From an uncultured archaeon (GTDB taxonomy: Archaea > Thermoplasmatota > Penumbrarchaeia > JASLWR01), in NCBI GenBank assembly GCA_964342815.1, contig CAYFHS010000002.1, forward strand, positions 56,690-120,689: DNA of 64,000 nucleotides, read 5' to 3'. Both the position numbers and the translations under genes were made by a program. The notes below the pieces were generated by a model, which was not told the DNA's origin, did not search any database, and worked only from the letters and a program-made list of their open reading frames with translations. The first letter of the stretch is position 1. Each line of letters starts with the position of its first letter. Shown piece after piece: positions 1 through 64,000 of the stretch.

Positions 1-461
1 TTGGGGGAATGAACAGGGGCAGACCCAATACTGAAGACCTTAATAATGCTAAAGAGTTTGCTCAGAACATGAAGCAGGACGCGTGCGGCTCATAGCTATG
101 TAAAAAATAGCACAATGGGAATGTAGTGATAAATGTTAGCTATAATAATAATAAGACCGGATCGGATAGTTCAAGATAAGAGCACTAGTTCTTAAAGAAT
201 ATGGGTTCCTTGATAATTGATGTCATGACACGTCACTCTTCTTTAGAATATAGACTGTCAATATCTCTGCTAGTAACCGCCCCTCTGCTCATCTTACTCT
301 ATAGCTCACAGGCCTTTCGGATATCGAAGAGGTATTATTGTAAAAAAAAAAGGTGAAAATTACTCAGTAAACCACACACTTCGTTGGATTGTCAAAACTA
401 ACTATAATTAAATCGACAATCTATTTATATCTAGGATTAATAATATTATCTTGGTGTAGAC

Positions 462-3332
462 TTGGATACGGGAAGGATTAGATTTCGGTGTATAATCGTT
501 ATAATTATAGTTCTCTTCCAATTTTTACCAATGAATATTATTATTCTTGAATACGAATCATCAGTTCATTCATTAAATGAATCATACATTAACGACATTT
601 CTACGCGGGATTCGGGAATTACCTACAATGAATGGGGTATGTGGCGGGGGGATTCGAACCATACGGGGAATGCAAGCTGTACGGGACCAAGTTCATGGAA
701 CCAACTTTGGAGGGGGGGCAAAAAATCGAACATGTACAGTTCCCCTGCCGTTAAGTATGGAAAGGTCTACATTGGAAGGGGCGCCTGGGTCTACTGTTAT
801 GAAATAGCCACCGGATCAATTGTCTGGTCAATTAATCTGAGTTATAATATTGATTCCTCACCCCTGCTTTTTGAGGGAAGGGTTTATATCGGCGGCGGCA
901 GTGAACTATTCTGCCTGGATGCCAATGGAACGGGAGGGAGCACGACAATATACTGGACCGCCAAAATTGGCGGTATTGTCCGCAGCTCGCCAACTACGGA
1001 TGGAGACGATGATATCTTTATTGCGTCCGGTAATGGTCTTCTCTGGGCGATATACACAAATGGTACTGAACATTGGAATTCCTCCATTTACGGGGGGGCT
1101 GACTGTTCACCTGCATATTGGAACGGCAGGGTATATTGTGGCTCCGGTGGATATCTGGGAGGAGGTGAATACGTTTACTGCTTCAATGCGGATACAGGAG
1201 CCCGAATTTGGTCTTATAAACTTGCTTCGGCCCCCTGCAGTTCTCCCGCTTTGGCCTACGGCAATGTCTATATTGCAGGCATAGGTGAAAACGGTCATAT
1301 CTATTGCCTGGATGCAATGGGTTCCGGGGGAACCACCACCCTGTTATGGAAACACGATATCGGTGGATCATATGGTTCACCCGCAGTGGGCTACGAAAGA
1401 GTCTATATCGGCAGCGAGAACGGAGGGAACTTTTACTGCTTTGACGCGTTTGGGAACGGTTCCGGTGAGGGAAAACTGCATTGGACCAAGGATCTCGATG
1501 ATTGGATCCACAGCTCACCCATAATCACTCCAAAATATATTTACGTCGGTGCCGCCGATGGGCGGTTCTACTGCTTGAACAGGACCGATTCCTCTACGGT
1601 ATGGTCAAAGAAACTGAGTACAAACAATGGTTATTGGGGTATAAGTTCTTCTCCGGCCCTTGCAGGGAACCTGATCTTTATGACCACTGATGGTGATGGG
1701 CTTTATTGCATCGGCGACAAGAAAGACATTGAACCACCTTCGGTTCTCAGCACCTTTCCCGTTTCAAACGCCATGGAAGTGAGTACGGATATTGAGATCG
1801 AGATAGTTTTTGATAAACCGGTTGATCCTTCCACAATTACAGAAACCTCGATAATTTTAAAAGATTCAGAGGCCCAGACCGTTTTATGCTCTGTTCGGTC
1901 GAACATAGCAGGGGACACCACCTACCTCAAACCGATCAATCCGTTAAACAAGGATGAGTTATACACCGTAACTGTCACTACCGATATCGTTGATCTCGTT
2001 GGATTTCATCTGGATGGGGACGGAGATGGAAATGATGAAGGGGCCGGTATTGATGAATACACATTCTCGTTTACCACCGTTCCCCTATATCCGCCGCATA
2101 TTGATCCGATCCCCACACAGCGACCCCCTGAGGATATTCTTTTTGTGGTAAACCTCTCCTCATACATCTCAGACAAGGACACAGCCAATGAAAAGCTGAT
2201 CCTTGAGGTGAATTCTTCTTACATTACCGTGGATGGTCTGGACCTTCAAATGTTGTATCCTACGGGAATCTCTGCCGAGGTGGTCAATCTATCAGTAAGC
2301 GATGGCGAATTCCCAAAACCAACCTACAGGGATTTTCTGGTAGAGGTCATCAGCGACAACTATCCACCATTACTATCTTCCGTTCCTCAACAAAACCTGA
2401 CTGAAGATATTCACTTCGAACTTGATATGACCCCATATATTAAGGACCTGGATACTCCTTTTTCCAATATCACACTGAGGGATAACTCATCATATTCGGA
2501 AATTGATGGGCTTGTTATCAATTTCATGTATCCAAACGGGGTGAGCTTCGATATGGTAAACGTGTCGGTATACGATGGAAAGAGCACGGATTATTTGACC
2601 ATCAATGTGAGCATTGCTCCTGTCAATGATGCCCCGATCATCACGGAAATACCAACCCAGGAAGTGGTCAAGGATGTGCCGACCAACTTATCGCTTGAAG
2701 ACCATATCTCCGACATCGACAATCATCTCCTTGATCTGGTCATAACCGTTGATTCACCATATATTGAAGTTCAGGGACACATCCTCAAAATGACATATCC
2801 TGATGGTGTCGCCGAGGACGTGGTGAATGTCACGGTATCGGATGGGCAGCTCTCCGATAACACCACTCTGTTCGTACAGGTATATCTGGCAAATGCCCCT
2901 CCCTCGCTCTCCAAACCTCAGGTAAATCCTGAAGAGGGTGATACCGGTACTGATTTCGTGTTCAGTGTGGTTTTCACGGATGCGGATATGGGTGAAAGGG
3001 CTCCAGAGGTCCAACTTGTCATTGGTGAGGAAAAATTCTCATGTGTCAAGGTTTCGGGGGATTACCGTACGGGTGCAACATTCAAGTTCAACTTAACACT
3101 CCCCAAAGGCGAGCATACGTTCCATTTCACAGCGGATGATCATCGCGGCGGCAGGGCTTACACGGATGATCTGAACATCACCGTGTCCTCTGAGAAAGGT
3201 GCTAATGACAAAGTAGGATCGAGTAAGGGATTCATTGTAGGTACATTATTGGTGGCTGCCTTTCTCCTTCTTATAATCACAGCTGTTTTAATATTAATGC
3301 TGTTTAAGGGAAAGAAGAAAGAGCCGCAGTGA
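462..3332 (+). CDS. Secreted/membrane-anchored PQQ-like beta-propeller protein with SbsA Ig-like and cadherin-like domains and a C-terminal TM anchor
   Basis: Repeated SSPA..G.VY(IG) / W motifs after WGMWRGD..HTG; PPSVLST.P...VST Ig-like start; N.PP.I..IP cadherin-type repeats; hydrophobic C-terminal helix followed by KGKKK. Confidence 0.85.
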   Translation: MDTGRIRFRCIIVIIIVLFQFLPMNIIILEYESSVHSLNESYINDISTRDSGITYNEWGMWRGDSNHTGNASCTGPSSWNQLWRGGKKSNMYSSPAVKYGKVYIGRGAWVYCYEIATGSIVWSINLSYNIDSSPLLFEGRVYIGGGSELFCLDANGTGGSTTIYWTAKIGGIVRSSPTTDGDDDIFIASGNGLLWAIYTNGTEHWNSSIYGGADCSPAYWNGRVYCGSGGYLGGGEYVYCFNADTGARIWSYKLASAPCSSPALAYGNVYIAGIGENGHIYCLDAMGSGGTTTLLWKHDIGGSYGSPAVGYERVYIGSENGGNFYCFDAFGNGSGEGKLHWTKDLDDWIHSSPIITPKYIYVGAADGRFYCLNRTDSSTVWSKKLSTNNGYWGISSSPALAGNLIFMTTDGDGLYCIGDKKDIEPPSVLSTFPVSNAMEVSTDIEIEIVFDKPVDPSTITETSIILKDSEAQTVLCSVRSNIAGDTTYLKPINPLNKDELYTVTVTTDIVDLVGFHLDGDGDGNDEGAGIDEYTFSFTTVPLYPPHIDPIPTQRPPEDILFVVNLSSYISDKDTANEKLILEVNSSYITVDGLDLQMLYPTGISAEVVNLSVSDGEFPKPTYRDFLVEVISDNYPPLLSSVPQQNLTEDIHFELDMTPYIKDLDTPFSNITLRDNSSYSEIDGLVINFMYPNGVSFDMVNVSVYDGKSTDYLTINVSIAPVNDAPIITEIPTQEVVKDVPTNLSLEDHISDIDNHLLDLVITVDSPYIEVQGHILKMTYPDGVAEDVVNVTVSDGQLSDNTTLFVQVYLANAPPSLSKPQVNPEEGDTGTDFVFSVVFTDADMGERAPEVQLVIGEEKFSCVKVSGDYRTGATFKFNLTLPKGEHTFHFTADDHRGGRAYTDDLNITVSSEKGANDKVGSSKGFIVGTLLVAAFLLLIITAVLILMLFKGKKKEPQ

Positions 3333-3499
3333 TATAATACATGGTCCCGAAGGTTGATATTACAGAACCGAAGCTCGTTTAGCCAATCTTCGAAAATCTG
3401 CTTCTATGCGTAATCGCTGTATCACAAAACAAGGTGACTTCTCGAAAATAATAAATAAGTTATGAGAAGTATTCTTGCCGCTAATACAGGAGTGATAAA

Positions 3500-3748
3500 A
3501 TGGCTAGCGAAAAAATAATAAAACAATTGAAAACAGGCGCCGTACTGATAATACTCATCGGAGGTCTGCTGGCTTTGGCAGGAGGGCTCATGGTGGGTTT
3601 CGGCGGTGAGAGTGAGAGTATGTCGGGATTGATCGGAGGTATCGCCATTGCTGCTGCCGGTGGATTGACCAGCGGTACTGGAGGCATAATTCTGTCTATT
3701 TCCATAGATATGAAAAAAGAAATGGAAAATAAAAATTCCGAAAAATAA
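3500..3748 (+). CDS. Small membrane protein with two Gly-rich TM helices
   Basis: GGAGTGA RBS before ATG; two hydrophobic segments; fills the gap between neighbouring + strand genes. Confidence 0.6.
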   Translation: MASEKIIKQLKTGAVLIILIGGLLALAGGLMVGFGGESESMSGLIGGIAIAAAGGLTSGTGGIILSISIDMKKEMENKNSEK

Positions 3749-3836
3749 CAAAACTGGCACCTATATTATCCAGTATATACGCCATGAGATAGAATATGCT
3801 CCCAACGAAATTAGAGCATCAGGATGGGAAAGGACA

Positions 3837-4247
3837 ATGAATAAAGACTCCTTCATCATAACACAGCTCATCCTAACCTTATCAGGTATCCTGGCCACGC
3901 TCTGGCTGGTTGGAAATGATATGGTCCAGGGTGATTACTGCCCAAAACTTTTCGGCATTCCCGCCTGCTATCTCGTTCTCGCCGCTTTTTTGCTGGTCCT
4001 TCTTTCTCTGTTCATCAGACATAGATTGATTAATCGGATTGTTTACGGTCTTGGCGCGGGATCAGGGTTGGTTATCGCGATTTGGTTCTCGGGAAATCAG
4101 ATTTTGGGTCTCGACGAATGTCCCAAATGGTTCGGCCTACCACTCTGTTACCTGTCACTCCTGACCTTTGCAGCTCTAATATGGTTGAAGTTGCACATTT
4201 CCGTAAAGAAGAGGGACGGCTCTATTTTAGGTAGTTTCGCTGAATAA
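3837..4247 (+). CDS. 4-TM membrane protein with duplicated CPxxFGxPxCY motif (possible DsbB/VKOR-like thiol-redox protein)
   Basis: CPKLFGIPACY and CPKWFGLPLCY, each located between TM helices. Confidence 0.65.
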   Translation: MNKDSFIITQLILTLSGILATLWLVGNDMVQGDYCPKLFGIPACYLVLAAFLLVLLSLFIRHRLINRIVYGLGAGSGLVIAIWFSGNQILGLDECPKWFGLPLCYLSLLTFAALIWLKLHISVKKRDGSILGSFAE

Positions 4248-4438
4248 TATGCGTCATGGATTTCCCAGTTGCATCTTCCCGAATGATAACGTAATAACTC
4301 CTTTCGGGCCCACATCCGCACAGCTGCCGCTCACCACTCCTTCGGACGCACCCATGATTATGGGATATGTCGACAGGAAAAAGTAATAAGACCAAAAAAT
4401 GGAAAATCCTTTAATATCTACAAGGGGTTGTTAGCTCG

Positions 4439-5797
4439 ATGCCGCCCCCGAAAAAATATCGTCGATCCCTTGTATTTTCTGTTATTGGGGCCTGTGTGAT
4501 AGTTATTATAATATTGATAATGAGCCAGGTATTCACTCCTACCGGCTATGATCCTAACACGTGGTCAGACGAGGAACTCGGACCCCCTCCCTTGAACGTA
4601 ACGTGGGGTAACGTCGTTCCCCTGAACATAGAAGGTTACGAACCCAGCATCTCTTCGGACTCCCAGGGCGCAATGTACATCACAGGCCATAAAAACCTTG
4701 AGGAGAGGGATACCTGGGACTACCTTGCTTCATGGTTCGTCATGAGCAAGGATGAAGGCAAAACATGGTATCCGCCCACAGAGCCATTTCCCAGGGGTGC
4801 CATCTGGCAGACCTATCTGGGCGATGAGGGGGATATCGCCGTGGACGCAAACGATAACGTCTATTATGTTGATACCTATCTTCTCGACAATCATATTCAC
4901 GTTTGGGCGGATCAGGGACAGTACCAGTATTCCGTAAGGATCCAGAAGACCACGGGACTGGACGATCGGCCGTGGATAACCGCACAGGGGAACAATATCG
5001 TTCATTATCTGGGAAACAACGGTGTAGAAGTAAACGGTGGGAGATACTGGTATTACCGCTCCACAAACGGTGCCCGCACCTTTACGGCGGGGGAATCCGT
5101 TCCCGGAAACGGATGGGGCCATATAGACGCGGAAAGGGACGGAGACCATGTTTACATTATCTCGGAGAGCAACGTCGGAGGAGAGGCCGACATTCGTGTT
5201 TACGTAAGCGACGAACAGGGCGCCAGCTGGGATTTTTCCAATCCGGTGGTTGTGGGACACCGGGACGGTCCGGGGCGTCAGTACCCAATCATTACAGTGG
5301 GAGCCAATGGCGACGTTTGGTGCCTTTGGAACGACGCTTCCAACGGGGTGGAGAATGGCACCCGCGTCTTCGTGGGAAGGAGTACCGACTTCGGCCGCAG
5401 CTGGGACACATGGGACATAACACCTTTCAAGGGTTTTCTGGACTATCCCACCATCAACGCCGGGCCGGATGGCTCCGTGGCGGTATCATTCTACGCCACA
5501 AAAGACCTGCCGGTATCCGAAAACAGCGAATGGTACATATACGGGGCCCTGGCACTTAACGCCGGCAGCGGCAATCTATCGTTGAACTTTTCCATAGCTG
5601 ACCCGACCCCTGTTTATGTGGGCTCCAATCTTCATGCCCTTCACGATTTTTACGAGATCGTCATCACACCGGATATGGCATTGAACCTTGCCTATCAGTA
5701 TTATGTAGGACCTGGAAACGGGGACAGCATGCTCTATTTCGTCAGAGGTATCGTTGAGAACCCCAACCAAGGAGCGGAAGTGATTGACAGCGGATAA
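4439..5797 (+). CDS. Membrane-anchored BNR/Asp-box (sialidase-like) beta-propeller protein
   Basis: N-terminal TM; Asp-boxes SKDEGKTW, STNGARTF, SDEQGASW, STDFGRSW. Confidence 0.8.
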   Translation: MPPPKKYRRSLVFSVIGACVIVIIILIMSQVFTPTGYDPNTWSDEELGPPPLNVTWGNVVPLNIEGYEPSISSDSQGAMYITGHKNLEERDTWDYLASWFVMSKDEGKTWYPPTEPFPRGAIWQTYLGDEGDIAVDANDNVYYVDTYLLDNHIHVWADQGQYQYSVRIQKTTGLDDRPWITAQGNNIVHYLGNNGVEVNGGRYWYYRSTNGARTFTAGESVPGNGWGHIDAERDGDHVYIISESNVGGEADIRVYVSDEQGASWDFSNPVVVGHRDGPGRQYPIITVGANGDVWCLWNDASNGVENGTRVFVGRSTDFGRSWDTWDITPFKGFLDYPTINAGPDGSVAVSFYATKDLPVSENSEWYIYGALALNAGSGNLSLNFSIADPTPVYVGSNLHALHDFYEIVITPDMALNLAYQYYVGPGNGDSMLYFVRGIVENPNQGAEVIDSG

Positions 5798-7052
5798 CGG
5801 GCTGATGAGAAAAGGATCAAGGAGGGTTTGGCGGACATGGAAATGGGGTTTCTTGATTGCGTTTGTGGTAATGATTGCGGTCTTCATATTTGGTTTGAAC
5901 GTGGAGGTCCAGCATAAAAGGTCCGGAATAAAAGGAGAAGAACCAATAAAATTCTTCGAAACGGACGTGTCTCCGTCAATCGCAGTCGGTATGAACAGTT
6001 ATACGGTAAGCATATCCAATGATCGGAAATATACTATTACGTGGGTGAAAATGGAGTTCCGCGGGCCCAACATGCAGGCTCCGAGCCATGAGCCCGAGAC
6101 CCATTCCGATTCCATAGGAGCCGGTGGGGAGACGAGTTATTCTTTCGATATCCCGAAGGGTGCCGAATCCGCTGAGTTCGAACTGACCGGAGATTCTCTG
6201 CCTGGATTTGCCGACATCAATCTTTACGTTAGAGGCTCAAATACAAGTGCTGAATGGTCATCGGAAAGCTCATCGAACGACGAGAACATTAGACTGTCAA
6301 GCTCGGATATAGAATCAGGTGGATACGGCGCATACACCATTAGCGTCAGGCATGAAGGCGGCGTCCGGTCAGTCTCATACACGCTGAGCATATCACTGAG
6401 CTACGCCGATCTCGTCCTTTCCCATACACATTCCAACGCTATCCCGCCCGAAGATACATTAAATCTGGACTATATTATAAATCTGGACGCGGCGCAGGTG
6501 GATGAATTGGGGTTTTATATCTCGGCCCGGATCAGACTCCCTGACGGAATGACCATGGAGATACGGAGGGTCTACAGCTCCAGTTGGTCGGTGCTTGAGG
6601 AAGTTACCCCGACACCGGATGAACTTAAGGACTCGGAACCCTGGGGACCTGTGGATACCACCGGTACGGTATCGGGAGTGGCATATGCCATTGCAGTTTT
6701 AAGCGGGATAGTGCTTTGGGCCCGGCTGCGGTTCACCGAAATGGTCAAACCGCGGTTTATAGGTCCGGTACACTGCTTCATATCACTGATCTCCCTTATC
6801 CTTGCTGTTGATCACACGGCAATAGCGCTGCAAAAATCCTGGCCTTGGGGGTCTCCCGGAATGTTATTCTCGTACCTTTCCATAGTGACGATGTTGGGAT
6901 TCACCGTTTTTTCATTCTACGACGTTGAAGGAAAGGAATGGCTGGGCAAAAGAAAATGGCGAAAGGTCCACCTGATCCTTACAATACTGCTTTTCCTGGT
7001 CGTGGTTCTCCATATCGGGTTGATGGGCGATCACCTGGGTTTTCTGAAGTGA
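5784..7052 (+). CDS. Membrane protein: N-terminal TM, extracellular PPC-like beta-sandwich, C-terminal ferric-reductase-like (di-heme b) TM domain
   Basis: ADINLYVR...SSNDENI PPC-like segment; two H-x13-H pairs in TM helices. The ATG at 5805 is an alternative start. Confidence 0.65.
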   Translation: MTADNGLMRKGSRRVWRTWKWGFLIAFVVMIAVFIFGLNVEVQHKRSGIKGEEPIKFFETDVSPSIAVGMNSYTVSISNDRKYTITWVKMEFRGPNMQAPSHEPETHSDSIGAGGETSYSFDIPKGAESAEFELTGDSLPGFADINLYVRGSNTSAEWSSESSSNDENIRLSSSDIESGGYGAYTISVRHEGGVRSVSYTLSISLSYADLVLSHTHSNAIPPEDTLNLDYIINLDAAQVDELGFYISARIRLPDGMTMEIRRVYSSSWSVLEEVTPTPDELKDSEPWGPVDTTGTVSGVAYAIAVLSGIVLWARLRFTEMVKPRFIGPVHCFISLISLILAVDHTAIALQKSWPWGSPGMLFSYLSIVTMLGFTVFSFYDVEGKEWLGKRKWRKVHLILTILLFLVVVLHIGLMGDHLGFLK

Positions 7053-7172
7053 TGTGAATAATTTCATATTAAAATTATTAGATGTTACACAGTATACTTT
7101 TTTCTATGACAGATTATCATTGGGTCATCCCAAATTCCACGCCCTTCCTCCATATCTTTTCTCTTCTAAAGA

Positions 7173-7324
7173 GGACCTGCTCCCGTTTCACTCCGGTGTC
7201 CACTTCGTTCCGCAACACCCAGCAGGTGTTGCTACACCCTCGGTAGATGTACCTACAGGTGTAACTGCGTCACACCTGAGCCCTCGCCTTTTAAGCCTAC
7301 GGGCGACGTAAGAAACGCAGGTCC
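7173..7324 (+). repeat. Multi-hairpin intergenic element, copy A
   Basis: Closed by GGACCTGC/GCAGGTCC; internal hairpins GCAACACC/GGTGTTGC, GGTA/TACC, CAGGTGT/ACACCTG; motif blocks shared with 30044-30150 and 43306-43510. Confidence 0.8.
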
Positions 7325-7531
7325 GACACAAAAATAACAGAAATTAAGGGTGGGGGCACTACCCCCATGAACGGCATCTACGCCGTTCCAGTGCATTTCA
7401 CAAACCTGCACCCGGGCCCCAATTAGAAAGCTAAGAGATATCAAACTAACAGCCTATCTGTGCAGATGGTAATTTCGATTACCCGATTAAAATAATTAAA
7501 ATCGTTTTACGAAAGAATTATTTAACAGTAA

Positions 7532-9334
7532 TTGAATAATATATCTATGTATACGAAATCACGTGATCTTAAGGTTCTCATCTACAGTGTAGCCATTTTT
7601 ACCATATTTGCCGTGTTAATATCCGCTCCCGTGCTTGGTTCGGTTCCCCCCCAAAAAATAAATTACCCGGATGAACCAAACAGAGCTATCGCACCCATCG
7701 AGCTGGTATCACCCAAAGAAGCCAGGGTCGTAAGTGGTATAGGAATTGAATTAAGCTGGAACGTTGCCGGCGAATATTCCGGATCATACTCTTTTGATGT
7801 ATATGTATCCGAAGATGGAGAAAAAGTCACGGCATCAAACAAGGGTACTCGACTGGGCAGCGGTCTGACCGAAACATCCCTGAAGGCCATGATCCTCCTC
7901 GATAAAACGACGTATTACTGGAAGGTAGTCGGGAAAGATATTGGGGACAACGAGCAGATCTCGTCACTTGTTGGACAATTTTCCATCGACAGATCGATAC
8001 CGGACCCGGATAACTATCTCGGCATATCGGTATCGAATCCGAATCCGAGATACGGGGAAGAGGTATATTTCGCTGCCATGGTCCCCAACACATTCGGCGA
8101 TTTCATTAGCTATTCGTGGGATTTTGAAGACACAAACGAGAATATCGAGGGAAGCGACAAAGCAAAGGTCACGCATAGTTTTCAGCGACATGGAAAAAAA
8201 CTCGTTCAGCTGACGGTATCAGATGAGCTTGGTAACGAACAGAGTACATCGGTTCTGGTAGAAGTGGAGGGAGGTGAACCTGCTGCGTCTATGTCGGGGG
8301 GGAGTATGAAAGATAGTTCGTACTCGTCTATTATCGTTGTCTGTATGGTAGTGTTTTTCATAGTTATTATCATAGTGGTAGTCGCCATTTCGGCGGCAGC
8401 AAAGGAAAAGGAACGTCAGAAAAATCAGTTTGCGGTACCTTCCGAGATATACGAGACAGAGGACAAGGGAGATCACCCGGACGAGAACCCCGAATTCATC
8501 TACAACATGGAATGGTACATGGAGAAGGGATTTCGAAAGGTGACCGATGAAATGAAGAATATGACAAAGGCCACCAAGGACCTTGTCAAGGGCGAACGAT
8601 TCGGAAAATACCTATCAATCTTCATCGTGGCCTTTGCCATTTCCACCATGGTCTCGGCATACCTGCAGTCCAATTCCAACCAGGAAAGTACCGAAAAATA
8701 CAGCCTTGCAAAAACCCACCTCGAAGATTCCAACACCCTTCTTCTTCAGGCGGAGAGCATTATCGACAACGACGTCAATCTGCTGGAACAGGCAAGGCGG
8801 TATTACGTGGAAGGGGAGAACCTCCTGTGGAAGTATATCCAGAAAACGCTGAACGGAACACCCGAAAGTTATTACAACGAAATAGGGGACTCGCTCATTG
8901 CTTTCAACAACGCCTACGGACTGATCGTTCAGAGCAATTTGTATAGATCAAAGCATGTCACACGCAGCTACGCCGTCAACCTTGTGGATTTCGATGATTT
9001 CGTACCCTGGGACTACAGTAACGAGCAGATAAAACTTATCTCCATAGACATATTGGGAGTTCTGGAAAAATACAGATCCGATTTCGACAGCTACGAGGAA
9101 GATCTGAAAGAAGAATCAATCTCTCTCCGGGGATATGCAGATTCGCAGTTCGACGGGGCCAATGAACTGGGTGACGAAGGCCTCTCATTTACCAGAGCGA
9201 CGACATTCTTCTCCATCGCCACGTCGGTGATAGGGATTTCCATCGTACCTAAGAACAAGTATACAAGGAGAATTCTCATATTCGTCGGTTTGGCAGTATT
9301 TGCTTCCGGTTTCTTTTTCATACAGATATATTAG
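7532..9334 (+). CDS. Membrane protein with fn3-like and PKD exodomain, TM, and a C-terminal multi-TM domain (DUF4337-like)
   Basis: TYYWKVVG motif; YSWDF.D...VTHSF..HG...V.LTVSD PKD motif; central TM; two further TM regions. Confidence 0.7.
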   Translation: MNNISMYTKSRDLKVLIYSVAIFTIFAVLISAPVLGSVPPQKINYPDEPNRAIAPIELVSPKEARVVSGIGIELSWNVAGEYSGSYSFDVYVSEDGEKVTASNKGTRLGSGLTETSLKAMILLDKTTYYWKVVGKDIGDNEQISSLVGQFSIDRSIPDPDNYLGISVSNPNPRYGEEVYFAAMVPNTFGDFISYSWDFEDTNENIEGSDKAKVTHSFQRHGKKLVQLTVSDELGNEQSTSVLVEVEGGEPAASMSGGSMKDSSYSSIIVVCMVVFFIVIIIVVVAISAAAKEKERQKNQFAVPSEIYETEDKGDHPDENPEFIYNMEWYMEKGFRKVTDEMKNMTKATKDLVKGERFGKYLSIFIVAFAISTMVSAYLQSNSNQESTEKYSLAKTHLEDSNTLLLQAESIIDNDVNLLEQARRYYVEGENLLWKYIQKTLNGTPESYYNEIGDSLIAFNNAYGLIVQSNLYRSKHVTRSYAVNLVDFDDFVPWDYSNEQIKLISIDILGVLEKYRSDFDSYEEDLKEESISLRGYADSQFDGANELGDEGLSFTRATTFFSIATSVIGISIVPKNKYTRRILIFVGLAVFASGFFFIQIY

Positions 9335-9360
9335 TCCGTACGAGTGGCTCGGAGAAAAGA

Positions 9361-9657
9361 TCAAAATACCGGGAATAGGATCAAGCCAAGCAGTAATCCG
9401 AAATACACAACAAAACAAGCGGCCCGGACGACAATATTTTTCGTACGATTGTAAATAAATACCAATCCAGGAATGCCGACAGCCACCATGAAAGCTCCGA
9501 ATAGTATCATTATCAGAAGCCCGGTCCGGCTCAATGTGGTCTCAAACCCCACAAAGATGAATATGAGGCTGAAAATGGCCGTGCCTATGAAGAAGCATAT
9601 GGCCTCGAGACACCCCGACTTTTCCTTTTTTTGATTTTTCTTTTCTTTTTCATTGAT
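9361..9657 (-). CDS. Small 3-TM membrane protein; start uncertain (open frame extends upstream of the called GTG at 9552)
   Basis: Frame is open to 9675 (INEKEKKNQKKEKSGCLEAICFFIGTAIFSLIFIFVGFE...); GAGGTG RBS at 9671-9666 precedes three ATC codons. Confidence 0.55.
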   Translation of the reverse strand: MNEKEKKNQKKEKSGCLEAICFFIGTAIFSLIFIFVGFETTLSRTGLLIMILFGAFMVAVGIPGLVFIYNRTKNIVVRAACFVVYFGLLLGLILFPVF

Positions 9658-9742
9658 GATGATAGCACCTCGAAATCACCCCCAATGGGTGATTTTTTCT
9701 GTTTCCGCGCTAATTAATTTTTCTTTGATCTGGAGACCCAGC

Positions 9743-12700
9743 TTATACCCAGCCATCCCACTCCTCACAATCATCCATTTTATTACCAAATTCTTCCCCC
9801 TCATCACCCACTTCCACATCGTCCTCATCTCCGACCTCGATCCCCATATGTTCATTTTCGCCCTTCCCGCGCCGATGAACAAAGAAAAATAATACCGCTG
9901 CCACACCCACAACTACAATCACCACCAATATCCAAAGCATCAAGGGTCCAAGAAAGCCTTTCTCATCTTTTCCGGCATCATCCCCCCCGTTATCCACGGT
10001 TGGTGTTATCACGTTTATCGTCCAACTGTAATTATGAGAATTTCCGGCCGGATCGAGAATAATCACCCGCAATTCATGCGTTTCCGGTCCTTCTCCAGCC
10101 ACAAATGAAAATGAATTTTTTCCGTTATAAATTATTTCCTGACCCAGATACCAGCGGAATTCCAGGTCGTCCGGCTCGCCCGGGGAAACCGTCACGGCAA
10201 ATTCAATAATTTCACCTCCCTTCACGGTTATCTCATCCATCTCCGGCGTCCTGCCCTCAATCATTGGAGGCAGATCATCCCTCGGAACCACCGGACCCAC
10301 CCACTGCGGCCCTTTATTGGAATTGTTGGCAAGATCAAAGGCCATGACGGTAACATAATAACTGAAACCATCTTCAAGAGAACTGCCGTTGCACGTGGTG
10401 AGCGATAGCTCTTTAACACTTATATCTTGTATTGCAGCCTCCGGCTCCAGCTGAAGCGGATCAACGGAATCATTCTTTGTTATGTAAACAGAATAATGGC
10501 CGAAATCGCCAGCCGTATCATCAACAGGCGTCCAGCTTACCGTAACGGAATTCCCGTTATCGGCAGGGGTGTCCATGGCCATAATATTCAAAACCGCTCC
10601 CGGCGGCGTCAGGTCCGGGGGCTCGAGGAGAACTATCGCAAGATCGGAGCCCAAAAGGCCGTCGCCGTCACTGTTGTTGTATCTGTCCGATAACGTTGTC
10701 TCCACGAGATATTCGCCGGCAGCGAATCCCTTAGTATTCCAAATAAAATAATAACTTCCTTCAAACCCTTCCATCAGCGTTTCATTTACAATAATATCTC
10801 CAGCGGCAGACGATATGGCGATAGTCCCCGCTAAACCGGTTTCGCCGTACATTTCAATGACCCTTATAACCACTTCCGAGCCGGGAGGATAGGTCCCGCT
10901 TGTGTCAAGCCCTACGGAAGAACTTACCGCCAAGATAACGGGTGCCGTTTCGTCCACCAGGGCCATGATCAGATCCGGGCTGCCGGGCAGACCGTCCCGA
11001 TCCGTATTCGAGGAAATGTCAGCGAGAGTGGTCTCGACCTCGTAATCGGCTGAAGGGACCGATCCGTTGGTGTTCCATATATAGTAGTATATCCCGGACC
11101 CGGCATTCTTCAATTCCCCATTTGCTACCCTTCCGCCGATGATATCGGAGTTTATAGTAACGGTGCCGGTCAAACCTTCCTCGCCAATTGCCTCCGTCAC
11201 CGTAATATTTACCAGAGAACCGATCTCGTACATACCGTCGGTATCGTTACCTACCGAAGAAGCTACTCTCGATATCTCAGGCGCCACGTTATCGATCAAT
11301 CTTATCTCGAGGTCTGGCGAATGCGGTAAACCGTCATGGTCGCCGTTGCCAAGTTCATCAATAAGAGTGGTCTCCACATGATAGACGCCCCCCGGACACC
11401 CGGCAGTATCCCAAATAAAACGATAAACGCCCCACCCGTCATCCACAAGCTCAAATTCTTCGCTAGACCCAACTGAACCATTGCCATCCGGTTCGGCCAA
11501 TCTAATGGCGATATTTCCTTGGAGCCCGGCCGTTCCATGTCCCTCGACGACAGTAAATTCCACCGTGTGACCCCGCACATATTCTCCAGTCTCATTGCCC
11601 TTAGTCGCCCATACATGGGTGATCTCCGGCGGCGTATCATCCAAGATTTTTTTTACGGTAACGTTTGCGCGCGACATCTCCCGTATATCAATCCTCACTC
11701 GGCAGATGCACTGCTCTCCGGGCGTGTTGATAAGCTGTTCCACTTCCAGGTGTCGGTCAAGCAGAAGGTTTCCGGCAAGGTCGCGCCATTCTCCCACTGC
11801 TCCGTAGCTCTCTCCCGGTTCAAGCGGAGGCATGATGAACTCCAGAAAACCGTGATCGAATTCTTCCAGTAATTCATTCACCACTCTTCCGGTAACCTCG
11901 GCAGCGGTACCGTTATTGGACGGGGTGAAACTAATGTTGATCTTACCTGCGGGAATAGCCGACAGGTCATCACGGACACCGTTGCCGTCACCGTCATAAG
12001 TGTATGAATCTATCCGCGAGCCGTTAACCCTTACCAACCTGAAACCCTCTTCGCCCCCCCATCCTTCCTTGGTTCCGGATTCTGTGAGAACGAAAAGCGG
12101 AAACTCCCTCTCGTCCACGCTGCCGTCCTCGATCACGTCAACAAAATCCTTATCGTGCACCCGGTTCTCGTGCTCGTGCCCGTGAAAACTGAAGGTAACG
12201 TTATATGCACGCATAAGCTCACGGTATTCCTCGGCGTTCTGTTCCAGATACGTGTCGTTTCCGAAAGGGGTAAGATACGTGGTATTGATAGGTTTATGGT
12301 GCATGAAAGTAAATTGATTTTTACTATCCATGTTCGCCGCAAGTTCAGTCTCTATCCATGCCAGCTGTTCATCCGTTATGCCGTTCCCCCCTGACGATCC
12401 GTTGTCGTTCATGGGCCAGGTCACCTGTGAATCTATTCCAATAAAATGAGCCTGTTCACCGTAATCAAAGGCAAAGTTCAGCTCCGGACTGATAAATTCC
12501 TCATAATCGCCGATATAGGTGGTGGGCCAATAACTGTAATCGTGGTTACCCGGTACCGTGTAGATCGGAAATCCCAGGCCCGGATCGCTGGCAACCCTGT
12601 AACGGTACATCTCGTCCTGGTGCTCCGGCGGAATATCCTCCATATCATACAGGTCCGGCAGTTTGTCGCAAACATCCCCGGTGTTTATCACAAAAGCGGG

Positions 12701-13282
12701 TCTGATGAAATTCAGTTCGCGGATAATATTGCCGAAATCCTCGTAGGTATCCATGGATTTGTTTCCTATGTGTATGTCCGTTACATGAACAAAATCGAAT
12801 TTTTCACTGAATTCGCTTATAACCGATACCGAGTGGGGTTGCGTGTAAGCAGTTCCATTTGCTGTTATGGTCAGATCATATATATCGAGTAACACGTAGG
12901 GAGGGATCTCGAGGTCAACCAGCCAGAAGGAGGGCTCAAATACAGCCGAAGAAACGTTCAACCTGAAATTCGAATACCATGTGGATAATTCGGCGCCCCA
13001 TGATATTCCCGCGTACTCTTCCGGAACCTCGATCCTCGCCGTGAAACTTTCACCGCGCAGCTTCATCTCGGGACAGCCCAGACTTGGATGGATTATCTTT
13101 ATGGAATTTGGGCCCCGAAAACCTCCTGCAGGTGATCCATGCGCAGCATTCATTTCCGGATCAAAGGGTTGTACCCCTTCTCTCTCGTGCGAAAATGTCC
13201 AAGCGAAAAAAAAAGTAAGCACGCATAGTAATAACACAAAGTAAACGGAAGCTGCTTTTCGAATGATCATTCTCGTCATCAT
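9743..13282 (-). CDS. Secreted calcineurin-like metallophosphoesterase with three repeated Ig-like modules, an fn3-like domain, TM anchor and acidic tail
   Basis: DIH, GD, GNHD, H and HGH metallophosphoesterase motifs in order; three repeats of P.I..V.SS.G.D..G.Y..G..V...V.E..GE.GL.G...YY.IWNT; C-terminal TM. Confidence 0.85.
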   Translation of the reverse strand: MMTRMIIRKAASVYFVLLLCVLTFFFAWTFSHEREGVQPFDPEMNAAHGSPAGGFRGPNSIKIIHPSLGCPEMKLRGESFTARIEVPEEYAGISWGAELSTWYSNFRLNVSSAVFEPSFWLVDLEIPPYVLLDIYDLTITANGTAYTQPHSVSVISEFSEKFDFVHVTDIHIGNKSMDTYEDFGNIIRELNFIRPAFVINTGDVCDKLPDLYDMEDIPPEHQDEMYRYRVASDPGLGFPIYTVPGNHDYSYWPTTYIGDYEEFISPELNFAFDYGEQAHFIGIDSQVTWPMNDNGSSGGNGITDEQLAWIETELAANMDSKNQFTFMHHKPINTTYLTPFGNDTYLEQNAEEYRELMRAYNVTFSFHGHEHENRVHDKDFVDVIEDGSVDEREFPLFVLTESGTKEGWGGEEGFRLVRVNGSRIDSYTYDGDGNGVRDDLSAIPAGKINISFTPSNNGTAAEVTGRVVNELLEEFDHGFLEFIMPPLEPGESYGAVGEWRDLAGNLLLDRHLEVEQLINTPGEQCICRVRIDIREMSRANVTVKKILDDTPPEITHVWATKGNETGEYVRGHTVEFTVVEGHGTAGLQGNIAIRLAEPDGNGSVGSSEEFELVDDGWGVYRFIWDTAGCPGGVYHVETTLIDELGNGDHDGLPHSPDLEIRLIDNVAPEISRVASSVGNDTDGMYEIGSLVNITVTEAIGEEGLTGTVTINSDIIGGRVANGELKNAGSGIYYYIWNTNGSVPSADYEVETTLADISSNTDRDGLPGSPDLIMALVDETAPVILAVSSSVGLDTSGTYPPGSEVVIRVIEMYGETGLAGTIAISSAAGDIIVNETLMEGFEGSYYFIWNTKGFAAGEYLVETTLSDRYNNSDGDGLLGSDLAIVLLEPPDLTPPGAVLNIMAMDTPADNGNSVTVSWTPVDDTAGDFGHYSVYITKNDSVDPLQLEPEAAIQDISVKELSLTTCNGSSLEDGFSYYVTVMAFDLANNSNKGPQWVGPVVPRDDLPPMIEGRTPEMDEITVKGGEIIEFAVTVSPGEPDDLEFRWYLGQEIIYNGKNSFSFVAGEGPETHELRVIILDPAGNSHNYSWTINVITPTVDNGGDDAGKDEKGFLGPLMLWILVVIVVVGVAAVLFFFVHRRGKGENEHMGIEVGDEDDVEVGDEGEEFGNKMDDCEEWDGWV

Positions 13283-13321
13283 AACGAAACCGCCGGGGCG
13301 TGTAAAATAAAAATTTTTTGT

Positions 13322-15145
13322 TCACTTCAACTTCATCTCGATGGTGCGGATGCTGTCTTTGTATTCCTTCCTCAATCCCGCGTAATCGGTCTTTGAAATG
13401 CTCTTGTTCTCGAATTCTTCACGCAGGAGGCGAAGGGCAGTTCTTTTCTCTTTCAGATCCCGCTTAAGTTTATTTTTATCCTCTCCATCATCCTTCTGCG
13501 GCCACCGGTCCCTCCGCTTCGATTTGCGGGTGGTGGTTTTTTTCTCCGTTTCCGGTTTTTTCTCCGTTTTTACCGTCTTGAGAGCCGGTTTTCTTGATGA
13601 TAACATCCAGACTCCCAGTATTATAACGACAACTATGATGATGATCACCAGATAAACGTTGGTATAATCCGAGCCGTCCTCTTGGGGGAAATCATCGGGA
13701 TCAAGAGGATTTGTGCGTGCCCTATATTCTTTGATGTTCGAAAAACCGTCTTCGTCCTTGTCATAGGAGGAATCGTCGCCAAAAGGATCCAGTCCGTACT
13801 TGTATTCCCATTTGTCCGGCATCCCGTCCTCGTCCCTGTCTGTTTCCTCACTCATCTCCTGTTCAACAATTTTTCGTATGTATATATCCCGTCTTCCGCC
13901 GATCTTCACCGTAGGTTCCTCACACACCACATAGCACCCGGGGTCATAGGCAATTATCCCTGAAGCTCCCGCATCCCGTTTGCCGTTGCTGATCGAAATC
14001 TCCTTCTCGACCGGGAAACCTTCTTCTCCTCTTTGATTATGTCTCAGGTAAATGTCATATCCGTTTCTAAACACCAGATAACGATCACCGTCCGATGCGA
14101 TGCCCAGGGATGGAAGCATCTGCTCGTGCTGGGAGAGATTGTTCACCGGCGGGTACACTCCACTGGGAAAATAATCGCCGGAATCGCTCGATGTTACCCA
14201 AAAGATCCAATGATCGTCCTTACCTTCCCGGTCATCATTCCACAGGACGTAGAGTATGCCGCTCCCCTCTCCGAATATCTGCGGTTTTCCTACCTGAAAT
14301 GGACCCTCGTTCGGGTAGGTGAGCTTGTCCAGCTTGTCTATGGATCTGGGAGTATTAAATGTTCCCTCCGTGTGCAGCGCCCTGCTGAAATATATTCTAC
14401 TGCCTGCTTCCCAGGTGCAGTATGCGTAGGTGTCGTCTGCGAAAATTGATGATGAGTTGCAGTTACCCTTATTGGGATTGGAAACTATCTTGGGCTCCGA
14501 AAAGGAATTGCCCCCATCATTGGATTTAGAGAAGTAGAGCTGGGTACCCTCTGTCTGATTGCCGGACGCGAGGAAGCTGCAGTATATCTTTCCGGTGGGG
14601 GCAACTCCAATGGACGGGGCGCGAACGGACTCATATTCCCCAGTTATTTCACTTACATCCGCAAAAGTGCTTCCCCGGTCAACGGATTTTGCAAAAAAGA
14701 CGGTCTCGTTGCCGTCATCACGGTCCTGTTCCCACGCAAGGTAATACCAGTTTGTCATGTCAGCAATGGCCAGGTCGGCATTTCCCATTCCTTTACCGGC
14801 AGGAAGATTGATGGTGAAAGGTTCCTCGAAATCGTCCCCCCAGTACTGAGAGCGGCTTATCTTGAATACACTTTCAGATGCCCCCGGAGCGTAATGCTCC
14901 CAAATGGCGACGGCGGCACCCACTGCATCTTTCCTCACTATCGGATTTCGATTCGCTCCTCCAATATTTTCGCTGATAACGGTGGTTTTCTCGATCACAA
15001 GTTCGAGGGGGACCGATACAGGACCTTCCGGCATGAAATCCTCATCCTGCGACCTGCCGATACCCGATAGAAATGAGAATACCATTAACAGCAGTACTGA
15101 GACGACCAGTATTGAAAGAATGTTGCTGAATTTTTGTTCTGCCAT
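13322..15145 (-). CDS. Secreted BNR/Asp-box protein with DxDxDG Ca-binding repeat, TM and a SHOCT-like cytoplasmic tail
   Basis: Asp-boxes SVDRGSTF, SNDGGNSF, SSDSGDYF; DRDEDGMPDKWEYKYGLDP; TM; LRLLREEFENKSISKTDY. Confidence 0.8.
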   Translation of the reverse strand: MAEQKFSNILSILVVSVLLLMVFSFLSGIGRSQDEDFMPEGPVSVPLELVIEKTTVISENIGGANRNPIVRKDAVGAAVAIWEHYAPGASESVFKISRSQYWGDDFEEPFTINLPAGKGMGNADLAIADMTNWYYLAWEQDRDDGNETVFFAKSVDRGSTFADVSEITGEYESVRAPSIGVAPTGKIYCSFLASGNQTEGTQLYFSKSNDGGNSFSEPKIVSNPNKGNCNSSSIFADDTYAYCTWEAGSRIYFSRALHTEGTFNTPRSIDKLDKLTYPNEGPFQVGKPQIFGEGSGILYVLWNDDREGKDDHWIFWVTSSDSGDYFPSGVYPPVNNLSQHEQMLPSLGIASDGDRYLVFRNGYDIYLRHNQRGEEGFPVEKEISISNGKRDAGASGIIAYDPGCYVVCEEPTVKIGGRRDIYIRKIVEQEMSEETDRDEDGMPDKWEYKYGLDPFGDDSSYDKDEDGFSNIKEYRARTNPLDPDDFPQEDGSDYTNVYLVIIIIVVVIILGVWMLSSRKPALKTVKTEKKPETEKKTTTRKSKRRDRWPQKDDGEDKNKLKRDLKEKRTALRLLREEFENKSISKTDYAGLRKEYKDSIRTIEMKLK

Positions 15146-15157
15146 GACACTGCCCCG

Positions 15158-15973
15158 CTAATCCAATAACTCAATGGAAGTTCGGTAGGTGGAATGAAGT
15201 TCGACGATATCCCGGTTCTGCCTAGCCGTTAGCTCGTGGAAAATAATTGATCGTCCTTGCGTTAGCCCGGAATGTTTTACGGCCAGTACGTCCCATAGGA
15301 CAATCTTCATGGACGAGGTTGTATCCATGAGAATGACGTTCAGAACGTGGCCCGTGCTCCCGCTTCTCCGAGTGAAATCCCTAAGGTCAAATACTGTGGC
15401 GATCTCTCCCTTTACGCTGTACGTACCCCCTACCTGGATATCCTCTATAGGTGTTATATTCTTCTTTTTCTCCGGTGGAGCTTCAAATTCAGAGAAGTCT
15501 TCCGGGTCTAAAACTACGGCACCCCATTTGCCCGGTGATATCTGTCTCCCGTAGTTGTTCTCTTTCACCATTCCGTTGGCGATCTTTATTTTAGAACCTG
15601 TTTCAATTTTCTTTTCCAATAATGTATCAATGCACTTCTCGTCCCATATCACTACTTTTATCCGTCCCGTGGCATCCCCTATGGTGAAGCTAAGCATCTT
15701 CCCTTCCTTCCCGGTCTTTCTTCTATAGTTATTCACCTCAAGTTCGGAGATTACGAGACCGTAAATTGTGGCTGAGAGACCATCGGTGAGGTCTTTTATG
15801 GGAATGGATGACGCAAGGTCGATGCCCAAATGACTGGCGGCAATATAGGAGGCAGCCAGCCTGTCGAAAAGGTCTCCGGAATCTGCCAATACAGATTCAG
15901 TCTTCTCAACGTAGCTTTCGAACAATCCCCCCTTTGCTGCGAGAGCGTCGATTTCCTCCTGTGTGAAGGGCAT
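15158..15973 (-). CDS. rpa: Replication protein A-like OB-fold ssDNA-binding protein
   Basis: Two OB folds: G.EGKMLSFTIGDATGRIKVVIWD and G.TGHVLNVILMDTTSSMKIVLWD. Confidence 0.85.
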   Translation of the reverse strand: MPFTQEEIDALAAKGGLFESYVEKTESVLADSGDLFDRLAASYIAASHLGIDLASSIPIKDLTDGLSATIYGLVISELEVNNYRRKTGKEGKMLSFTIGDATGRIKVVIWDEKCIDTLLEKKIETGSKIKIANGMVKENNYGRQISPGKWGAVVLDPEDFSEFEAPPEKKKNITPIEDIQVGGTYSVKGEIATVFDLRDFTRRSGSTGHVLNVILMDTTSSMKIVLWDVLAVKHSGLTQGRSIIFHELTARQNRDIVELHSTYRTSIELLD

Positions 15974-16091
15974 AATATACTAAACACAATCAATGTATTT
16001 GTAAATTACTGTAATGAATTGACGCCGCCTGCTTCGAGGAACGAGAGGGATATGGAAATATTTTTATCGGGTCGGGGTGATGGGGTAGCTG

Positions 16092-16478
16092 ATGACCGAA
16101 GGGTGTTTATTCTGTGATTTGGATAAAAATAATGATCGTGAGATACTATTTTCCTCCGAAAGGCTCGTGGCTGTATGGGATGCTTTTCCGGTAACTCCGG
16201 GACATATTCTTATTATTAGCAAAAAACACAGAAACGATTTTTTCGAGTTGGAGGGAACGGAGTACCATGAACTGCAGGGTATGATACTGCGAGCCCGGGA
16301 ATTTATCAAAAACGAAGGAAAATCCCCTGACGGATACAACATAGGAATGAACTGCAATGAAGCTGCGGGTCAGACCATCATGCACTTTCACTGTCACGTG
16401 ATTCCACGCTACCGGGGCGATACAATGAAACCGAGAGGCGGCGTAAGACACTGTGTTGCCGGCAAGGGAATTTATTGA
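16092..16478 (+). CDS. HIT family hydrolase
   Basis: CLFC N-terminus; DAFPVTPGHILIISKKH; GYNIGMN.NEAAGQTIMHFHCHVIPR. Confidence 0.95.
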   Translation: MTEGCLFCDLDKNNDREILFSSERLVAVWDAFPVTPGHILIISKKHRNDFFELEGTEYHELQGMILRAREFIKNEGKSPDGYNIGMNCNEAAGQTIMHFHCHVIPRYRGDTMKPRGGVRHCVAGKGIY

Positions 16479-16548
16479 TGAATTTTGATGAAGCATATTG
16501 GTTTATCAACAGAATTGTCGATTGCTGTTTCCTGCATCCTCGTGGGAC

Positions 16549-17373
16549 TTATGGAAGTAGCGGACACCTCTTTTCCGTTACCCTTATCCTTTCGAGAACT
16601 CCCCGGGATATTGTCAATGGTGAAAAACTCGACAAAAAGTCGAGATTTGCAGCTTGACAATGTTCGCGGAATCGCGGTCCCGAAGGGCCGATTCCGCTGA
16701 ATAGAACACATTTATCCCTGTTCATTGACGCGCTTCCAAGCAGCCATTCGACTATTTCCCGGCAGTGAAGGGCTCCGAAGAACGCCACTGCGCTGTTGTC
16801 CCTTCTCATCAACTCGAAGATCAAGTGTTCCAACATGACCATGCTTCTTCGGGTTATACTGCGCTTGTAAAATTTCTCCGCACCGACCTCATCTACGATC
16901 TCTATTATCCCTCTCCAGTAATTCTCCAAACTTTCTCTCATTCCACCAATAAGAAGAAACCTGGTGGAAAGTGATTCAAGATATAGGATATACATTTCCG
17001 AGGCGGCCTGATCCCTCTCCTCTGGAGTCTCGACGTAGGCGATCTCTTTGCCGTTTTCCAATGAATAATTCTCTGCCCACCTTTCCGGTATGAATGTCTC
17101 TCCGAGGGAGGAGTAACCGGCCCTCTGAATCAGCGAAACTGCCTCGTCGACGAAAAGTTCCTCGATCTCGGCAGGGTACCCAAGCTCCTCGAGGATACCT
17201 TGAATAATTCCGACCTGATGACGGCTCAAGGCCTCCTTAACTTTCGGCAGTACATCACTGACACCTGCAACGAGAGGATGCTCGAACACGATAGTGTTTG
17301 CCCCGTGGATCAATGGTGCAAGAGTTGTCGAAATATCTTTGTCGAGAATATGATGAGTCCCAACAAGTACTAT
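16549..17373 (-). CDS. TraB/GumN (TIKI)-like protein, probably starting at a non-canonical ATA
   Basis: Frame is open upstream of the called TTG to ATA at 17373, adding IVLVGTHH; also IVFE, VETPEE, RRSMVM and FGALH motifs; AAGGTG RBS upstream. Confidence 0.55.
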   Translation of the reverse strand: MVLVGTHHILDKDISTTLAPLIHGANTIVFEHPLVAGVSDVLPKVKEALSRHQVGIIQGILEELGYPAEIEELFVDEAVSLIQRAGYSSLGETFIPERWAENYSLENGKEIAYVETPEERDQAASEMYILYLESLSTRFLLIGGMRESLENYWRGIIEIVDEVGAEKFYKRSITRRSMVMLEHLIFELMRRDNSAVAFFGALHCREIVEWLLGSASMNRDKCVLFSGIGPSGPRFREHCQAANLDFLSSFSPLTISRGVLERIRVTEKRCPLLP

Positions 17374-17441
17374 TCAGTATAACACCTTGCTTTGTGTTGA
17401 GAAAAAAACTATAAAAAGCTAAAGGGACCGTGAAATTTACC

Positions 17442-20400
17442 TTATAAATTCCATGATTCCAGCCCCTCTTGCGCTTGAGAGGTGTCATGTCGTTCTTCCG
17501 AATCATCTTCCTCTGCGTCCTCATCCCAATCGGTATCGGTAAACGCTTCGGGGCCGTACGAATGCATGGATTCATCCTCATCCTCGCCCTCATTCCCATC
17601 CATATCCTCGCCCTCATTCCCATCCATATCCTCGCCCTCATTCCCATCTATATCCTTATCCTCATTCCCATCTATATCCTTATCCTCATTCCCATCTATA
17701 TCCTCACCCTCATTCCCATCCATATCCTCACCCTCATTCCCTTCCATGTCCTTATTCTCATCCGCATCCTCAACCTCGCCCTCATTCCCTTCCATGCCCT
17801 TATTCCCATCCGCGTCCTCAACCTCGCTCTCATTTCCATCCATATCCTCCCCCTCATTCCCATCTATATCCTTATCCTCATTCCCATAATCATCCCCGTT
17901 TTGATCCCCGTCATAGTGGCCATAGTCTTCCGAAGCATACATCACTTTTCCCGAATCATCCGTCCGCATAGGAACCAGGTCGACAATATCGTGTTCGTCG
18001 TTTTTCGAGAACCAATCTTCCTCCTCACTGTGCGACATTGTCGGGTATTCTTCAAAATCCGACTGATAGTTGTTATCTGCGAACGATTCGGAAAAATACT
18101 CTCCCTCGTCCTCATATTCGATGGAATCTTCTTCGCCGTATTTTTCGAATGATTCCCAGTCCTGGGAAGTATTCTCCGGCAAAAGATATTCCTCCTCGAT
18201 CTCCCCATGAGAAATATATAAGGCGTCGCCTCGGCTCGTATCTTCAAACATTGGATAAGGCTCTCTCTCTAGATCGGAAACTGGAAATTCTGCATCCTTT
18301 CCCGGCCCCATTATTCCGGAACGGCTACCGGAAGTTTTCCGTTTCCGAATCCCTCTTTCACCATATAGACGGATAGCCTCTTTCTCCATATTTTCAGCTT
18401 CTTCATCCGGCTCATTGAGAGATTCTTTTCTCTTTTTCCGCTTTGATGAATATATAACGAGCAATATTATCACCAGTACCAGGATGGAGACAATGATCAG
18501 AAAAATGTACTGGTATGCAGGACTCATTGGAAGGAACGACATCATTCCGGAACCGCCGTCATCCTCATTTTTATCCGTTATCGTGATCCTCCTCTGGTAA
18601 ATGCTGCTTTCAAGCCCGGAGGCATCCCTCACCCTGAGACCGGCCGTAAAGGTTCCTTCTTTCGAATATGAATGAGTGACGTTCTCCATGGTCACCCAGT
18701 TGCTGAAGGTTCCGTCTCCGTAGATGTATTTGTACGTCCCCACTCCCATATTGTCCGATGATTCGGAAGCCGAGAAGGTCATCACCTCACCTTTTTCCAC
18801 GTCATCCGTTAGGGGTTTGAAAAATGCACTGGGCGGCGTGGTGTCCAGTTTGAAGATAAAGGAGTTTGGGGTCTCGCGGTTTCCGGCCATATCAACGGAA
18901 TAGTAATAAAACACATGCTCTCCGTCCTCCAGCTCATCCCCCAATGTTCGCTGGAACTCCCTTACTTTCATATCATAATCAAAATAATAATACGTTTTGA
19001 AGACGTCTTTGGAAAAGGACTCCAGCTCAAGTGTTATATTGTTGTACCAGTCATTATCCCCGTCAGGGAACATGGGCTCCCTGGTGAATCTTGTGATGGG
19101 CGGATTGACATCGATGATTATCTCAATATGTTGAGTTTCCTCCTTGTTGTTCGCGGTATCCACCGAGTAAAAGGAAAGATTGTGCGAGCCGATGGTGGGT
19201 ATGATCTCATCCATGAGCGGATCGTAAACCAGCGGAAGTTGATCGTCCCAGTAAAAGTAGCTTACCGCTTCCGGATCATCGCTATAGAAATATATCTCCG
19301 GTATGCTGGTATAGATTCCATTGGTCCCATCTGGTTCCTCGGGGAACAGGGTAATCGTGGTGATGGGAGATATCGTATCGGTCCTGATAACCACTTCCTT
19401 AAGGTACTCCTGATTTCCCGCTTCGTCAATTGAATAGAACGAGAGAACGTGCTCTCCTTCAGGCGATTCGAGATATCTGTTGTAGAGATTAAAGGTATCC
19501 CCGTCCCAGGAATAAAGAGTTTCAACCAGCTCATCCGCGATAAGCTCTATACGTACCGTCTCGTTGTACCATTCGCTGCTATCAACTGGTGAATCATCGA
19601 TTCTCATGTCTGCAACCGTTATGGGGGCCATGGTGTCGATTTTCAGAATCATTTCTTTCGGCTTTTCAATGTTCCCCGCCTCATCTTCGGACCAATAATA
19701 AAGAACATGCTCCCCTTCGAGGGTTCCGACATTCCCATCGTACAGCTTCTCATCACCGTCATCCCACTTGTAAAATATCTTTGCCTCGGGCTCGCCCGAT
19801 AGCTCGATGTTGGGATGTGTGACGTACCAGCCGTTGAATAGAGGACCGTCGGGTTTCTCGGGGATCAGTAACATGACGGTTTCCGGGAGAAGAGTGTCAA
19901 CCATGTAATTGTACGTTCGGGTCAACTCCCGGTTGGAGTATTCGTCAACCGAATAGAAGTTTAGATTATTGATGCCCTCGGGAACTTGAAATGCAGATGT
20001 ATAGATATTTGTCTCATTTTCCTCATCATTCCAGTAATAGTAGGTTGTTGCTAAGGGCTCGGTGCTCAGGGAGATCTCAGGTTCGGTAACATAATAACCG
20101 TTCTTGCCATCCGGGACCACGGGATTTACCGATATGGTGGTCACCGGAGGAAGTGTATCCATGTGTATTATCCCGAAATCATAGTTGGCACCCTCATCAG
20201 CCGTTACAATCATGATGACCGTGGAAAACGTCGAGCCGAAACCGGGAAGAGGGTGTTTGCCGTAATCCGAGGCGTCTAGATTCATATAGTCCACTTCCAC
20301 GCTCGTAGAGCCCATCTTGACAACCCATACCGCAAAATCGTTACCTCCCCCTTTTCCCTTGAATTCCAGACCAAAACCTTCCTGGCCATTCCTGAACTTG

Positions 20401-21557
20401 TAGTAATCGGCACCCCATCGATTCACGCTGGAGCTGTCCGATATGGGTATGGAACTGTACGTTTCTTCCAGGTCAACCTTTATGTTCAGATTGGAATAGC
20501 CGTATTTTCCTTCGTCAATGCTGGTATCGTCCAGATAATTCGCCACAAGCCAATTCAGATAAGCATCCAGGGCATTGTCGGAGTACCCCAGGGAGGAAAG
20601 CACGTTAGATACGCCGTTGAAACCGTTTCCCGAATTGGATATCAACGCTTTGGTGAATGTATCCCCTCCGTACTGATCCGCAAGATAGGAAATCCATGCT
20701 GCAGTAGAACCGTAGTCATACGGGTAATTGTCGAAACGTGTGAGGTCGTTGTCGGGGTAAGCTTCGAAATAGCGGAGGTGGCTCCTGACGCCCCCTGCGT
20801 TCTGGCCGTATGCCTTTATTATAGCCCAATCCGCGCAGCCTTCGTTTATCCACAGGTTCTCATTCGCATCCTTGCTGTGGTGAAGAAGATGTTGATACTC
20901 GTGGGCCAGTATCTCAAAGCCCCAGCCGTTGATGTCCGCACTGTCCACATAGACCCTTTTGGGCCGCGATCCAGTGAAGAAACCCCCAACACCGCCGCCG
21001 CCGTCGGACTCCGGAGAGCCGCCGTCGCGATAATAGACATACACATCGATCTTGAATCCCACGGTACCGAATGCTTCCTCATTGCTGGGCCATATCTTGT
21101 TGTCGAATTCGTTCTTCAGGCTCTCGAAGCTGTTGGAACCTGTCTCTACATAGATATCGCAATAGGTCCCGGTATTGGTCTTGGTATATCCGTCCCATTT
21201 GCGGGTGCTTTCCTCGGGGATATCATCGGGCTCGATCTCCATGAGGTCGTCACGGGCCAGAAGTTCCAGGTATTTCATGTTGAAGAATGTACTGGCATCG
21301 AAGGCAATGGGGACGCCTTCGTCAGTATATTCCTGTGGGATTTCCTTCGACCACTCAACCATCTCATGGTACCATTCGTCGAAATACCCGTACGATAAGC
21401 GTGTAGCGATATCGGTCTTCGAGGGAACTGGCAAAGCTGGCGCACTGGTTTCACCCGTCCTCACATCGGTCTGCCGGGAGAGATCGAAGGTTCCCGCGGC
21501 GGATACAATGAGTACGGCCACAAGGAAAAAACAGCTCAGAATGATACGGCGGCTCAT
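17442..21557 (-). CDS. Secreted zinc metallopeptidase (M6/M30-like) with OmpL47-type beta repeats, PKD, TM and a long acidic cytoplasmic tail
   Basis: AHEYQH...WINEG; repeated D..PP.T.....P..PDG.NGWY...YYS.D.AGN.E modules; PKD; TM. MSRRII at 21557 gives a signal peptide (the ORF track starts at 21635). Confidence 0.85.
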   Translation of the reverse strand: MSRRIILSCFFLVAVLIVSAAGTFDLSRQTDVRTGETSAPALPVPSKTDIATRLSYGYFDEWYHEMVEWSKEIPQEYTDEGVPIAFDASTFFNMKYLELLARDDLMEIEPDDIPEESTRKWDGYTKTNTGTYCDIYVETGSNSFESLKNEFDNKIWPSNEEAFGTVGFKIDVYVYYRDGGSPESDGGGGVGGFFTGSRPKRVYVDSADINGWGFEILAHEYQHLLHHSKDANENLWINEGCADWAIIKAYGQNAGGVRSHLRYFEAYPDNDLTRFDNYPYDYGSTAAWISYLADQYGGDTFTKALISNSGNGFNGVSNVLSSLGYSDNALDAYLNWLVANYLDDTSIDEGKYGYSNLNIKVDLEETYSSIPISDSSSVNRWGADYYKFRNGQEGFGLEFKGKGGGNDFAVWVVKMGSTSVEVDYMNLDASDYGKHPLPGFGSTFSTVIMIVTADEGANYDFGIIHMDTLPPVTTISVNPVVPDGKNGYYVTEPEISLSTEPLATTYYYWNDEENETNIYTSAFQVPEGINNLNFYSVDEYSNRELTRTYNYMVDTLLPETVMLLIPEKPDGPLFNGWYVTHPNIELSGEPEAKIFYKWDDGDEKLYDGNVGTLEGEHVLYYWSEDEAGNIEKPKEMILKIDTMAPITVADMRIDDSPVDSSEWYNETVRIELIADELVETLYSWDGDTFNLYNRYLESPEGEHVLSFYSIDEAGNQEYLKEVVIRTDTISPITTITLFPEEPDGTNGIYTSIPEIYFYSDDPEAVSYFYWDDQLPLVYDPLMDEIIPTIGSHNLSFYSVDTANNKEETQHIEIIIDVNPPITRFTREPMFPDGDNDWYNNITLELESFSKDVFKTYYYFDYDMKVREFQRTLGDELEDGEHVFYYYSVDMAGNRETPNSFIFKLDTTPPSAFFKPLTDDVEKGEVMTFSASESSDNMGVGTYKYIYGDGTFSNWVTMENVTHSYSKEGTFTAGLRVRDASGLESSIYQRRITITDKNEDDGGSGMMSFLPMSPAYQYIFLIIVSILVLVIILLVIYSSKRKKRKESLNEPDEEAENMEKEAIRLYGERGIRKRKTSGSRSGIMGPGKDAEFPVSDLEREPYPMFEDTSRGDALYISHGEIEEEYLLPENTSQDWESFEKYGEEDSIEYEDEGEYFSESFADNNYQSDFEEYPTMSHSEEEDWFSKNDEHDIVDLVPMRTDDSGKVMYASEDYGHYDGDQNGDDYGNEDKDIDGNEGEDMDGNESEVEDADGNKGMEGNEGEVEDADENKDMEGNEGEDMDGNEGEDIDGNEDKDIDGNEDKDIDGNEGEDMDGNEGEDMDGNEGEDEDESMHSYGPEAFTDTDWDEDAEEDDSEERHDTSQAQEGLESWNL
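17580..17890. repeat. In-frame 24-bp tandem repeat encoding (M/I)DGNE(GE/DK)D units
   Basis: CCCTCATTCCCATC(C/T)ATATCCT(C/T)N repeated about ten times, with two longer variant units. Confidence 0.9.
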
Positions 21558-22168
21558 ACGGTTCCCTCTTAACTTAACCTCTAACAAAGACCGGTAACAA
21601 TATACGAGTATAAATATATAAGATTTATAGAGCAATGTTTCAAGTTATTCGAACATTACTACCCGTTTTCACCTCGTATACGATAGTCTTTGGAATTTGA
21701 ACACAATCATATAATGCCCTTTAATATTATAGTATTTTGTTTCGTGGTTATCAAATTTCATAAAAAACAACACGAGAAGTTACAAAACTTGATTAAATAC
21801 ACCGTGCACGGTTGAGAAGTTCACAAAAGTCAATGGTATAGTTCAAGATATGAACAAACCTCTTTGCTACATCATCATTCAAGGCCCTCGACACTAAAAC
21901 GGGAGGGACCCTCCAGTAGACTGAATGACTATAGTGCAAATTAACTTTCTTGAATCCCGCTTCCTCTAACTCAGTTCATCTAGGATCAGTGCGGCAGAGA
22001 ATTTTCGTGAAAACATCGCATAACTCCCCTTTACCGAACTTATTGTTCGTGAATCGGGGAGTTATGGCGAAATACCGTGTCCACCAAATTGTAATGAAAT
22101 AAATATAGGCTGACGTAATTTTAAAGTAGTTGAAAAAGAATCTATAGATTACAAATAATGAATAAAAA

Positions 22169-25100
22169 GTGAAATTTATGAAACGATTGCGCGTACTTGT
22201 CATAGCCTTCATACTTTTAATGCCACCGTCTTTTTCACATGTGATGGAAATTATTAATACAACTACCGTTCATAATTATTCTCCCGATGAGAAATCTTCC
22301 CAAAAAACTCGAAGCGGGCCGGATTATTTCGTTTTGGAAAAGACTCTCACTAATCATTCGAACCAAGTGAATTGTGTAGACTGGTCTTCTGATGGAAATA
22401 GATTGATTTCCGGCTCACAGGATGAATATCTAAAGATTTGGAATACCACAAACTGGAATTGCATGAAGACAATAGATGGACACTATTCGCCGGTTCTGTG
22501 TGCCGAATGGTCGCCAGATGTAAGTATGGTCGCGTCAGGATCAAAAGGAGATAACAATCGATTGGTTATTAGAAATACAATTCATTGGTCCTCGATCGAG
22601 ACAATAACCGATCATCCATCGGGTGTTTATGGTGCTAGTTGGCGCTCCGATGGTAGAAGATTAGCATCTTTAGGCATGGCAGGTTTAATAATCTGGGATA
22701 CAAATAATTGGAATGACATGTACACGATTCAAGCAAGCGCTGGAATAACAAATAGCGTCAAATGGGCACCCAATGGGTCTCGTGTGGCCTTTTCCTGTGA
22801 TGATGGAAAAATTGTCATATCGGATGGTATTGGTTCTTTTTGGGATTGGGTCCTGATAGATTGGGGTGGAATTACAGGGATTGCCTGGTCACCAGATAGT
22901 AATTTGTTGGCATCAGGCTCATTGGATTCAGTAATAAAAATATGGAATGCCAATAGCATGGAACGTTTAAAAAATATCAGCGGTCATTCTGACTACGTGT
23001 TTTGCGTGGATTGGTCCCCCGATGGGAAGAACTTAGCATCCGGTTCAAAAGATTCTACAATTAAAATATGGGACACAACTACTTGGAATTGCATTCAAAC
23101 TCTTACCGGGCATTCGGATGATGTTTTATCTGTTTCGTGGTCACCGGATGGGACTCGATTGGCTTCTTCTTCTAAGGATAATACAATTAGAATCTGGGCC
23201 GGTGATTCTGATCACGATGGAGTATATGAATACATTGATGCTTTTCCAAAAGATCCTGCCGCGTCTCAGGATTCCGATCGTGACGGTTATCCCGATGAAT
23301 GGAATGTTGGTAAATCTGCTGACGATTCAACATCCGATCCCCGCTTAAGATTGGACGATTATCCATTTGATCCCGCAGCATCTCTTGATTCCGATGGCGA
23401 CGGCATTCCCGATGAATGGAACCAAGGAATGAGCCACGAAAATTCTACGACCGATCTTACTCGTTTGGATGATTTCCCCAATGATATTGCAGCTTCGCTT
23501 GACTCTGATCTTGACGGTTATCCTGATGAATGGAATGATGGGAAGAATCAACCGGACTCAACCACCGGATTGATTCTCGATGTCTTTCCCTTTGATCCAA
23601 CCCAGTGGTCAGATACCGATGGTGACGGTTTTGGGGACAACATTTCTGGAAACAACTCAGACCAATTTGCAACCGATCCCGCAGCATCCCAAGATACCGA
23701 TGGTGATGGATATCCGGATGGATGGAATGCCGGAAAAGACGCTCTCGATTCTACTACTGGTCTATATCTCGATGCCTATCCAACCGATCCCGCAGCATCC
23801 AGAGACAGCGATAACGACAGTTTTCCAGATGAATGGAATATCGGAAAATCAATCTGGGATTCAATAACTGGAATCGAAAGACTAGACGCTTTTCCAACTG
23901 ATCCTGCAGCTAGCCTCGATAGCGACGGCGATGGTTATCCGGATGGATGGAACGAGGGGAAAAATGGATTTGATTCGACAACCGGAATCCGTCTTGATGC
24001 CTTTCCCGATGATTCAGCTGCCTCGGCAGATAGCGACGATGATAATTATCCGGATGAATGGAATAGGAACAAAAGTGCTGAAGATTCGACAAAAGGTCTC
24101 ACGCTGGACGCTTATCCTGTAGATCCCTCGGCCAGCCTTGATAGCGATAATGATGGTTATCCCGACGAATGGAACGTTGGGAAATCCGTCGAGGATTCCA
24201 CCTCTGATCCACCTTTGAGGTTGGATAATTTCCCCAATGATCCTGCAGCCAGCCTCGATACGGACGGTGATGGGTATCCCGATGAATGGAATGTCGGAAG
24301 AAGTGAAAATGATTCTATCTCGGACCCGCCCCTCCGGCTTGATGATTTCCCCACCGATCCTGCCGCCAACATTGATAGCGATGGGGATGGGTATCCGGAT
24401 GAATGGAATACTGGAAAAAAGGAGAAAGATTCAACATCCGATCCAGCGCTACGTCTGGACGCTTTTCCCGATGATCCTGCAGCCAGCTTCGATTTCGACG
24501 GTGACGGTCATCCCGATAGATGGAATAATGGAACTGATAAAGATGATTCCACGACAGGGCTGGTCATAGATGAATTTCCCACGGAATCCAGCCAATGGAG
24601 CGATTCGGATGGAGACGGGTGGGGTGATAATTATGCGATTGAATCATGGGGAGTTGGAAGAAAAGTCGGCATCTATCTATCAGGAGCATACAAACCTGAT
24701 GCCTATCCTAATGATGCAACAAAATGGCTTTTTGAGATCGATAACGGCGGCTTGGATGACGATGATAATGATGATGATATTACAATGGATGACGACGAAA
24801 TTCCAGAAGAGACCGGACCGACTCCAGAATCCAATAATTCATGGATATGGATTCTCCTGATCGGATTATTAATTATATTTGTAATTATCATCAGTCTAAT
24901 TATTATAGTACGAAAGGGGAAAAAGACAAAAGAGATTGGTGGCTTAAAAGAAGTTGAAAATTCGTATCCTCCAATTACTCAGCCTTCGCAACAGATGGAT
25001 TATTATCCACAATATGAGCAAGCTCAACAAAACCAGCCATTACCAGCTGAAAATATGCAAACTGCCACATATCCCCCAATTTCCGAGTATATCCCACCGG

Positions 25101-25171
25101 ACACCAATCCCTCGACCGAATCAAGAATTTTACCTCAAACCCAACTAAATGAACAAGTTTACAAGAGATAA
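22169..25171 (+). CDS. Secreted WD40 beta-propeller protein with many thrombospondin type-3-like Ca-binding repeats, TM and a Pro/Gln-rich tail
   Basis: GH...V..V.WSPDG..LASGS.D.TIKIW repeats; more than ten DAFP.DPAAS.DSD.DGYPDEWN units; TM WIWILLIGLLIIFVIIISLIIIV. Confidence 0.9.
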   Translation: MKFMKRLRVLVIAFILLMPPSFSHVMEIINTTTVHNYSPDEKSSQKTRSGPDYFVLEKTLTNHSNQVNCVDWSSDGNRLISGSQDEYLKIWNTTNWNCMKTIDGHYSPVLCAEWSPDVSMVASGSKGDNNRLVIRNTIHWSSIETITDHPSGVYGASWRSDGRRLASLGMAGLIIWDTNNWNDMYTIQASAGITNSVKWAPNGSRVAFSCDDGKIVISDGIGSFWDWVLIDWGGITGIAWSPDSNLLASGSLDSVIKIWNANSMERLKNISGHSDYVFCVDWSPDGKNLASGSKDSTIKIWDTTTWNCIQTLTGHSDDVLSVSWSPDGTRLASSSKDNTIRIWAGDSDHDGVYEYIDAFPKDPAASQDSDRDGYPDEWNVGKSADDSTSDPRLRLDDYPFDPAASLDSDGDGIPDEWNQGMSHENSTTDLTRLDDFPNDIAASLDSDLDGYPDEWNDGKNQPDSTTGLILDVFPFDPTQWSDTDGDGFGDNISGNNSDQFATDPAASQDTDGDGYPDGWNAGKDALDSTTGLYLDAYPTDPAASRDSDNDSFPDEWNIGKSIWDSITGIERLDAFPTDPAASLDSDGDGYPDGWNEGKNGFDSTTGIRLDAFPDDSAASADSDDDNYPDEWNRNKSAEDSTKGLTLDAYPVDPSASLDSDNDGYPDEWNVGKSVEDSTSDPPLRLDNFPNDPAASLDTDGDGYPDEWNVGRSENDSISDPPLRLDDFPTDPAANIDSDGDGYPDEWNTGKKEKDSTSDPALRLDAFPDDPAASFDFDGDGHPDRWNNGTDKDDSTTGLVIDEFPTESSQWSDSDGDGWGDNYAIESWGVGRKVGIYLSGAYKPDAYPNDATKWLFEIDNGGLDDDDNDDDITMDDDEIPEETGPTPESNNSWIWILLIGLLIIFVIIISLIIIVRKGKKTKEIGGLKEVENSYPPITQPSQQMDYYPQYEQAQQNQPLPAENMQTATYPPISEYIPPDTNPSTESRILPQTQLNEQVYKR

Positions 25172-25292
25172 TAACTGATTTAGAAATAGATGAAGAATTT
25201 CGTCAGCCTTTTTTATATAATGTTAAAGATTAATTAATAATGGTGGTGGACACGGTAAACTACGGTACTTCGTACCTTGCTCCTAGCGGAGT

Positions 25293-25428
25293 CGCATAAC
25301 TAGCCAGTTTCCAGTTCTCGGCTGACGCCTCCACCGCAACTTCCTACCCCGCCAATGGTGTTCTTGTTGGGTAGTTCCCCCCTACGGAAGTTCGGAAACT
25401 GGCAAGACGTTATATCGAAGTCCCCTGC
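25293..25428 (+). repeat. attC-like hairpin element E1 (direct repeat with 26965-27100)
   Basis: CGCATAAC...GTTATAT ends; GCCAGTTTCC/GGAAACTGGC, AACTTCC/GGAAGTT and CTACCC/GGGTAG stems; aligns colinearly with E3. Confidence 0.7.
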
Positions 25429-25580
25429 TCTTTTCTCCTGGCCAACCGGGTAGGTTGGCACAACTTCGTGACATATGAGACATATTCACGATGAAATATC
25501 TGAGATATTTCTCCCAAATACAGTGCGAAAAGGCACTGCGTAGACTTTATGCGATTCGGAAATCTGCAGGTCGTTATGCG
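25420..25580 (+). repeat. Multi-hairpin element E2 abutting E1
   Basis: CCTGC/GCAGG closure; hairpins GCCAACC/GGTTGGC, GAAATATC/GATATTTC, CAGTGC/GCACTG; ends TTCGGAAATCTGCAGGTCGTTATGCG. Confidence 0.65.
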
Positions 25581-25626
25581 TAATTGTCATATTCGGGCTA
25601 ATCTTAGAAGAATGCATCTTCTTTTT

Positions 25627-26778
25627 TTAAAATGAAACAAAATCAGTCAACCTCAATTGACCTGTTTTTTTAATTGGTGTAGCCACTCGCTTTAAATTTT
25701 CTTTCAGGATATCTAATCGTTGTTTGATTATTAAGTTAGAAAATATATGAATCATTTCACCAAAATCTTCTTCATTACCTAGTTTTAGAGCATCAATATA
25801 GAGTTCTCGATCTTTGCCTAAAAATAATAATTTTGGAAATTTCTCTCTTATTAACATATAATTAAATAATTCACGTCCAACTCGACCGTTACCATCGGTA
25901 AATGGGTGAATCATTTCGAATTCGTAATGAAACATCACTGCTGCTTCAAAAGGGTGCTTCGCATTTTTTAAATCCAAATAATATTTTATTATGATGTTAT
26001 TTAATTCTTCCTCAATAAATATGGAAGGACATAGGGGAACGCCACACCCTGCTATTCCGATATCATTAACTCTTCGAAAAGTGCCAGCGGATTCATAATC
26101 AATATTATTCATTATTAAGGCATGAAGTGTTTTAATGAAATCAAGACTTACTTTCCCACGATACTGATTCCGATACCTCACTACCTTTTTAAAATTCTGA
26201 ACTTCATTGATTTCCCTTAAACTTTTTCCTTTTGGAGCAATATTATTAACTAATAGATCATGCGCCTGCTTTAGTGTTAATGTATTTCCCTCTAGAAAGG
26301 TTGTTCCCTGTATGTAATGTATTTCAAAATCATGCTCATAGACTTTAATTTCATTTACTGTTAATAATTCGGTAACGGCTTTATATATATATCGAATCTC
26401 TTCAAGTTTCCTAACTTGTTCTTTAGAGAGATGGTCCGAATTAAAGAAAGAAATACTTATTTCAGCTCTCTTTGTTGCAGCTTTTATTTCCATTTCATAT
26501 GCATATTTCTGTCGATAAACCTCTATCTCTTCTGCATTAGGAGGGAGTACGCCCAAATATTTCCGTGCCTTCCTTTTCTTCCCTCTTACAAATACATCTT
26601 TTACAAGGAAGTATTTTGGCTTACCTCTTTTGGGATAGGTTACCTCAACTCTATATGGTTTTTTCGACATGTTTACCATAGGGGAGACCATGTATTTCAA
26701 AGTTTCGAAGAAAACTCCGTCTCCTACATTTTTGGTAATGAAAACGCAGTTGAATAGAAATGAATTACTAATTTTCAT
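25627..26778 (-). CDS. fic: Fic family protein (class II-like, with an N-terminal inhibitory motif)
   Basis: HPFTDGNGRVGR catalytic motif; TTFLEG matches (S/T)xxxE(G/N); visibly AT-rich. True start is likely one of the ATGs at 26691, 26679 or 26670. Confidence 0.92.
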   Translation of the reverse strand: MKISNSFLFNCVFITKNVGDGVFFETLKYMVSPMVNMSKKPYRVEVTYPKRGKPKYFLVKDVFVRGKKRKARKYLGVLPPNAEEIEVYRQKYAYEMEIKAATKRAEISISFFNSDHLSKEQVRKLEEIRYIYKAVTELLTVNEIKVYEHDFEIHYIQGTTFLEGNTLTLKQAHDLLVNNIAPKGKSLREINEVQNFKKVVRYRNQYRGKVSLDFIKTLHALIMNNIDYESAGTFRRVNDIGIAGCGVPLCPSIFIEEELNNIIIKYYLDLKNAKHPFEAAVMFHYEFEMIHPFTDGNGRVGRELFNYMLIREKFPKLLFLGKDRELYIDALKLGNEEDFGEMIHIFSNLIIKQRLDILKENLKRVATPIKKTGQLRLTDFVSF

Positions 26779-26964
26779 AAAGGGAGACCCTGTAAATAGA
26801 ATCTAAGGAATATATGCCGTCACCGGTTAATAGAAGTTATATGATTTTACTGATAAAAATAAAAAAAAATGCGAAATATTTTACTATTTAGTTTGAAATA
26901 ATAGACTAATAACCCGAAGATGCCAACTCTTCCTCCCTACAGCTCATTACGACACTTACGTGCA

Positions 26965-27100
26965 CGTATTACTAGCCAATTTCAGGCTCTCGGCTGAAGC
27001 CTCCGCCACAACATCCTACCCCACCAATATGGATCTCATGGGGATGGTTCCCCCCGTAGGAAGTTCGGAAATCCGCAAGTCGTCATACGAAGTTCTCTGC
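26965..27100 (+). repeat. attC-like hairpin element E3 (degenerate direct repeat of E1)
   Basis: ACTAGCCA.TTTC..G.TCTCGGCTGA.GCCTCC...CAAC.TCCTACCCC.CCAAT...GGAAGTTCGGAAA...GCAAG.CGT.ATA.CGAAGT shared with E1; ends CGTATTAC/GTCATACG. Confidence 0.7.
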
Positions 27101-27280
27101 ATTATTGAATGAAAAAAATAACCATCCAATATTTTCAAACAATTGTAAAGAATAGATTATGATGGATGTTTCATTCTGGATCGAACGAGGCTACATGTAG
27201 TCTACATGTCGTACCGACGATTAAATAGCGTAAAATGTGTAATTGAATCGTACGCGTTTGCGTACAGGAGGACAAAAAAA

Positions 27281-27859
27281 ATGAGAAGAATGGAAAAGAA
27301 CGACGAGGCCGTATCCCCCGTTATCGCCATCATCCTCATGGTGGCCATAACAGTTGTGCTGGCCGGTGTATTGTACATGTGGGTCATCTCTATGGTCGAT
27401 CCGAATGAAAAACCATCCATCATGATTTTTGAGGTCACCGATGGGGTGAACAAGGATTCGGAGCACGGATGCTTTTTCAAGATTCGCGCCGTGAGTGAGG
27501 TCGACATCGATCCCACGAGATATTTCTTCACGGTGAGCGAGAGCGGACAATCGCCCAAATCCCTTGATTTCAGATTCCGAGACTACGAGGATCAGGGAGA
27601 GGATGAACTGACACCCGTAGGTGGAGATAGAAACAAGACCTATCGATATGACGAAAAGAATTGGAAGATCGAGAACATGAACGTGGAGGGCCCCGGTCAA
27701 ATGTGGAACGACGGTGAGTATATCGCTTTCGACATGCCAATGGCCAGAAAGGGTGTGGAAATAGACAAGGGCAGCGAATACGAGGTCATGATAAAGAACC
27801 CAAACCATGAGATTGTTTTCAGGGGTACCTTTGTATATCAGGAACAGCCGTCAAGCTAA
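27281..27859 (+). CDS. Archaeal type IV pilin (class III signal peptide, DUF1628-like N-terminus)
   Basis: KNDEA/VSPVIAIILMVAITVVLAGVLYMWV; AGGAGG RBS at 27266-27271. Confidence 0.9.
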   Translation: MRRMEKNDEAVSPVIAIILMVAITVVLAGVLYMWVISMVDPNEKPSIMIFEVTDGVNKDSEHGCFFKIRAVSEVDIDPTRYFFTVSESGQSPKSLDFRFRDYEDQGEDELTPVGGDRNKTYRYDEKNWKIENMNVEGPGQMWNDGEYIAFDMPMARKGVEIDKGSEYEVMIKNPNHEIVFRGTFVYQEQPSS

Positions 27860-28122
27860 ATACACGCATCTCAAATAATTTCTCTTTTTTTTTATCAATG
27901 TCCACCATATGCTCAAAAAATAGTAATGCTAAGAATGATCTAAGTTCCATATTTATATAACAATTCGGTGTATGACCATACGGCCCAATAGATTTATAAC
28001 AATTGAATTGCATTCATAGGATTCAGCAGAATCGGTTCCTTTGGACCGCGATTCTACGAACGTTGTCAAACTGCAAAGCATTTTGTCGAACTTTGCACCA
28101 TTGACAATATACTGGTGGGGAA

Positions 28123-28536
28123 ATGGAAGATAAAAGGGCTAACACGGGTTTATTATGGTCAATACTGGTGCTTGCAATAGCGGATGTTGTCTTTATTATT
28201 TCCTTCAAGATGGAGTTCGTCCCGGCTTTAACTGAAATGATGAGCGAGACAACGGCCGAGACCATAAGTGAATTGTTCCTGTTGTTCTTCCTCATCGTTC
28301 TAATATTGTACGTCCCGGGCGGGAGAGTCAAACGCCGGGAGAAAATATCCACGGTGGTGGTCACCCCCATAGTTGAAGAGGAGGAGATTTTATTTTCACC
28401 CGCAGCCGAAGAAAACGGGGATATCGCGGAAGTCGAAGAATATCATACGGATCAGGAAGGGGAAAAAGAAGCAGACGCCGAAGCGGTAGTAGTATCAGTT
28501 GAGGAATATAAAAAAGAGAAAAAAGGATCAGAGTAA
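28123..28536 (+). CDS. 2-TM membrane protein with an acidic C-terminal tail
   Basis: Two hydrophobic helices, then an E-rich tail; 39 bp upstream of the ATPase gene. Confidence 0.7.
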   Translation: MEDKRANTGLLWSILVLAIADVVFIISFKMEFVPALTEMMSETTAETISELFLLFFLIVLILYVPGGRVKRREKISTVVVTPIVEEEEILFSPAAEENGDIAEVEEYHTDQEGEKEADAEAVVVSVEEYKKEKKGSE

Positions 28537-28575
28537 GAAAATTCATCTGGAAAATGCGTAATACGAGGCAGAGAT

Positions 28576-29994
28576 ATGACAAGAACGGAGATACTTGGCC
28601 GGGAAAGTTCCAGACTCAAAAAACTCGGTCACAGGGGATGTGCATATATTGGAAAGGTGGTCTCCTACCCGGCAGGGCGTTACGAGGAGGTGGGAGAGAT
28701 GTTCATGGACATAGTTTTTCCCCACTGCATCCTTGTTCTTGGAAAACGCGGTTCCGGGAAGTCCTACACTCTGGGTGTCATCGCCGAAGAGTTCGGATTT
28801 CTGCAGTCGCAGTACCGGGACCGTATCTCCGTCATCATGGTGGACACCATGAGCGTGTTCCATTCACTGAAAAAAGAGAACAACATAACCGAGGAAATCC
28901 GAAAATTACCTGCATTCGCCAATCTCCAAGCAAGGGGATTTCCCGAGTATTCCCGCATTTTCATGCCCAAATCCACCATAGAAAAGGTTCGGGGGATGGA
29001 CCGCGAGATCGCATTCGACAGCATACTTCAGCTATCGATAAAAGACATAGAAATATTCGACTGGTTGAGTTTATTCGACCTCGCACCCACCGAACCTGCA
29101 GGAGTGCTTATTGCCAGAGTGATTGATAAGCTCTGTTCCGAAAAAGATATATTCGGCTTCCGAGACATATACGAGGAGATCAAGATCCAGTTCGGCGACG
29201 AGTACCTGAAGGAGGGTATTATAAACCTTTTCAGGATGGTGGAGAACATAGGGATATTCGGCGAGGTAGGCACCCCCCTGGAGGATATTGTGAGAGGCGG
29301 CCAGCTCTCCATACTGGACATGGGATACATCGGCCATGTAAGCGGGTTCGACATCAGGAATCTCGTAGTGGGCATCATCTCCCGAAAACTTCTTCTTGAA
29401 CGTACTCTTCACACAACCGTGGAAATGCAGGCGGAAGCGTCGCTTACCGGCAGAATCGGGAAAAATGTCATGAGAAAAACGCTTCCCATGGTCTACATGA
29501 TGCTTGACGAGGCTCATCTATTCATTCCCCGGGATCGAAAAACGCTGTCCAGCACGCCGCTTATGGACTGGATCAACCTCGGCAGACATTCGGGACTTTC
29601 ACTACTAATGGCCACACAGAGCCCTTCGTCCATCGATCCCCACGTGCTGGGCCAGAGCGATCTGGTGATCGCACACAACATCAGTTCGACTGACGACATC
29701 GAGGCATTGAACAGAATACAGCAGACTTACATGAAGGGATCGAGGGACTTGAGGAGCCTGGTGTCATCCATGGATTACATGCCAGGCCTGGCGGTTATTT
29801 TCGATGACAAGACCCGAAAGGTTGAAATGTGCAGGATAAGACCCCGCTGCTCGCTCCATCTGGGACTGGATGCCAGTGCGATACCATTATCCGAGAGAAT
29901 GGGACTAAGATCCACCCACGAGGTCGGGGTGAGTACCCGGAAAAAGAGACCGGCGTCGGAGATTATCAAAGACCTTCAGCGGATCTCAGAGTAA
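28576..29994 (+). CDS. HerA/FtsK-superfamily (DUF87-type) ATPase
   Basis: Walker A GKRGSGKS; Walker B MMLDEAH; GRHSGLSLLMATQSP; second region with K.RKVE...IRPR.S.H.G. Confidence 0.85.
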   Translation: MTRTEILGRESSRLKKLGHRGCAYIGKVVSYPAGRYEEVGEMFMDIVFPHCILVLGKRGSGKSYTLGVIAEEFGFLQSQYRDRISVIMVDTMSVFHSLKKENNITEEIRKLPAFANLQARGFPEYSRIFMPKSTIEKVRGMDREIAFDSILQLSIKDIEIFDWLSLFDLAPTEPAGVLIARVIDKLCSEKDIFGFRDIYEEIKIQFGDEYLKEGIINLFRMVENIGIFGEVGTPLEDIVRGGQLSILDMGYIGHVSGFDIRNLVVGIISRKLLLERTLHTTVEMQAEASLTGRIGKNVMRKTLPMVYMMLDEAHLFIPRDRKTLSSTPLMDWINLGRHSGLSLLMATQSPSSIDPHVLGQSDLVIAHNISSTDDIEALNRIQQTYMKGSRDLRSLVSSMDYMPGLAVIFDDKTRKVEMCRIRPRCSLHLGLDASAIPLSERMGLRSTHEVGVSTRKKRPASEIIKDLQRISE

Positions 29995-30043
29995 TCCTTC
30001 TTGTGCGTAATTCGGAGACTCGCCTCTCTATTATTCTTTTTCC

Positions 30044-30150
30044 CGAGACCAGCGACCCCCAGGCGAACGTCCGTAGGAAGTCAGGTGCTGACTTTCCGAG
30101 GGCGCAGGCGCATCTACTGATGCACCGGAACGTAGTGGGCGCTGGTCTCG
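30044..30150 (-). repeat. Multi-hairpin intergenic element, copy C
   Basis: Closed by CGAGACCAGCG/CGCTGGTCTCG (11 bp); minus strand reads CACTACGTTCCGGT...GCCCTC-GG[AAAGTCAG cac CTGACTT]CC-TACGGACG. Confidence 0.8.
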
Positions 30151-30437
30151 TCTATGAACCGATAAGTAGAAGTTCAATATCACTAAAGGTCGGCTCACCG
30201 CCGACCCTGAGGGCAAGCCCTCTTTCTATTGATTTTTCTTTTTAGATCTAGTCGCCGTTTGCTGAAGCTCGGCGACCCTCTTAAGATAGAAGGAATCATA
30301 GGTTAAAAGAAGTGATAGTATCTTAGGATAACACAGTATGATCCTTCCAGATACCTGTTCCCTGCGGAAGAATCTACAAAAGTAATAAAAAGGTGATACG
30401 TCATAATTGTTTTAATCTGAAAGTCTAGGGTGGTAAG

Positions 30438-31082
30438 TTGGGAATCATAAAGACGGTATTCGAGGACAAGAAAAATATCACTATGCCGGTGGGATCCATC
30501 CTGATCTTCATGTTCATGATCGTAATATTCTGGGAAATGAGCGGAGCGGAAACCCTCACGGAAGCCGACATTCAGAAAGAGATTGCAAAAAGAATTGCGA
30601 ATAACAATATCGTTGATCTGTCTAAACTTGAAAAACTTCCGGGCGATTCCCAGACCGAGAATGGAAGAGCCGATGAGGGCATCGAAACAGAGTTGAAGGT
30701 ATCCATAGAGCATTCCAATGTATGCGAAATTGTCTTCGAACTCAGCTGGTCGGATGAGGCGGACGCGGACGCCAGGCACACAAACGAGCCGGATACATTT
30801 ACCATTCGAGTGGAAAGCCCGGACGGCTCGTTTTCGAAGGAGGGGAAAGGAAAAAACGGGCAGGGAGGCCAGGGAAATATAGAAGTCTCAATAACACTTT
30901 TCGACGAAGCGAATCCTCCGAAATCGCTGCCGTTCCTGAACGGGACCGGGGATTGGAATATAATCATTTCGGTGGCAGCGGGGGACCAGGAGCCGTTGAT
31001 CCCGAGCCTTTTCGGAATGCGGACTTTTGAAGATAGGGGTAACGATTTCACCCTTGCTATGTCCTACTCGTACACAGAGTAA
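30438..31082 (+). CDS. Exported hypothetical protein with an N-terminal TM and a beta-sandwich domain
   Basis: TM near the N-terminus; FELSWSDE..D...NEPDTFTIRV.SPDG and TGDWNIII motifs. Confidence 0.65.
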   Translation: MGIIKTVFEDKKNITMPVGSILIFMFMIVIFWEMSGAETLTEADIQKEIAKRIANNNIVDLSKLEKLPGDSQTENGRADEGIETELKVSIEHSNVCEIVFELSWSDEADADARHTNEPDTFTIRVESPDGSFSKEGKGKNGQGGQGNIEVSITLFDEANPPKSLPFLNGTGDWNIIISVAAGDQEPLIPSLFGMRTFEDRGNDFTLAMSYSYTE

Positions 31083-31155
31083 GAGAGGGGATGGAAAAAG
31101 AGAGTTGGACGAAATGTTCACAGCAATTTTTCTTATTTCAAATACCAATTAGAAA

Positions 31156-31926
31156 TTAATATTGTTCCCTGATTACCCCGAAGTCATATGAAGTGGTATT
31201 GAGGCCGCTGTGAGCCTTCTTGCATTTACTGCAGTACCAGTTATCCTTTTTTTTCTTGTATTTTAACGGTTCGTTGCATCCGGGGCAATAATAAACTTTC
31301 TCAATATTTTTCAGCTTCCCGGTTTTGCCCGACGATATATCGTTCTTTTGATTCTTTGGACGTATGAAGAGTGCATAGATTATCAGACATACTATAATTA
31401 TAGAGGCGGCAATGATTATCCAGCCGAACCAGGGCATATTTTGTTCCGAATCATGCTCCCATGCATTTCCGTTTTCATTATTACCATCCTCGAAATACCA
31501 GACACTGTTGACGTCATATGTTTCACATTTATCTCCATCGGTTTCTTCACCGTCAATAACGGTAATTTCTACAAGGATTCTATCTCCCTGATTTATCGAA
31601 CCTCCAAGGGTTTTCCCGAATATCAGCGGTTCCGGGTTGGATTGCAGTATTATCTCGGAAAATTCAACTGTGCCGTAATCATGGTTTAACATTCTTACCA
31701 CCAGATCATCGATGGTTATCTTGTCAAGAGGAGCGAAGGATAAGAACGTGTCATTTTCACCGTCCCCATCCTCATCGGTATAAAGAGAAAGGAACTCGTC
31801 CCAACTCATACTTTCCCCGGCGGGAACTGCAGCCGTATTTGAAGTGAACAAGAAAGATAATGGCGATAAAATGATTATGAGAATTGTAATGAATAGACTT
31901 ATTTTAAAGGTTCTAACAAGAAACAT
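31156..31926 (-). CDS. Single-pass membrane protein with a cytoplasmic CxxC...WYCxxC zinc finger
   Basis: Signal-like N-terminus; TM; CPGCNEPLKYKKKKDNWYCSKC. Confidence 0.75.
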   Translation of the reverse strand: MFLVRTFKISLFITILIIILSPLSFLFTSNTAAVPAGESMSWDEFLSLYTDEDGDGENDTFLSFAPLDKITIDDLVVRMLNHDYGTVEFSEIILQSNPEPLIFGKTLGGSINQGDRILVEITVIDGEETDGDKCETYDVNSVWYFEDGNNENGNAWEHDSEQNMPWFGWIIIAASIIIVCLIIYALFIRPKNQKNDISSGKTGKLKNIEKVYYCPGCNEPLKYKKKKDNWYCSKCKKAHSGLNTTSYDFGVIREQY

Positions 31927-32069
31927 AGCGTGATAAATTATCTGTTGTTATAAATAATTTGTTCAATTCGGTTTTTAATATCTACCGTTGGACCTCATTC
32001 TCTTTACTTTTTTCATGTAACTCGAATAGGAATGAGAATCTTATTTTCCATATTTCGGGGATCCGTCCT

Positions 32070-33347
32070 TCACTCGTTCATCTGAAGGATAAGAAGCTCT
32101 TTTATGCTTTTCTTTATCATCTCAAGGGCGTACTCGAAATCTCCGGAATCCATTGCATCGGATGCTTTCTTGAACATATTTCTCGCGGAAGTGACGTTGA
32201 CGGTGCCTCCCTTGGCCTCGGAAAACCTTCTTTTGGCTACAGGCAGAAGTTTCGATATCTCGAGATAATATTTCTTCATATCCCGAACCATCTCATCCAG
32301 GTTAACGGCAAGGCCCGCCGCCTTTGAGACATTGCCGTTTGCAAGTTCCCTTCTAAGCTCCTCGTAAGCGTGGGAAAGCATCTCCATTTCAGGTTCCCAT
32401 TCGAAAAGCTCTTTCACATTATGCTGGAGAGCGGGAAGGCGTTCTTCGAGCCGGATCTGATCTCTTAAAAGTGTGTCCAGCTCCTCGTGAAGAATACTGA
32501 GTGTCTTGTTGGATTTGTTGTATTTGCCATTCTTGTAATACTTTTCGGCTTTTAGGAGAATTTCGCCGATGGGCAGTGTATTAATACCTCTTTTTTCAGC
32601 CAGGTCGATCTTGTCCACCGATCTTGCCAGCTTGTCCGTTGCCTCGGTATAAACATCTTTCAGGCCGTCGAGCATTAGAGGAACCCTTTCGGCCAGACGC
32701 ATGGCCTCCGCGACGTTGTACTCCTTCATCTTCACCCGCGCGTCCTTCAGGGCTTTTACCATGTGCTGGACGTAAACGCCCTCTTTTTTAAGTGATGCGA
32801 TCTCCTTGATCAGGGGGTGAAGATAGTTTTTTAGAGCCTCCATGTCATCGTAATAGATCAGTTCGCGGCGGAGCTTGCTGGCCTTTTCGAAAAAACCCTT
32901 GGGATTCTTTTTTTCCGCCTCCTTGAGCATCTTTCTGTACTGCTCCTCCATGTGCTCCACGGTATCTTCCTTTCTCCTGAACTCTTCCATGAACAGTTTC
33001 ATCTCAGCCATGTGTTCTTCCACATCGTCCATGGCAGGATTCTTTGCCTTATCGCGAGCCATTCTGAGATAATACCTGTCGAGTATTTTTCTGACGGCAA
33101 TGGACTTTTCCATGGCGCTCTTGTATTTCCGGTCGATAAAAAGGTCTTCCATGGATGTAATTTGCTCGTCGAGGTCCGTCGGGAGATCGATCTCGTCGCG
33201 GATATCGTCCCTCATCATTGTGAGAGCCGCCATACTGCGCTCAAGCTTCCCCATCTCCGCATAGAAATCCTGGCCTATGTTCCTCGGCTCGGTCATCGTA
33301 GTTACATAATAAATTCGATGATAAAAATATTGTTGAGAAAAAAACAC
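32070..33347 (-). CDS. Alpha-helical/coiled-coil repeat protein
   Basis: Charged heptad-rich sequence with repeated G.NV..A...L..A....GDFE.A modules. True start is probably MTEPRN, slightly downstream of the called start. Confidence 0.7.
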   Translation of the reverse strand: MFFSQQYFYHRIYYVTTMTEPRNIGQDFYAEMGKLERSMAALTMMRDDIRDEIDLPTDLDEQITSMEDLFIDRKYKSAMEKSIAVRKILDRYYLRMARDKAKNPAMDDVEEHMAEMKLFMEEFRRKEDTVEHMEEQYRKMLKEAEKKNPKGFFEKASKLRRELIYYDDMEALKNYLHPLIKEIASLKKEGVYVQHMVKALKDARVKMKEYNVAEAMRLAERVPLMLDGLKDVYTEATDKLARSVDKIDLAEKRGINTLPIGEILLKAEKYYKNGKYNKSNKTLSILHEELDTLLRDQIRLEERLPALQHNVKELFEWEPEMEMLSHAYEELRRELANGNVSKAAGLAVNLDEMVRDMKKYYLEISKLLPVAKRRFSEAKGGTVNVTSARNMFKKASDAMDSGDFEYALEMIKKSIKELLILQMNE

Positions 33348-33399
33348 TTTTTATAACCCAAAGAGGTTTTGGGGTGTCTCGAGAGATGTCCCGATGTGT

Positions 33400-33437
33400 C
33401 GAAGATTCGGACAATATTTTTAAATGCATGTACTTCA
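33400..33437 (+). promoter_or_regulatory. Putative promoter with a CGAA-N2-TTCG palindrome and TTTAAA TATA box
   Basis: CGAAGATTCGGACAATATTTTTAAATGCATGTACTTCA; near-identical copy at 38677. Confidence 0.55.
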
Positions 33438-33486
33438 ATGTGTGATGTAGAAACAAACGCTAAAAGAAAAATCCGAAGGGTAGAGC

Positions 33487-36400
33487 ATGAATCACCATAG
33501 ACTTAAAAGCGTGATGGCGGTAGTCCTGACATTCATCGTGGTACTTTCATACTTCCCATGTATGAGAAACTCTTCTTCAAACGGTGATATTGGGTCAAGT
33601 TCTAGAGGGAACACAATTATTGTAAATGCTTCGGGGGGAGAAGATTATACTAAGATTCAATGGGCAATAAACAACGCCAGCGAAGGTGATACCGTCCTGG
33701 TGATGCCAGGAACCTATCGTGAGAAGGTGGTGGTGAACAAGAGCATAAACCTGACTGGAGCCGGGAGCGAGAGCACGATCATCGATGCAGGGAAAAGCGG
33801 TACTCCATTACATATATATAGTGACTGGGCCAACGTCAGTGGTTTTACCGTCAGGAATTCGAGCAAGAATTCAGCGGGGATTTACATATCTGGAGAGCAT
33901 AACCGGGTTGCAAATAACAATTGTAGTTTTAACAAATATGGAATCAGTGTCTATTATAACAACTCGATCATCAACAATACATGCATCGGTAACTCTATCG
34001 GTATTAACCTCTTTAGGACGAAAAATAACTATTTCTCTGGAAATATTATCGAACACAGCGACAGAGCCGGCATATACCTGGCGGAATCTCATTCCAACGT
34101 TTTTTCCGAGAATATATGCAGATACAACAACAATTCCGGGATCAAGATAGATGGCTCCCATTTTAGCCGAAACAATACCTTTATCAGTAATACATGCAAT
34201 TCGAACGGACTGAACGGTATCGATTTCTGGTACACAGTGAACGATACTCTGGAAAACAATACTTGCAGCAACAATGGTTATTCCGGCATCCTCCTTTCGG
34301 AAGTAAATAATGCGATCCTGAAGAACAACACCGCCTCCGATAACAGATATGGTATCCGGATCGAGAATTATTCCACGAACAACGTCATTTCCGGGAATAA
34401 AATGCATGCGAATGGAATTTCATTGCAGCCGATAACATCATTTCAAAACACTGTTGATGATTCGAATATCGTTAACGGTGGGAGGGTCTATTTCTGGAAC
34501 GGCGTTAGGAACCGGATCATTCCGGAAGGAGCCGGACAGGTTGTTCTGTACAATTGCTCGGATATTGTTATCGAGAATCAAAACCTCACGGATACCGATT
34601 CGGGGATCGAACTCTGGTTCTCGGATAACTGTACCATAGAGAACAACACCTTCAACAACAATATCAAGCACGGCATACTATTGGAGGGGTCCGTTAACAC
34701 TACTATAGAAAATAATACCTGTAATAACAACAAAATGATGGGTGTGAAACTGCACGGTACTGAAAAGATTTTGATCAGAAACAATACTTTTGATTCAAAT
34801 ATCTATTACGGACTAGATATATGCTGTAGCACGTTTAACTGGGTTTATCATAATAGTTTCATCGACAACAACGGGGGAGGCAAACAGGCGGAGGACAGCG
34901 GGGCGCTTACCACATGGAATACATCGAGCGAAGGAAATTACTGGTCGGATTGGACCACACCTGACAACGATTCCGACGGGATAGTTGATGATCCGTATAC
35001 TCTTGCAGGACTAAAAAAATCTCAGGATCATTTTCCCCTTGCACGGCCTGTTTCAGATCATTTCAGAAATATCCAAGCTCCGAAACAACCCGAGAAGGAT
35101 GCCGATGGCGACGGCTACAACGACACGTATGAGAACGCATCCGGGAGCGATCCATACAATAAAGAATCCACTCCACTCGATTGGGACGGTGATGGAATAC
35201 CAAACGAAGTTGACGTCAACCCTCATGTTTTCGACGGCACTGTCGTGGACTCGAATATCACTGAGAATACCAACTGGACAGTTGAAAAAAGTCCCTATAT
35301 CATAAACCGTGAAATCATTATATTTAATGGTTCGACTCTCAACATTGGACGTGGTGTTACCGTCTATTTCAATGGTTCCGGGTCCTTTAGCACAGACGAA
35401 TTCTCCGGAGGGGGGAGGATTCGAGCATTCGGGAGGAAGGATAACAAAATTAATTTTATATCCAAAGTTCCCCCGGATATGGGACACAGAGCATTCAATC
35501 TCTCCCTTCGAGACTTTATTCATTTTGAATATTGTTCATTTAAAAATATCGGGGAAATATACCTTGCCGGAACGGATAACTGTGAGTTTTATAAATGTAT
35601 ATTTCAAAATAGCCAAGGAATTGTCTTTAACGAGAGATTTGTCAGAACAACCGAAACAGCATCCGAGAACAATACGATCCGATATTGCTCTTTTTACAAT
35701 ATGCCAAACGCGATAAAAATATTATCCAATCTTAGATATTTAGATCCAAATAGATTCTATCAAAATAACTTTTACAACTCGTCCATATCCCTTGGATTTG
35801 ATCCAATTGATCAGATTTCCCCCCTGTCGTCAACATGGAACGAATCAGGGTATGGAAATTACTGGTGGGATTACAACGGAACCGACCTCGACGGTGACGG
35901 TGTTGGCGATACGAATCTTCCATGGCATGGGGTGGACTGGTGTCCATTGATGAAACCCTACTCGGAAAATCCACCTGTCATTCATCCAAATAGCATTCCA
36001 ATCGCCTTCGTAGAGGAACGTTATTCTACAAATTTTACTGCTACCGATGTGGATACGTTGACCCAAGAATTATACTGGACGATGATTACGAATGCTCCGT
36101 GGTTGAACTTTTCGGAGAATCAGGAATTATACGGCACCCCCACAAGCTCAGATGTCGGAACATATTGGATATATGTCGAAGTTTCCGATGGTCCCAACAG
36201 TGACTTTAAGAACTTTACGTTAGATGTTCGTTCGTGGCCCTCTGAATCCAGAGTGATGATTGAGAGAACCGGGAAAGATTTTTCCAGTATACAGGATGCA
36301 ATAGACAATGCTAGTAATGGAGATACTATAAGGGTTCATGGGGGAATATATTATGAACGTATAGTAATAAATAAATCAATATCTCTTATCGGAAAAGGCA

Positions 36401-37926
36401 GTGACGTAACTATCATCGATGGAAAAGAGAAAGGTGACGTTGTAGAAGTCCGTGCAAATAACGTTTCTATAAGCGGATTTCATATAAGGAACGCAAGTAA
36501 AAGTTCTTTCCATGGTGATGGAGATTATGCCATATATTATAATTCAGGAATAAAAATTTATAATGATAGTAGTAAAATAACATACTGTTCATTTAGTTCA
36601 TCTGGATTATATGGCGGCAGTATATTTATTTACAAATCTAATAGACATATGATTTACAATAATAATTTTCTTAATAAAATTCAAAAAACCAGGGACATCC
36701 TTATTATAAAATCTGATAACATCCTCATTAGAGAAAATTTACTCCACAGTTTAGGGATTTGGGACTCGGATGCAAACGTTATCAGAAATAATTCATTTGG
36801 TTATTATAATAAAAATGTAGGCGATCCTGGAAATGGGACGACACTTTATAATTCTAATAGAAATATAATTGAATATAATACATTTAATTTATTGGAATCC
36901 GGCCTTAACATTTCGAATTCCGAGAATACCACGATCCAATACAACAGATTCACAAACAATTCTCAAAGTGTTCGGCTTTCAGGGAAAAATAATCTCGTCT
37001 ACAATAATATCTTCATGAACAACAGTAATGAAGAATACGAATCACAAGCCTTTGACTGGGAATCCGATAACAAATGGTATCTCGGTCAAACTGGTAATTA
37101 CTGGTCGGATTGGACAGGCCCGGATGCGGACAACGACGGGATAGTAGACATTCCCTACAATATCTCGGGTCCTGCTGGTGCACAGGACTTGTATCCTCTC
37201 GTACACCCTCCGAACATCAGTTTCAATGAAGGTTCGCCTGACAACGATACGGAGAAGGATTCTGACGGGGACGGCTGGAACGACACATATGAGCTGCAAT
37301 CAGGAAGCGATCCCTACAATAAAAAATCCACTCCCTTGGACTGGGATGGTGACGGCCACCCCAATAACAAAGATGCCTATCCCCGTGATCCAAAACGGTG
37401 GAAAAAAGAAAGAACGGATATGTCCAACATACTTCTGTTCATCGGTATTGGTTTTATCATACTGCTGATCAGCATCATGTGTTACAGTCGAATAAAAAGG
37501 AAGAATGCGCTCAAGAACGACGCACGTAACCGTATCCACAGCTATATCCATAAGCACCCGGGCGAGCACCGCAGCGGTATCGGCAGGCAGCTTGGAATGA
37601 ACGAAGGAACATTGAAACACCATCTCCGGAAACTGGAGCAGACGGGAATGGTTCAGGTCAGGCGAGATGGGAAATACAAATATCTGTATCCCGCGGGATT
37701 TAACCATTCGATATCTCTTACTCCGATCCAAAAGCAGATAATACAAATTCTAACAAAAAATAAAAACTCCACTACCCAGGTAATAGCCAAGCAACTCGAT
37801 AAAGAAAGGCAGACCGTGGTATATCACATGAAGAATCTCGCAGACAAAGGTGTTCTCAGGTCTAAAAAGACAGATAAGAAGGTATACTGGTCCGTGGACG
37901 AAAACGTAGAAAATACCTTCAAATAG
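33487..37926 (+). CDS. NosD/parallel beta-helix surface protein with Ca-binding repeats, TM and cytoplasmic tandem winged-HTH domains
   Basis: N..I.NN.C..N..GI repeats; NYWSDW and DxDGDG motifs; TM; R.RIHSYIHKHPG...LG.NEGTLKHHLRKLE and IAKQL.K.RQTV.YHMK.L..KG HTHs. Confidence 0.85.
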   Translation: MNHHRLKSVMAVVLTFIVVLSYFPCMRNSSSNGDIGSSSRGNTIIVNASGGEDYTKIQWAINNASEGDTVLVMPGTYREKVVVNKSINLTGAGSESTIIDAGKSGTPLHIYSDWANVSGFTVRNSSKNSAGIYISGEHNRVANNNCSFNKYGISVYYNNSIINNTCIGNSIGINLFRTKNNYFSGNIIEHSDRAGIYLAESHSNVFSENICRYNNNSGIKIDGSHFSRNNTFISNTCNSNGLNGIDFWYTVNDTLENNTCSNNGYSGILLSEVNNAILKNNTASDNRYGIRIENYSTNNVISGNKMHANGISLQPITSFQNTVDDSNIVNGGRVYFWNGVRNRIIPEGAGQVVLYNCSDIVIENQNLTDTDSGIELWFSDNCTIENNTFNNNIKHGILLEGSVNTTIENNTCNNNKMMGVKLHGTEKILIRNNTFDSNIYYGLDICCSTFNWVYHNSFIDNNGGGKQAEDSGALTTWNTSSEGNYWSDWTTPDNDSDGIVDDPYTLAGLKKSQDHFPLARPVSDHFRNIQAPKQPEKDADGDGYNDTYENASGSDPYNKESTPLDWDGDGIPNEVDVNPHVFDGTVVDSNITENTNWTVEKSPYIINREIIIFNGSTLNIGRGVTVYFNGSGSFSTDEFSGGGRIRAFGRKDNKINFISKVPPDMGHRAFNLSLRDFIHFEYCSFKNIGEIYLAGTDNCEFYKCIFQNSQGIVFNERFVRTTETASENNTIRYCSFYNMPNAIKILSNLRYLDPNRFYQNNFYNSSISLGFDPIDQISPLSSTWNESGYGNYWWDYNGTDLDGDGVGDTNLPWHGVDWCPLMKPYSENPPVIHPNSIPIAFVEERYSTNFTATDVDTLTQELYWTMITNAPWLNFSENQELYGTPTSSDVGTYWIYVEVSDGPNSDFKNFTLDVRSWPSESRVMIERTGKDFSSIQDAIDNASNGDTIRVHGGIYYERIVINKSISLIGKGSDVTIIDGKEKGDVVEVRANNVSISGFHIRNASKSSFHGDGDYAIYYNSGIKIYNDSSKITYCSFSSSGLYGGSIFIYKSNRHMIYNNNFLNKIQKTRDILIIKSDNILIRENLLHSLGIWDSDANVIRNNSFGYYNKNVGDPGNGTTLYNSNRNIIEYNTFNLLESGLNISNSENTTIQYNRFTNNSQSVRLSGKNNLVYNNIFMNNSNEEYESQAFDWESDNKWYLGQTGNYWSDWTGPDADNDGIVDIPYNISGPAGAQDLYPLVHPPNISFNEGSPDNDTEKDSDGDGWNDTYELQSGSDPYNKKSTPLDWDGDGHPNNKDAYPRDPKRWKKERTDMSNILLFIGIGFIILLISIMCYSRIKRKNALKNDARNRIHSYIHKHPGEHRSGIGRQLGMNEGTLKHHLRKLEQTGMVQVRRDGKYKYLYPAGFNHSISLTPIQKQIIQILTKNKNSTTQVIAKQLDKERQTVVYHMKNLADKGVLRSKKTDKKVYWSVDENVENTFK

Positions 37927-37967
37927 ATCGATATTGAAAAAAGCTAATAAAAAGCATGGAAGTATCT

Positions 37968-38369
37968 TCAATCTCCAATGAAAATAGTATCGTCCAATCC
38001 CCTGAAATGAGGATCGCCTGTTATAACCGGCGCGGAAACGGATTTGGCAGTTTCCAGAATTATTGCATCGGCCAGACCAATATTTTTTCTTTCCCCCCTC
38101 ATGACTTTTCGGGTTTTCCCGGCCCTTTCCGCGATCTCCAGTGTGAGGCCACAAATGAAGCTCTTGCTAATGATGAAATGCAGGTCATCTTCCCAGAAAT
38201 CCCAATTTTCCGCATGGTATTTGGCCGATAGTTCTGCTATTACTATCATGGGAGTCACACCCTTCTCATCCTCGACGTATTTGCGTACCGTTTCTCCCTT
38301 TCGGGAGCCTCGAAAGTACTCAATCCATGCGTAGGAATCGAATACACAATCATAGCTCATGGAATTCAC
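37968..38369 (-). CDS. vapC: VapC-like PIN-domain toxin
   Basis: VFDSYAWIEYF, VIAEL, GLADAIILETA, ITGDPHF acidic PIN motifs. Confidence 0.9.
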   Translation of the reverse strand: MNSMSYDCVFDSYAWIEYFRGSRKGETVRKYVEDEKGVTPMIVIAELSAKYHAENWDFWEDDLHFIISKSFICGLTLEIAERAGKTRKVMRGERKNIGLADAIILETAKSVSAPVITGDPHFRGLDDTIFIGD

Positions 38370-38550
38370 CTTCGTCTTCGGGTGTGAATTCCGTCATTTG
38401 CGGATGGGCTCCAAATTTCGTTTTGGGGATTGTCCTTTTGAGATCGATGAGATTATTTATAACCTCGTCTAGTGAGCTGGCATTGTATTCGCCCTTGATC
38501 TCCTTTAGGAGCTGAAGCGTATTTTCTCTCACCTGAATTGTCGTTGGCAT
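38350..38550 (-). CDS. vapB: Cognate antitoxin (VapB-like, RHH-type)
   Basis: MPTTIQV...TLQLL..IK......SLDEVI..L; overlaps the vapC start. Confidence 0.8.
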   Translation of the reverse strand: MPTTIQVRENTLQLLKEIKGEYNASSLDEVINNLIDLKRTIPKTKFGAHPQMTEFTPEDEGEFHEL

Positions 38551-38560
38551 TCTACCACTT

Positions 38561-38590
38561 AACTATAGTTATAGCTATAGATATAGATAA
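38561..38590. promoter_or_regulatory. Palindromic operator/promoter of the vapBC operon
   Basis: AACTATAGTT (38561-38570) and TATAGCTATA (38570-38579) palindromes directly upstream of the antitoxin start. Confidence 0.6.
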
Positions 38591-38676
38591 ATGTTTCTAA
38601 ACTGCTGTTGGGGATAGGATACGTTACGAGGCCGAAGTAATACCTAAAAAAGATGAAAGCATTGTCGAAATAGTAT

Positions 38677-38714
38677 CGAACATTCGAACAATATTTTTAA
38701 ATGTATGTACTTCA
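38677..38714 (+). promoter_or_regulatory. Second copy of the CGAA-N2-TTCG + TTTAAA promoter
   Basis: CGAACATTCGAACAATATTTTTAAATGTATGTACTTCA. Confidence 0.55.
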
Positions 38715-38756
38715 CTGTATGAATAACATCATAAGGAAATTTCGTAAGGGAAAAGC

Positions 38757-41700
38757 ATGAATAACCATATACTTAAAAGTGTTATGACAGTCGTCTTATC
38801 ATTCCTTTTGATACTATCATCCATGCCATTGATGTGTACATCTTCTTCAAACAATACTCTGAGAGTGATATCGAGAGGTAACACTATCATTGTAAATGCA
38901 TCCGGTGGGGGAGATTACACACACATTCGATGGGCTATCAGTAATGCAAGCGAGGGGGATACAGTCTATGTAGAGGCCGGAACATATTACGAAAATATTT
39001 ATATTGATAAGAGGATAAAACTTATCGGAGAGGGGGAGAATAAGACAATCCTCGAAGGAAATTGGATGAATGGTATTGTGATGATAATGGTAAACGACGT
39101 TCATATCTCAGGTTTTACAATAATCGAAACCAAAACAAATCCAGATTATTCAAGAGGAATTGGATTATGGGAGGCAAACGGATGCTGGATCGAAAATAAT
39201 GTCTTTACTGTAAGTCAGTCGGGAATAGATCTTGACGAATCTAGTAACAATACAATTTTCAATAACATTTTTGTTAATAATAATAATCATGGAATTTCAT
39301 CTAACGGCGCATACAATAATACAATTTTCGACAATATCTTCCTTAACAATACTCGTGGTATGAGTATGTACGAATCAGACAATAACATTGTAAATGATAA
39401 TCTATTTAATAATAATAATTTTGGTATTCTTACCAGTACATCTAAGAATAACAATATAAGCAATAATTCCTTTATGTCCGATGGTTCCGACATCTGGCGG
39501 AACGATATTTGGATATCCGGTGGTCAAAATAATACAATATCCAAGAATATATGCCAAACTCGTAAAGGCTACGGGATCAATCTTGAAGTAACAACCCACA
39601 ACATTGTTACCGGGAACGAAATGATGAAAAACGGCATTTACTTGAAGGGCTCTTCCATAGAGGAATGGACTACTCATTCTATCGATAAGCTTAACACAGT
39701 AAACGGTAAACCGGTAATTTACATGAAGAATTCAGTTGGAGGTATTGTCCCCAATGGCGCTGGTCAGATAATACTTGCCAATTGTTCTTCAGTTATCGTT
39801 GATAATCAAAACCTAAGCAATGGGTTATATGGTCTTCAAGTCGGTTACTCATCCAATAATACTATCAGGAACAATACTGTCTTGAATAATTATTTGTCTG
39901 GAATTTACATCTATGAATCAGACGGGAATATAATATCAAATAACACATGCAGTTCAAATGGCGAAAATGGAATCAGGTTGAGTGGTTCTGGTAATCATCT
40001 GATAAATAACAACTGCAATTCGAATGGAGGGTCCGGGATCTCAGCGGGTAGAAGAAGGAACAATATCTCCAACAACATATGTAATTTTAATAAAGGGAAT
40101 GGAGGCATATATATTTGGGGAAATGATAACACTATTTCTTATAATATATGCAATTCGAATGTCGAAATAGGAATTCATCTAACAGGCAGGGACAATACAT
40201 TTTCAAATAATTCCTGTTCATACAATGAAGATGGTATAGAACTTGTACGGTCGGAAAGAAATTCATTGTACAAAAATAACTGTTATTCGAATGTTCAGTC
40301 GGCTTTTGTTCTTTACGAATCTCACGATAACACATTAGATGACAATTATGCCATAAATAACAGCGCGGCAATTACTCTCGACACTTCTAAAAGGAATACT
40401 TTGGTCTACAATATAATGGATGGATGTGGAATATATATTGATGATCGTGGGCTTCCTGGTGATATAGAAAATTGGAATACACAAAACATTGATATTTCAA
40501 ATTTGGTAGATGGAAAACCGGTTTATTATTTGAAGAATGAAACCGGCGGTATTGTCCCTCCCAGTGCTGGTCAGGTGATCCTGGCAAACTGTACGGGAAT
40601 AACTGTTGAGAACCAAAATATTGGTAATGCCACTGTTGGCATTGGAGTATATTATTCATATAATAATAGCATCCTCAACAATACGTGCAGCAACAATATT
40701 TACGATGGAATAAAATTTTTTAATTCGAGCAAGAACCTGGTTAAAGATAACACAGTTACCTTAAACAACTGGAGTGCGATCTATCTTTCGGCTAAATCCG
40801 AGAATAATACTATTGACCATAACACCTGTAATTCAAATTACTTTCGTGGGATAGTAATTGGTGATTATTGGGGCGAGTGTAACAACAATATAATTATCAA
40901 CAATACCTGCTCTAATGCCTCATATGGGATACATATTAGCAGATCAGAAAATAATCTGATTAAGAGTAATATAATTCACAATAATTCTAGATATGGTATC
41001 GTTCTAAGTCGTGCCACAGATAATATGCTTAATAATAATAATTTGACAGAAAATGGTATTCAGATATGGGGGTTTTCACTTGAACAATGGAACACGCACA
41101 GGATCAACATTACAAACAAGGTTAACGGGAAGCCGGTCTATTATTGGAACAATGTCAGGAAGGGAAATATACCTAAAGGCGCCGGGCAGATAATACTTGC
41201 AAATTGTTCCGGTGTCAATATAGGAAACCAAGAGATATCAAATACTTCAACCGGCATCATCCTGGGATTCTCTCAAAACAACACAATTGTAAATAATTCC
41301 TGCAAAAACAATCTCTACGGGATAGAGCTCACGAAATCCTCAAATAATTATATCCATTATAATACTGCAAATGCAAATATGTATGCCGGGGTATCAATTG
41401 GATCGGATTCCGATGGAAATATTATTATTGAAAACACCATCAATTATAATTTTGGAGCTGGATTATCTTGTTATGATTCCTCTTCGAACATAATTTCAAA
41501 AAACATGATTTTTTCAAACGAATATAATGGTATTTATTATAGAGGCGAACTAGGTAGAATCGAGAACAACAATATCTCAAATAACTACTATGGAATCACA
41601 ATCGAACGAGAAACAAATTCACTCATAATTGTTAACAATGATATTTCAAACAATGAAAAACTGGGCCTTGACATCAGCAGATCTACCGAAAACAATCTGA

Positions 41701-42359
41701 TACATCACAACAATTTCGTAAAGAATAATAACGGCGGCATTCAGGCCCGGGATAATGGCACAGATAACGTGTGGAACACAAACACGGAGGGCAATTACTG
41801 GTCTGAATGGACTGCCCCCGACACCGATGAGGACGGTATTGTCGATTATGAATATCTCATTAATGGCACAGCTGGTACACTTGACAGATATCCCGTTGTA
41901 GAACCTGTTGATAAAACACTCCCCGTGGCTTATGGCGGGCAAGAAAAACTTGTTTATGAAGGAGCAACGGTTGAGCTGGATGGGACATATTCATATGATG
42001 ATACAGGTATTGAAAACTATACGTGGTCATTAGTTTACGACGATCGAGAAGTCTCAATATACGGCCGGAAAACGAATTTCACCTTTGAAATTCCGGGGAT
42101 TTACGAGGTGAATCTGACGGTTACCGATATCGATGGAAATGAGGCGCACGATCTTGTAATAATTGTAGTAAATCCATTGCCGGACGGTAATGTTCCGGAT
42201 GAGGCCTACTATCCCGGGAAAGAAGATAATCTCAGGACAGCATTATATGCCGTTATCATTGCAATTGTTCTCGTAATATTTGTATGGTTGGTAGTAAGAA
42301 AACGAAGGAACAAGATGAGATCTAGGTCACCAGAAGAAGAGCGGATGAAACCTAAATAA
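38757..42359 (+). CDS. NosD/parallel beta-helix surface protein with PKD domain and TM anchor (paralog of 33487-37926)
   Basis: Similar signal peptide and SRGNTIIVNASGG.DY; three W..H.ID..N.V.GKPV.Y...G.IP..AGQ.ILANC units; PKD; TM + RKRR. Confidence 0.85.
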   Translation: MNNHILKSVMTVVLSFLLILSSMPLMCTSSSNNTLRVISRGNTIIVNASGGGDYTHIRWAISNASEGDTVYVEAGTYYENIYIDKRIKLIGEGENKTILEGNWMNGIVMIMVNDVHISGFTIIETKTNPDYSRGIGLWEANGCWIENNVFTVSQSGIDLDESSNNTIFNNIFVNNNNHGISSNGAYNNTIFDNIFLNNTRGMSMYESDNNIVNDNLFNNNNFGILTSTSKNNNISNNSFMSDGSDIWRNDIWISGGQNNTISKNICQTRKGYGINLEVTTHNIVTGNEMMKNGIYLKGSSIEEWTTHSIDKLNTVNGKPVIYMKNSVGGIVPNGAGQIILANCSSVIVDNQNLSNGLYGLQVGYSSNNTIRNNTVLNNYLSGIYIYESDGNIISNNTCSSNGENGIRLSGSGNHLINNNCNSNGGSGISAGRRRNNISNNICNFNKGNGGIYIWGNDNTISYNICNSNVEIGIHLTGRDNTFSNNSCSYNEDGIELVRSERNSLYKNNCYSNVQSAFVLYESHDNTLDDNYAINNSAAITLDTSKRNTLVYNIMDGCGIYIDDRGLPGDIENWNTQNIDISNLVDGKPVYYLKNETGGIVPPSAGQVILANCTGITVENQNIGNATVGIGVYYSYNNSILNNTCSNNIYDGIKFFNSSKNLVKDNTVTLNNWSAIYLSAKSENNTIDHNTCNSNYFRGIVIGDYWGECNNNIIINNTCSNASYGIHISRSENNLIKSNIIHNNSRYGIVLSRATDNMLNNNNLTENGIQIWGFSLEQWNTHRINITNKVNGKPVYYWNNVRKGNIPKGAGQIILANCSGVNIGNQEISNTSTGIILGFSQNNTIVNNSCKNNLYGIELTKSSNNYIHYNTANANMYAGVSIGSDSDGNIIIENTINYNFGAGLSCYDSSSNIISKNMIFSNEYNGIYYRGELGRIENNNISNNYYGITIERETNSLIIVNNDISNNEKLGLDISRSTENNLIHHNNFVKNNNGGIQARDNGTDNVWNTNTEGNYWSEWTAPDTDEDGIVDYEYLINGTAGTLDRYPVVEPVDKTLPVAYGGQEKLVYEGATVELDGTYSYDDTGIENYTWSLVYDDREVSIYGRKTNFTFEIPGIYEVNLTVTDIDGNEAHDLVIIVVNPLPDGNVPDEAYYPGKEDNLRTALYAVIIAIVLVIFVWLVVRKRRNKMRSRSPEEERMKPK

Positions 42360-42524
42360 ATCTGCTATGTCATACCCAGGAGGCACGACATTCCTTATTT
42401 TCGTTACATGCTCTCCCGGCTCCTTTTTAATAAATGAGAAAGCATACAGATCCAAGTGCAAAAAATAGTCGATACCCTCCGGTAAGTCGATAATGAAAAT
42501 TACTAAAAAAATCAACCGGAACAA

Positions 42525-42746
42525 TCAGAAGGTCTCAAGCTTGAACATAACGTCCGAGCCTTTCAGCTCCAGCAGTATCTTGTCACCAAAGTTGAGTATC
42601 TCATCTATATCGGCCTCATGATCCCACTGGTACTCGAAGTCATACGCTCCTTCAATGGGGCGAAATCCCATTCCCAGCAGATGCTTCGTCACCTCGGATG
42701 GTTTGGAGCCGTTTGACGAGAACCACACAACGAGATATGTCTTCAT
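42525..42746 (-). CDS. Small conserved-looking hypothetical protein
   Basis: GGTGAG RBS; globular alpha/beta-like sequence; same orientation as its neighbours. Confidence 0.7.
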   Translation of the reverse strand: MKTYLVVWFSSNGSKPSEVTKHLLGMGFRPIEGAYDFEYQWDHEADIDEILNFGDKILLELKGSDVMFKLETF

Positions 42747-42834
42747 AAATTCTCACCTATTTACACTCAGCACGAAGGATTCAATCCTATTTAAACGTTG
42801 GTCATTCTTGGGAGATAATCAATAAGTGCACTCC

Positions 42835-43266
42835 TCAATATTTCAAAAATCGTTCCATTTCCTTCGCTTTGGCCACCCATTCCTTAACATCATCTCCGGA
42901 AGGTTTGTCGTTCACATCATCCAGAAATGCAATATCATATTCCTCGATTGACTTATAGAGCCGTTCCGGGTTACGCTGCGCGAGCTCGGGTATCGTATCC
43001 ACACCCACCTTTTCGAGCAGCCATGCCCATGGAGGTGTGATGGTCTCGATACGCAGAAGATCGGCCATATTCGCCATTGTGAGTATGTCTCCCTCGTGAA
43101 TTTCCAGTAAATCCGATATGATCTGGCGGTCGTTTCGGGTAACACACATCTCTAGGAATTCCTTGGTGGTGGTGATCTCCTGTTCTTCCAGCTTTTCCGC
43201 AATAGTATCGTTCACGCCGACCAGGACCCGGATCGGATAGTCTGTGGTACCTTTCTTCTTTGCCAT
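42835..43266 (-). CDS. DUF4332-like helix-hairpin-helix protein
   Basis: GV...AEKL....I.T; ANMADLLRI......A.LLEKVGVDTIPELAQRNPE.L; PS...V.EWV..AK. Confidence 0.85.
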   Translation of the reverse strand: MAKKKGTTDYPIRVLVGVNDTIAEKLEEQEITTTKEFLEMCVTRNDRQIISDLLEIHEGDILTMANMADLLRIETITPPWAWLLEKVGVDTIPELAQRNPERLYKSIEEYDIAFLDDVNDKPSGDDVKEWVAKAKEMERFLKY

Positions 43267-43305
43267 GCGATAACCCCGCTTTTGATCATATAGGTATTAA
43301 TAATT

Positions 43306-43510
43306 CAGCGGATTCGGTCCCCGTTGGGGCTCCCGTTGCACTCCGGTCAATCAGAGATTGCCCTGAGCCCTCGGCCATGCTCGATGAAACAAGTTTCATC
43401 TGCACCCGACATATAATCGGAGATTATATTAGGATTCGGAGAAACTCTGTTTCTCCATCACCCTCGGCATGTATGCCTACGAGTTATGCCTGCGGGCTGC
43501 AAGATTCCGC
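43306..43510 (+). repeat. Multi-hairpin intergenic element, copy B
   Basis: CTCCCGTTGCACTCCGGT, CTGAGCCCTCGG, CACCCTC-GGCA/TGCC-TACG and GCCTGCGGGC blocks shared with copy A; hairpins GATGAAAC/GTTTCATC, ATATAATC/GATTATAT, GGAGAAAC/GTTTCTCC. Confidence 0.8.
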
Positions 43511-43669
43511 GAACATTGTCATAAGTGCAAACTCCGACAAATCTTTGGATTCGTCGAGATTCGCACTAATAACAATATGCTACTATAAAAAAATTGACCT
43601 CATTTAAGAAAGACGATCCTAGGAATTTCTGGGACCTGGGAATATTGATGATCTCGTGAAAACCAAATA

Positions 43670-44653
43670 TTAATATTTCCGGGTGATATTATAATCGGCC
43701 AGTGCTTCCAAAATCTCTTTCGCAGCACTCGGTGGAAAGTAGTCGAGAGACCTCTTTGCTCTTTCGGCATATTGCTCTGCCTCCATTCTTGCTTGGTCCA
43801 CAGAACCGAGTTTAACCAGAACATCTGCCGCTCTGTTGAGGGCTTCCTCGGTTGCAGACTGGTTGCCCAGAACCCGGCCAAGTATTTCCCTTTCCGTCGG
43901 TCCGGCCTTCTCAAATGCAGTCACGATTATCAATGTCTTCTTGTTCTTTTTGAGATCGCTCTTAGAGGGCTTACCCAGTTCTCGCGAAAGCGAGACAACG
44001 TCCAGGTGATCGTCTGAAAGCTGGAAAGATATCCCGAAATTCATACCGAATTCTCCGAGAGCCGAAACCGCCTCCTCGCTCGCCCCGGATATCAACGCAG
44101 CTCCCCTGAATGCCATCTCGAATATCTTTGCCGTCTTGTTCTCGATCATTCTGAAGTATTCTTCCACGGTGACGTCGTCCCTATTCTCAAAATCTATATC
44201 ATCCTGCTGCCCTTCGCCTATGGCTCTAACTGTCACTGCCATTTCCCGAACAAGTCTGCGGAAAGTGGAGTGGCTGCAGTTGCTGCGCGTGACGATGTCG
44301 AAGGCATGGGAATGAAGCCCGTTCCCCGCATTTATGGCTGTTGGAATACTGAATACCGTATGGACGGTGGGTGTACCTCTCCTGAGGTCGTCCTCGTCCA
44401 TAATATCGTCATGCACCAGGGTGAAGTTGTGAATCAGTTCGAGGGCGACACCAAAAGGCATTACTTCGTGGATACTGCCCCCTGCCAGCTCGCAGGCAAG
44501 CATGGCACAGATAGGTCTCAGACGTTTGCCCCCTGCATTGGGGAGATGCTCCATGGCCGCCCTCAGATTCGCCTGTACTATGGGATCAAATATATTTTCG
44601 AGATATTCCTCGACCTTTTCCTTTCTTGTCTCTAGCTCCCATCGTAGATCCAA
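43670..44653 (-). CDS. idsA: Polyprenyl (geranylgeranyl) diphosphate synthase
   Basis: GGKRLRP; LIHNFTLVHDDIMD.D.LRRG (FARM); GQ..D; KTA; FQLSDDHLD (SARM). Confidence 0.93.
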   Translation of the reverse strand: MDLRWELETRKEKVEEYLENIFDPIVQANLRAAMEHLPNAGGKRLRPICAMLACELAGGSIHEVMPFGVALELIHNFTLVHDDIMDEDDLRRGTPTVHTVFSIPTAINAGNGLHSHAFDIVTRSNCSHSTFRRLVREMAVTVRAIGEGQQDDIDFENRDDVTVEEYFRMIENKTAKIFEMAFRGAALISGASEEAVSALGEFGMNFGISFQLSDDHLDVVSLSRELGKPSKSDLKKNKKTLIIVTAFEKAGPTEREILGRVLGNQSATEEALNRAADVLVKLGSVDQARMEAEQYAERAKRSLDYFPPSAAKEILEALADYNITRKY

Positions 44654-44751
44654 TTACTCCCTCCGATCTTATCTTGACCGATCTTTAATATCGCTGCTGT
44701 CTATATATCTTTTTCCCGGAATCTCGTTGCTTATCAGCGACAATTCACACA

Positions 44752-45738
44752 TTACCACCAGTTGTCCAACTCGCCACCATGGCGTTCGGCGTACCAAGAT
44801 ACCGTTCTTTTCAAACCCTCCTGGAAATCCATAATGGGTTTCCAGCCCGTAACACTGTGTATCTTCTCCCAATTCACGCGATGCCTTTCCACATGCGCCG
44901 GTCTGTCATCCACCCAATCTATCATATCTTCCGTGTCAACTTTCAATAATTTTGCAATGGACATGGTTATCTCCAGAACAGATCTCTCCACACCGGTCCC
45001 TATGTTGAACACCTCACCCATGACATTGTCGGGAAAATGATCCATAAGGGATAGTATGGCCCGGCAGGTATCCGTTACGTAAAGCCACTCTCTTGTGTTT
45101 CCACCGGTACCGTACACGGGTACTCTTTCGCTTTCAAGCATTCTTTTGATGAACTTTGGTATGAGCTTTTCGGGGTATTGTCTCGGCCCGTAATTGTTTA
45201 CCGGTCTCACGATACACAACGGTGTGTCGTAAGTATTAAAGAAGGATCTTGCGGTGAGGTCGGCAGCGGCCTTGGATGCCGCGTATGGGCTTGCCGGTTT
45301 AAAAAGAGTATCGCTCTCGAGAGCTGGTTCCCGACAGTTCCCGTAGACCTCGTCAGTGGATACGACCACTATCTTCGGAACTTCGTGACTGCGGCAAGAT
45401 TCAAGAATGTTAAGCGTGCCTATGACATTCGTTTCGAAAAACGGACGAGCGGAATTTATGGAACGATCCACATGCGTTTCCGCGGCAAAATGGACAACAG
45501 TGCCAGCACCTTTCAATATCTCGTCGACAAGTCCATTCCGGCAAATCGAGCCCTCCACGATAGATAATGAACTCATCTCCGCATGTTCTTCAAGGTTCCT
45601 TCTGGAACCACAGTAGGTATTAGCATCAAGCACCACAAGCTCCCGTCCAGGCCATGTTGACAGAACCAGATCGACAAAATGCGATCCTATGAATCCAAGA
45701 GCCCCGGTAACGATCATCTTCCCACAAGGCAAGCTCAA
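44752..45738 (-). CDS. rfbB: dTDP-glucose 4,6-dehydratase
   Basis: TGALGFIGSHF; HFAAETHVDRSI; STDEVYG; PYAASKA; NNYGPRQYPEKLIP; REWLYVTD. Confidence 0.93.
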   Translation of the reverse strand: MSLPCGKMIVTGALGFIGSHFVDLVLSTWPGRELVVLDANTYCGSRRNLEEHAEMSSLSIVEGSICRNGLVDEILKGAGTVVHFAAETHVDRSINSARPFFETNVIGTLNILESCRSHEVPKIVVVSTDEVYGNCREPALESDTLFKPASPYAASKAAADLTARSFFNTYDTPLCIVRPVNNYGPRQYPEKLIPKFIKRMLESERVPVYGTGGNTREWLYVTDTCRAILSLMDHFPDNVMGEVFNIGTGVERSVLEITMSIAKLLKVDTEDMIDWVDDRPAHVERHRVNWEKIHSVTGWKPIMDFQEGLKRTVSWYAERHGGELDNWW

Positions 45739-45938
45739 ACAGACCCCCTTTCTCTGATAGATTCACTCTTTCCATTACACACTGTAGCCCAATATACGTT
45801 TAACGTCAAAAAGGGCTCGACTGCCACGATTGCATGTTCTTCCATAATCATGAAAAAACCTTAGATTACAACTTGACAAACGGATCGAAATAAAATTCCG
45901 ACCTGCAATTGAAAGAGGGAGAATCGCCTGGAAAACAT

Positions 45939-46616
45939 TTATTCCATTCTGAACACGTTTATACCATCCATGGATAGTTCCATGGACAGTACATCCTTGC
46001 TGTGGTTCGTACCCCTTAATTTCCTCACTCTCATCAGGTTCTTGTACACCAAGGGATTATCCAGTGTCTTGAGTTCCAGAAATATAAGTCCGTCCACCAT
46101 GTATGCTTCGATATCGGCAATGCTTTCCGGGGTTTTCTCCCCTATAATGGTGGTAAGCACGTTCAAATTTCGTAAAGCAGTGAGGAACTCATACAGGTAT
46201 TTCCTGTAATCGAAAGCAGAAGCAAAGAGGTGGGATAGAGGCAACGGATCGATAACTATTCGTGCGGCCTTCGTCTGTCGAACCACATCGGCGATTGTGG
46301 AAAGTGCCTTCTTCGGTCCCATGGTCTGGATGGATGTCCCAAGGTCCCAGAACTGAACCTTGCCCGATTTGACGAGTTCTTCATCATAGAAATCGAATTT
46401 TGACATGAACTTCTTGACCATGAACACTGGTTCCGCCACACCAGTCATGTAGATATTCGTTTCACCCTGGTTTGCTCCCCAGAACAACTGTTGCATGCCG
46501 AAAGTTGTCTTTCCGGTCCCGGGCTCCCCAAGAACGAGTATTACGGAGGGGAAAGGAAAACCACCTTCGATAACCTCGTCTAGGCCAGGAATGCCTGATG
46601 GTAAACGCTCAAACAT
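45939..46616 (-). CDS. KaiC/RAD55-family ATPase (single domain)
   Basis: SGIPGLDEVIEGG; GEPGTGKT; RIVIDP; YMVDGLIFL; VRKLRGTNHS. Confidence 0.9.
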   Translation of the reverse strand: MFERLPSGIPGLDEVIEGGFPFPSVILVLGEPGTGKTTFGMQQLFWGANQGETNIYMTGVAEPVFMVKKFMSKFDFYDEELVKSGKVQFWDLGTSIQTMGPKKALSTIADVVRQTKAARIVIDPLPLSHLFASAFDYRKYLYEFLTALRNLNVLTTIIGEKTPESIADIEAYMVDGLIFLELKTLDNPLVYKNLMRVRKLRGTNHSKDVLSMELSMDGINVFRME

Positions 46617-46853
46617 TTATTCAACCACCCTTATGTCTTTTTTGGGATTTCATATGAACCATTTGAAAAAAAAAATTTCTGGTCATATCATAAAACGGTA
46701 CCAGATTGGGGTTTGATAATATTAACATTTTGTGGTGCATTTCTATTATTATAAAACCTTATGGTACCACCGGATATAGATATTTATATATAACTTCGCT
46801 CACTACACTTATTACGTCCAGTTCAGTGAGATCATCGGGACGAAGAATGAATT

Positions 46854-48110
46854 GTGGCGAGGCGAATGAGAACTTCCCCCAAAGAATCAATTGTCGATCG
46901 GGACGAAATATTCTACCAACGATATGTGAGTCCACAATGGAGATTTCGAAGGAGGATATTGCACTGGGGGGTTAGGGGCGGTAGTATTATCTGCGGACTC
47001 GCGGTCCTGTCTCTCGTAGTGCTGATAATTACGAATTACTGGTCATTAATATACAGTATTTACACCGTTCCCGGGTATCTTATGGACTCGGTGATGGAGC
47101 CAACATTTTACCTGCTGGTTCCATTCCCCGGTATCCTCGTGCCTTTCTATGTGGGCGGAGGTGGCATAGAAGCGGTCATTTATTTTTTCTTTCTGGTAAT
47201 TGTATTAATCCTGGCTATCGTCTTCATGATCAAGAGTGAGGGCCGTCATTTCCTGAACATTGTCAGATCGGCCATAATTAGAAAAAGAGCGCCCCCCGCC
47301 GATGAAAATAATTCATTTATTATGCTCTTCCAGCTCTTTATGACAATCCTTTTCATCAACATGATTATCATTGTAATACATACCTTGCTGACCGGGAACA
47401 GCCCCTCGGTACCAGAAAGCCTTGGTGAAAGTACGTTACTGGAAAAAAGACTATATATGCTTGCCAATGCATCGGTTTACGAGGAAATCGTTACCAGAAT
47501 ATTACTGCTTGGTCTACCCCTGTACTTCGTTGCCAAGCTGACCAAAAAGAAGGACCGAGCATGGTACAAATATCTTTTGGGAGGTAATATCAAGATAGGT
47601 ATCAGTGCCTATTTCTTTGCATTGTTCAGCGCTTCTCTCTTCGGAATGGCTCACCTGAGTTGGGGAGCATGGAAGGTCATTCCCACGATTATCTCAGGTT
47701 TGGCTTTCTCATATATTTTTCTTAAGAAAGGCATTTTTCCGGCAATAGTATTCCACTTTCTCTTCGACTATCTGGGGATGGGCGGATCCATTATAGAGCA
47801 TTCGGGTCATTCAGCGGTCGGATACAACGCAGTATTCTCCCTGCTTTTACTGCTGTGGCTCCATGCGGGAATAAGATATTTCGCACATTACTCTCTAAAA
47901 TCATTATATTTTGTTTACAATTCGATTGTAAAATTTTTTAAAATCCGAAGGAAAAAAATCCGGATAAAGCTCAAAACCGAGATTGCATTGAGTTTATTAT
48001 TACTCCTGCTCTTCTATTGTCTTTTCTACCTAAGTCTGTCAAAAAATATTGATGACACCGGAGGAAACAATGTAATAGCAAGCCTTTTCAGAGCGTTCAT
48101 CAATCGATAA
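46854..48110 (+). CDS. CPBP (CAAX/Abi) intramembrane glutamic endopeptidase
   Basis: EEIVTR, FGMAH and HFLFD motifs in a multi-TM protein. Confidence 0.85.
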   Translation: MARRMRTSPKESIVDRDEIFYQRYVSPQWRFRRRILHWGVRGGSIICGLAVLSLVVLIITNYWSLIYSIYTVPGYLMDSVMEPTFYLLVPFPGILVPFYVGGGGIEAVIYFFFLVIVLILAIVFMIKSEGRHFLNIVRSAIIRKRAPPADENNSFIMLFQLFMTILFINMIIIVIHTLLTGNSPSVPESLGESTLLEKRLYMLANASVYEEIVTRILLLGLPLYFVAKLTKKKDRAWYKYLLGGNIKIGISAYFFALFSASLFGMAHLSWGAWKVIPTIISGLAFSYIFLKKGIFPAIVFHFLFDYLGMGGSIIEHSGHSAVGYNAVFSLLLLLWLHAGIRYFAHYSLKSLYFVYNSIVKFFKIRRKKIRIKLKTEIALSLLLLLLFYCLFYLSLSKNIDDTGGNNVIASLFRAFINR

Positions 48111-48125
48111 CAGAGGGATTTATTA

Positions 48126-49151
48126 TTGACATCCATAAAGGAAATATTGATACTTTCGAGGATTCAAACCGCCGCGCTGACAGCCGTGGTGCCAGTATTT
48201 GGATATTTGGTCTCTACCGGTCTCATAAGGGGAGATAACTCCATACCGATTAAATGGCTCGAGCTTATACTGCTGGGATTGGTCGGATTTTTCGTTCATG
48301 TCTTCGGATTCGTTCACAATGAGATAATGGATGCGAAATTCGATTCACTGAATCCCATCCACCGAAACAAACCTCTCGTAAAGGGTACGATAGCTCGAAG
48401 TTTTGCCGGGATTCTGGTGATAATCTGTATAATTCTATCCGTCGGCATCCTTCATTTTTACTTCGATGTACCGGAGGCCACACTTCTTCTGGTGATCTCC
48501 ATACTCATGGGCAGTATCTATAATATAATTGGAAAAAAAATACCCGCCATGGATATTTTCCTGGCACTCTGGGCTTTTTTTTATTTCCTTTCGGGGGCTC
48601 GATTGGCCGGGTCTCTGGAACCCGAAATATATGTCTTCGGCTGCCTGGCGGCACTGCAGATAATGTTCAATAACGGCATCATCGGAGGATTAAAGGACGC
48701 GGTGACTGACCGAAATGCGGGAGCTATGACCATGGCCACCGAGTTGGGAGTTATTGACGGTGGGAATGGTTTGGTAATTCCTAAAACCTTCAAGCTCATT
48801 AGTTGGATTATCAAATCCGGACAAATTGCCCTTGGTTTGATGATCATTCTTTACTTTCATAATTTTGCTGGCTTTTCAGGCACGGAAAAGATATTCTTTC
48901 TTGCGTTTGTGGGATTGACAGCTTTTACCATGGTGATTTTCCAGGGTTATGCTTTGAGCCGCAAGATGACGAGAATGAGGATGCTTCGCATATTTGCCGT
49001 TCATGAACTTGCCACCGTATGCTACACTTTCACCATCGCTATACCCTTTATAGGTGTTGCAACAGCAACATTTTTGCTGTTAATGCCGCTAGCATGGTTC
49101 GTTCTGGGAAACCGCTTTCTTTACCGGACCACCATGGTTCCAAGAATTTGA
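48126..49151 (+). CDS. UbiA-family prenyltransferase
   Basis: HNEIMD..FD..NP....KPLVKG; YN...K; GGLKD..TD; multi-TM. Confidence 0.85.
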   Translation: MTSIKEILILSRIQTAALTAVVPVFGYLVSTGLIRGDNSIPIKWLELILLGLVGFFVHVFGFVHNEIMDAKFDSLNPIHRNKPLVKGTIARSFAGILVIICIILSVGILHFYFDVPEATLLLVISILMGSIYNIIGKKIPAMDIFLALWAFFYFLSGARLAGSLEPEIYVFGCLAALQIMFNNGIIGGLKDAVTDRNAGAMTMATELGVIDGGNGLVIPKTFKLISWIIKSGQIALGLMIILYFHNFAGFSGTEKIFFLAFVGLTAFTMVIFQGYALSRKMTRMRMLRIFAVHELATVCYTFTIAIPFIGVATATFLLLMPLAWFVLGNRFLYRTTMVPRI

Positions 49152-49202
49152 GAGCAGGTAAAAGGAGAAAATACTGCATAAAATGCTCAAAGGAGTTTTC
49201 GC

Positions 49203-50273
49203 ATGAAAGGTGAAAGAGAATTCGTAGACCAGTTCAACAAATCGATCTGGAATCTATTCGAAAACGCCCTGAAGATTGCATATGCGAATCCGGCCCAATC
49301 ATATTTCTTTCTGAAAACCCTGAGAGCACAAAAGAAAGCAAGCCGAAAGAGGGCGCAATGGGAGAAAAGAGGCTTACACGTACCGCCTTTCATGATCGCG
49401 AGCATCACGAATAGATGCAACCTTCATTGCAGCGGTTGCTATGCCAAGGCCCGAGATATAAGCTCCCATGGAGAGATGAGCAGCGAAGAACTGAAGGCAT
49501 TGATGAACGAAGCAAGCGAACTGGGCATCTCTATTGTAATTCTTGGTGGAGGCGAACCATTTGCACGAAGAGAGCTTATGGATATCACCCGCAAGTTTCC
49601 AAATATCATTTTTCCCGTTTTTACCAATGGACTGCTCATTGATGATGAACTGATGTCAGGATTGATGAAACAGAGTAATGTGGTTCCAGTTATCAGTATG
49701 GAAGGATACGAACATCAAACTGACGGAAGAAGGGGGAAAGGGGTTCATAAAGCCGTCCGTGAGCTTATTCGGAAAATGAATCGGGACAAGATATTCTACG
49801 GTCTATCATTGACAGTAACGACAACAAATTTCGATACTCTTACAAATGCCTATTTCATCGAACGTCAGGTTAAAACAGGTTGTAAATTATTTTTTTATAT
49901 TGAGTATATTCCAATTAAAGAAGGGACCGAATATCTTGTCATCGACCAAAAACAACGCGAAGAACTTAAAGACCGGGTTGAATCGTTCGCCACAAGATTT
50001 CCAGGGCTGTTCATTACTTTTCCCGGGGACGAGGAGGAATTCGGCGGATGTTTGTCGGCGGGTAGAGGTTTCGTTCATGTCAGTCCGAAAGGTGATATTG
50101 AACCCTGTCCCTTCGCTCCCTACTCCGATAGTAATCTTAAGGATAGGTCACTAAAGGAAGCCCTCTGCTCAGACTTTCTCAAAAAAATTCGTGAGAGTAA
50201 CAAACTTGGCGAAACCAATGGCGGCTGCGCTCTATTCACTGAACGCCAGTGGGTACGATCTCTAATTCATTAA
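49203..50273 (+). CDS. Radical SAM protein with a SPASM/twitch-like C-terminus
   Basis: CNLHCSGC; GGEPF; GCLSAGRGF.HV.P.GD.EPCPF; C-terminal GC. Confidence 0.92.
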   Translation: MKGEREFVDQFNKSIWNLFENALKIAYANPAQSYFFLKTLRAQKKASRKRAQWEKRGLHVPPFMIASITNRCNLHCSGCYAKARDISSHGEMSSEELKALMNEASELGISIVILGGGEPFARRELMDITRKFPNIIFPVFTNGLLIDDELMSGLMKQSNVVPVISMEGYEHQTDGRRGKGVHKAVRELIRKMNRDKIFYGLSLTVTTTNFDTLTNAYFIERQVKTGCKLFFYIEYIPIKEGTEYLVIDQKQREELKDRVESFATRFPGLFITFPGDEEEFGGCLSAGRGFVHVSPKGDIEPCPFAPYSDSNLKDRSLKEALCSDFLKKIRESNKLGETNGGCALFTERQWVRSLIH

Positions 50274-50355
50274 GTCGATTTTTAGTTCATGATAATATAA
50301 AAGAAAAAATTATCTGAAAAGGTTTGGAATCCAGGGAACCCAAATAAAGAGAGAA

Positions 50356-50430
50356 CGGACCCGAGGGGATTCGAACCCCTGAAATCCAGCTTAGAAGGCT
50401 GGCGCCTTATCCAGGCTAGGCCACGGGCCC
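50356..50430 (-). tRNA. trnR: tRNA-Arg(TCT)
   Basis: GGGCCCG/CGGGTCC acceptor stem; anticodon arm CCAGC-CTTCTAA-GCTGG; GGTTCGAATCC T-loop; no intron; no encoded CCA. Confidence 0.97.
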
Positions 50431-50538
50431 ATTGTGAGAGAGAGTATGCGAGTGAACAATGGGCCCGTTAGTTGCGCCAGAAGGTGCAACGGGACGGGCC
50501 CATTACGAGCGAATAGGAATGAGCGAGTAATGGGCTCG
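50423..50538. repeat. Alternating inverted repeats duplicating the tRNA 5' end
   Basis: ACGGGCCCATTG 50423, CAATGGGCCCGT 50457, ACGGGCCCATTA 50494, TAATGGGCTCG 50528. Confidence 0.85.
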
Positions 50539-50692
50539 GCAGCCGTGATCCAAAAGATTACAGCGCGACGTGCCCACAAGTATGAGCTGATGTTAATGGG
50601 TTACTAATGGAACGGAAGGTAAAACTTGAAATGCATAAAGAGAACTTAATAATGATATAATTATCATGTAATTATGGTTCATTATCATGTGT

Positions 50693-51532
50693 TCATTCCA
50701 GCAAGCCTTTCAGCAGATCACGATTGTATACCAAGGAGACGAGTTTGTCGTTGCTGTCGGTAACAGGTAGCTGCCCAAAATAGTTCTTTCTCATGATACG
50801 AGCCGCTTTGGCAACGGTTGACCTTTCGTACACCGTCTTTGGGTTTTTTACCATGACATCCTTCACCGGAATATTTGGCAGCGATAATTTATGTTCCTCA
50901 TAGAAAAGGGTCATGATATTTCGTATCCCTTCCCAGGTCCAAGTATCTTCATCGTCGCCCAGGCCCAATTCGGATTTGAACAAAACCTCTTCTATTTGGG
51001 AGGAAGTGAACAGATCGCGATCCGTGATTATACCTGTCAGATTACCCGCGTCATTCAAAACGGGCAGCGCATAGAATGATGTTATCTTTATTATTTTCGG
51101 GATCAGGGGGAGCGGTGTGCCTTCCCATACCGGAGTGCAGGGACTTCCCACGAATTCTTCGACCAATCTTTCATTATGAATGGATTCAACAGCAGGCAGA
51201 AGCTCGTATGGTCTTACGAAACCCACAAGTTTCTTTCCCCTGGATACGCATAGATGATGGATATTCTTCTCCAAAAAGAGTTTGGCGGCTTTCTTCACAC
51301 TGTCATTGGGACTTAATTTCGGTATGTCCCACTGCATAAGAAGTGCCAATTGTTCCTCGTTCGGGTTTTGAAACAGATCTCTTCTCGTAATCATACCGGC
51401 CAGTTCACCGTTTCGTTTGACAACCGGCATTCCGGTGACGTTCTCGGTGACAATCTTTTTCAGTACCTCCTTTCGGGTATTGGGAATCGTTATAGTTACA
51501 GGATTCTCGATCATCATGTTGCTGACATTCAT
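50693..51532 (-). CDS. Four-CBS-domain protein
   Basis: GMPVV...G.LAGMIT..DL, ALPVLND.G.L.GIITDRDL, GQLPV.D...LV motifs. Start reassigned to ATG 51532 with a GGTGG RBS. Confidence 0.9.
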   Translation of the reverse strand: MNVSNMMIENPVTITIPNTRKEVLKKIVTENVTGMPVVKRNGELAGMITRRDLFQNPNEEQLALLMQWDIPKLSPNDSVKKAAKLFLEKNIHHLCVSRGKKLVGFVRPYELLPAVESIHNERLVEEFVGSPCTPVWEGTPLPLIPKIIKITSFYALPVLNDAGNLTGIITDRDLFTSSQIEEVLFKSELGLGDDEDTWTWEGIRNIMTLFYEEHKLSLPNIPVKDVMVKNPKTVYERSTVAKAARIMRKNYFGQLPVTDSNDKLVSLVYNRDLLKGLLE

Positions 51533-51776
51533 GTAAGCCACCAGAGTGTTTTTGTTAGTATTTGTTTTTAGAATGCAAACACCGGGGAGTCTGCAATTAG
51601 GTTCCACCGAATAGACTTTTTCTAAATAAACATATGTATAAAATAAACATGTTAGGAAATGTAATAATACACAAATGGTTGGGCTGCCCGCCCCTTTTTT
51701 GCCCAGGGAAAGATTCGCTAAACTATAAATATTCAAATGTAACATAAAAGACGCTTCTTTAATGCCGGGGATAGAA

Positions 51777-53264
51777 ATGGACCGAAAAATTAACATTATC
51801 GACTTCGAGACCGGTAAAAGTGTCAGTATCACTGTGGATGAAGAAGATATGATAGACACATTGTTGAACAAGGTCAGGAACTACTGGCTTAAAGATGGGG
51901 ATTACGTTCTGGCCTATTCCGGTGAGATGCTGGCCCCGGTGTGTTTGGTTAAAGATTACGATATCATGGACGAGGATATTCTCCAGCTCAGGGCCAGGTC
52001 TTCCCTGGAAGCAAGTGAACTGAAGACACTGGAACCAAGCAGACCCGAAGGCATAATATTTCCAAAAAGCTGTCCCAATTGCGGACCTGTGGAGTTCAGA
52101 TACGTTTCTGCTTCAGAATTTCAATGCAGGAACTGCGGCGGAATGCTTCAGAAGCGACCAGATTATAAATCGATTGATCCGTTGGATTCTTTCCTTGCAG
52201 CAGGCGAGTCGTTCATGGGACATATTCCCCCTGAAAATACACCTGAAGAAACTGATTTCGCATATGATGAAGCTGTGACCAATACGGATTACTCCAACTG
52301 GGAGAGCACGGAAAGCTATACCCAAGAAAATAACTTCACACCTCCTCCCAGAATAGTGGCTTCCCTTGACAAGTCACCACTTGTCCTGTTAGACACGCCA
52401 ACAAGTGTGTCTTTACAAGATAATGCAATGAAGGATGAGGAGGAATCGCCTGCCACGGAAAGGCTCAGAAGACCGCCTAGGATAGTGGGGTCTTCGGACG
52501 AAAGTGGAAAAAAAATAACAGCAATACAAATTCGTACCTCTGAAGATACTGAGAAAACTCCTGTTCTGGTTCCCGAATCCTCCGCAGCAAAGATTCCATC
52601 TTGTGAGGATTGTGGTGAAGCAATGCGGTTCATACGTTTGTACGCAATGTGGTGGTGCGACAGATGCGAGAAATATCAGGGAGAAGAAGAGGAACAAAAC
52701 GAATCGGATACAATAATTGATAATAAAGGCGATAACGAATCAAAGAATGAAGATTCTATATTTATATTAAGAAGAACACCCACCCCGTTCCACCCTGTTG
52801 AAGATACTCAAGCCAAGGACACAAATAATTCATTGAGCGCTGATTCTACCACTAACATGAACAAGGAAGAAAAAGATTTCCAGCCGGATGGCGATCAAGA
52901 CTCGGGACTGCCAAAAGAAAACGAGGAAGTAACCACCGCCAATAAAGGAAAGGAGAATCAGCCAAACGAAGATACTGAGGAATTGATTGAGCTTTCAGCC
53001 ATACCCCTTGTTGAAGATGAGGACAATGAGTTCCTGATCCACCGTGGAAGGGAATGGCTCATAGAGTTCATGAAGATGTCGAATCCCATCAAGACCAGAA
53101 CTAGGTGGACCGATGATATGCTTAGGATAGAATTTAGAGATGATAAGGATAGATTGTGCATCCTCGAGATCGATCGAAGCGGGGAAGATATAAAACCCAT
53201 GTTCTACCGTTCGTCATCGTATCGGAAAGGCGGTTTTTCCGAATATGAAGAGAATCTTTTTTAA
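51777..53264 (+). CDS. Protein with an N-terminal ubiquitin-like domain, two zinc fingers, disordered acidic linkers and an unknown C-terminal domain
   Basis: TGKSVSITV...DMID....KV...L.Y.G..L......DYDI...D.L.L matches the ubiquitin pattern; CPNC/CRNC and CEDC/WWCDRC. An alternative ATG lies at 51762. Confidence 0.75.
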   Translation: MDRKINIIDFETGKSVSITVDEEDMIDTLLNKVRNYWLKDGDYVLAYSGEMLAPVCLVKDYDIMDEDILQLRARSSLEASELKTLEPSRPEGIIFPKSCPNCGPVEFRYVSASEFQCRNCGGMLQKRPDYKSIDPLDSFLAAGESFMGHIPPENTPEETDFAYDEAVTNTDYSNWESTESYTQENNFTPPPRIVASLDKSPLVLLDTPTSVSLQDNAMKDEEESPATERLRRPPRIVGSSDESGKKITAIQIRTSEDTEKTPVLVPESSAAKIPSCEDCGEAMRFIRLYAMWWCDRCEKYQGEEEEQNESDTIIDNKGDNESKNEDSIFILRRTPTPFHPVEDTQAKDTNNSLSADSTTNMNKEEKDFQPDGDQDSGLPKENEEVTTANKGKENQPNEDTEELIELSAIPLVEDEDNEFLIHRGREWLIEFMKMSNPIKTRTRWTDDMLRIEFRDDKDRLCILEIDRSGEDIKPMFYRSSSYRKGGFSEYEENLF

Positions 53265-53461
53265 TTTATTATCCTCGTTATTAAGATATGACCAAATCAC
53301 AGTTGAGTGTATTAAATCCCTATTGATTTTTCCCTTTTTCGATGTGATATCACCAGCGGAAAGGGAGGAATGTAATTATATCAGTAAGTTTTAAGTATCG
53401 CCTGAGCCATATTCTGTTTAAAAGTCTAATTGAATCTTTACTGTATCGGAGGTAATAGAAC

Positions 53462-56400
53462 ATGAACAGATTAATAAGAAACGTAATTCTGCTGTTCATT
53501 GTAATGGCATTTTTATTGCCAAGCGCAATAGCAGTGGATTACCCAAGCGAAAATATTAATGAAAAAGTTGAAGAAAATAAGGAAGAGATCATACTTCCTT
53601 ATCTGGGAAAAGCTCCAAAGATAAGCATCAACGAACCGCTTTCCCTACAATTGGCTAAGGCTGATCGAAATAAGTACGATGTAAAATACAGCTTCTTCCC
53701 TGGAACAACACCTTTCCTTTCCCGTATGGAAGGACGAACCAGGGCCGATAGGGATGTCTGGTTAAAGGATATCACAAGAGAACTAGACTCTGGAACGCCC
53801 GGATCCCACGGGACACTTGGCAAAAAGACAACGTTCACGGCAACCTTCCAGAACAATGGTTCCGCTGGAGACGTGACCATCAGGTTCAAGGCGATCCAGC
53901 ATCCGCTGGAAGATGGGGACCTGGCCGATGACATGCCGATCGAGCATAAAGAAGAAAAGAAGGAATCATCCGCCGGGGCTGGTGCGGAAGGAACGGTTAC
54001 CTTCGACTGGACACCCTCAGCAGGATCCCTTTATCTGTTGAACTTCACTGCATTCGAGCCGGGGGATACCGATGACACAAATAATCATCTATACTGGACT
54101 GGCTGGGTAAACGCATGGGGGGATCCCTGCGATGCCGCCGGTACAAGCGATTTGACTCCCCTAACTGGAAATTTCCACGTGGACGACGCTCACAACGATC
54201 CCGAGCCGGATCATCATTCGTCACCAAAAATCTGGGCCCACTGGAACGATGTGACCCACACATATGTGGCGGGTAACAATACAATGAGCACACCCACGTT
54301 CACCGTAAACGATTTCAACAGGGAGTACGTGATTTGGTACGACAATCTTTTCAGCGGCTCGCTGGGTGCCACCGATGAACACAAAGTTCTCATCTCCTGG
54401 GATAATAACAACTGGAGACCCACCGCAGTCGTAGATGCCACTGCAAACGCCCAAGTAAGCACGGATTGGTTTCATTTCGTTGTAGAAGATGGAGCCCCCG
54501 GGATGTATCTCAATTACCGGGATGTCATTGGCACTATAGGTTTCAGATTGTGCGTTGGCGAAGCAGGCGGAGCAGCAGTGAAGGGATATATGTTCGACGA
54601 CATGAAAGTGTTCGGCGTCCAGAACTTCACTCCCGTTGAGGATTTCGCACAGATTACCAAGACCGCCATCAAGCTGGAGCAAAAGGAAAACGACGGCCAA
54701 TATGTGAAAGCAACAGATATAAAAGGCAAAAGGGACAACGCTATAGAATTTACAGGTGATCCCGGAGACGAGCTTGTCTTTAAATTCGTGGTTACAAACG
54801 AGGGCTCCGCACCTATCAACAAGATAGAGTTCGAGGTGATCAACAAGCCCGAGGACTGGACCCTCGAGAACGTGGAAGTTCCTGCGGATCTGACTTACAC
54901 CGGTAGAAGCCTATTTCAAAAGACTGAAACAGAGGAATTCGACATCAAGATCACCATTCCGGATGATGCCGAGGCCAGTGTGGATTTCCATGGTGATGAC
55001 GAGAAAATGGAATTTAATCCTTATTACGTAGAATTCTCGGTCAAGGGATACGGTGTCGCACCGGGGGTCGGCGAACCCGATCCATCTCCGGCAGATGATA
55101 TGGAAACCCAAACGGTAGAAGCATTGGTCAATGAAATGCCTTCAATAGAGGTCGTTGTCGTTGGCGATGTCGATAACCAGACTGACGTACAGGGCGCACA
55201 GCTGGAATATACCATAAACATCGAGAACACTGGCAACTGCAACCTTACTGACGACATAGACGCGGAAATAAGTATTACCGTAGAAAACAAACCCCCGGGT
55301 CTCTGGACGGTTAACCTCGGAAAAAGCGTAATCGATTTACTCGAATACGAAGAGGATGAGGATGTCATCATCAAGGTGACCAGTCCGGCCACCGAGAAAG
55401 CAGGATTTTTCGAGGTGGAGATCCAGGTGACGTTGGGAGATTTCGAATCACCCGATCCCATCATCCTTACGGCCGGTGTAGAGCAGTTCTTCGGTCTTGA
55501 ACTCGACTTCAAGGATCGTAACGACAAGGCTCATGAAGTGGACCCAACACAGGCGAATCAGGTGTTCATACCCATAACGTTCGAGGTAACGAACAAGGGT
55601 AACGGTTACGACATCGCAAAATTCGTGGTAACCGCCGAGAACAAGGATGATAAGGACTGGTTCGATCTCGGTGATGAGGACTTCATAGAACTCGACCCGG
55701 TTGGCGGACTTCACGATGAGGAGGACTTCTCCATTGAGTTCACCGTACCTGAGGACGCTGTGAACGGCGAACACAAGTTCTTCGTGATGGCTTATTCCCC
55801 CAACGACCCGTTAGAGGAAACCGAGACCGAGGAAAAAGAGATCGTGTTCACAATCTTCAGACCCGACCTGCTGGTAAGTACGGACATCAAGCTTGATCCG
55901 GCAATACCCGTGAAAGGCCAGGAAACTGAGATCGAGGTGAGGATCTTCAACAACGGTACGACATCCGCCACCAGTTTCTCCGTATATCTTTATATCGACG
56001 ATGCTCTAGTGGATTTCCGATCCGTTAACATCTTGCAGAAGGGGCAGCTTACCGATCTTGCTCCCTTCCTGTACGTGTTCGAAGATAACACCGAATACGA
56101 GATCAAGGTAAAGGTGGACCCAGCCCAGGAAATAGGGGGCTTGGGGAACGTCACGGAGATCGACGAATTAAATAACGAAGCATCACGGACCACGGAAGTT
56201 ATCGCTCCCGACCTGAAGTTCAAGACGGACATCACGGCCAGCACTGAAGGCGGTATGGAGACCCTTGAGCTTAACCTGGAGGATCTCTTCGAAGGAGTTG
56301 TCGAAGGCGAATATACGGTAACCTTCACAGTGGAGAACGACGGTGAGGCTGACGCAAAGAAGGTCAAAGTTAACCTCAAGGTGGTCTACTACGATGAACT

Positions 56401-56704
56401 TGGTGACGAGATCAAGGAATGGGAGGATAACTCGACCCCTGTGGACATTGAATCGGGAAAGAGTGCATCCGTTGACTTCGAATGGACGCCCCTGCAATAT
56501 GCGACCCAATACACGGTGATACTCACCGTAGATCCGCAAGACTCCGTCCCCGAGGAAAGCGAGACCAACAACAAACTGGAACAAATGTTGTTCGTGACCG
56601 CTCCGAAACCGAAAGATCCTGATGATGGACCGGGATTCGAAGTATTTGCGGCCATTGCGGTACTGTTGGGCGTATGCGTCGTATTGTACCGGAAAAGAAG
56701 GTAG
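53462..56704 (+). CDS. Large CARDB/NEW3-like surface protein with a PGF-CTERM sorting signal
   Basis: Signal peptide; N.GN...D repeats; RPDL....N.G....F.V CARDB motifs with E.DE.NN.A; C-terminal GPGFEVFAAIAVLLGVCVVLYRKRR. Confidence 0.85.
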   Translation: MNRLIRNVILLFIVMAFLLPSAIAVDYPSENINEKVEENKEEIILPYLGKAPKISINEPLSLQLAKADRNKYDVKYSFFPGTTPFLSRMEGRTRADRDVWLKDITRELDSGTPGSHGTLGKKTTFTATFQNNGSAGDVTIRFKAIQHPLEDGDLADDMPIEHKEEKKESSAGAGAEGTVTFDWTPSAGSLYLLNFTAFEPGDTDDTNNHLYWTGWVNAWGDPCDAAGTSDLTPLTGNFHVDDAHNDPEPDHHSSPKIWAHWNDVTHTYVAGNNTMSTPTFTVNDFNREYVIWYDNLFSGSLGATDEHKVLISWDNNNWRPTAVVDATANAQVSTDWFHFVVEDGAPGMYLNYRDVIGTIGFRLCVGEAGGAAVKGYMFDDMKVFGVQNFTPVEDFAQITKTAIKLEQKENDGQYVKATDIKGKRDNAIEFTGDPGDELVFKFVVTNEGSAPINKIEFEVINKPEDWTLENVEVPADLTYTGRSLFQKTETEEFDIKITIPDDAEASVDFHGDDEKMEFNPYYVEFSVKGYGVAPGVGEPDPSPADDMETQTVEALVNEMPSIEVVVVGDVDNQTDVQGAQLEYTINIENTGNCNLTDDIDAEISITVENKPPGLWTVNLGKSVIDLLEYEEDEDVIIKVTSPATEKAGFFEVEIQVTLGDFESPDPIILTAGVEQFFGLELDFKDRNDKAHEVDPTQANQVFIPITFEVTNKGNGYDIAKFVVTAENKDDKDWFDLGDEDFIELDPVGGLHDEEDFSIEFTVPEDAVNGEHKFFVMAYSPNDPLEETETEEKEIVFTIFRPDLLVSTDIKLDPAIPVKGQETEIEVRIFNNGTTSATSFSVYLYIDDALVDFRSVNILQKGQLTDLAPFLYVFEDNTEYEIKVKVDPAQEIGGLGNVTEIDELNNEASRTTEVIAPDLKFKTDITASTEGGMETLELNLEDLFEGVVEGEYTVTFTVENDGEADAKKVKVNLKVVYYDELGDEIKEWEDNSTPVDIESGKSASVDFEWTPLQYATQYTVILTVDPQDSVPEESETNNKLEQMLFVTAPKPKDPDDGPGFEVFAAIAVLLGVCVVLYRKRR

Positions 56705-56723
56705 AACGGCCTTTTCATAACTT

Positions 56724-56770
56724 GGGCAGGGGGTGTTTTTAACCCCCTGTCCTTTTTTTTATTTTTTTTT
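56724..56770 (+). terminator. Stem-loop plus long T tract after the PGF-CTERM gene
   Basis: GGGCAGGGGG-loop-CCCCCTGTCC followed by T8 A T9. Confidence 0.75.
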
Positions 56771-56945
56771 CGGTATTTATACTTTTTTTACAGGTATAGT
56801 TTTTTCACTAATTTCTGCAAAAGAGGAAAGTTTCCCAATTATTTCGGGTCAATTCTTGAATTAATCCACATATGTCGGGAAATTATAAGTAATTTCAAAT
56901 TGATATTATCATATTGTCAATAGCGCGAAGTAAGGAGGCAATCAT

Positions 56946-59900
56946 GTGAATGTAAAAAAAATCTTTATTATACTTTTAATATTAACCATACTCGTTCCAA
57001 CCTCGATGGCAACGACGCAAACACCGCAAGAATATGGAAATGAAGATAATAATGAAGAGAGAGAAACAAGTATTAACCACGTAGAATCGTTGGAAGACCA
57101 AAGCGACCGAGCATCAGTCATTAAGGCCTGCGAAATCAACCCTCAAGAAACAAAATTTCGACGGGAAAGATATGACCTGAGACCGTTAGAGAGTGAGAGA
57201 ACCAGATACGAACGGGATATTTGGATGAAGGATGTGGAGATCAAGACGACCCCCTACAAGTTCGACCACACCATATATGAAACTGATGACCAGTACATAT
57301 ATTTTTGCGATTGTTTCGGTATCAAGGGCCAGGACATTACCTTTACCGTCACCTTCCAGAATAACGGCAGCGCCGGAGATGTGGAGATCCGTCTGGAGAT
57401 AATGCCCTATTTGGTCCACCAGGACGATGGTTACGACGATGACAACTGGCCGGTATACTGGTTTGAATATAAGCAGGTAAGCTCCCAGGGGGCCGGAGCC
57501 GAGGAAACGGTTGATTTTACGTGGACGGTGGAATGCAGCAGGCTTCTCATAGTCAACGCCAGCGCATTCGAGCGCGGCGACCCTGATCCTGACAACAACG
57601 AGATATGGTGGCTCGGAAGATCTCTTTCAACTTACGACCCGGGGGACAACGAAGCTGGAAGTCCTCTTGAGAATGAAAAGGGGAACTGGCACACCCGGGA
57701 CGTGGTGAACGATCCCGCGGCCGACGATCACTCGGACCCAAAGGCCTGGTACCACGGCAATGCCAACGGGATGTCATACGGAGCCGACAACAATACGCTT
57801 GCCTTGAAAGATCCCGTTATTTTTGATGGCGATAGCATATACGACACGCGTTTCGGCACATATCTTACTTTCACCATTGCCGGGAACCTGGACGCGACCT
57901 CGGAACTGGCCCTCTACTACAGCCTCGACGGCGGAGGATGGGAGAAAATGTTCTGGTGGACAACGCCCTGGAACACCAATGCCGATTGGTTCTGGGCAAC
58001 ATTCTCTTCTGGCGACACGTATTACCCGGGAATACCCATGAACTACGCCGACAGCATCAAGATAGCCATTAACGTGGACTCGCCCTCTGGTGGCGGCGTG
58101 AGGCCGGGGTTATACATCGATGAGTTCCAGATATACGGAATGGAGAATGGTACCATTGAAAATCCACCCGACGATCCGTCATTTACAAAATTGAAAATCG
58201 AAAACAGGGATCCAGGCCAGATCAAGGACAGCAATTCCAACGGTGTAATAGATGCGGAAGGAGACCCCGGCCAGGAGATGGTATTCCCGTTGAAGCTGAC
58301 AAACGATGGCACGGCAATAATCAGCAAGATAACGTTTGAAGTCAGTGATTTACCGAACGGTTGGGACGCAGAGGATATAATATTCGAACCCGCTTCTGTG
58401 ACCGCGCAGATGGCTCGTTATGAGACAAAAGATATCGATGTGAAGGTTACTATCCCAGACGATGCCCGTGCCAGTGTGGATTTCAGTAAAGACAGCGGCG
58501 ATAAGGATATGGAATACAACCCGCATATTATTAACATTACGGCTACGGCCACCGGAATTCCACCCGAGGTTGGCAAACCGGACCCGATACCCGACGAGGA
58601 CAGCAAGTCCATAGATTTGGAGGCCATAGTTACGGAGCAGCCGGCCCTGGAGGTTTCGGTGGTAAATGACAATATTACTGGTAAGCAGGGTATCGAGCTC
58701 GATTACTTTATGACGATTAAGAACAAGGGAAACTGCAATCTCACGGACAATATCAATGCGAAGGTAATGATCCGGGAGCTTATTACTCCTTCGAACCTGT
58801 GGACCGTGCAGCTGAGCGACAACGATTTCAAACTGGATTATGGTGACGAACTGGATGTTACCGTTACCATAGTAAGCCCACAAAACGTAATTGCAGGATA
58901 TCACATAACTGAGCTGGAAATCTCCATTGAAGAATTCGGTATATCCGAATCCATCATACTAATTATCGGTATCGAACAGGTATTCGGTATCGAATTGGAC
59001 CTGAAAGATAAAAATGATGAGAACATCGAGATAGACCCTGAAAAGATCGGTTCCATGCAGCAGTTCGTGGATTTCGAGATAACTAATACCGGCAATGGAG
59101 ACGATAGTGTCAAGATGGTTGCCGAAGCTGGCAATTCAAATGACGACAAATGGTTCGACATCAAAGATGAGGCAGCGATAGAATTGGGTCCAACTGGGGG
59201 TCTCGATGATAATGAAGATTTCTCCATGGAGTTCAATGTCCCCGAGGATGCAGTTGCCGGGAAGCATGAGTTCACTATAAAGGCGGTCTCCGAAAAAGAC
59301 CTAATTGATGGAACTGAGAGCGATGAAAAACTGATCACTTTCACCGTGTTGCGCCCCGACCTGCTGGTTTCTACAAAGATAGAGCTTGTTCCTGACAAAC
59401 CGGTGAAGGATGACGAAACGGAAATCCGTGTAAGAATTTTCAACAACGGCACCACTTCAGCCATGGGTTTCTCGGTATACCTTTACATCGACGATGCTCT
59501 GGTGGAATATAAACCGGTCAATATACTCCAGAAAGGAGACTCCACCGATATTCCCTCGTTCAAATATTTTTTTACCGATGACAAGGAATACACCATCAAA
59601 GTGACTGTGGACCCGACAGATGGAGTAAATGATAATGGAAACATCACCGAGATGGACGAACTTAACAACGATGCGTCCAGAACTGTTGAGGTAATTGCGC
59701 CCGAGCTGCAGTTCGGCGGAGATATGTTAGTTAGCACCGGAGACGGTGTCGAGATAATGCCCAGCGGAGAGGATCGTTACGATGTCAAAATAGATGAAAC
59801 ATACAAATTAGGTGTTAATGTTTTGAACAAGGGAAAAGCCGATGCCAAGGTGGTCCGGGTAAATCTCAAGATATTATATATGGACCCAATGGGGGAAGAG

Positions 59901-60218
59901 ATCAAGGTAATTGACGAAAACGTCACATTGTCATCCATCTCCGCCGGCGAAAATAAAGCGGTTGAATTCTCATGGACGCCTGATCGATACGGTACCGATT
60001 ATTTTCTCGAATTTAACGTGGACCCGGAAAATAAAATTTCCGAAGAGAACGAGAACAACAATCAGCTGACTCCGGATGAGAACTTCATATCAGAGCCCGA
60101 ACCGGCGGTTGAAAAAGGATTTATGAGTACGACGGTGATAATCAGTATTGTTGTGGTCATAGTCATCATTGGTGCCATCATTGCCGTGCTGCTGGTTCTG
60201 TCCCGCCGTAAAAAATGA
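56946..60218 (+). CDS. Tandem paralog of the CARDB surface protein with a plain TM anchor
   Basis: Colinear similarity to 53462-56704 (RD.W.KD, TFQNNGSAGDV, RPDLLVST, YLYIDDALV); ends in TM + RRKK without PGF. Confidence 0.85.
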   Translation: MNVKKIFIILLILTILVPTSMATTQTPQEYGNEDNNEERETSINHVESLEDQSDRASVIKACEINPQETKFRRERYDLRPLESERTRYERDIWMKDVEIKTTPYKFDHTIYETDDQYIYFCDCFGIKGQDITFTVTFQNNGSAGDVEIRLEIMPYLVHQDDGYDDDNWPVYWFEYKQVSSQGAGAEETVDFTWTVECSRLLIVNASAFERGDPDPDNNEIWWLGRSLSTYDPGDNEAGSPLENEKGNWHTRDVVNDPAADDHSDPKAWYHGNANGMSYGADNNTLALKDPVIFDGDSIYDTRFGTYLTFTIAGNLDATSELALYYSLDGGGWEKMFWWTTPWNTNADWFWATFSSGDTYYPGIPMNYADSIKIAINVDSPSGGGVRPGLYIDEFQIYGMENGTIENPPDDPSFTKLKIENRDPGQIKDSNSNGVIDAEGDPGQEMVFPLKLTNDGTAIISKITFEVSDLPNGWDAEDIIFEPASVTAQMARYETKDIDVKVTIPDDARASVDFSKDSGDKDMEYNPHIINITATATGIPPEVGKPDPIPDEDSKSIDLEAIVTEQPALEVSVVNDNITGKQGIELDYFMTIKNKGNCNLTDNINAKVMIRELITPSNLWTVQLSDNDFKLDYGDELDVTVTIVSPQNVIAGYHITELEISIEEFGISESIILIIGIEQVFGIELDLKDKNDENIEIDPEKIGSMQQFVDFEITNTGNGDDSVKMVAEAGNSNDDKWFDIKDEAAIELGPTGGLDDNEDFSMEFNVPEDAVAGKHEFTIKAVSEKDLIDGTESDEKLITFTVLRPDLLVSTKIELVPDKPVKDDETEIRVRIFNNGTTSAMGFSVYLYIDDALVEYKPVNILQKGDSTDIPSFKYFFTDDKEYTIKVTVDPTDGVNDNGNITEMDELNNDASRTVEVIAPELQFGGDMLVSTGDGVEIMPSGEDRYDVKIDETYKLGVNVLNKGKADAKVVRVNLKILYMDPMGEEIKVIDENVTLSSISAGENKAVEFSWTPDRYGTDYFLEFNVDPENKISEENENNNQLTPDENFISEPEPAVEKGFMSTTVIISIVVVIVIIGAIIAVLLVLSRRKK

Positions 60219-60500
60219 AACTACCGCGTCTTAATTTCAATTCCATTAAGAGCCCAAACGATAGACAAGTACGTTACACAGAGGACACTTTGTACGGGAC
60301 CGTAGAATATTGCTTATTAAAGGAGAAGCAAATCACCAATTAATAATCATTACCATGATGGTTATTCTAGAAATAACGGGTACTAATGAAAATAGATTTC
60401 TTCCCCGGTCATACCTGCGGATAGTAAGAAATAATATATACCGATTTATGTATACTCGGAATGGATCATCCGAATAACTTTCATAATGGTGATATTTCTT

Positions 60501-61439
60501 ATGAAGAGGAAAGGGCGAAATTCCGGCGGGAAAAAGGGAGGGCAAACGAAAAAAGGCGGATATGACTTTTTCAGCGATAAGAAAATGGGACCGGTGAAAA
60601 GTCCTCCGACCCAAAAGAAGAAAAGCGGACTAAAATGCCCCAGCTGCGGGACCAGTTCTCCGATGCACGACAGATTCTGCACCGTCTGCGGCAAACCGCT
60701 CACAAAGAATCCAGCTGCAGCCAAGGGGATGGCGGGAAAAGTAAAATGGGCCGAAACCGACGAGAAAAAACCGCAGCGAAAGGCCAAAGGACGGACTAAA
60801 ACCTCTACAGCTAGAAGTCCACGAGAAGGGGTACATGAAAAAGGACAAACTTTAATTAAATGCTGGGTTTGCGGCACCAAGTTTTCAGGTAAACAGAAAT
60901 TCTGTACCATTTGCGGTTCACCCAAGGAAAAAAATGTTCAAAATATGTCATGTCAGATTTGTGGCGCAGCACTCCAAAAAAATGAACGTTTCTGTATCGT
61001 TTGCGGCTCTTCCCAGGAAAAAAAAGCTCAAAATATGTCGTGTCAATTCTGCGGTGCTGTTCTTTCGGAAAACGAAAGGTTCTGTATGGATTGCGGGTCG
61101 CCCCGAGTGGAAAAAATCCAAGAAAATGTATGTGAAGGATGCGGCGCTGTTCTCTCGGAAAATGAGGAGTTCTGTAGCATATGCGGAACCCGACCGGTGC
61201 GGCAGTATAGTGAAAAGAACGATGAGGCGAAAATAGAGAGGAAAGCAAATGCCCGTTATTACAAAATACTGGAATTAGAGCCTGGTGCAACCCAAACTGA
61301 GATCAAAAAAGCTTACAAGAGGAAAATAATCGAATATCATCCTGACAAGGTCCACTCCCTAGGTGAGAGAATCCGCGAGATCGCTGAAGAGGAGACGAAA
61401 AAAATCACCGAGGCCTATAGAGCTCTTATGAATGAATAG
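60501..61439 (+). CDS. J-domain (DnaJ class C) protein with five N-terminal double zinc ribbons
   Basis: Five CxxCG-x8-FCxxCG units; YYKILEL...A...EIKKAYK.....YHPDK; GGTGA RBS before ATG 60501. Confidence 0.88.
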   Translation: MKRKGRNSGGKKGGQTKKGGYDFFSDKKMGPVKSPPTQKKKSGLKCPSCGTSSPMHDRFCTVCGKPLTKNPAAAKGMAGKVKWAETDEKKPQRKAKGRTKTSTARSPREGVHEKGQTLIKCWVCGTKFSGKQKFCTICGSPKEKNVQNMSCQICGAALQKNERFCIVCGSSQEKKAQNMSCQFCGAVLSENERFCMDCGSPRVEKIQENVCEGCGAVLSENEEFCSICGTRPVRQYSEKNDEAKIERKANARYYKILELEPGATQTEIKKAYKRKIIEYHPDKVHSLGERIREIAEEETKKITEAYRALMNE

Positions 61440-61506
61440 AACTGAGAGGAGATCGAAAAAATAATAGATAAATAATGTAGAATTACTGAAAATAAGGTGA
61501 TAAACA

Positions 61507-62229
61507 ATGACAGAAATATTGTATTTTCCAGATATAGAAGCATGCTATATAAGAGAGTTCTCGGGAGAAGTGGCAGAGGTCAGGGAAGACGAAGGGATCG
61601 TGATGGACGTCACCGCCTTTTACCCCAAAGGAGGGGGGCAGAACGCTGACGAGGGAATTCTTATCATAAAGGGAAAGGAGTATGCGGTGAAGGATGTCCG
61701 AAAGGAAGGAGAGAAGATCGTTCATCACCTAGCCTCTACTGATGATATCTCTCCCGGAGATTCCGTCCGGGGCGAGCTTAACTGGGAGAGCAGATACGGC
61801 AATATGCGTATGCATACCGCACAGCATCTGATATCTGCCATCGTTAAGGATATGTACGGTGCTGATACAGTTGGAAACCAGTTATACCCTGACAAAGCCA
61901 GGATGGATTTTTCTCCACTTTCAAAACAGGATTTCGTACCATTTGAGGTTGCCAGGATTTTTTCAGAGAAGATCTCCAAAGGCAATTCGACAAAAATATA
62001 TTTTGCCGACCGCCAGGAACTCTCCTCCAATCCTAAAGTAAGGATCTCACTCAGCCGACTTCCCCCGCATATAAACAACCTACGAGTGGTTGAGATCGAC
62101 GGATACGATATATGTCCGTGTGCCGGTACACACATAAGATCTCTCAGTGAGCTTCAGCCCATCGAGATCACACGAGCAAAATCAAAAGGAAAGGGTAGAA
62201 TAAGAGTGGAATATTGGTTCGCCCGGTAG
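61507..62229 (+). CDS. alaX: Alanyl-tRNA editing protein (AlaX-M type)
   Basis: T.FYP.GGGQ..D.G; R..NMRMHTAQHL; D..PC.GTH. Confidence 0.93.
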   Translation: MTEILYFPDIEACYIREFSGEVAEVREDEGIVMDVTAFYPKGGGQNADEGILIIKGKEYAVKDVRKEGEKIVHHLASTDDISPGDSVRGELNWESRYGNMRMHTAQHLISAIVKDMYGADTVGNQLYPDKARMDFSPLSKQDFVPFEVARIFSEKISKGNSTKIYFADRQELSSNPKVRISLSRLPPHINNLRVVEIDGYDICPCAGTHIRSLSELQPIEITRAKSKGKGRIRVEYWFAR

Positions 62230-62377
62230 TTTTAATCCGGATCTGCTGGAAAAAACGAAGGAAAATCTTGAGTAAACAGATTAAAAAAATATTTTTAGCT
62301 ATTAGACCGCTTTGAGGACAGACACAATATGATTTATATATTATTTTAACGATAAATAGGAAATCTATTGACAAAAC

Positions 62378-62866
62378 ATGTTCATACTATTCGAAATAGT
62401 GAAAAGTGATCCAATGAGTACCGGAACAGAAAACGAAAACTCATCAAAAGAAAACGATGTGGAGGGCCCGAGTCTGCGCCTTCCATCCAATGCGGCATTG
62501 GAAAAGATCATACTCGGTATAATGGATAAAACAGGTGAGGTACGCAGTCTCAAATTGATGACCGGTCTCGTTAACAAGGAACTGGATGACGCAGGATACG
62601 AAAAACATACCACGGCTCCCAGAGTAAAACGTATCATTCTGGAGAGAAAACTCGCCAACATAAAGGTGAACATGAGACGTTGGGACGGTCAGGGTCTGGC
62701 GAGTAAATGCCCGGTGTGCGACCACGGCCTGAAAAACGAAAAGAACGTCACTATCTACGGATGGATGATAACATTGAAACAGGTATGTCCGAAATGCGGA
62801 TACTGGACGGACAGGAAAAAGACGTCCGTTTCCAGATACACTTTCTCCCCTATAACCAATGAATGA
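62378..62866 (+). CDS. Hypothetical protein with a winged-helix-like N-terminus and a C-terminal zinc ribbon
   Basis: CPVC...CPKCGYW; R.PS...L...I start. Confidence 0.7.
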   Translation: MFILFEIVKSDPMSTGTENENSSKENDVEGPSLRLPSNAALEKIILGIMDKTGEVRSLKLMTGLVNKELDDAGYEKHTTAPRVKRIILERKLANIKVNMRRWDGQGLASKCPVCDHGLKNEKNVTIYGWMITLKQVCPKCGYWTDRKKTSVSRYTFSPITNE

Positions 62867-62962
62867 CGAAAAAACGATATAATACCACCCGTATATCGTC
62901 AGGCTCGTTGACAGTGGTATTCGACCACACAAGTAGAGTAATCTGGATAATGGTGAACACAA

Positions 62963-64000
62963 TTGGATAAATCGGTTATTATAAAGGCGGCCAGGGAGGC
63001 AATCGATAATGAGAAATTCGACGAGGCTATCGAGCTACTGGAAGAGATACTTCAGGAAAGCATCGATATAGATGCACTGGAACTGAAGGGTGAGGCTTTT
63101 CGGCTTAAAGGAGAACCCAAAGAGGCCATGAAATGTTATGATCGCGCCCTGGTCGTTGACCTCAATCAGAAGGCCATCTGGAAGGGAAAAGGCATTTGTC
63201 TTCTGGCCGTGGGTAGGGACGATGAGGCCCGCCGTTCCTTCGACAGGGTGGTAAAGATAGCTCCGGATTATGCAGAGGGTTGGTTGGAAAGAGGAAGAAT
63301 GGGAATGAAGGTGCATGACTGGGATATGGCCCTGGAATCCTTCGAAAAGGTGACAACACTCGATCCATCGAGCCATATGGGATGGTACAACCGTGCAAAC
63401 GCCCTGATAACCGGTTACGGTAAGATGGAAGAGGCCATCGAATACTACAAAAAAGCCATCGAGATATTCGACGGATCGGACGAATACTGGTTCAGTCTTG
63501 GGGTTGCTCTAAAGAGTTCCGGCGATTTCATCGAAGCCGGTAGAAGTTTTAACAGTGCTCTAAACCTGAAACCACTGCATATCATGTCAAACAAGTATCT
63601 GGCTGACTGCATAAAGGAGTTGAGAGCCAAGGGGATCGATGAGTCTGTAATCACGGTAAAAAAGAAAGAACCGGAGAAAAAAACACGCCGCAGGAAAAGA
63701 AGGAGAAAGGAAAAAGACGAAGTGTGGGACGTGGAACCAAGCGAAACATGGGAAGTCGAAAAAGACGAATTGGAAACATCAGGTAAAAAAATATCCAGAA
63801 AACGTAAAAAAAATGTAGCAAAAATAGAAGAGACATGGGAACCGGAACCGCTCGAGGAAGAAACATGGGAACCGGAAGTTCAGGAAGAAAAGGTTGAACC
63901 GGTGGCGGAGAAAACAAGAAAGTCAAGAAGAAAAAAGAAAAAGGAAGTAGAGGAGACTTGGGAACCGGAACCGCCCGTGGAAGAAACATGGGAACCGGAA
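62963..64000 (+). CDS. TPR-repeat protein with a low-complexity EETWEPE(P) repeat tail (runs off the window end)
   Basis: GGTGA RBS then TTG at 62963; open to the window end; KG....G...EA..CYDRAL and W..RG..... TPR patterns. Confidence 0.85.
   Translation, partial: MDKSVIIKAAREAIDNEKFDEAIELLEEILQESIDIDALELKGEAFRLKGEPKEAMKCYDRALVVDLNQKAIWKGKGICLLAVGRDDEARRSFDRVVKIAPDYAEGWLERGRMGMKVHDWDMALESFEKVTTLDPSSHMGWYNRANALITGYGKMEEAIEYYKKAIEIFDGSDEYWFSLGVALKSSGDFIEAGRSFNSALNLKPLHIMSNKYLADCIKELRAKGIDESVITVKKKEPEKKTRRRKRRRKEKDEVWDVEPSETWEVEKDELETSGKKISRKRKKNVAKIEETWEPEPLEEETWEPEVQEEKVEPVAEKTRKSRRKKKKEVEETWEPEPPVEETWEPE

Follow-up and report, generated by a model that had tools for sequence, protein, structure and literature searches.

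Nested hairpin repeats of about 63 nt in intergenic regions of a marine Thermoplasmatota archaeon: probable REP-like mobile DNA

Introduction

Bacterial REP-like repeats are well studied and are moved by a domesticated Y1 transposase. Integron attC sites recombine as folded single strands and conserve structure rather than sequence. Some bacterial REPs of the GTAG type sit inside small palindromes of which empty copies are also found (PMC3733652), and the insertion sequence IS608 selects the tetranucleotide at which it inserts through base pairing to an internal guide located 5′ of its hairpin (PMC5934647). At the scale of single motifs, GCGAAGC has been described as an "extraordinarily stable" DNA mini-hairpin (PMC13037366). 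In the literature that we searched, no detailed archaeal equivalent of the bacterial REP-like repeats was described.

Here we analyse three segments in a 64-kb stretch of DNA (the window) from an uncultured marine archaeon. An initial annotation had presented these segments as copies of one multi-hairpin element, and had read them as an ncRNA family or as a REP/attC-like single-stranded DNA substrate. The blocks, hairpins and positions that it quoted were all found as stated, and the segments are intergenic. The segments are not homologous end to end, however, and consist of different host repeats that carry a shared unit. We consider that they are probably composites of small non-autonomous mobile DNA of the REP/BIME/REPIN kind, in an archaeal variant.

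Architecture and covariation of the shared unit

The building block common to all three segments is a unit of ~63 nt. On the strand quoted in the initial annotation it reads X-CC-(2-bp mini-hairpin)-TCCG-(hairpin 1)-CT-X′-CC-TCG-(hairpin 2)-TAC-GG-X, where X is a tetranucleotide, and on the complementary (GTAG) strand X′-CC-GTA-(hairpin 2)-CGA-GG-X-AG-(hairpin 1)-CGGA-(RY-GNA-RY mini-hairpin)-GG-X′. The further copies that had been anticipated were found: a covariance model of the shared unit detected at least 133 units in the genome at E ≤ 0.01 (best 4e-17), four of them within the three segments, as well as units in related MAGs. The same count (133) was obtained with nhmmer, spread over 98 loci. 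Twenty pairs of units are at least 93% identical, many of them with unrelated flanks.

In alignments fitted to the covariance model, on which the covariation counts rest, 51 distinct units from this genome were paired in 91.7% of pair cells, compared with 67.6% when partners were shuffled and 30–47% when partners were slid. Compensatory changes, with both sides altered, were present at 17 of the 19 pairs. A MAG of another genus gave nearly the same result (91.6% paired and 17 of 19 pairs compensatory among 53 distinct units), so that the covariation proposed from the three segments holds in each of two genera. The median pairwise identity between units is 58%, yet 92% of pairs are retained, which supports the earlier view that structure is conserved rather than sequence. 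The internal block X′ has two partners: it pairs in 88% of cells with block 1 at the left flank, and in 83% with block 4, the 3′-end block.

Three composites in the window

The closing helices described in the initial annotation are real, but each belongs to a separate host repeat and does not delimit a copy of a single element; the varying number and order of hairpin modules among the segments are accounted for by the nesting of units. The first segment, element A, comprises the following features:

7173..7324, plus strand: element A, intergenic; a family H1 host hairpin containing an outer unit that contains an inner unit
7173..7180, plus strand: 5′ arm of the H1 host hairpin, GGACCTGC; 8-bp closing helix with 7317–7324
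7317..7324, plus strand: 3′ arm of the H1 host hairpin, GCAGGTCC; pairs with 7173–7180
7181..7304, plus strand: material added relative to empty H1, namely the outer unit (TCCCGTTTCACTCCG ... CTGAGCCCTCG-hairpin-CTACGGGC), which the inner unit interrupts
7200..7262, plus strand: inner unit of 63 nt, CCACTTCGTTCCG ... CTACAGGTGT; covariance-model match 7193–7262, 73 bits

In its empty form the H1 hairpin reads GGGCCTGCG-ACGTAAGAAA-CGCAGGCCC, and the genome holds at least 10 empty and 5 filled H1 hairpins. The outer unit was delimited against empty H1 copies and a one-unit copy at G000:C17:76925-77029. The inner unit sits directly after GGTGT, the 5′ arm of hairpin 1 of the outer unit; GGTGT recurs at the end of the inner unit, which also contains an internal ACACC complementary to it. 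Comparison of the inner unit with C17:76954-77023 as a filled/empty pair gives an addition of 63 nt with a 5-nt junction repeat. The better-folding (GTAG) strand of element A is the minus strand.

The minus-strand copy has a simpler arrangement:

30044..30150, minus strand: minus-strand copy, intergenic; its own host hairpin with one unit just past the 5′ arm
30067..30145, minus strand: unit; covariance-model match, 67.3 bits, E 1.8e-14

Its host hairpin has an 11-bp stem (30140–30150 with 30044–30054) and is distinct from H1, and hairpin 2 of its unit is long (GGAAAGTCAG-cac-CTGACTTCC). Here the GTAG strand is the plus strand.

Element B is the largest of the three, and an empty copy of its host repeat lies elsewhere in the window:

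43303..43578, plus strand: element B, intergenic; family H2 host repeat (ATTCAGCGGAATCGG ... CGATTCCGCGAACATTGTCA ... TTGACAATAT) with a unit
43326..43378, plus strand: 5′ part of the unit, GCTC-CC-GTTGCAC-TCCG-hairpin-CT-GAGC-CCTCGG; covariance-model match, 32.6 bits
43417..43486, plus strand: 3′ half unit, a hairpin followed by ATCACCCTCGGCATGTATGCCTACGAG; covariance-model match, 29.6 bits
16608..16702, minus strand: empty H2 host repeat with no unit, outside the copies listed initially; shows element B before unit insertion

The GCGGA/TCCGC closure of element B was confirmed, and hairpin 2 of its unit in turn holds a half unit together with additional hairpin modules. In the comparison of empty and filled loci suggested in the initial annotation, the whole of this element is missing at the orthologous site in a congeneric genome; from this empty site, element B extends to 43578, beyond its initial limit. 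At the orthologous gap of the minus-strand copy the same comparison found a different composite in the congeneric genome.

Insertion sites and target choice

Within the genome we identified 29 filled/empty site pairs, in which most of the "empty" sites are paralogous copies of repeats and not true ancestral sites. The mode of the added length is 63 nt (12 of 29 pairs), and junction homology ranges from 0 to 7 nt with a mode of 3. The insertion point is usually the edge of a hairpin loop, the insert boundaries are confined to one narrow register, and nesting of units inside other units occurs in both orientations. The four empty-site bases in the X register pair with X′ of the resident unit at 61 of 96 positions, compared with 45.4 ± 3.5 under a permutation null in which 61 was reached in 0 of 5000 permutations. 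Targets do not always contain X beforehand: several pairs received most of X from the insert, and a guide model therefore competes with plain microhomology.

We propose that the ~63-nt unit would fold on one strand, the complement of that quoted initially, and would be copied into short targets prone to be single-stranded, usually the arm/loop junction of an existing hairpin. The target hairpin could come from a different repeat family, or be part of another unit lying in either orientation, giving rise to the nested modular appearance. The unit may move as folded single-stranded DNA, possibly via a 63-nt circular intermediate, with its landing site presumably set by base pairing or short homology around X. 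The internal X′, which is complementary both to the flank and to the end of the unit itself, would then resemble the guide/cleavage-site logic of IS200/IS605 and REP/RAYT systems. If pairing truly sets the target, each copy would be a naturally reprogrammed single-strand insertion module.

Search for a mobilising enzyme

The initial annotation envisaged an enzyme encoded elsewhere. In this 89%-complete genome we found no Y1_Tnp domain (PF01797) by profile or tblastn search, hence no Y1 or RAYT gene, and the TnpB families are absent. No reverse transcriptase was found, and the multi-copy ORF families of the genome include no transposase. A search for a small GIY-YIG nuclease returned only proteins of ~600 aa (479–673 aa) in all five genomes tested, two of which are unit-poor. 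The Y1 genes of two unit-rich relatives are ordinary IS200-type genes that have no units nearby and carry their own TTAC-flanked hairpin ends (CCAGTG..CACTGG and CCAGCTCC..GGGGCTGG); these ends are unrelated to the unit and do not occur in this genome. Y1 genes are also present in 15 relatives that lack units. Nine tyrosine-recombinase loci were examined, and the only one with units nearby is a recombinase fragment of 107 aa in a relative.

A bolder reading takes the unit to be a self-contained 63-nt archaeal single-stranded DNA transposon, which would excise and integrate as a tiny circle, would find hairpin-loop targets by pairing through its variable internal tetranucleotide, with every copy thus bearing an address of its own, and would be served by an enzyme other than Y1/RAYT; we regard this as doubtful. 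Should the units move independently of any Y1 enzyme, a new single-stranded DNA enzyme, and a new kind of partner for REP-like DNA, awaits discovery.

Distribution and genomic placement

Units are abundant in this genome and in two related genomes of the same Thermoplasmatota family. Of 98 further relatives searched, 2 gave single unit matches, one of them a genome of the same family. A strict unit pattern, run against 185,579 species genomes, matched only two MAGs plus 5 single matches, and found nothing in viral contigs. In the genome studied here 105 of the 133 units lie outside ORFs according to a crude ORF call under which 89% of the genome counts as coding. We found no genes recurring beside units. 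A PNPase gene has units on its flanks. Several copies are located at contig ends; units break assemblies and also generate spurious ORFs.

The intergenic location, the conservation of linker bases and structure over long divergence and the failure to find a transposase would also suit host-useful DNA structure sites, bound by chromatin, topoisomerase or replication proteins and spread and homogenised by recombination with no dedicated transposase, much as gyrase and IHF bind bacterial BIMEs (PMC3733652, PMC2817692). We consider this unlikely, because it leaves unexplained the discrete 63-nt additions at hairpin loop edges, the nesting in other repeats and the strand asymmetry of mismatches, and because the narrow and patchy distribution is easier to reconcile with a selfish element than with a core cellular function.

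Folding strand and the choice between DNA and RNA

The better-folding strand of the unit is the complement (GTAG strand) of the strand quoted in the initial annotation. On the quoted strand, A.C mismatches outnumber G.T by 43 to 19 among the units of this genome. The complement folds more stably in 78 of 84 distinct units (Wilcoxon p = 2e-14), although the units are mutually related, which overstates their independence, and the GTAG strand is G-rich, which alone lowers folding energy. As single-stranded DNA, the three segments gave folding z-scores against dinucleotide shuffles of -4.1 (element A), -3.6 (minus-strand copy) and -7.0 (element B). Hairpin 2 is preceded by GTA+G on the complementary strand, seen as TACGG, TACAG or TACGA on the quoted strand in 86 of 113 aligned units; the C preceding these motifs is strongly conserved, and most of the remaining units read TGC. 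The mini-hairpin has a GNA loop in 76 of 111 copies and is fully paired in 95 of 111, with four covarying stem types; its commonest 7-mer on the folding strand is GCGAAGC. Folding on the GTAG strand and the GCGAAGC mini-hairpin favour action of the unit as single-stranded DNA rather than RNA.

It is quite unlikely that the units are instead a small structured ncRNA family or cis-acting UTR elements, with copies serving as RNA genes or mRNA-stabilising modules. The strong covariation, the conserved single-stranded linkers, the tolerance of wobble-type pairs on one strand only and the units flanking the PNPase gene would be in keeping with such a role, and bacterial REPs do act in mRNA stability (PMC3733652, PMC12306157). 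Against this, an Rfam 15 search of the window at gathering score matched only a tRNA-Arg, as expected if the units belong to no known RNA family, and the folding strand is indifferent to the orientation of neighbouring genes (27 same, 24 opposite, 21 convergent and 16 divergent). Units lie within one another in both orientations, copy content at orthologous gaps differs between congeneric genomes, and the combination of a 2-bp stem and a GNA triloop is stable as DNA and not typical of RNA (PMC13037366). The unbiased gene orientation, the two-orientation nesting, the filled/empty pairs and the GNA mini-hairpin thus point to a single-stranded DNA substrate rather than an ncRNA, and of the two possibilities raised initially it is the REP-like one that we favour.

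Very unlikely is enzyme-free amplification, in which replication would switch templates at short homologies close to hairpins and structure would only promote polymerase stalling: variable junction homology (0–7 nt) with no fixed target duplication, the supply of X now by the insert and now by the target, and the failure to find an enzyme agree with it, but not the single narrow register of insert boundaries or the near-constant 63-nt addition, and conservation of linkers and mini-hairpin with compensatory changes at 58% median identity implies selection on recognition and not only stalling.

Comparison with known systems

Two comparisons were not supported. Origin as a MITE derived from a DDE transposase was considered and rejected: the two ends of the unit (CC-RY... 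and ...TAC-GG-X) do not form inverted repeats, so that the simple terminal inverted repeats which would have told against the initial reading are lacking, and junction repeats vary from 0 to 7 nt. The attC likeness is not supported either: units are dispersed in ordinary intergenic gaps and not arrayed, do not separate gene cassettes, have no cassette ORFs, and do not adjoin full-length tyrosine-recombinase genes.

Partial likenesses were found to two further systems. Ssn nucleases with NTS/SRM repeats (PMC11893778) likewise involve hundreds of short hairpin repeats that are potential single-stranded DNA nuclease sites, but the small GIY-YIG gene is absent here. The 7-mers of the unit on the folding strand (GCGAAGC, GTGAAAC, ACGTAGT and similar), each a 2-bp stem with a GNA loop, are like the d(GCGNAGC) mini-hairpins (PMC13037366, PMC3201870), which are known as single motifs, mostly in vitro, whereas here they are a fixed part of a repeated genomic unit.

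With IS200/IS605 elements (IS608, ISDra2; PMC5934647, PMC3597680, PMC5027513) and their gene-less derivatives the unit shares two imperfect hairpins and the lack of a fixed target duplication. It may also share a guide-like tetranucleotide, lying 5′ of a hairpin and able to pair both with the left flank and with the 3′ end of the element, next to which insertion would take place, although X arrived with the insert in some pairs; a circular single-stranded intermediate of the IS200/IS605 type would account for the constant 63-nt addition. The unit differs in that this genome has no tnpA and the IS200 ends of relatives are unrelated, in that its one internal tetranucleotide would need to serve both ends, and in that its pairing is a plain Watson-Crick helix extension unlike the cross-pairing network of IS608.

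The closest likeness is to bacterial REP/BIME/REPIN sequences, which are also high-copy, extragenic, hairpin-forming and lineage-restricted (PMC3733652, PMC2817692, PMC3116915, PMC8266576). As in the GTAG REP superfamily, about three quarters of units carry GTAG on the folding strand where a hairpin begins at its 5′ foot; as in REPs generally, there are clusters and mosaics, and G.T pairs are tolerated on one strand. In contrast to REP/RAYT systems, no RAYT gene flanked by units was found in this genome, and in contrast to REPINs inverted doublets do not predominate (16 direct and 6 inverted among 22 neighbouring pairs no more than 60 nt apart). The host is an archaeon, and the unit of ~63 nt, with two hairpins and a mini-hairpin in fixed arrangement, replaces the single palindrome of 20–40 nt. 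What is uncommon about these repeats is this fixed three-hairpin architecture, which includes a classic ultra-stable DNA mini-hairpin, together with recursive nesting at hairpin loop edges and an internal tetranucleotide that covaries with the landing site, the flank and the end of the unit.

Repeat unit and its covariation

Three intergenic segments of the window had been singled out in the initial annotation as copies of a hairpin-rich family, and all three were present as described:

7173-7324, plus strand: element A
30044-30150, minus strand: minus-strand copy
43303-43578, plus strand: element B

Whole-genome searches with BLAST and nhmmer of the window's MAG (4.35 Mb in 116 contigs, 89% complete) showed that their conserved blocks are part of a far bigger family, built from a folded unit of approximately 63–68 nt. 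On the strand quoted in the initial annotation the unit reads X(4 nt)-CC-[RY-TWC-RY]-TCCG-[hairpin 1, ~7 bp]-CT-X'(4 nt)-CC-TCG-[hairpin 2]-TAC-GG-X; a tetranucleotide word X is found before the unit and at its end, and its complement X' lies inside the unit. The initial annotation had proposed a genome-wide covariance-model search and a comparison to Rfam. A model seeded with 14 units gave at least 133 matches at E ≤ 0.01 among the 150 candidates scored (best 4e-17), of which four lie in the three segments, and a sequence-only profile likewise gave 133 matches, at 98 loci. The Rfam gathering scan of the window matched a tRNA-Arg alone and left the three segments without a match, and a known RNA family was rejected. 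The repeats also yield spurious ORFs of 100–120 aa (e.g. window 43260-43607).

The median identity between units is just 58%; what has been conserved is the structure, together with a small number of linker bases. In model-fitted alignments of 51 distinct units from this genome, standard pairs occupied 91.7% of pair cells, against 67.6% with shuffled partners and 30–47% with partners slid by 1–3 columns, and 17 of 19 pairs had changed on both sides. The same was found, again in alignments fitted to the model, for 53 distinct units of a MAG from another genus (91.6% paired, 17/19 pairs). Pairing is thus maintained while sequence varies, as had been read from the three copies. In 95 of 111 units both base pairs of the 2-bp mini-hairpin were formed, the seeds having been chosen by a pattern that demanded this pairing, and all four possible R-Y stems were in use (GC/GC 30, GT/AC 26, AC/GT 23 and AT/AT 16). 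X' paired with the 5'-edge block of the unit in 88% of cells and with the 3'-edge block in 83%, the latter with AU/GC/UA and CG/UA exchanges; these two helices are mutually exclusive.

Nesting of units in host repeats

The initial annotation had each copy closed by its own long-range helix; we found instead that these closing helices belong to host repeats. Element A is hosted by a 33-nt hairpin, GGGCCTGCG-ACGTAAGAAA-CGCAGGCCC, with at least 10 empty and 5 filled occurrences, and a copy in this genome at C17:76925-77029 corresponds to element A minus its inner unit. The sequence GGTGT preceding the inner unit recurs at its end, and ACACC lies within. The minus-strand copy is placed likewise in another hairpin, with an 11-bp stem, and the host of element B is a third repeat family, H2, of approximately 95 nt, with the plan ATTCAGCGGAATCGG-small hairpin-CGATTCCGCGAACATTGTCAAGCTGCAAATCTCGAC-ttttt-GTCGAG..CATTGACAATAT and two hairpins, one of them long and imperfect. 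The H2 family is itself probably mobile, since in the congener (a related genome of the same genus) one orthologous site lacks it.

7200-7262: inner unit of element A, exactly 63 nt added behind GGTGT, which forms the 5' arm of the outer unit's hairpin 1
16608-16702, minus strand: empty H2 copy in the window
G000:C2:2634-2693, C1:197026, C27:16367 and C5:114668-114720: other H2 copies in the window's genome (G000)

Tandem arrays of a repeat of approximately 65 nt (..GGACTGACTTCTTGGTAAAG..CCAGAATGGGACGGCTTTACACGTAAAGTCAGG) also host unit insertions (G000:C5:92069-92192, C54:1-180, C17:65373-65558 and C18:26702-26754). Several contigs end inside repeats (G000 C52:109-287, C29:1-220, C33:300-520, C1:1-148 and C61:1-219), and the repeats therefore limit the assembly. 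Short GC-rich hairpins adjoin the flagged elements at window 7345-7392 and 30186-30275 (e.g. GGGGG-cacta-CCCCC, GAACGGC-atcta-GCCGTTC, GGTCGGC-tcac-GCCGACC, GAGGGC-aa-GCCCTC and GTCGCCG..CGGCGAC) and may represent either terminators or a further repeat family; of these, the GGTCGG/GAGGG pair was found again in the congener's orthologous gap (L157:3010-3055). An archaeal bulge-helix-bulge intron was rejected by inspection, as the 4-bp helix links the flank to the unit interior and not the intron start to the 3' exon.

Filled and empty sites

Because the hosts are themselves repeated, the comparison of filled and empty loci suggested in the initial annotation could be made within a single genome, and 29 units were matched to related empty sites. 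The added length was 63 nt in 12 of the 29 pairs (range 58–73), and the sequence repeated at the junction was 0–7 nt, with a mode of 3; the best pairs, with flanks at least 98% identical, had junction repeats of TGC, GTGCC, GGTGT and GAG. Usual targets were the edge between stem arm and loop, or the X position of an oppositely oriented unit. A 63-nt circle integrating at a short shared word would account for an added length that stays constant while the junction slides, and repeated template switching at the same word would equally do so.

With the X register taken from the profile alignment, the four empty-site bases in that register pair with X' of the unit residing there at 61 of 96 positions, compared with 45.4 ± 3.5 when units were permuted, and 61 was reached in none of 5000 permutations. 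Targeting of IS608 is guide-directed (PMC5934647), and a similar role for X' is plausible rather than shown, since in several filled/empty pairs the insert supplied most of X.

Between genomes, the flanks of element B are adjacent at the orthologous site of the congener (81–83% identity), with 0 of the 276 nt present. In the congener, the gap orthologous to that of the minus-strand copy holds a different composite, an H1 hairpin with nested units (H1, like H2, being a host repeat family). Within this genome, 20 pairs of units share at least 93% identity, and in many of these pairs the flanks are unrelated.

Distribution

The model was also run on related MAGs, as had been suggested. Of 101 genomes from the class and phylum, the window's own included, three had abundant units (the window's genome, its congener and a member of another genus in the family, with about 50 matches each, the ceiling of the scoring), two had one match each, and 96 had none. 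The related MAGs sharing units are Thermoplasmatota archaeon ETNP2_MAG_1 and uncultured archaeon SRP077602_co2_347. A strict pattern run against 185,579 species genomes matched two MAGs (31 and 7 loci) and gave five single matches, for which we estimate a chance expectation of ~1.5. The same pattern had no match in viral contigs and matched 15 metagenome contigs, chiefly from one sample.

Search for a mobilising enzyme

The co-occurring TnpA(Y1)/RAYT or reverse transcriptase gene envisaged in the initial annotation was looked for and not found: neither a Y1 transposase nor TnpB nor a reverse transcriptase was detected in this genome (89% complete), and tblastn with TnpA proteins of relatives returned one spurious antisense low-complexity match alone. 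A TnpB guide-RNA scaffold or IS605 end was rejected, the genome having neither TnpB nor Y1, as was a retro-element, reverse transcriptase being absent from both this genome and the congener. Y1 genes are present in 17 of the 101 relatives, and units are missing from 15 of these. As partners the Y1 genes were rejected: in the two unit-rich relatives they proved to be ordinary IS200 copies that have hairpin ends of their own, TTAC flanks and no nearby units. Intact IS200-type elements were found in these two related genomes, and none in the window's genome:

L083:1250-2010: IS200-type element, TTAC at both left flank and right end
L084:1340-2110, minus strand: IS200-type element, TTAC at both left flank and right end
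L082:1380-1960, minus strand: IS200-type element (Y1 transposase in the three elements, 155–163 aa)

The remaining candidates fared no better. The only GIY-YIG proteins found are large (~600 aa) and common to all five genomes tested, and an Ssn-type nuclease was rejected. One tyrosine recombinase is common to all four genomes, including a unit-poor one; such recombinases do not track units, nor do units adjoin full-length recombinase genes, and a link to tyrosine recombinases or integrons was rejected. Multi-copy ORF families considered as hidden transposases proved to be ferredoxins, sulfatase-modifying enzymes, TFB, acyl-CoA dehydrogenases, ABC ATPases and small regulators. No gene repeatedly neighboured units in other MAGs past orthologous synteny. 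Two genes are bracketed by units:

G000:C11:20126-22504 (L160:527-2905): bacterial-type polynucleotide phosphorylase (RNase_PH x2, KH, S1), units on both sides
G000:C12:40031-41296 (L044:1815-3080), minus strand: 421-aa ORF with no Pfam match, between two unit-bearing gaps

Folding strand

Helix mismatches on the quoted strand were A.C in 43 cases versus G.T in 19, and A.C mismatches become wobble pairs on the complement. The complement folded more stably in 78 of 84 distinct units (mean -26.3 versus -21.9 kcal/mol; Wilcoxon p = 2e-14), a gain to which the G-richness of that strand may partly contribute. A 2-bp stem closed by a three-base loop is untypical as a stable RNA motif. On the complement the mini-hairpin reads RY-GNA-RY, with GNA loops in 76 of 111 units and GCGAAGC as the commonest 7-mer; d(GCGNAGC) forms an 'extraordinarily stable' DNA mini-hairpin (PMC13037366; for d(GNA) loops see PMC3201870). 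GTA+G precedes hairpin 2 on the complement, and GTAG is the tag of bacterial REPs (PMC3733652, PMC8266576). Unit orientation was unrelated to neighbouring genes (same 27, opposite 24, convergent 21, divergent 16). In a test for replication-strand bias, which the fragmented MAG makes uninformative, orientation was likewise not associated with gene strand or with the local GC or AT skew. Taken together, the mismatch bias, folding energies, GTAG tag, GNA mini-hairpins and neutrality to gene orientation lead us to favour, as an inference and not a demonstration, folding of the units as single-stranded DNA.

Comparison with known systems

The unit family is not a MITE, an Rfam family or attC-like. 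Of the REP/attC-like single-stranded substrate put forward in the initial annotation, the evidence favours the REP likeness and does not support the attC likeness, the units also not lying beside full-length recombinase genes. The X...X'...X logic resembles the guide and cleavage sites of IS200/IS605, although this genome has no cognate TnpA. In behaviour the family is closest to bacterial REP/BIME/REPIN DNA, being high-copy, extragenic, GTAG-tagged and folding on one strand, and some bacterial GTAG REPs sit inside small palindromes that also exist empty (PMC3733652). It differs from REP/RAYT systems in having no cognate RAYT, and from the inverted doublets of REPINs in that adjacent units are chiefly direct. 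We file the family as an archaeal variant of the REP-like kind.
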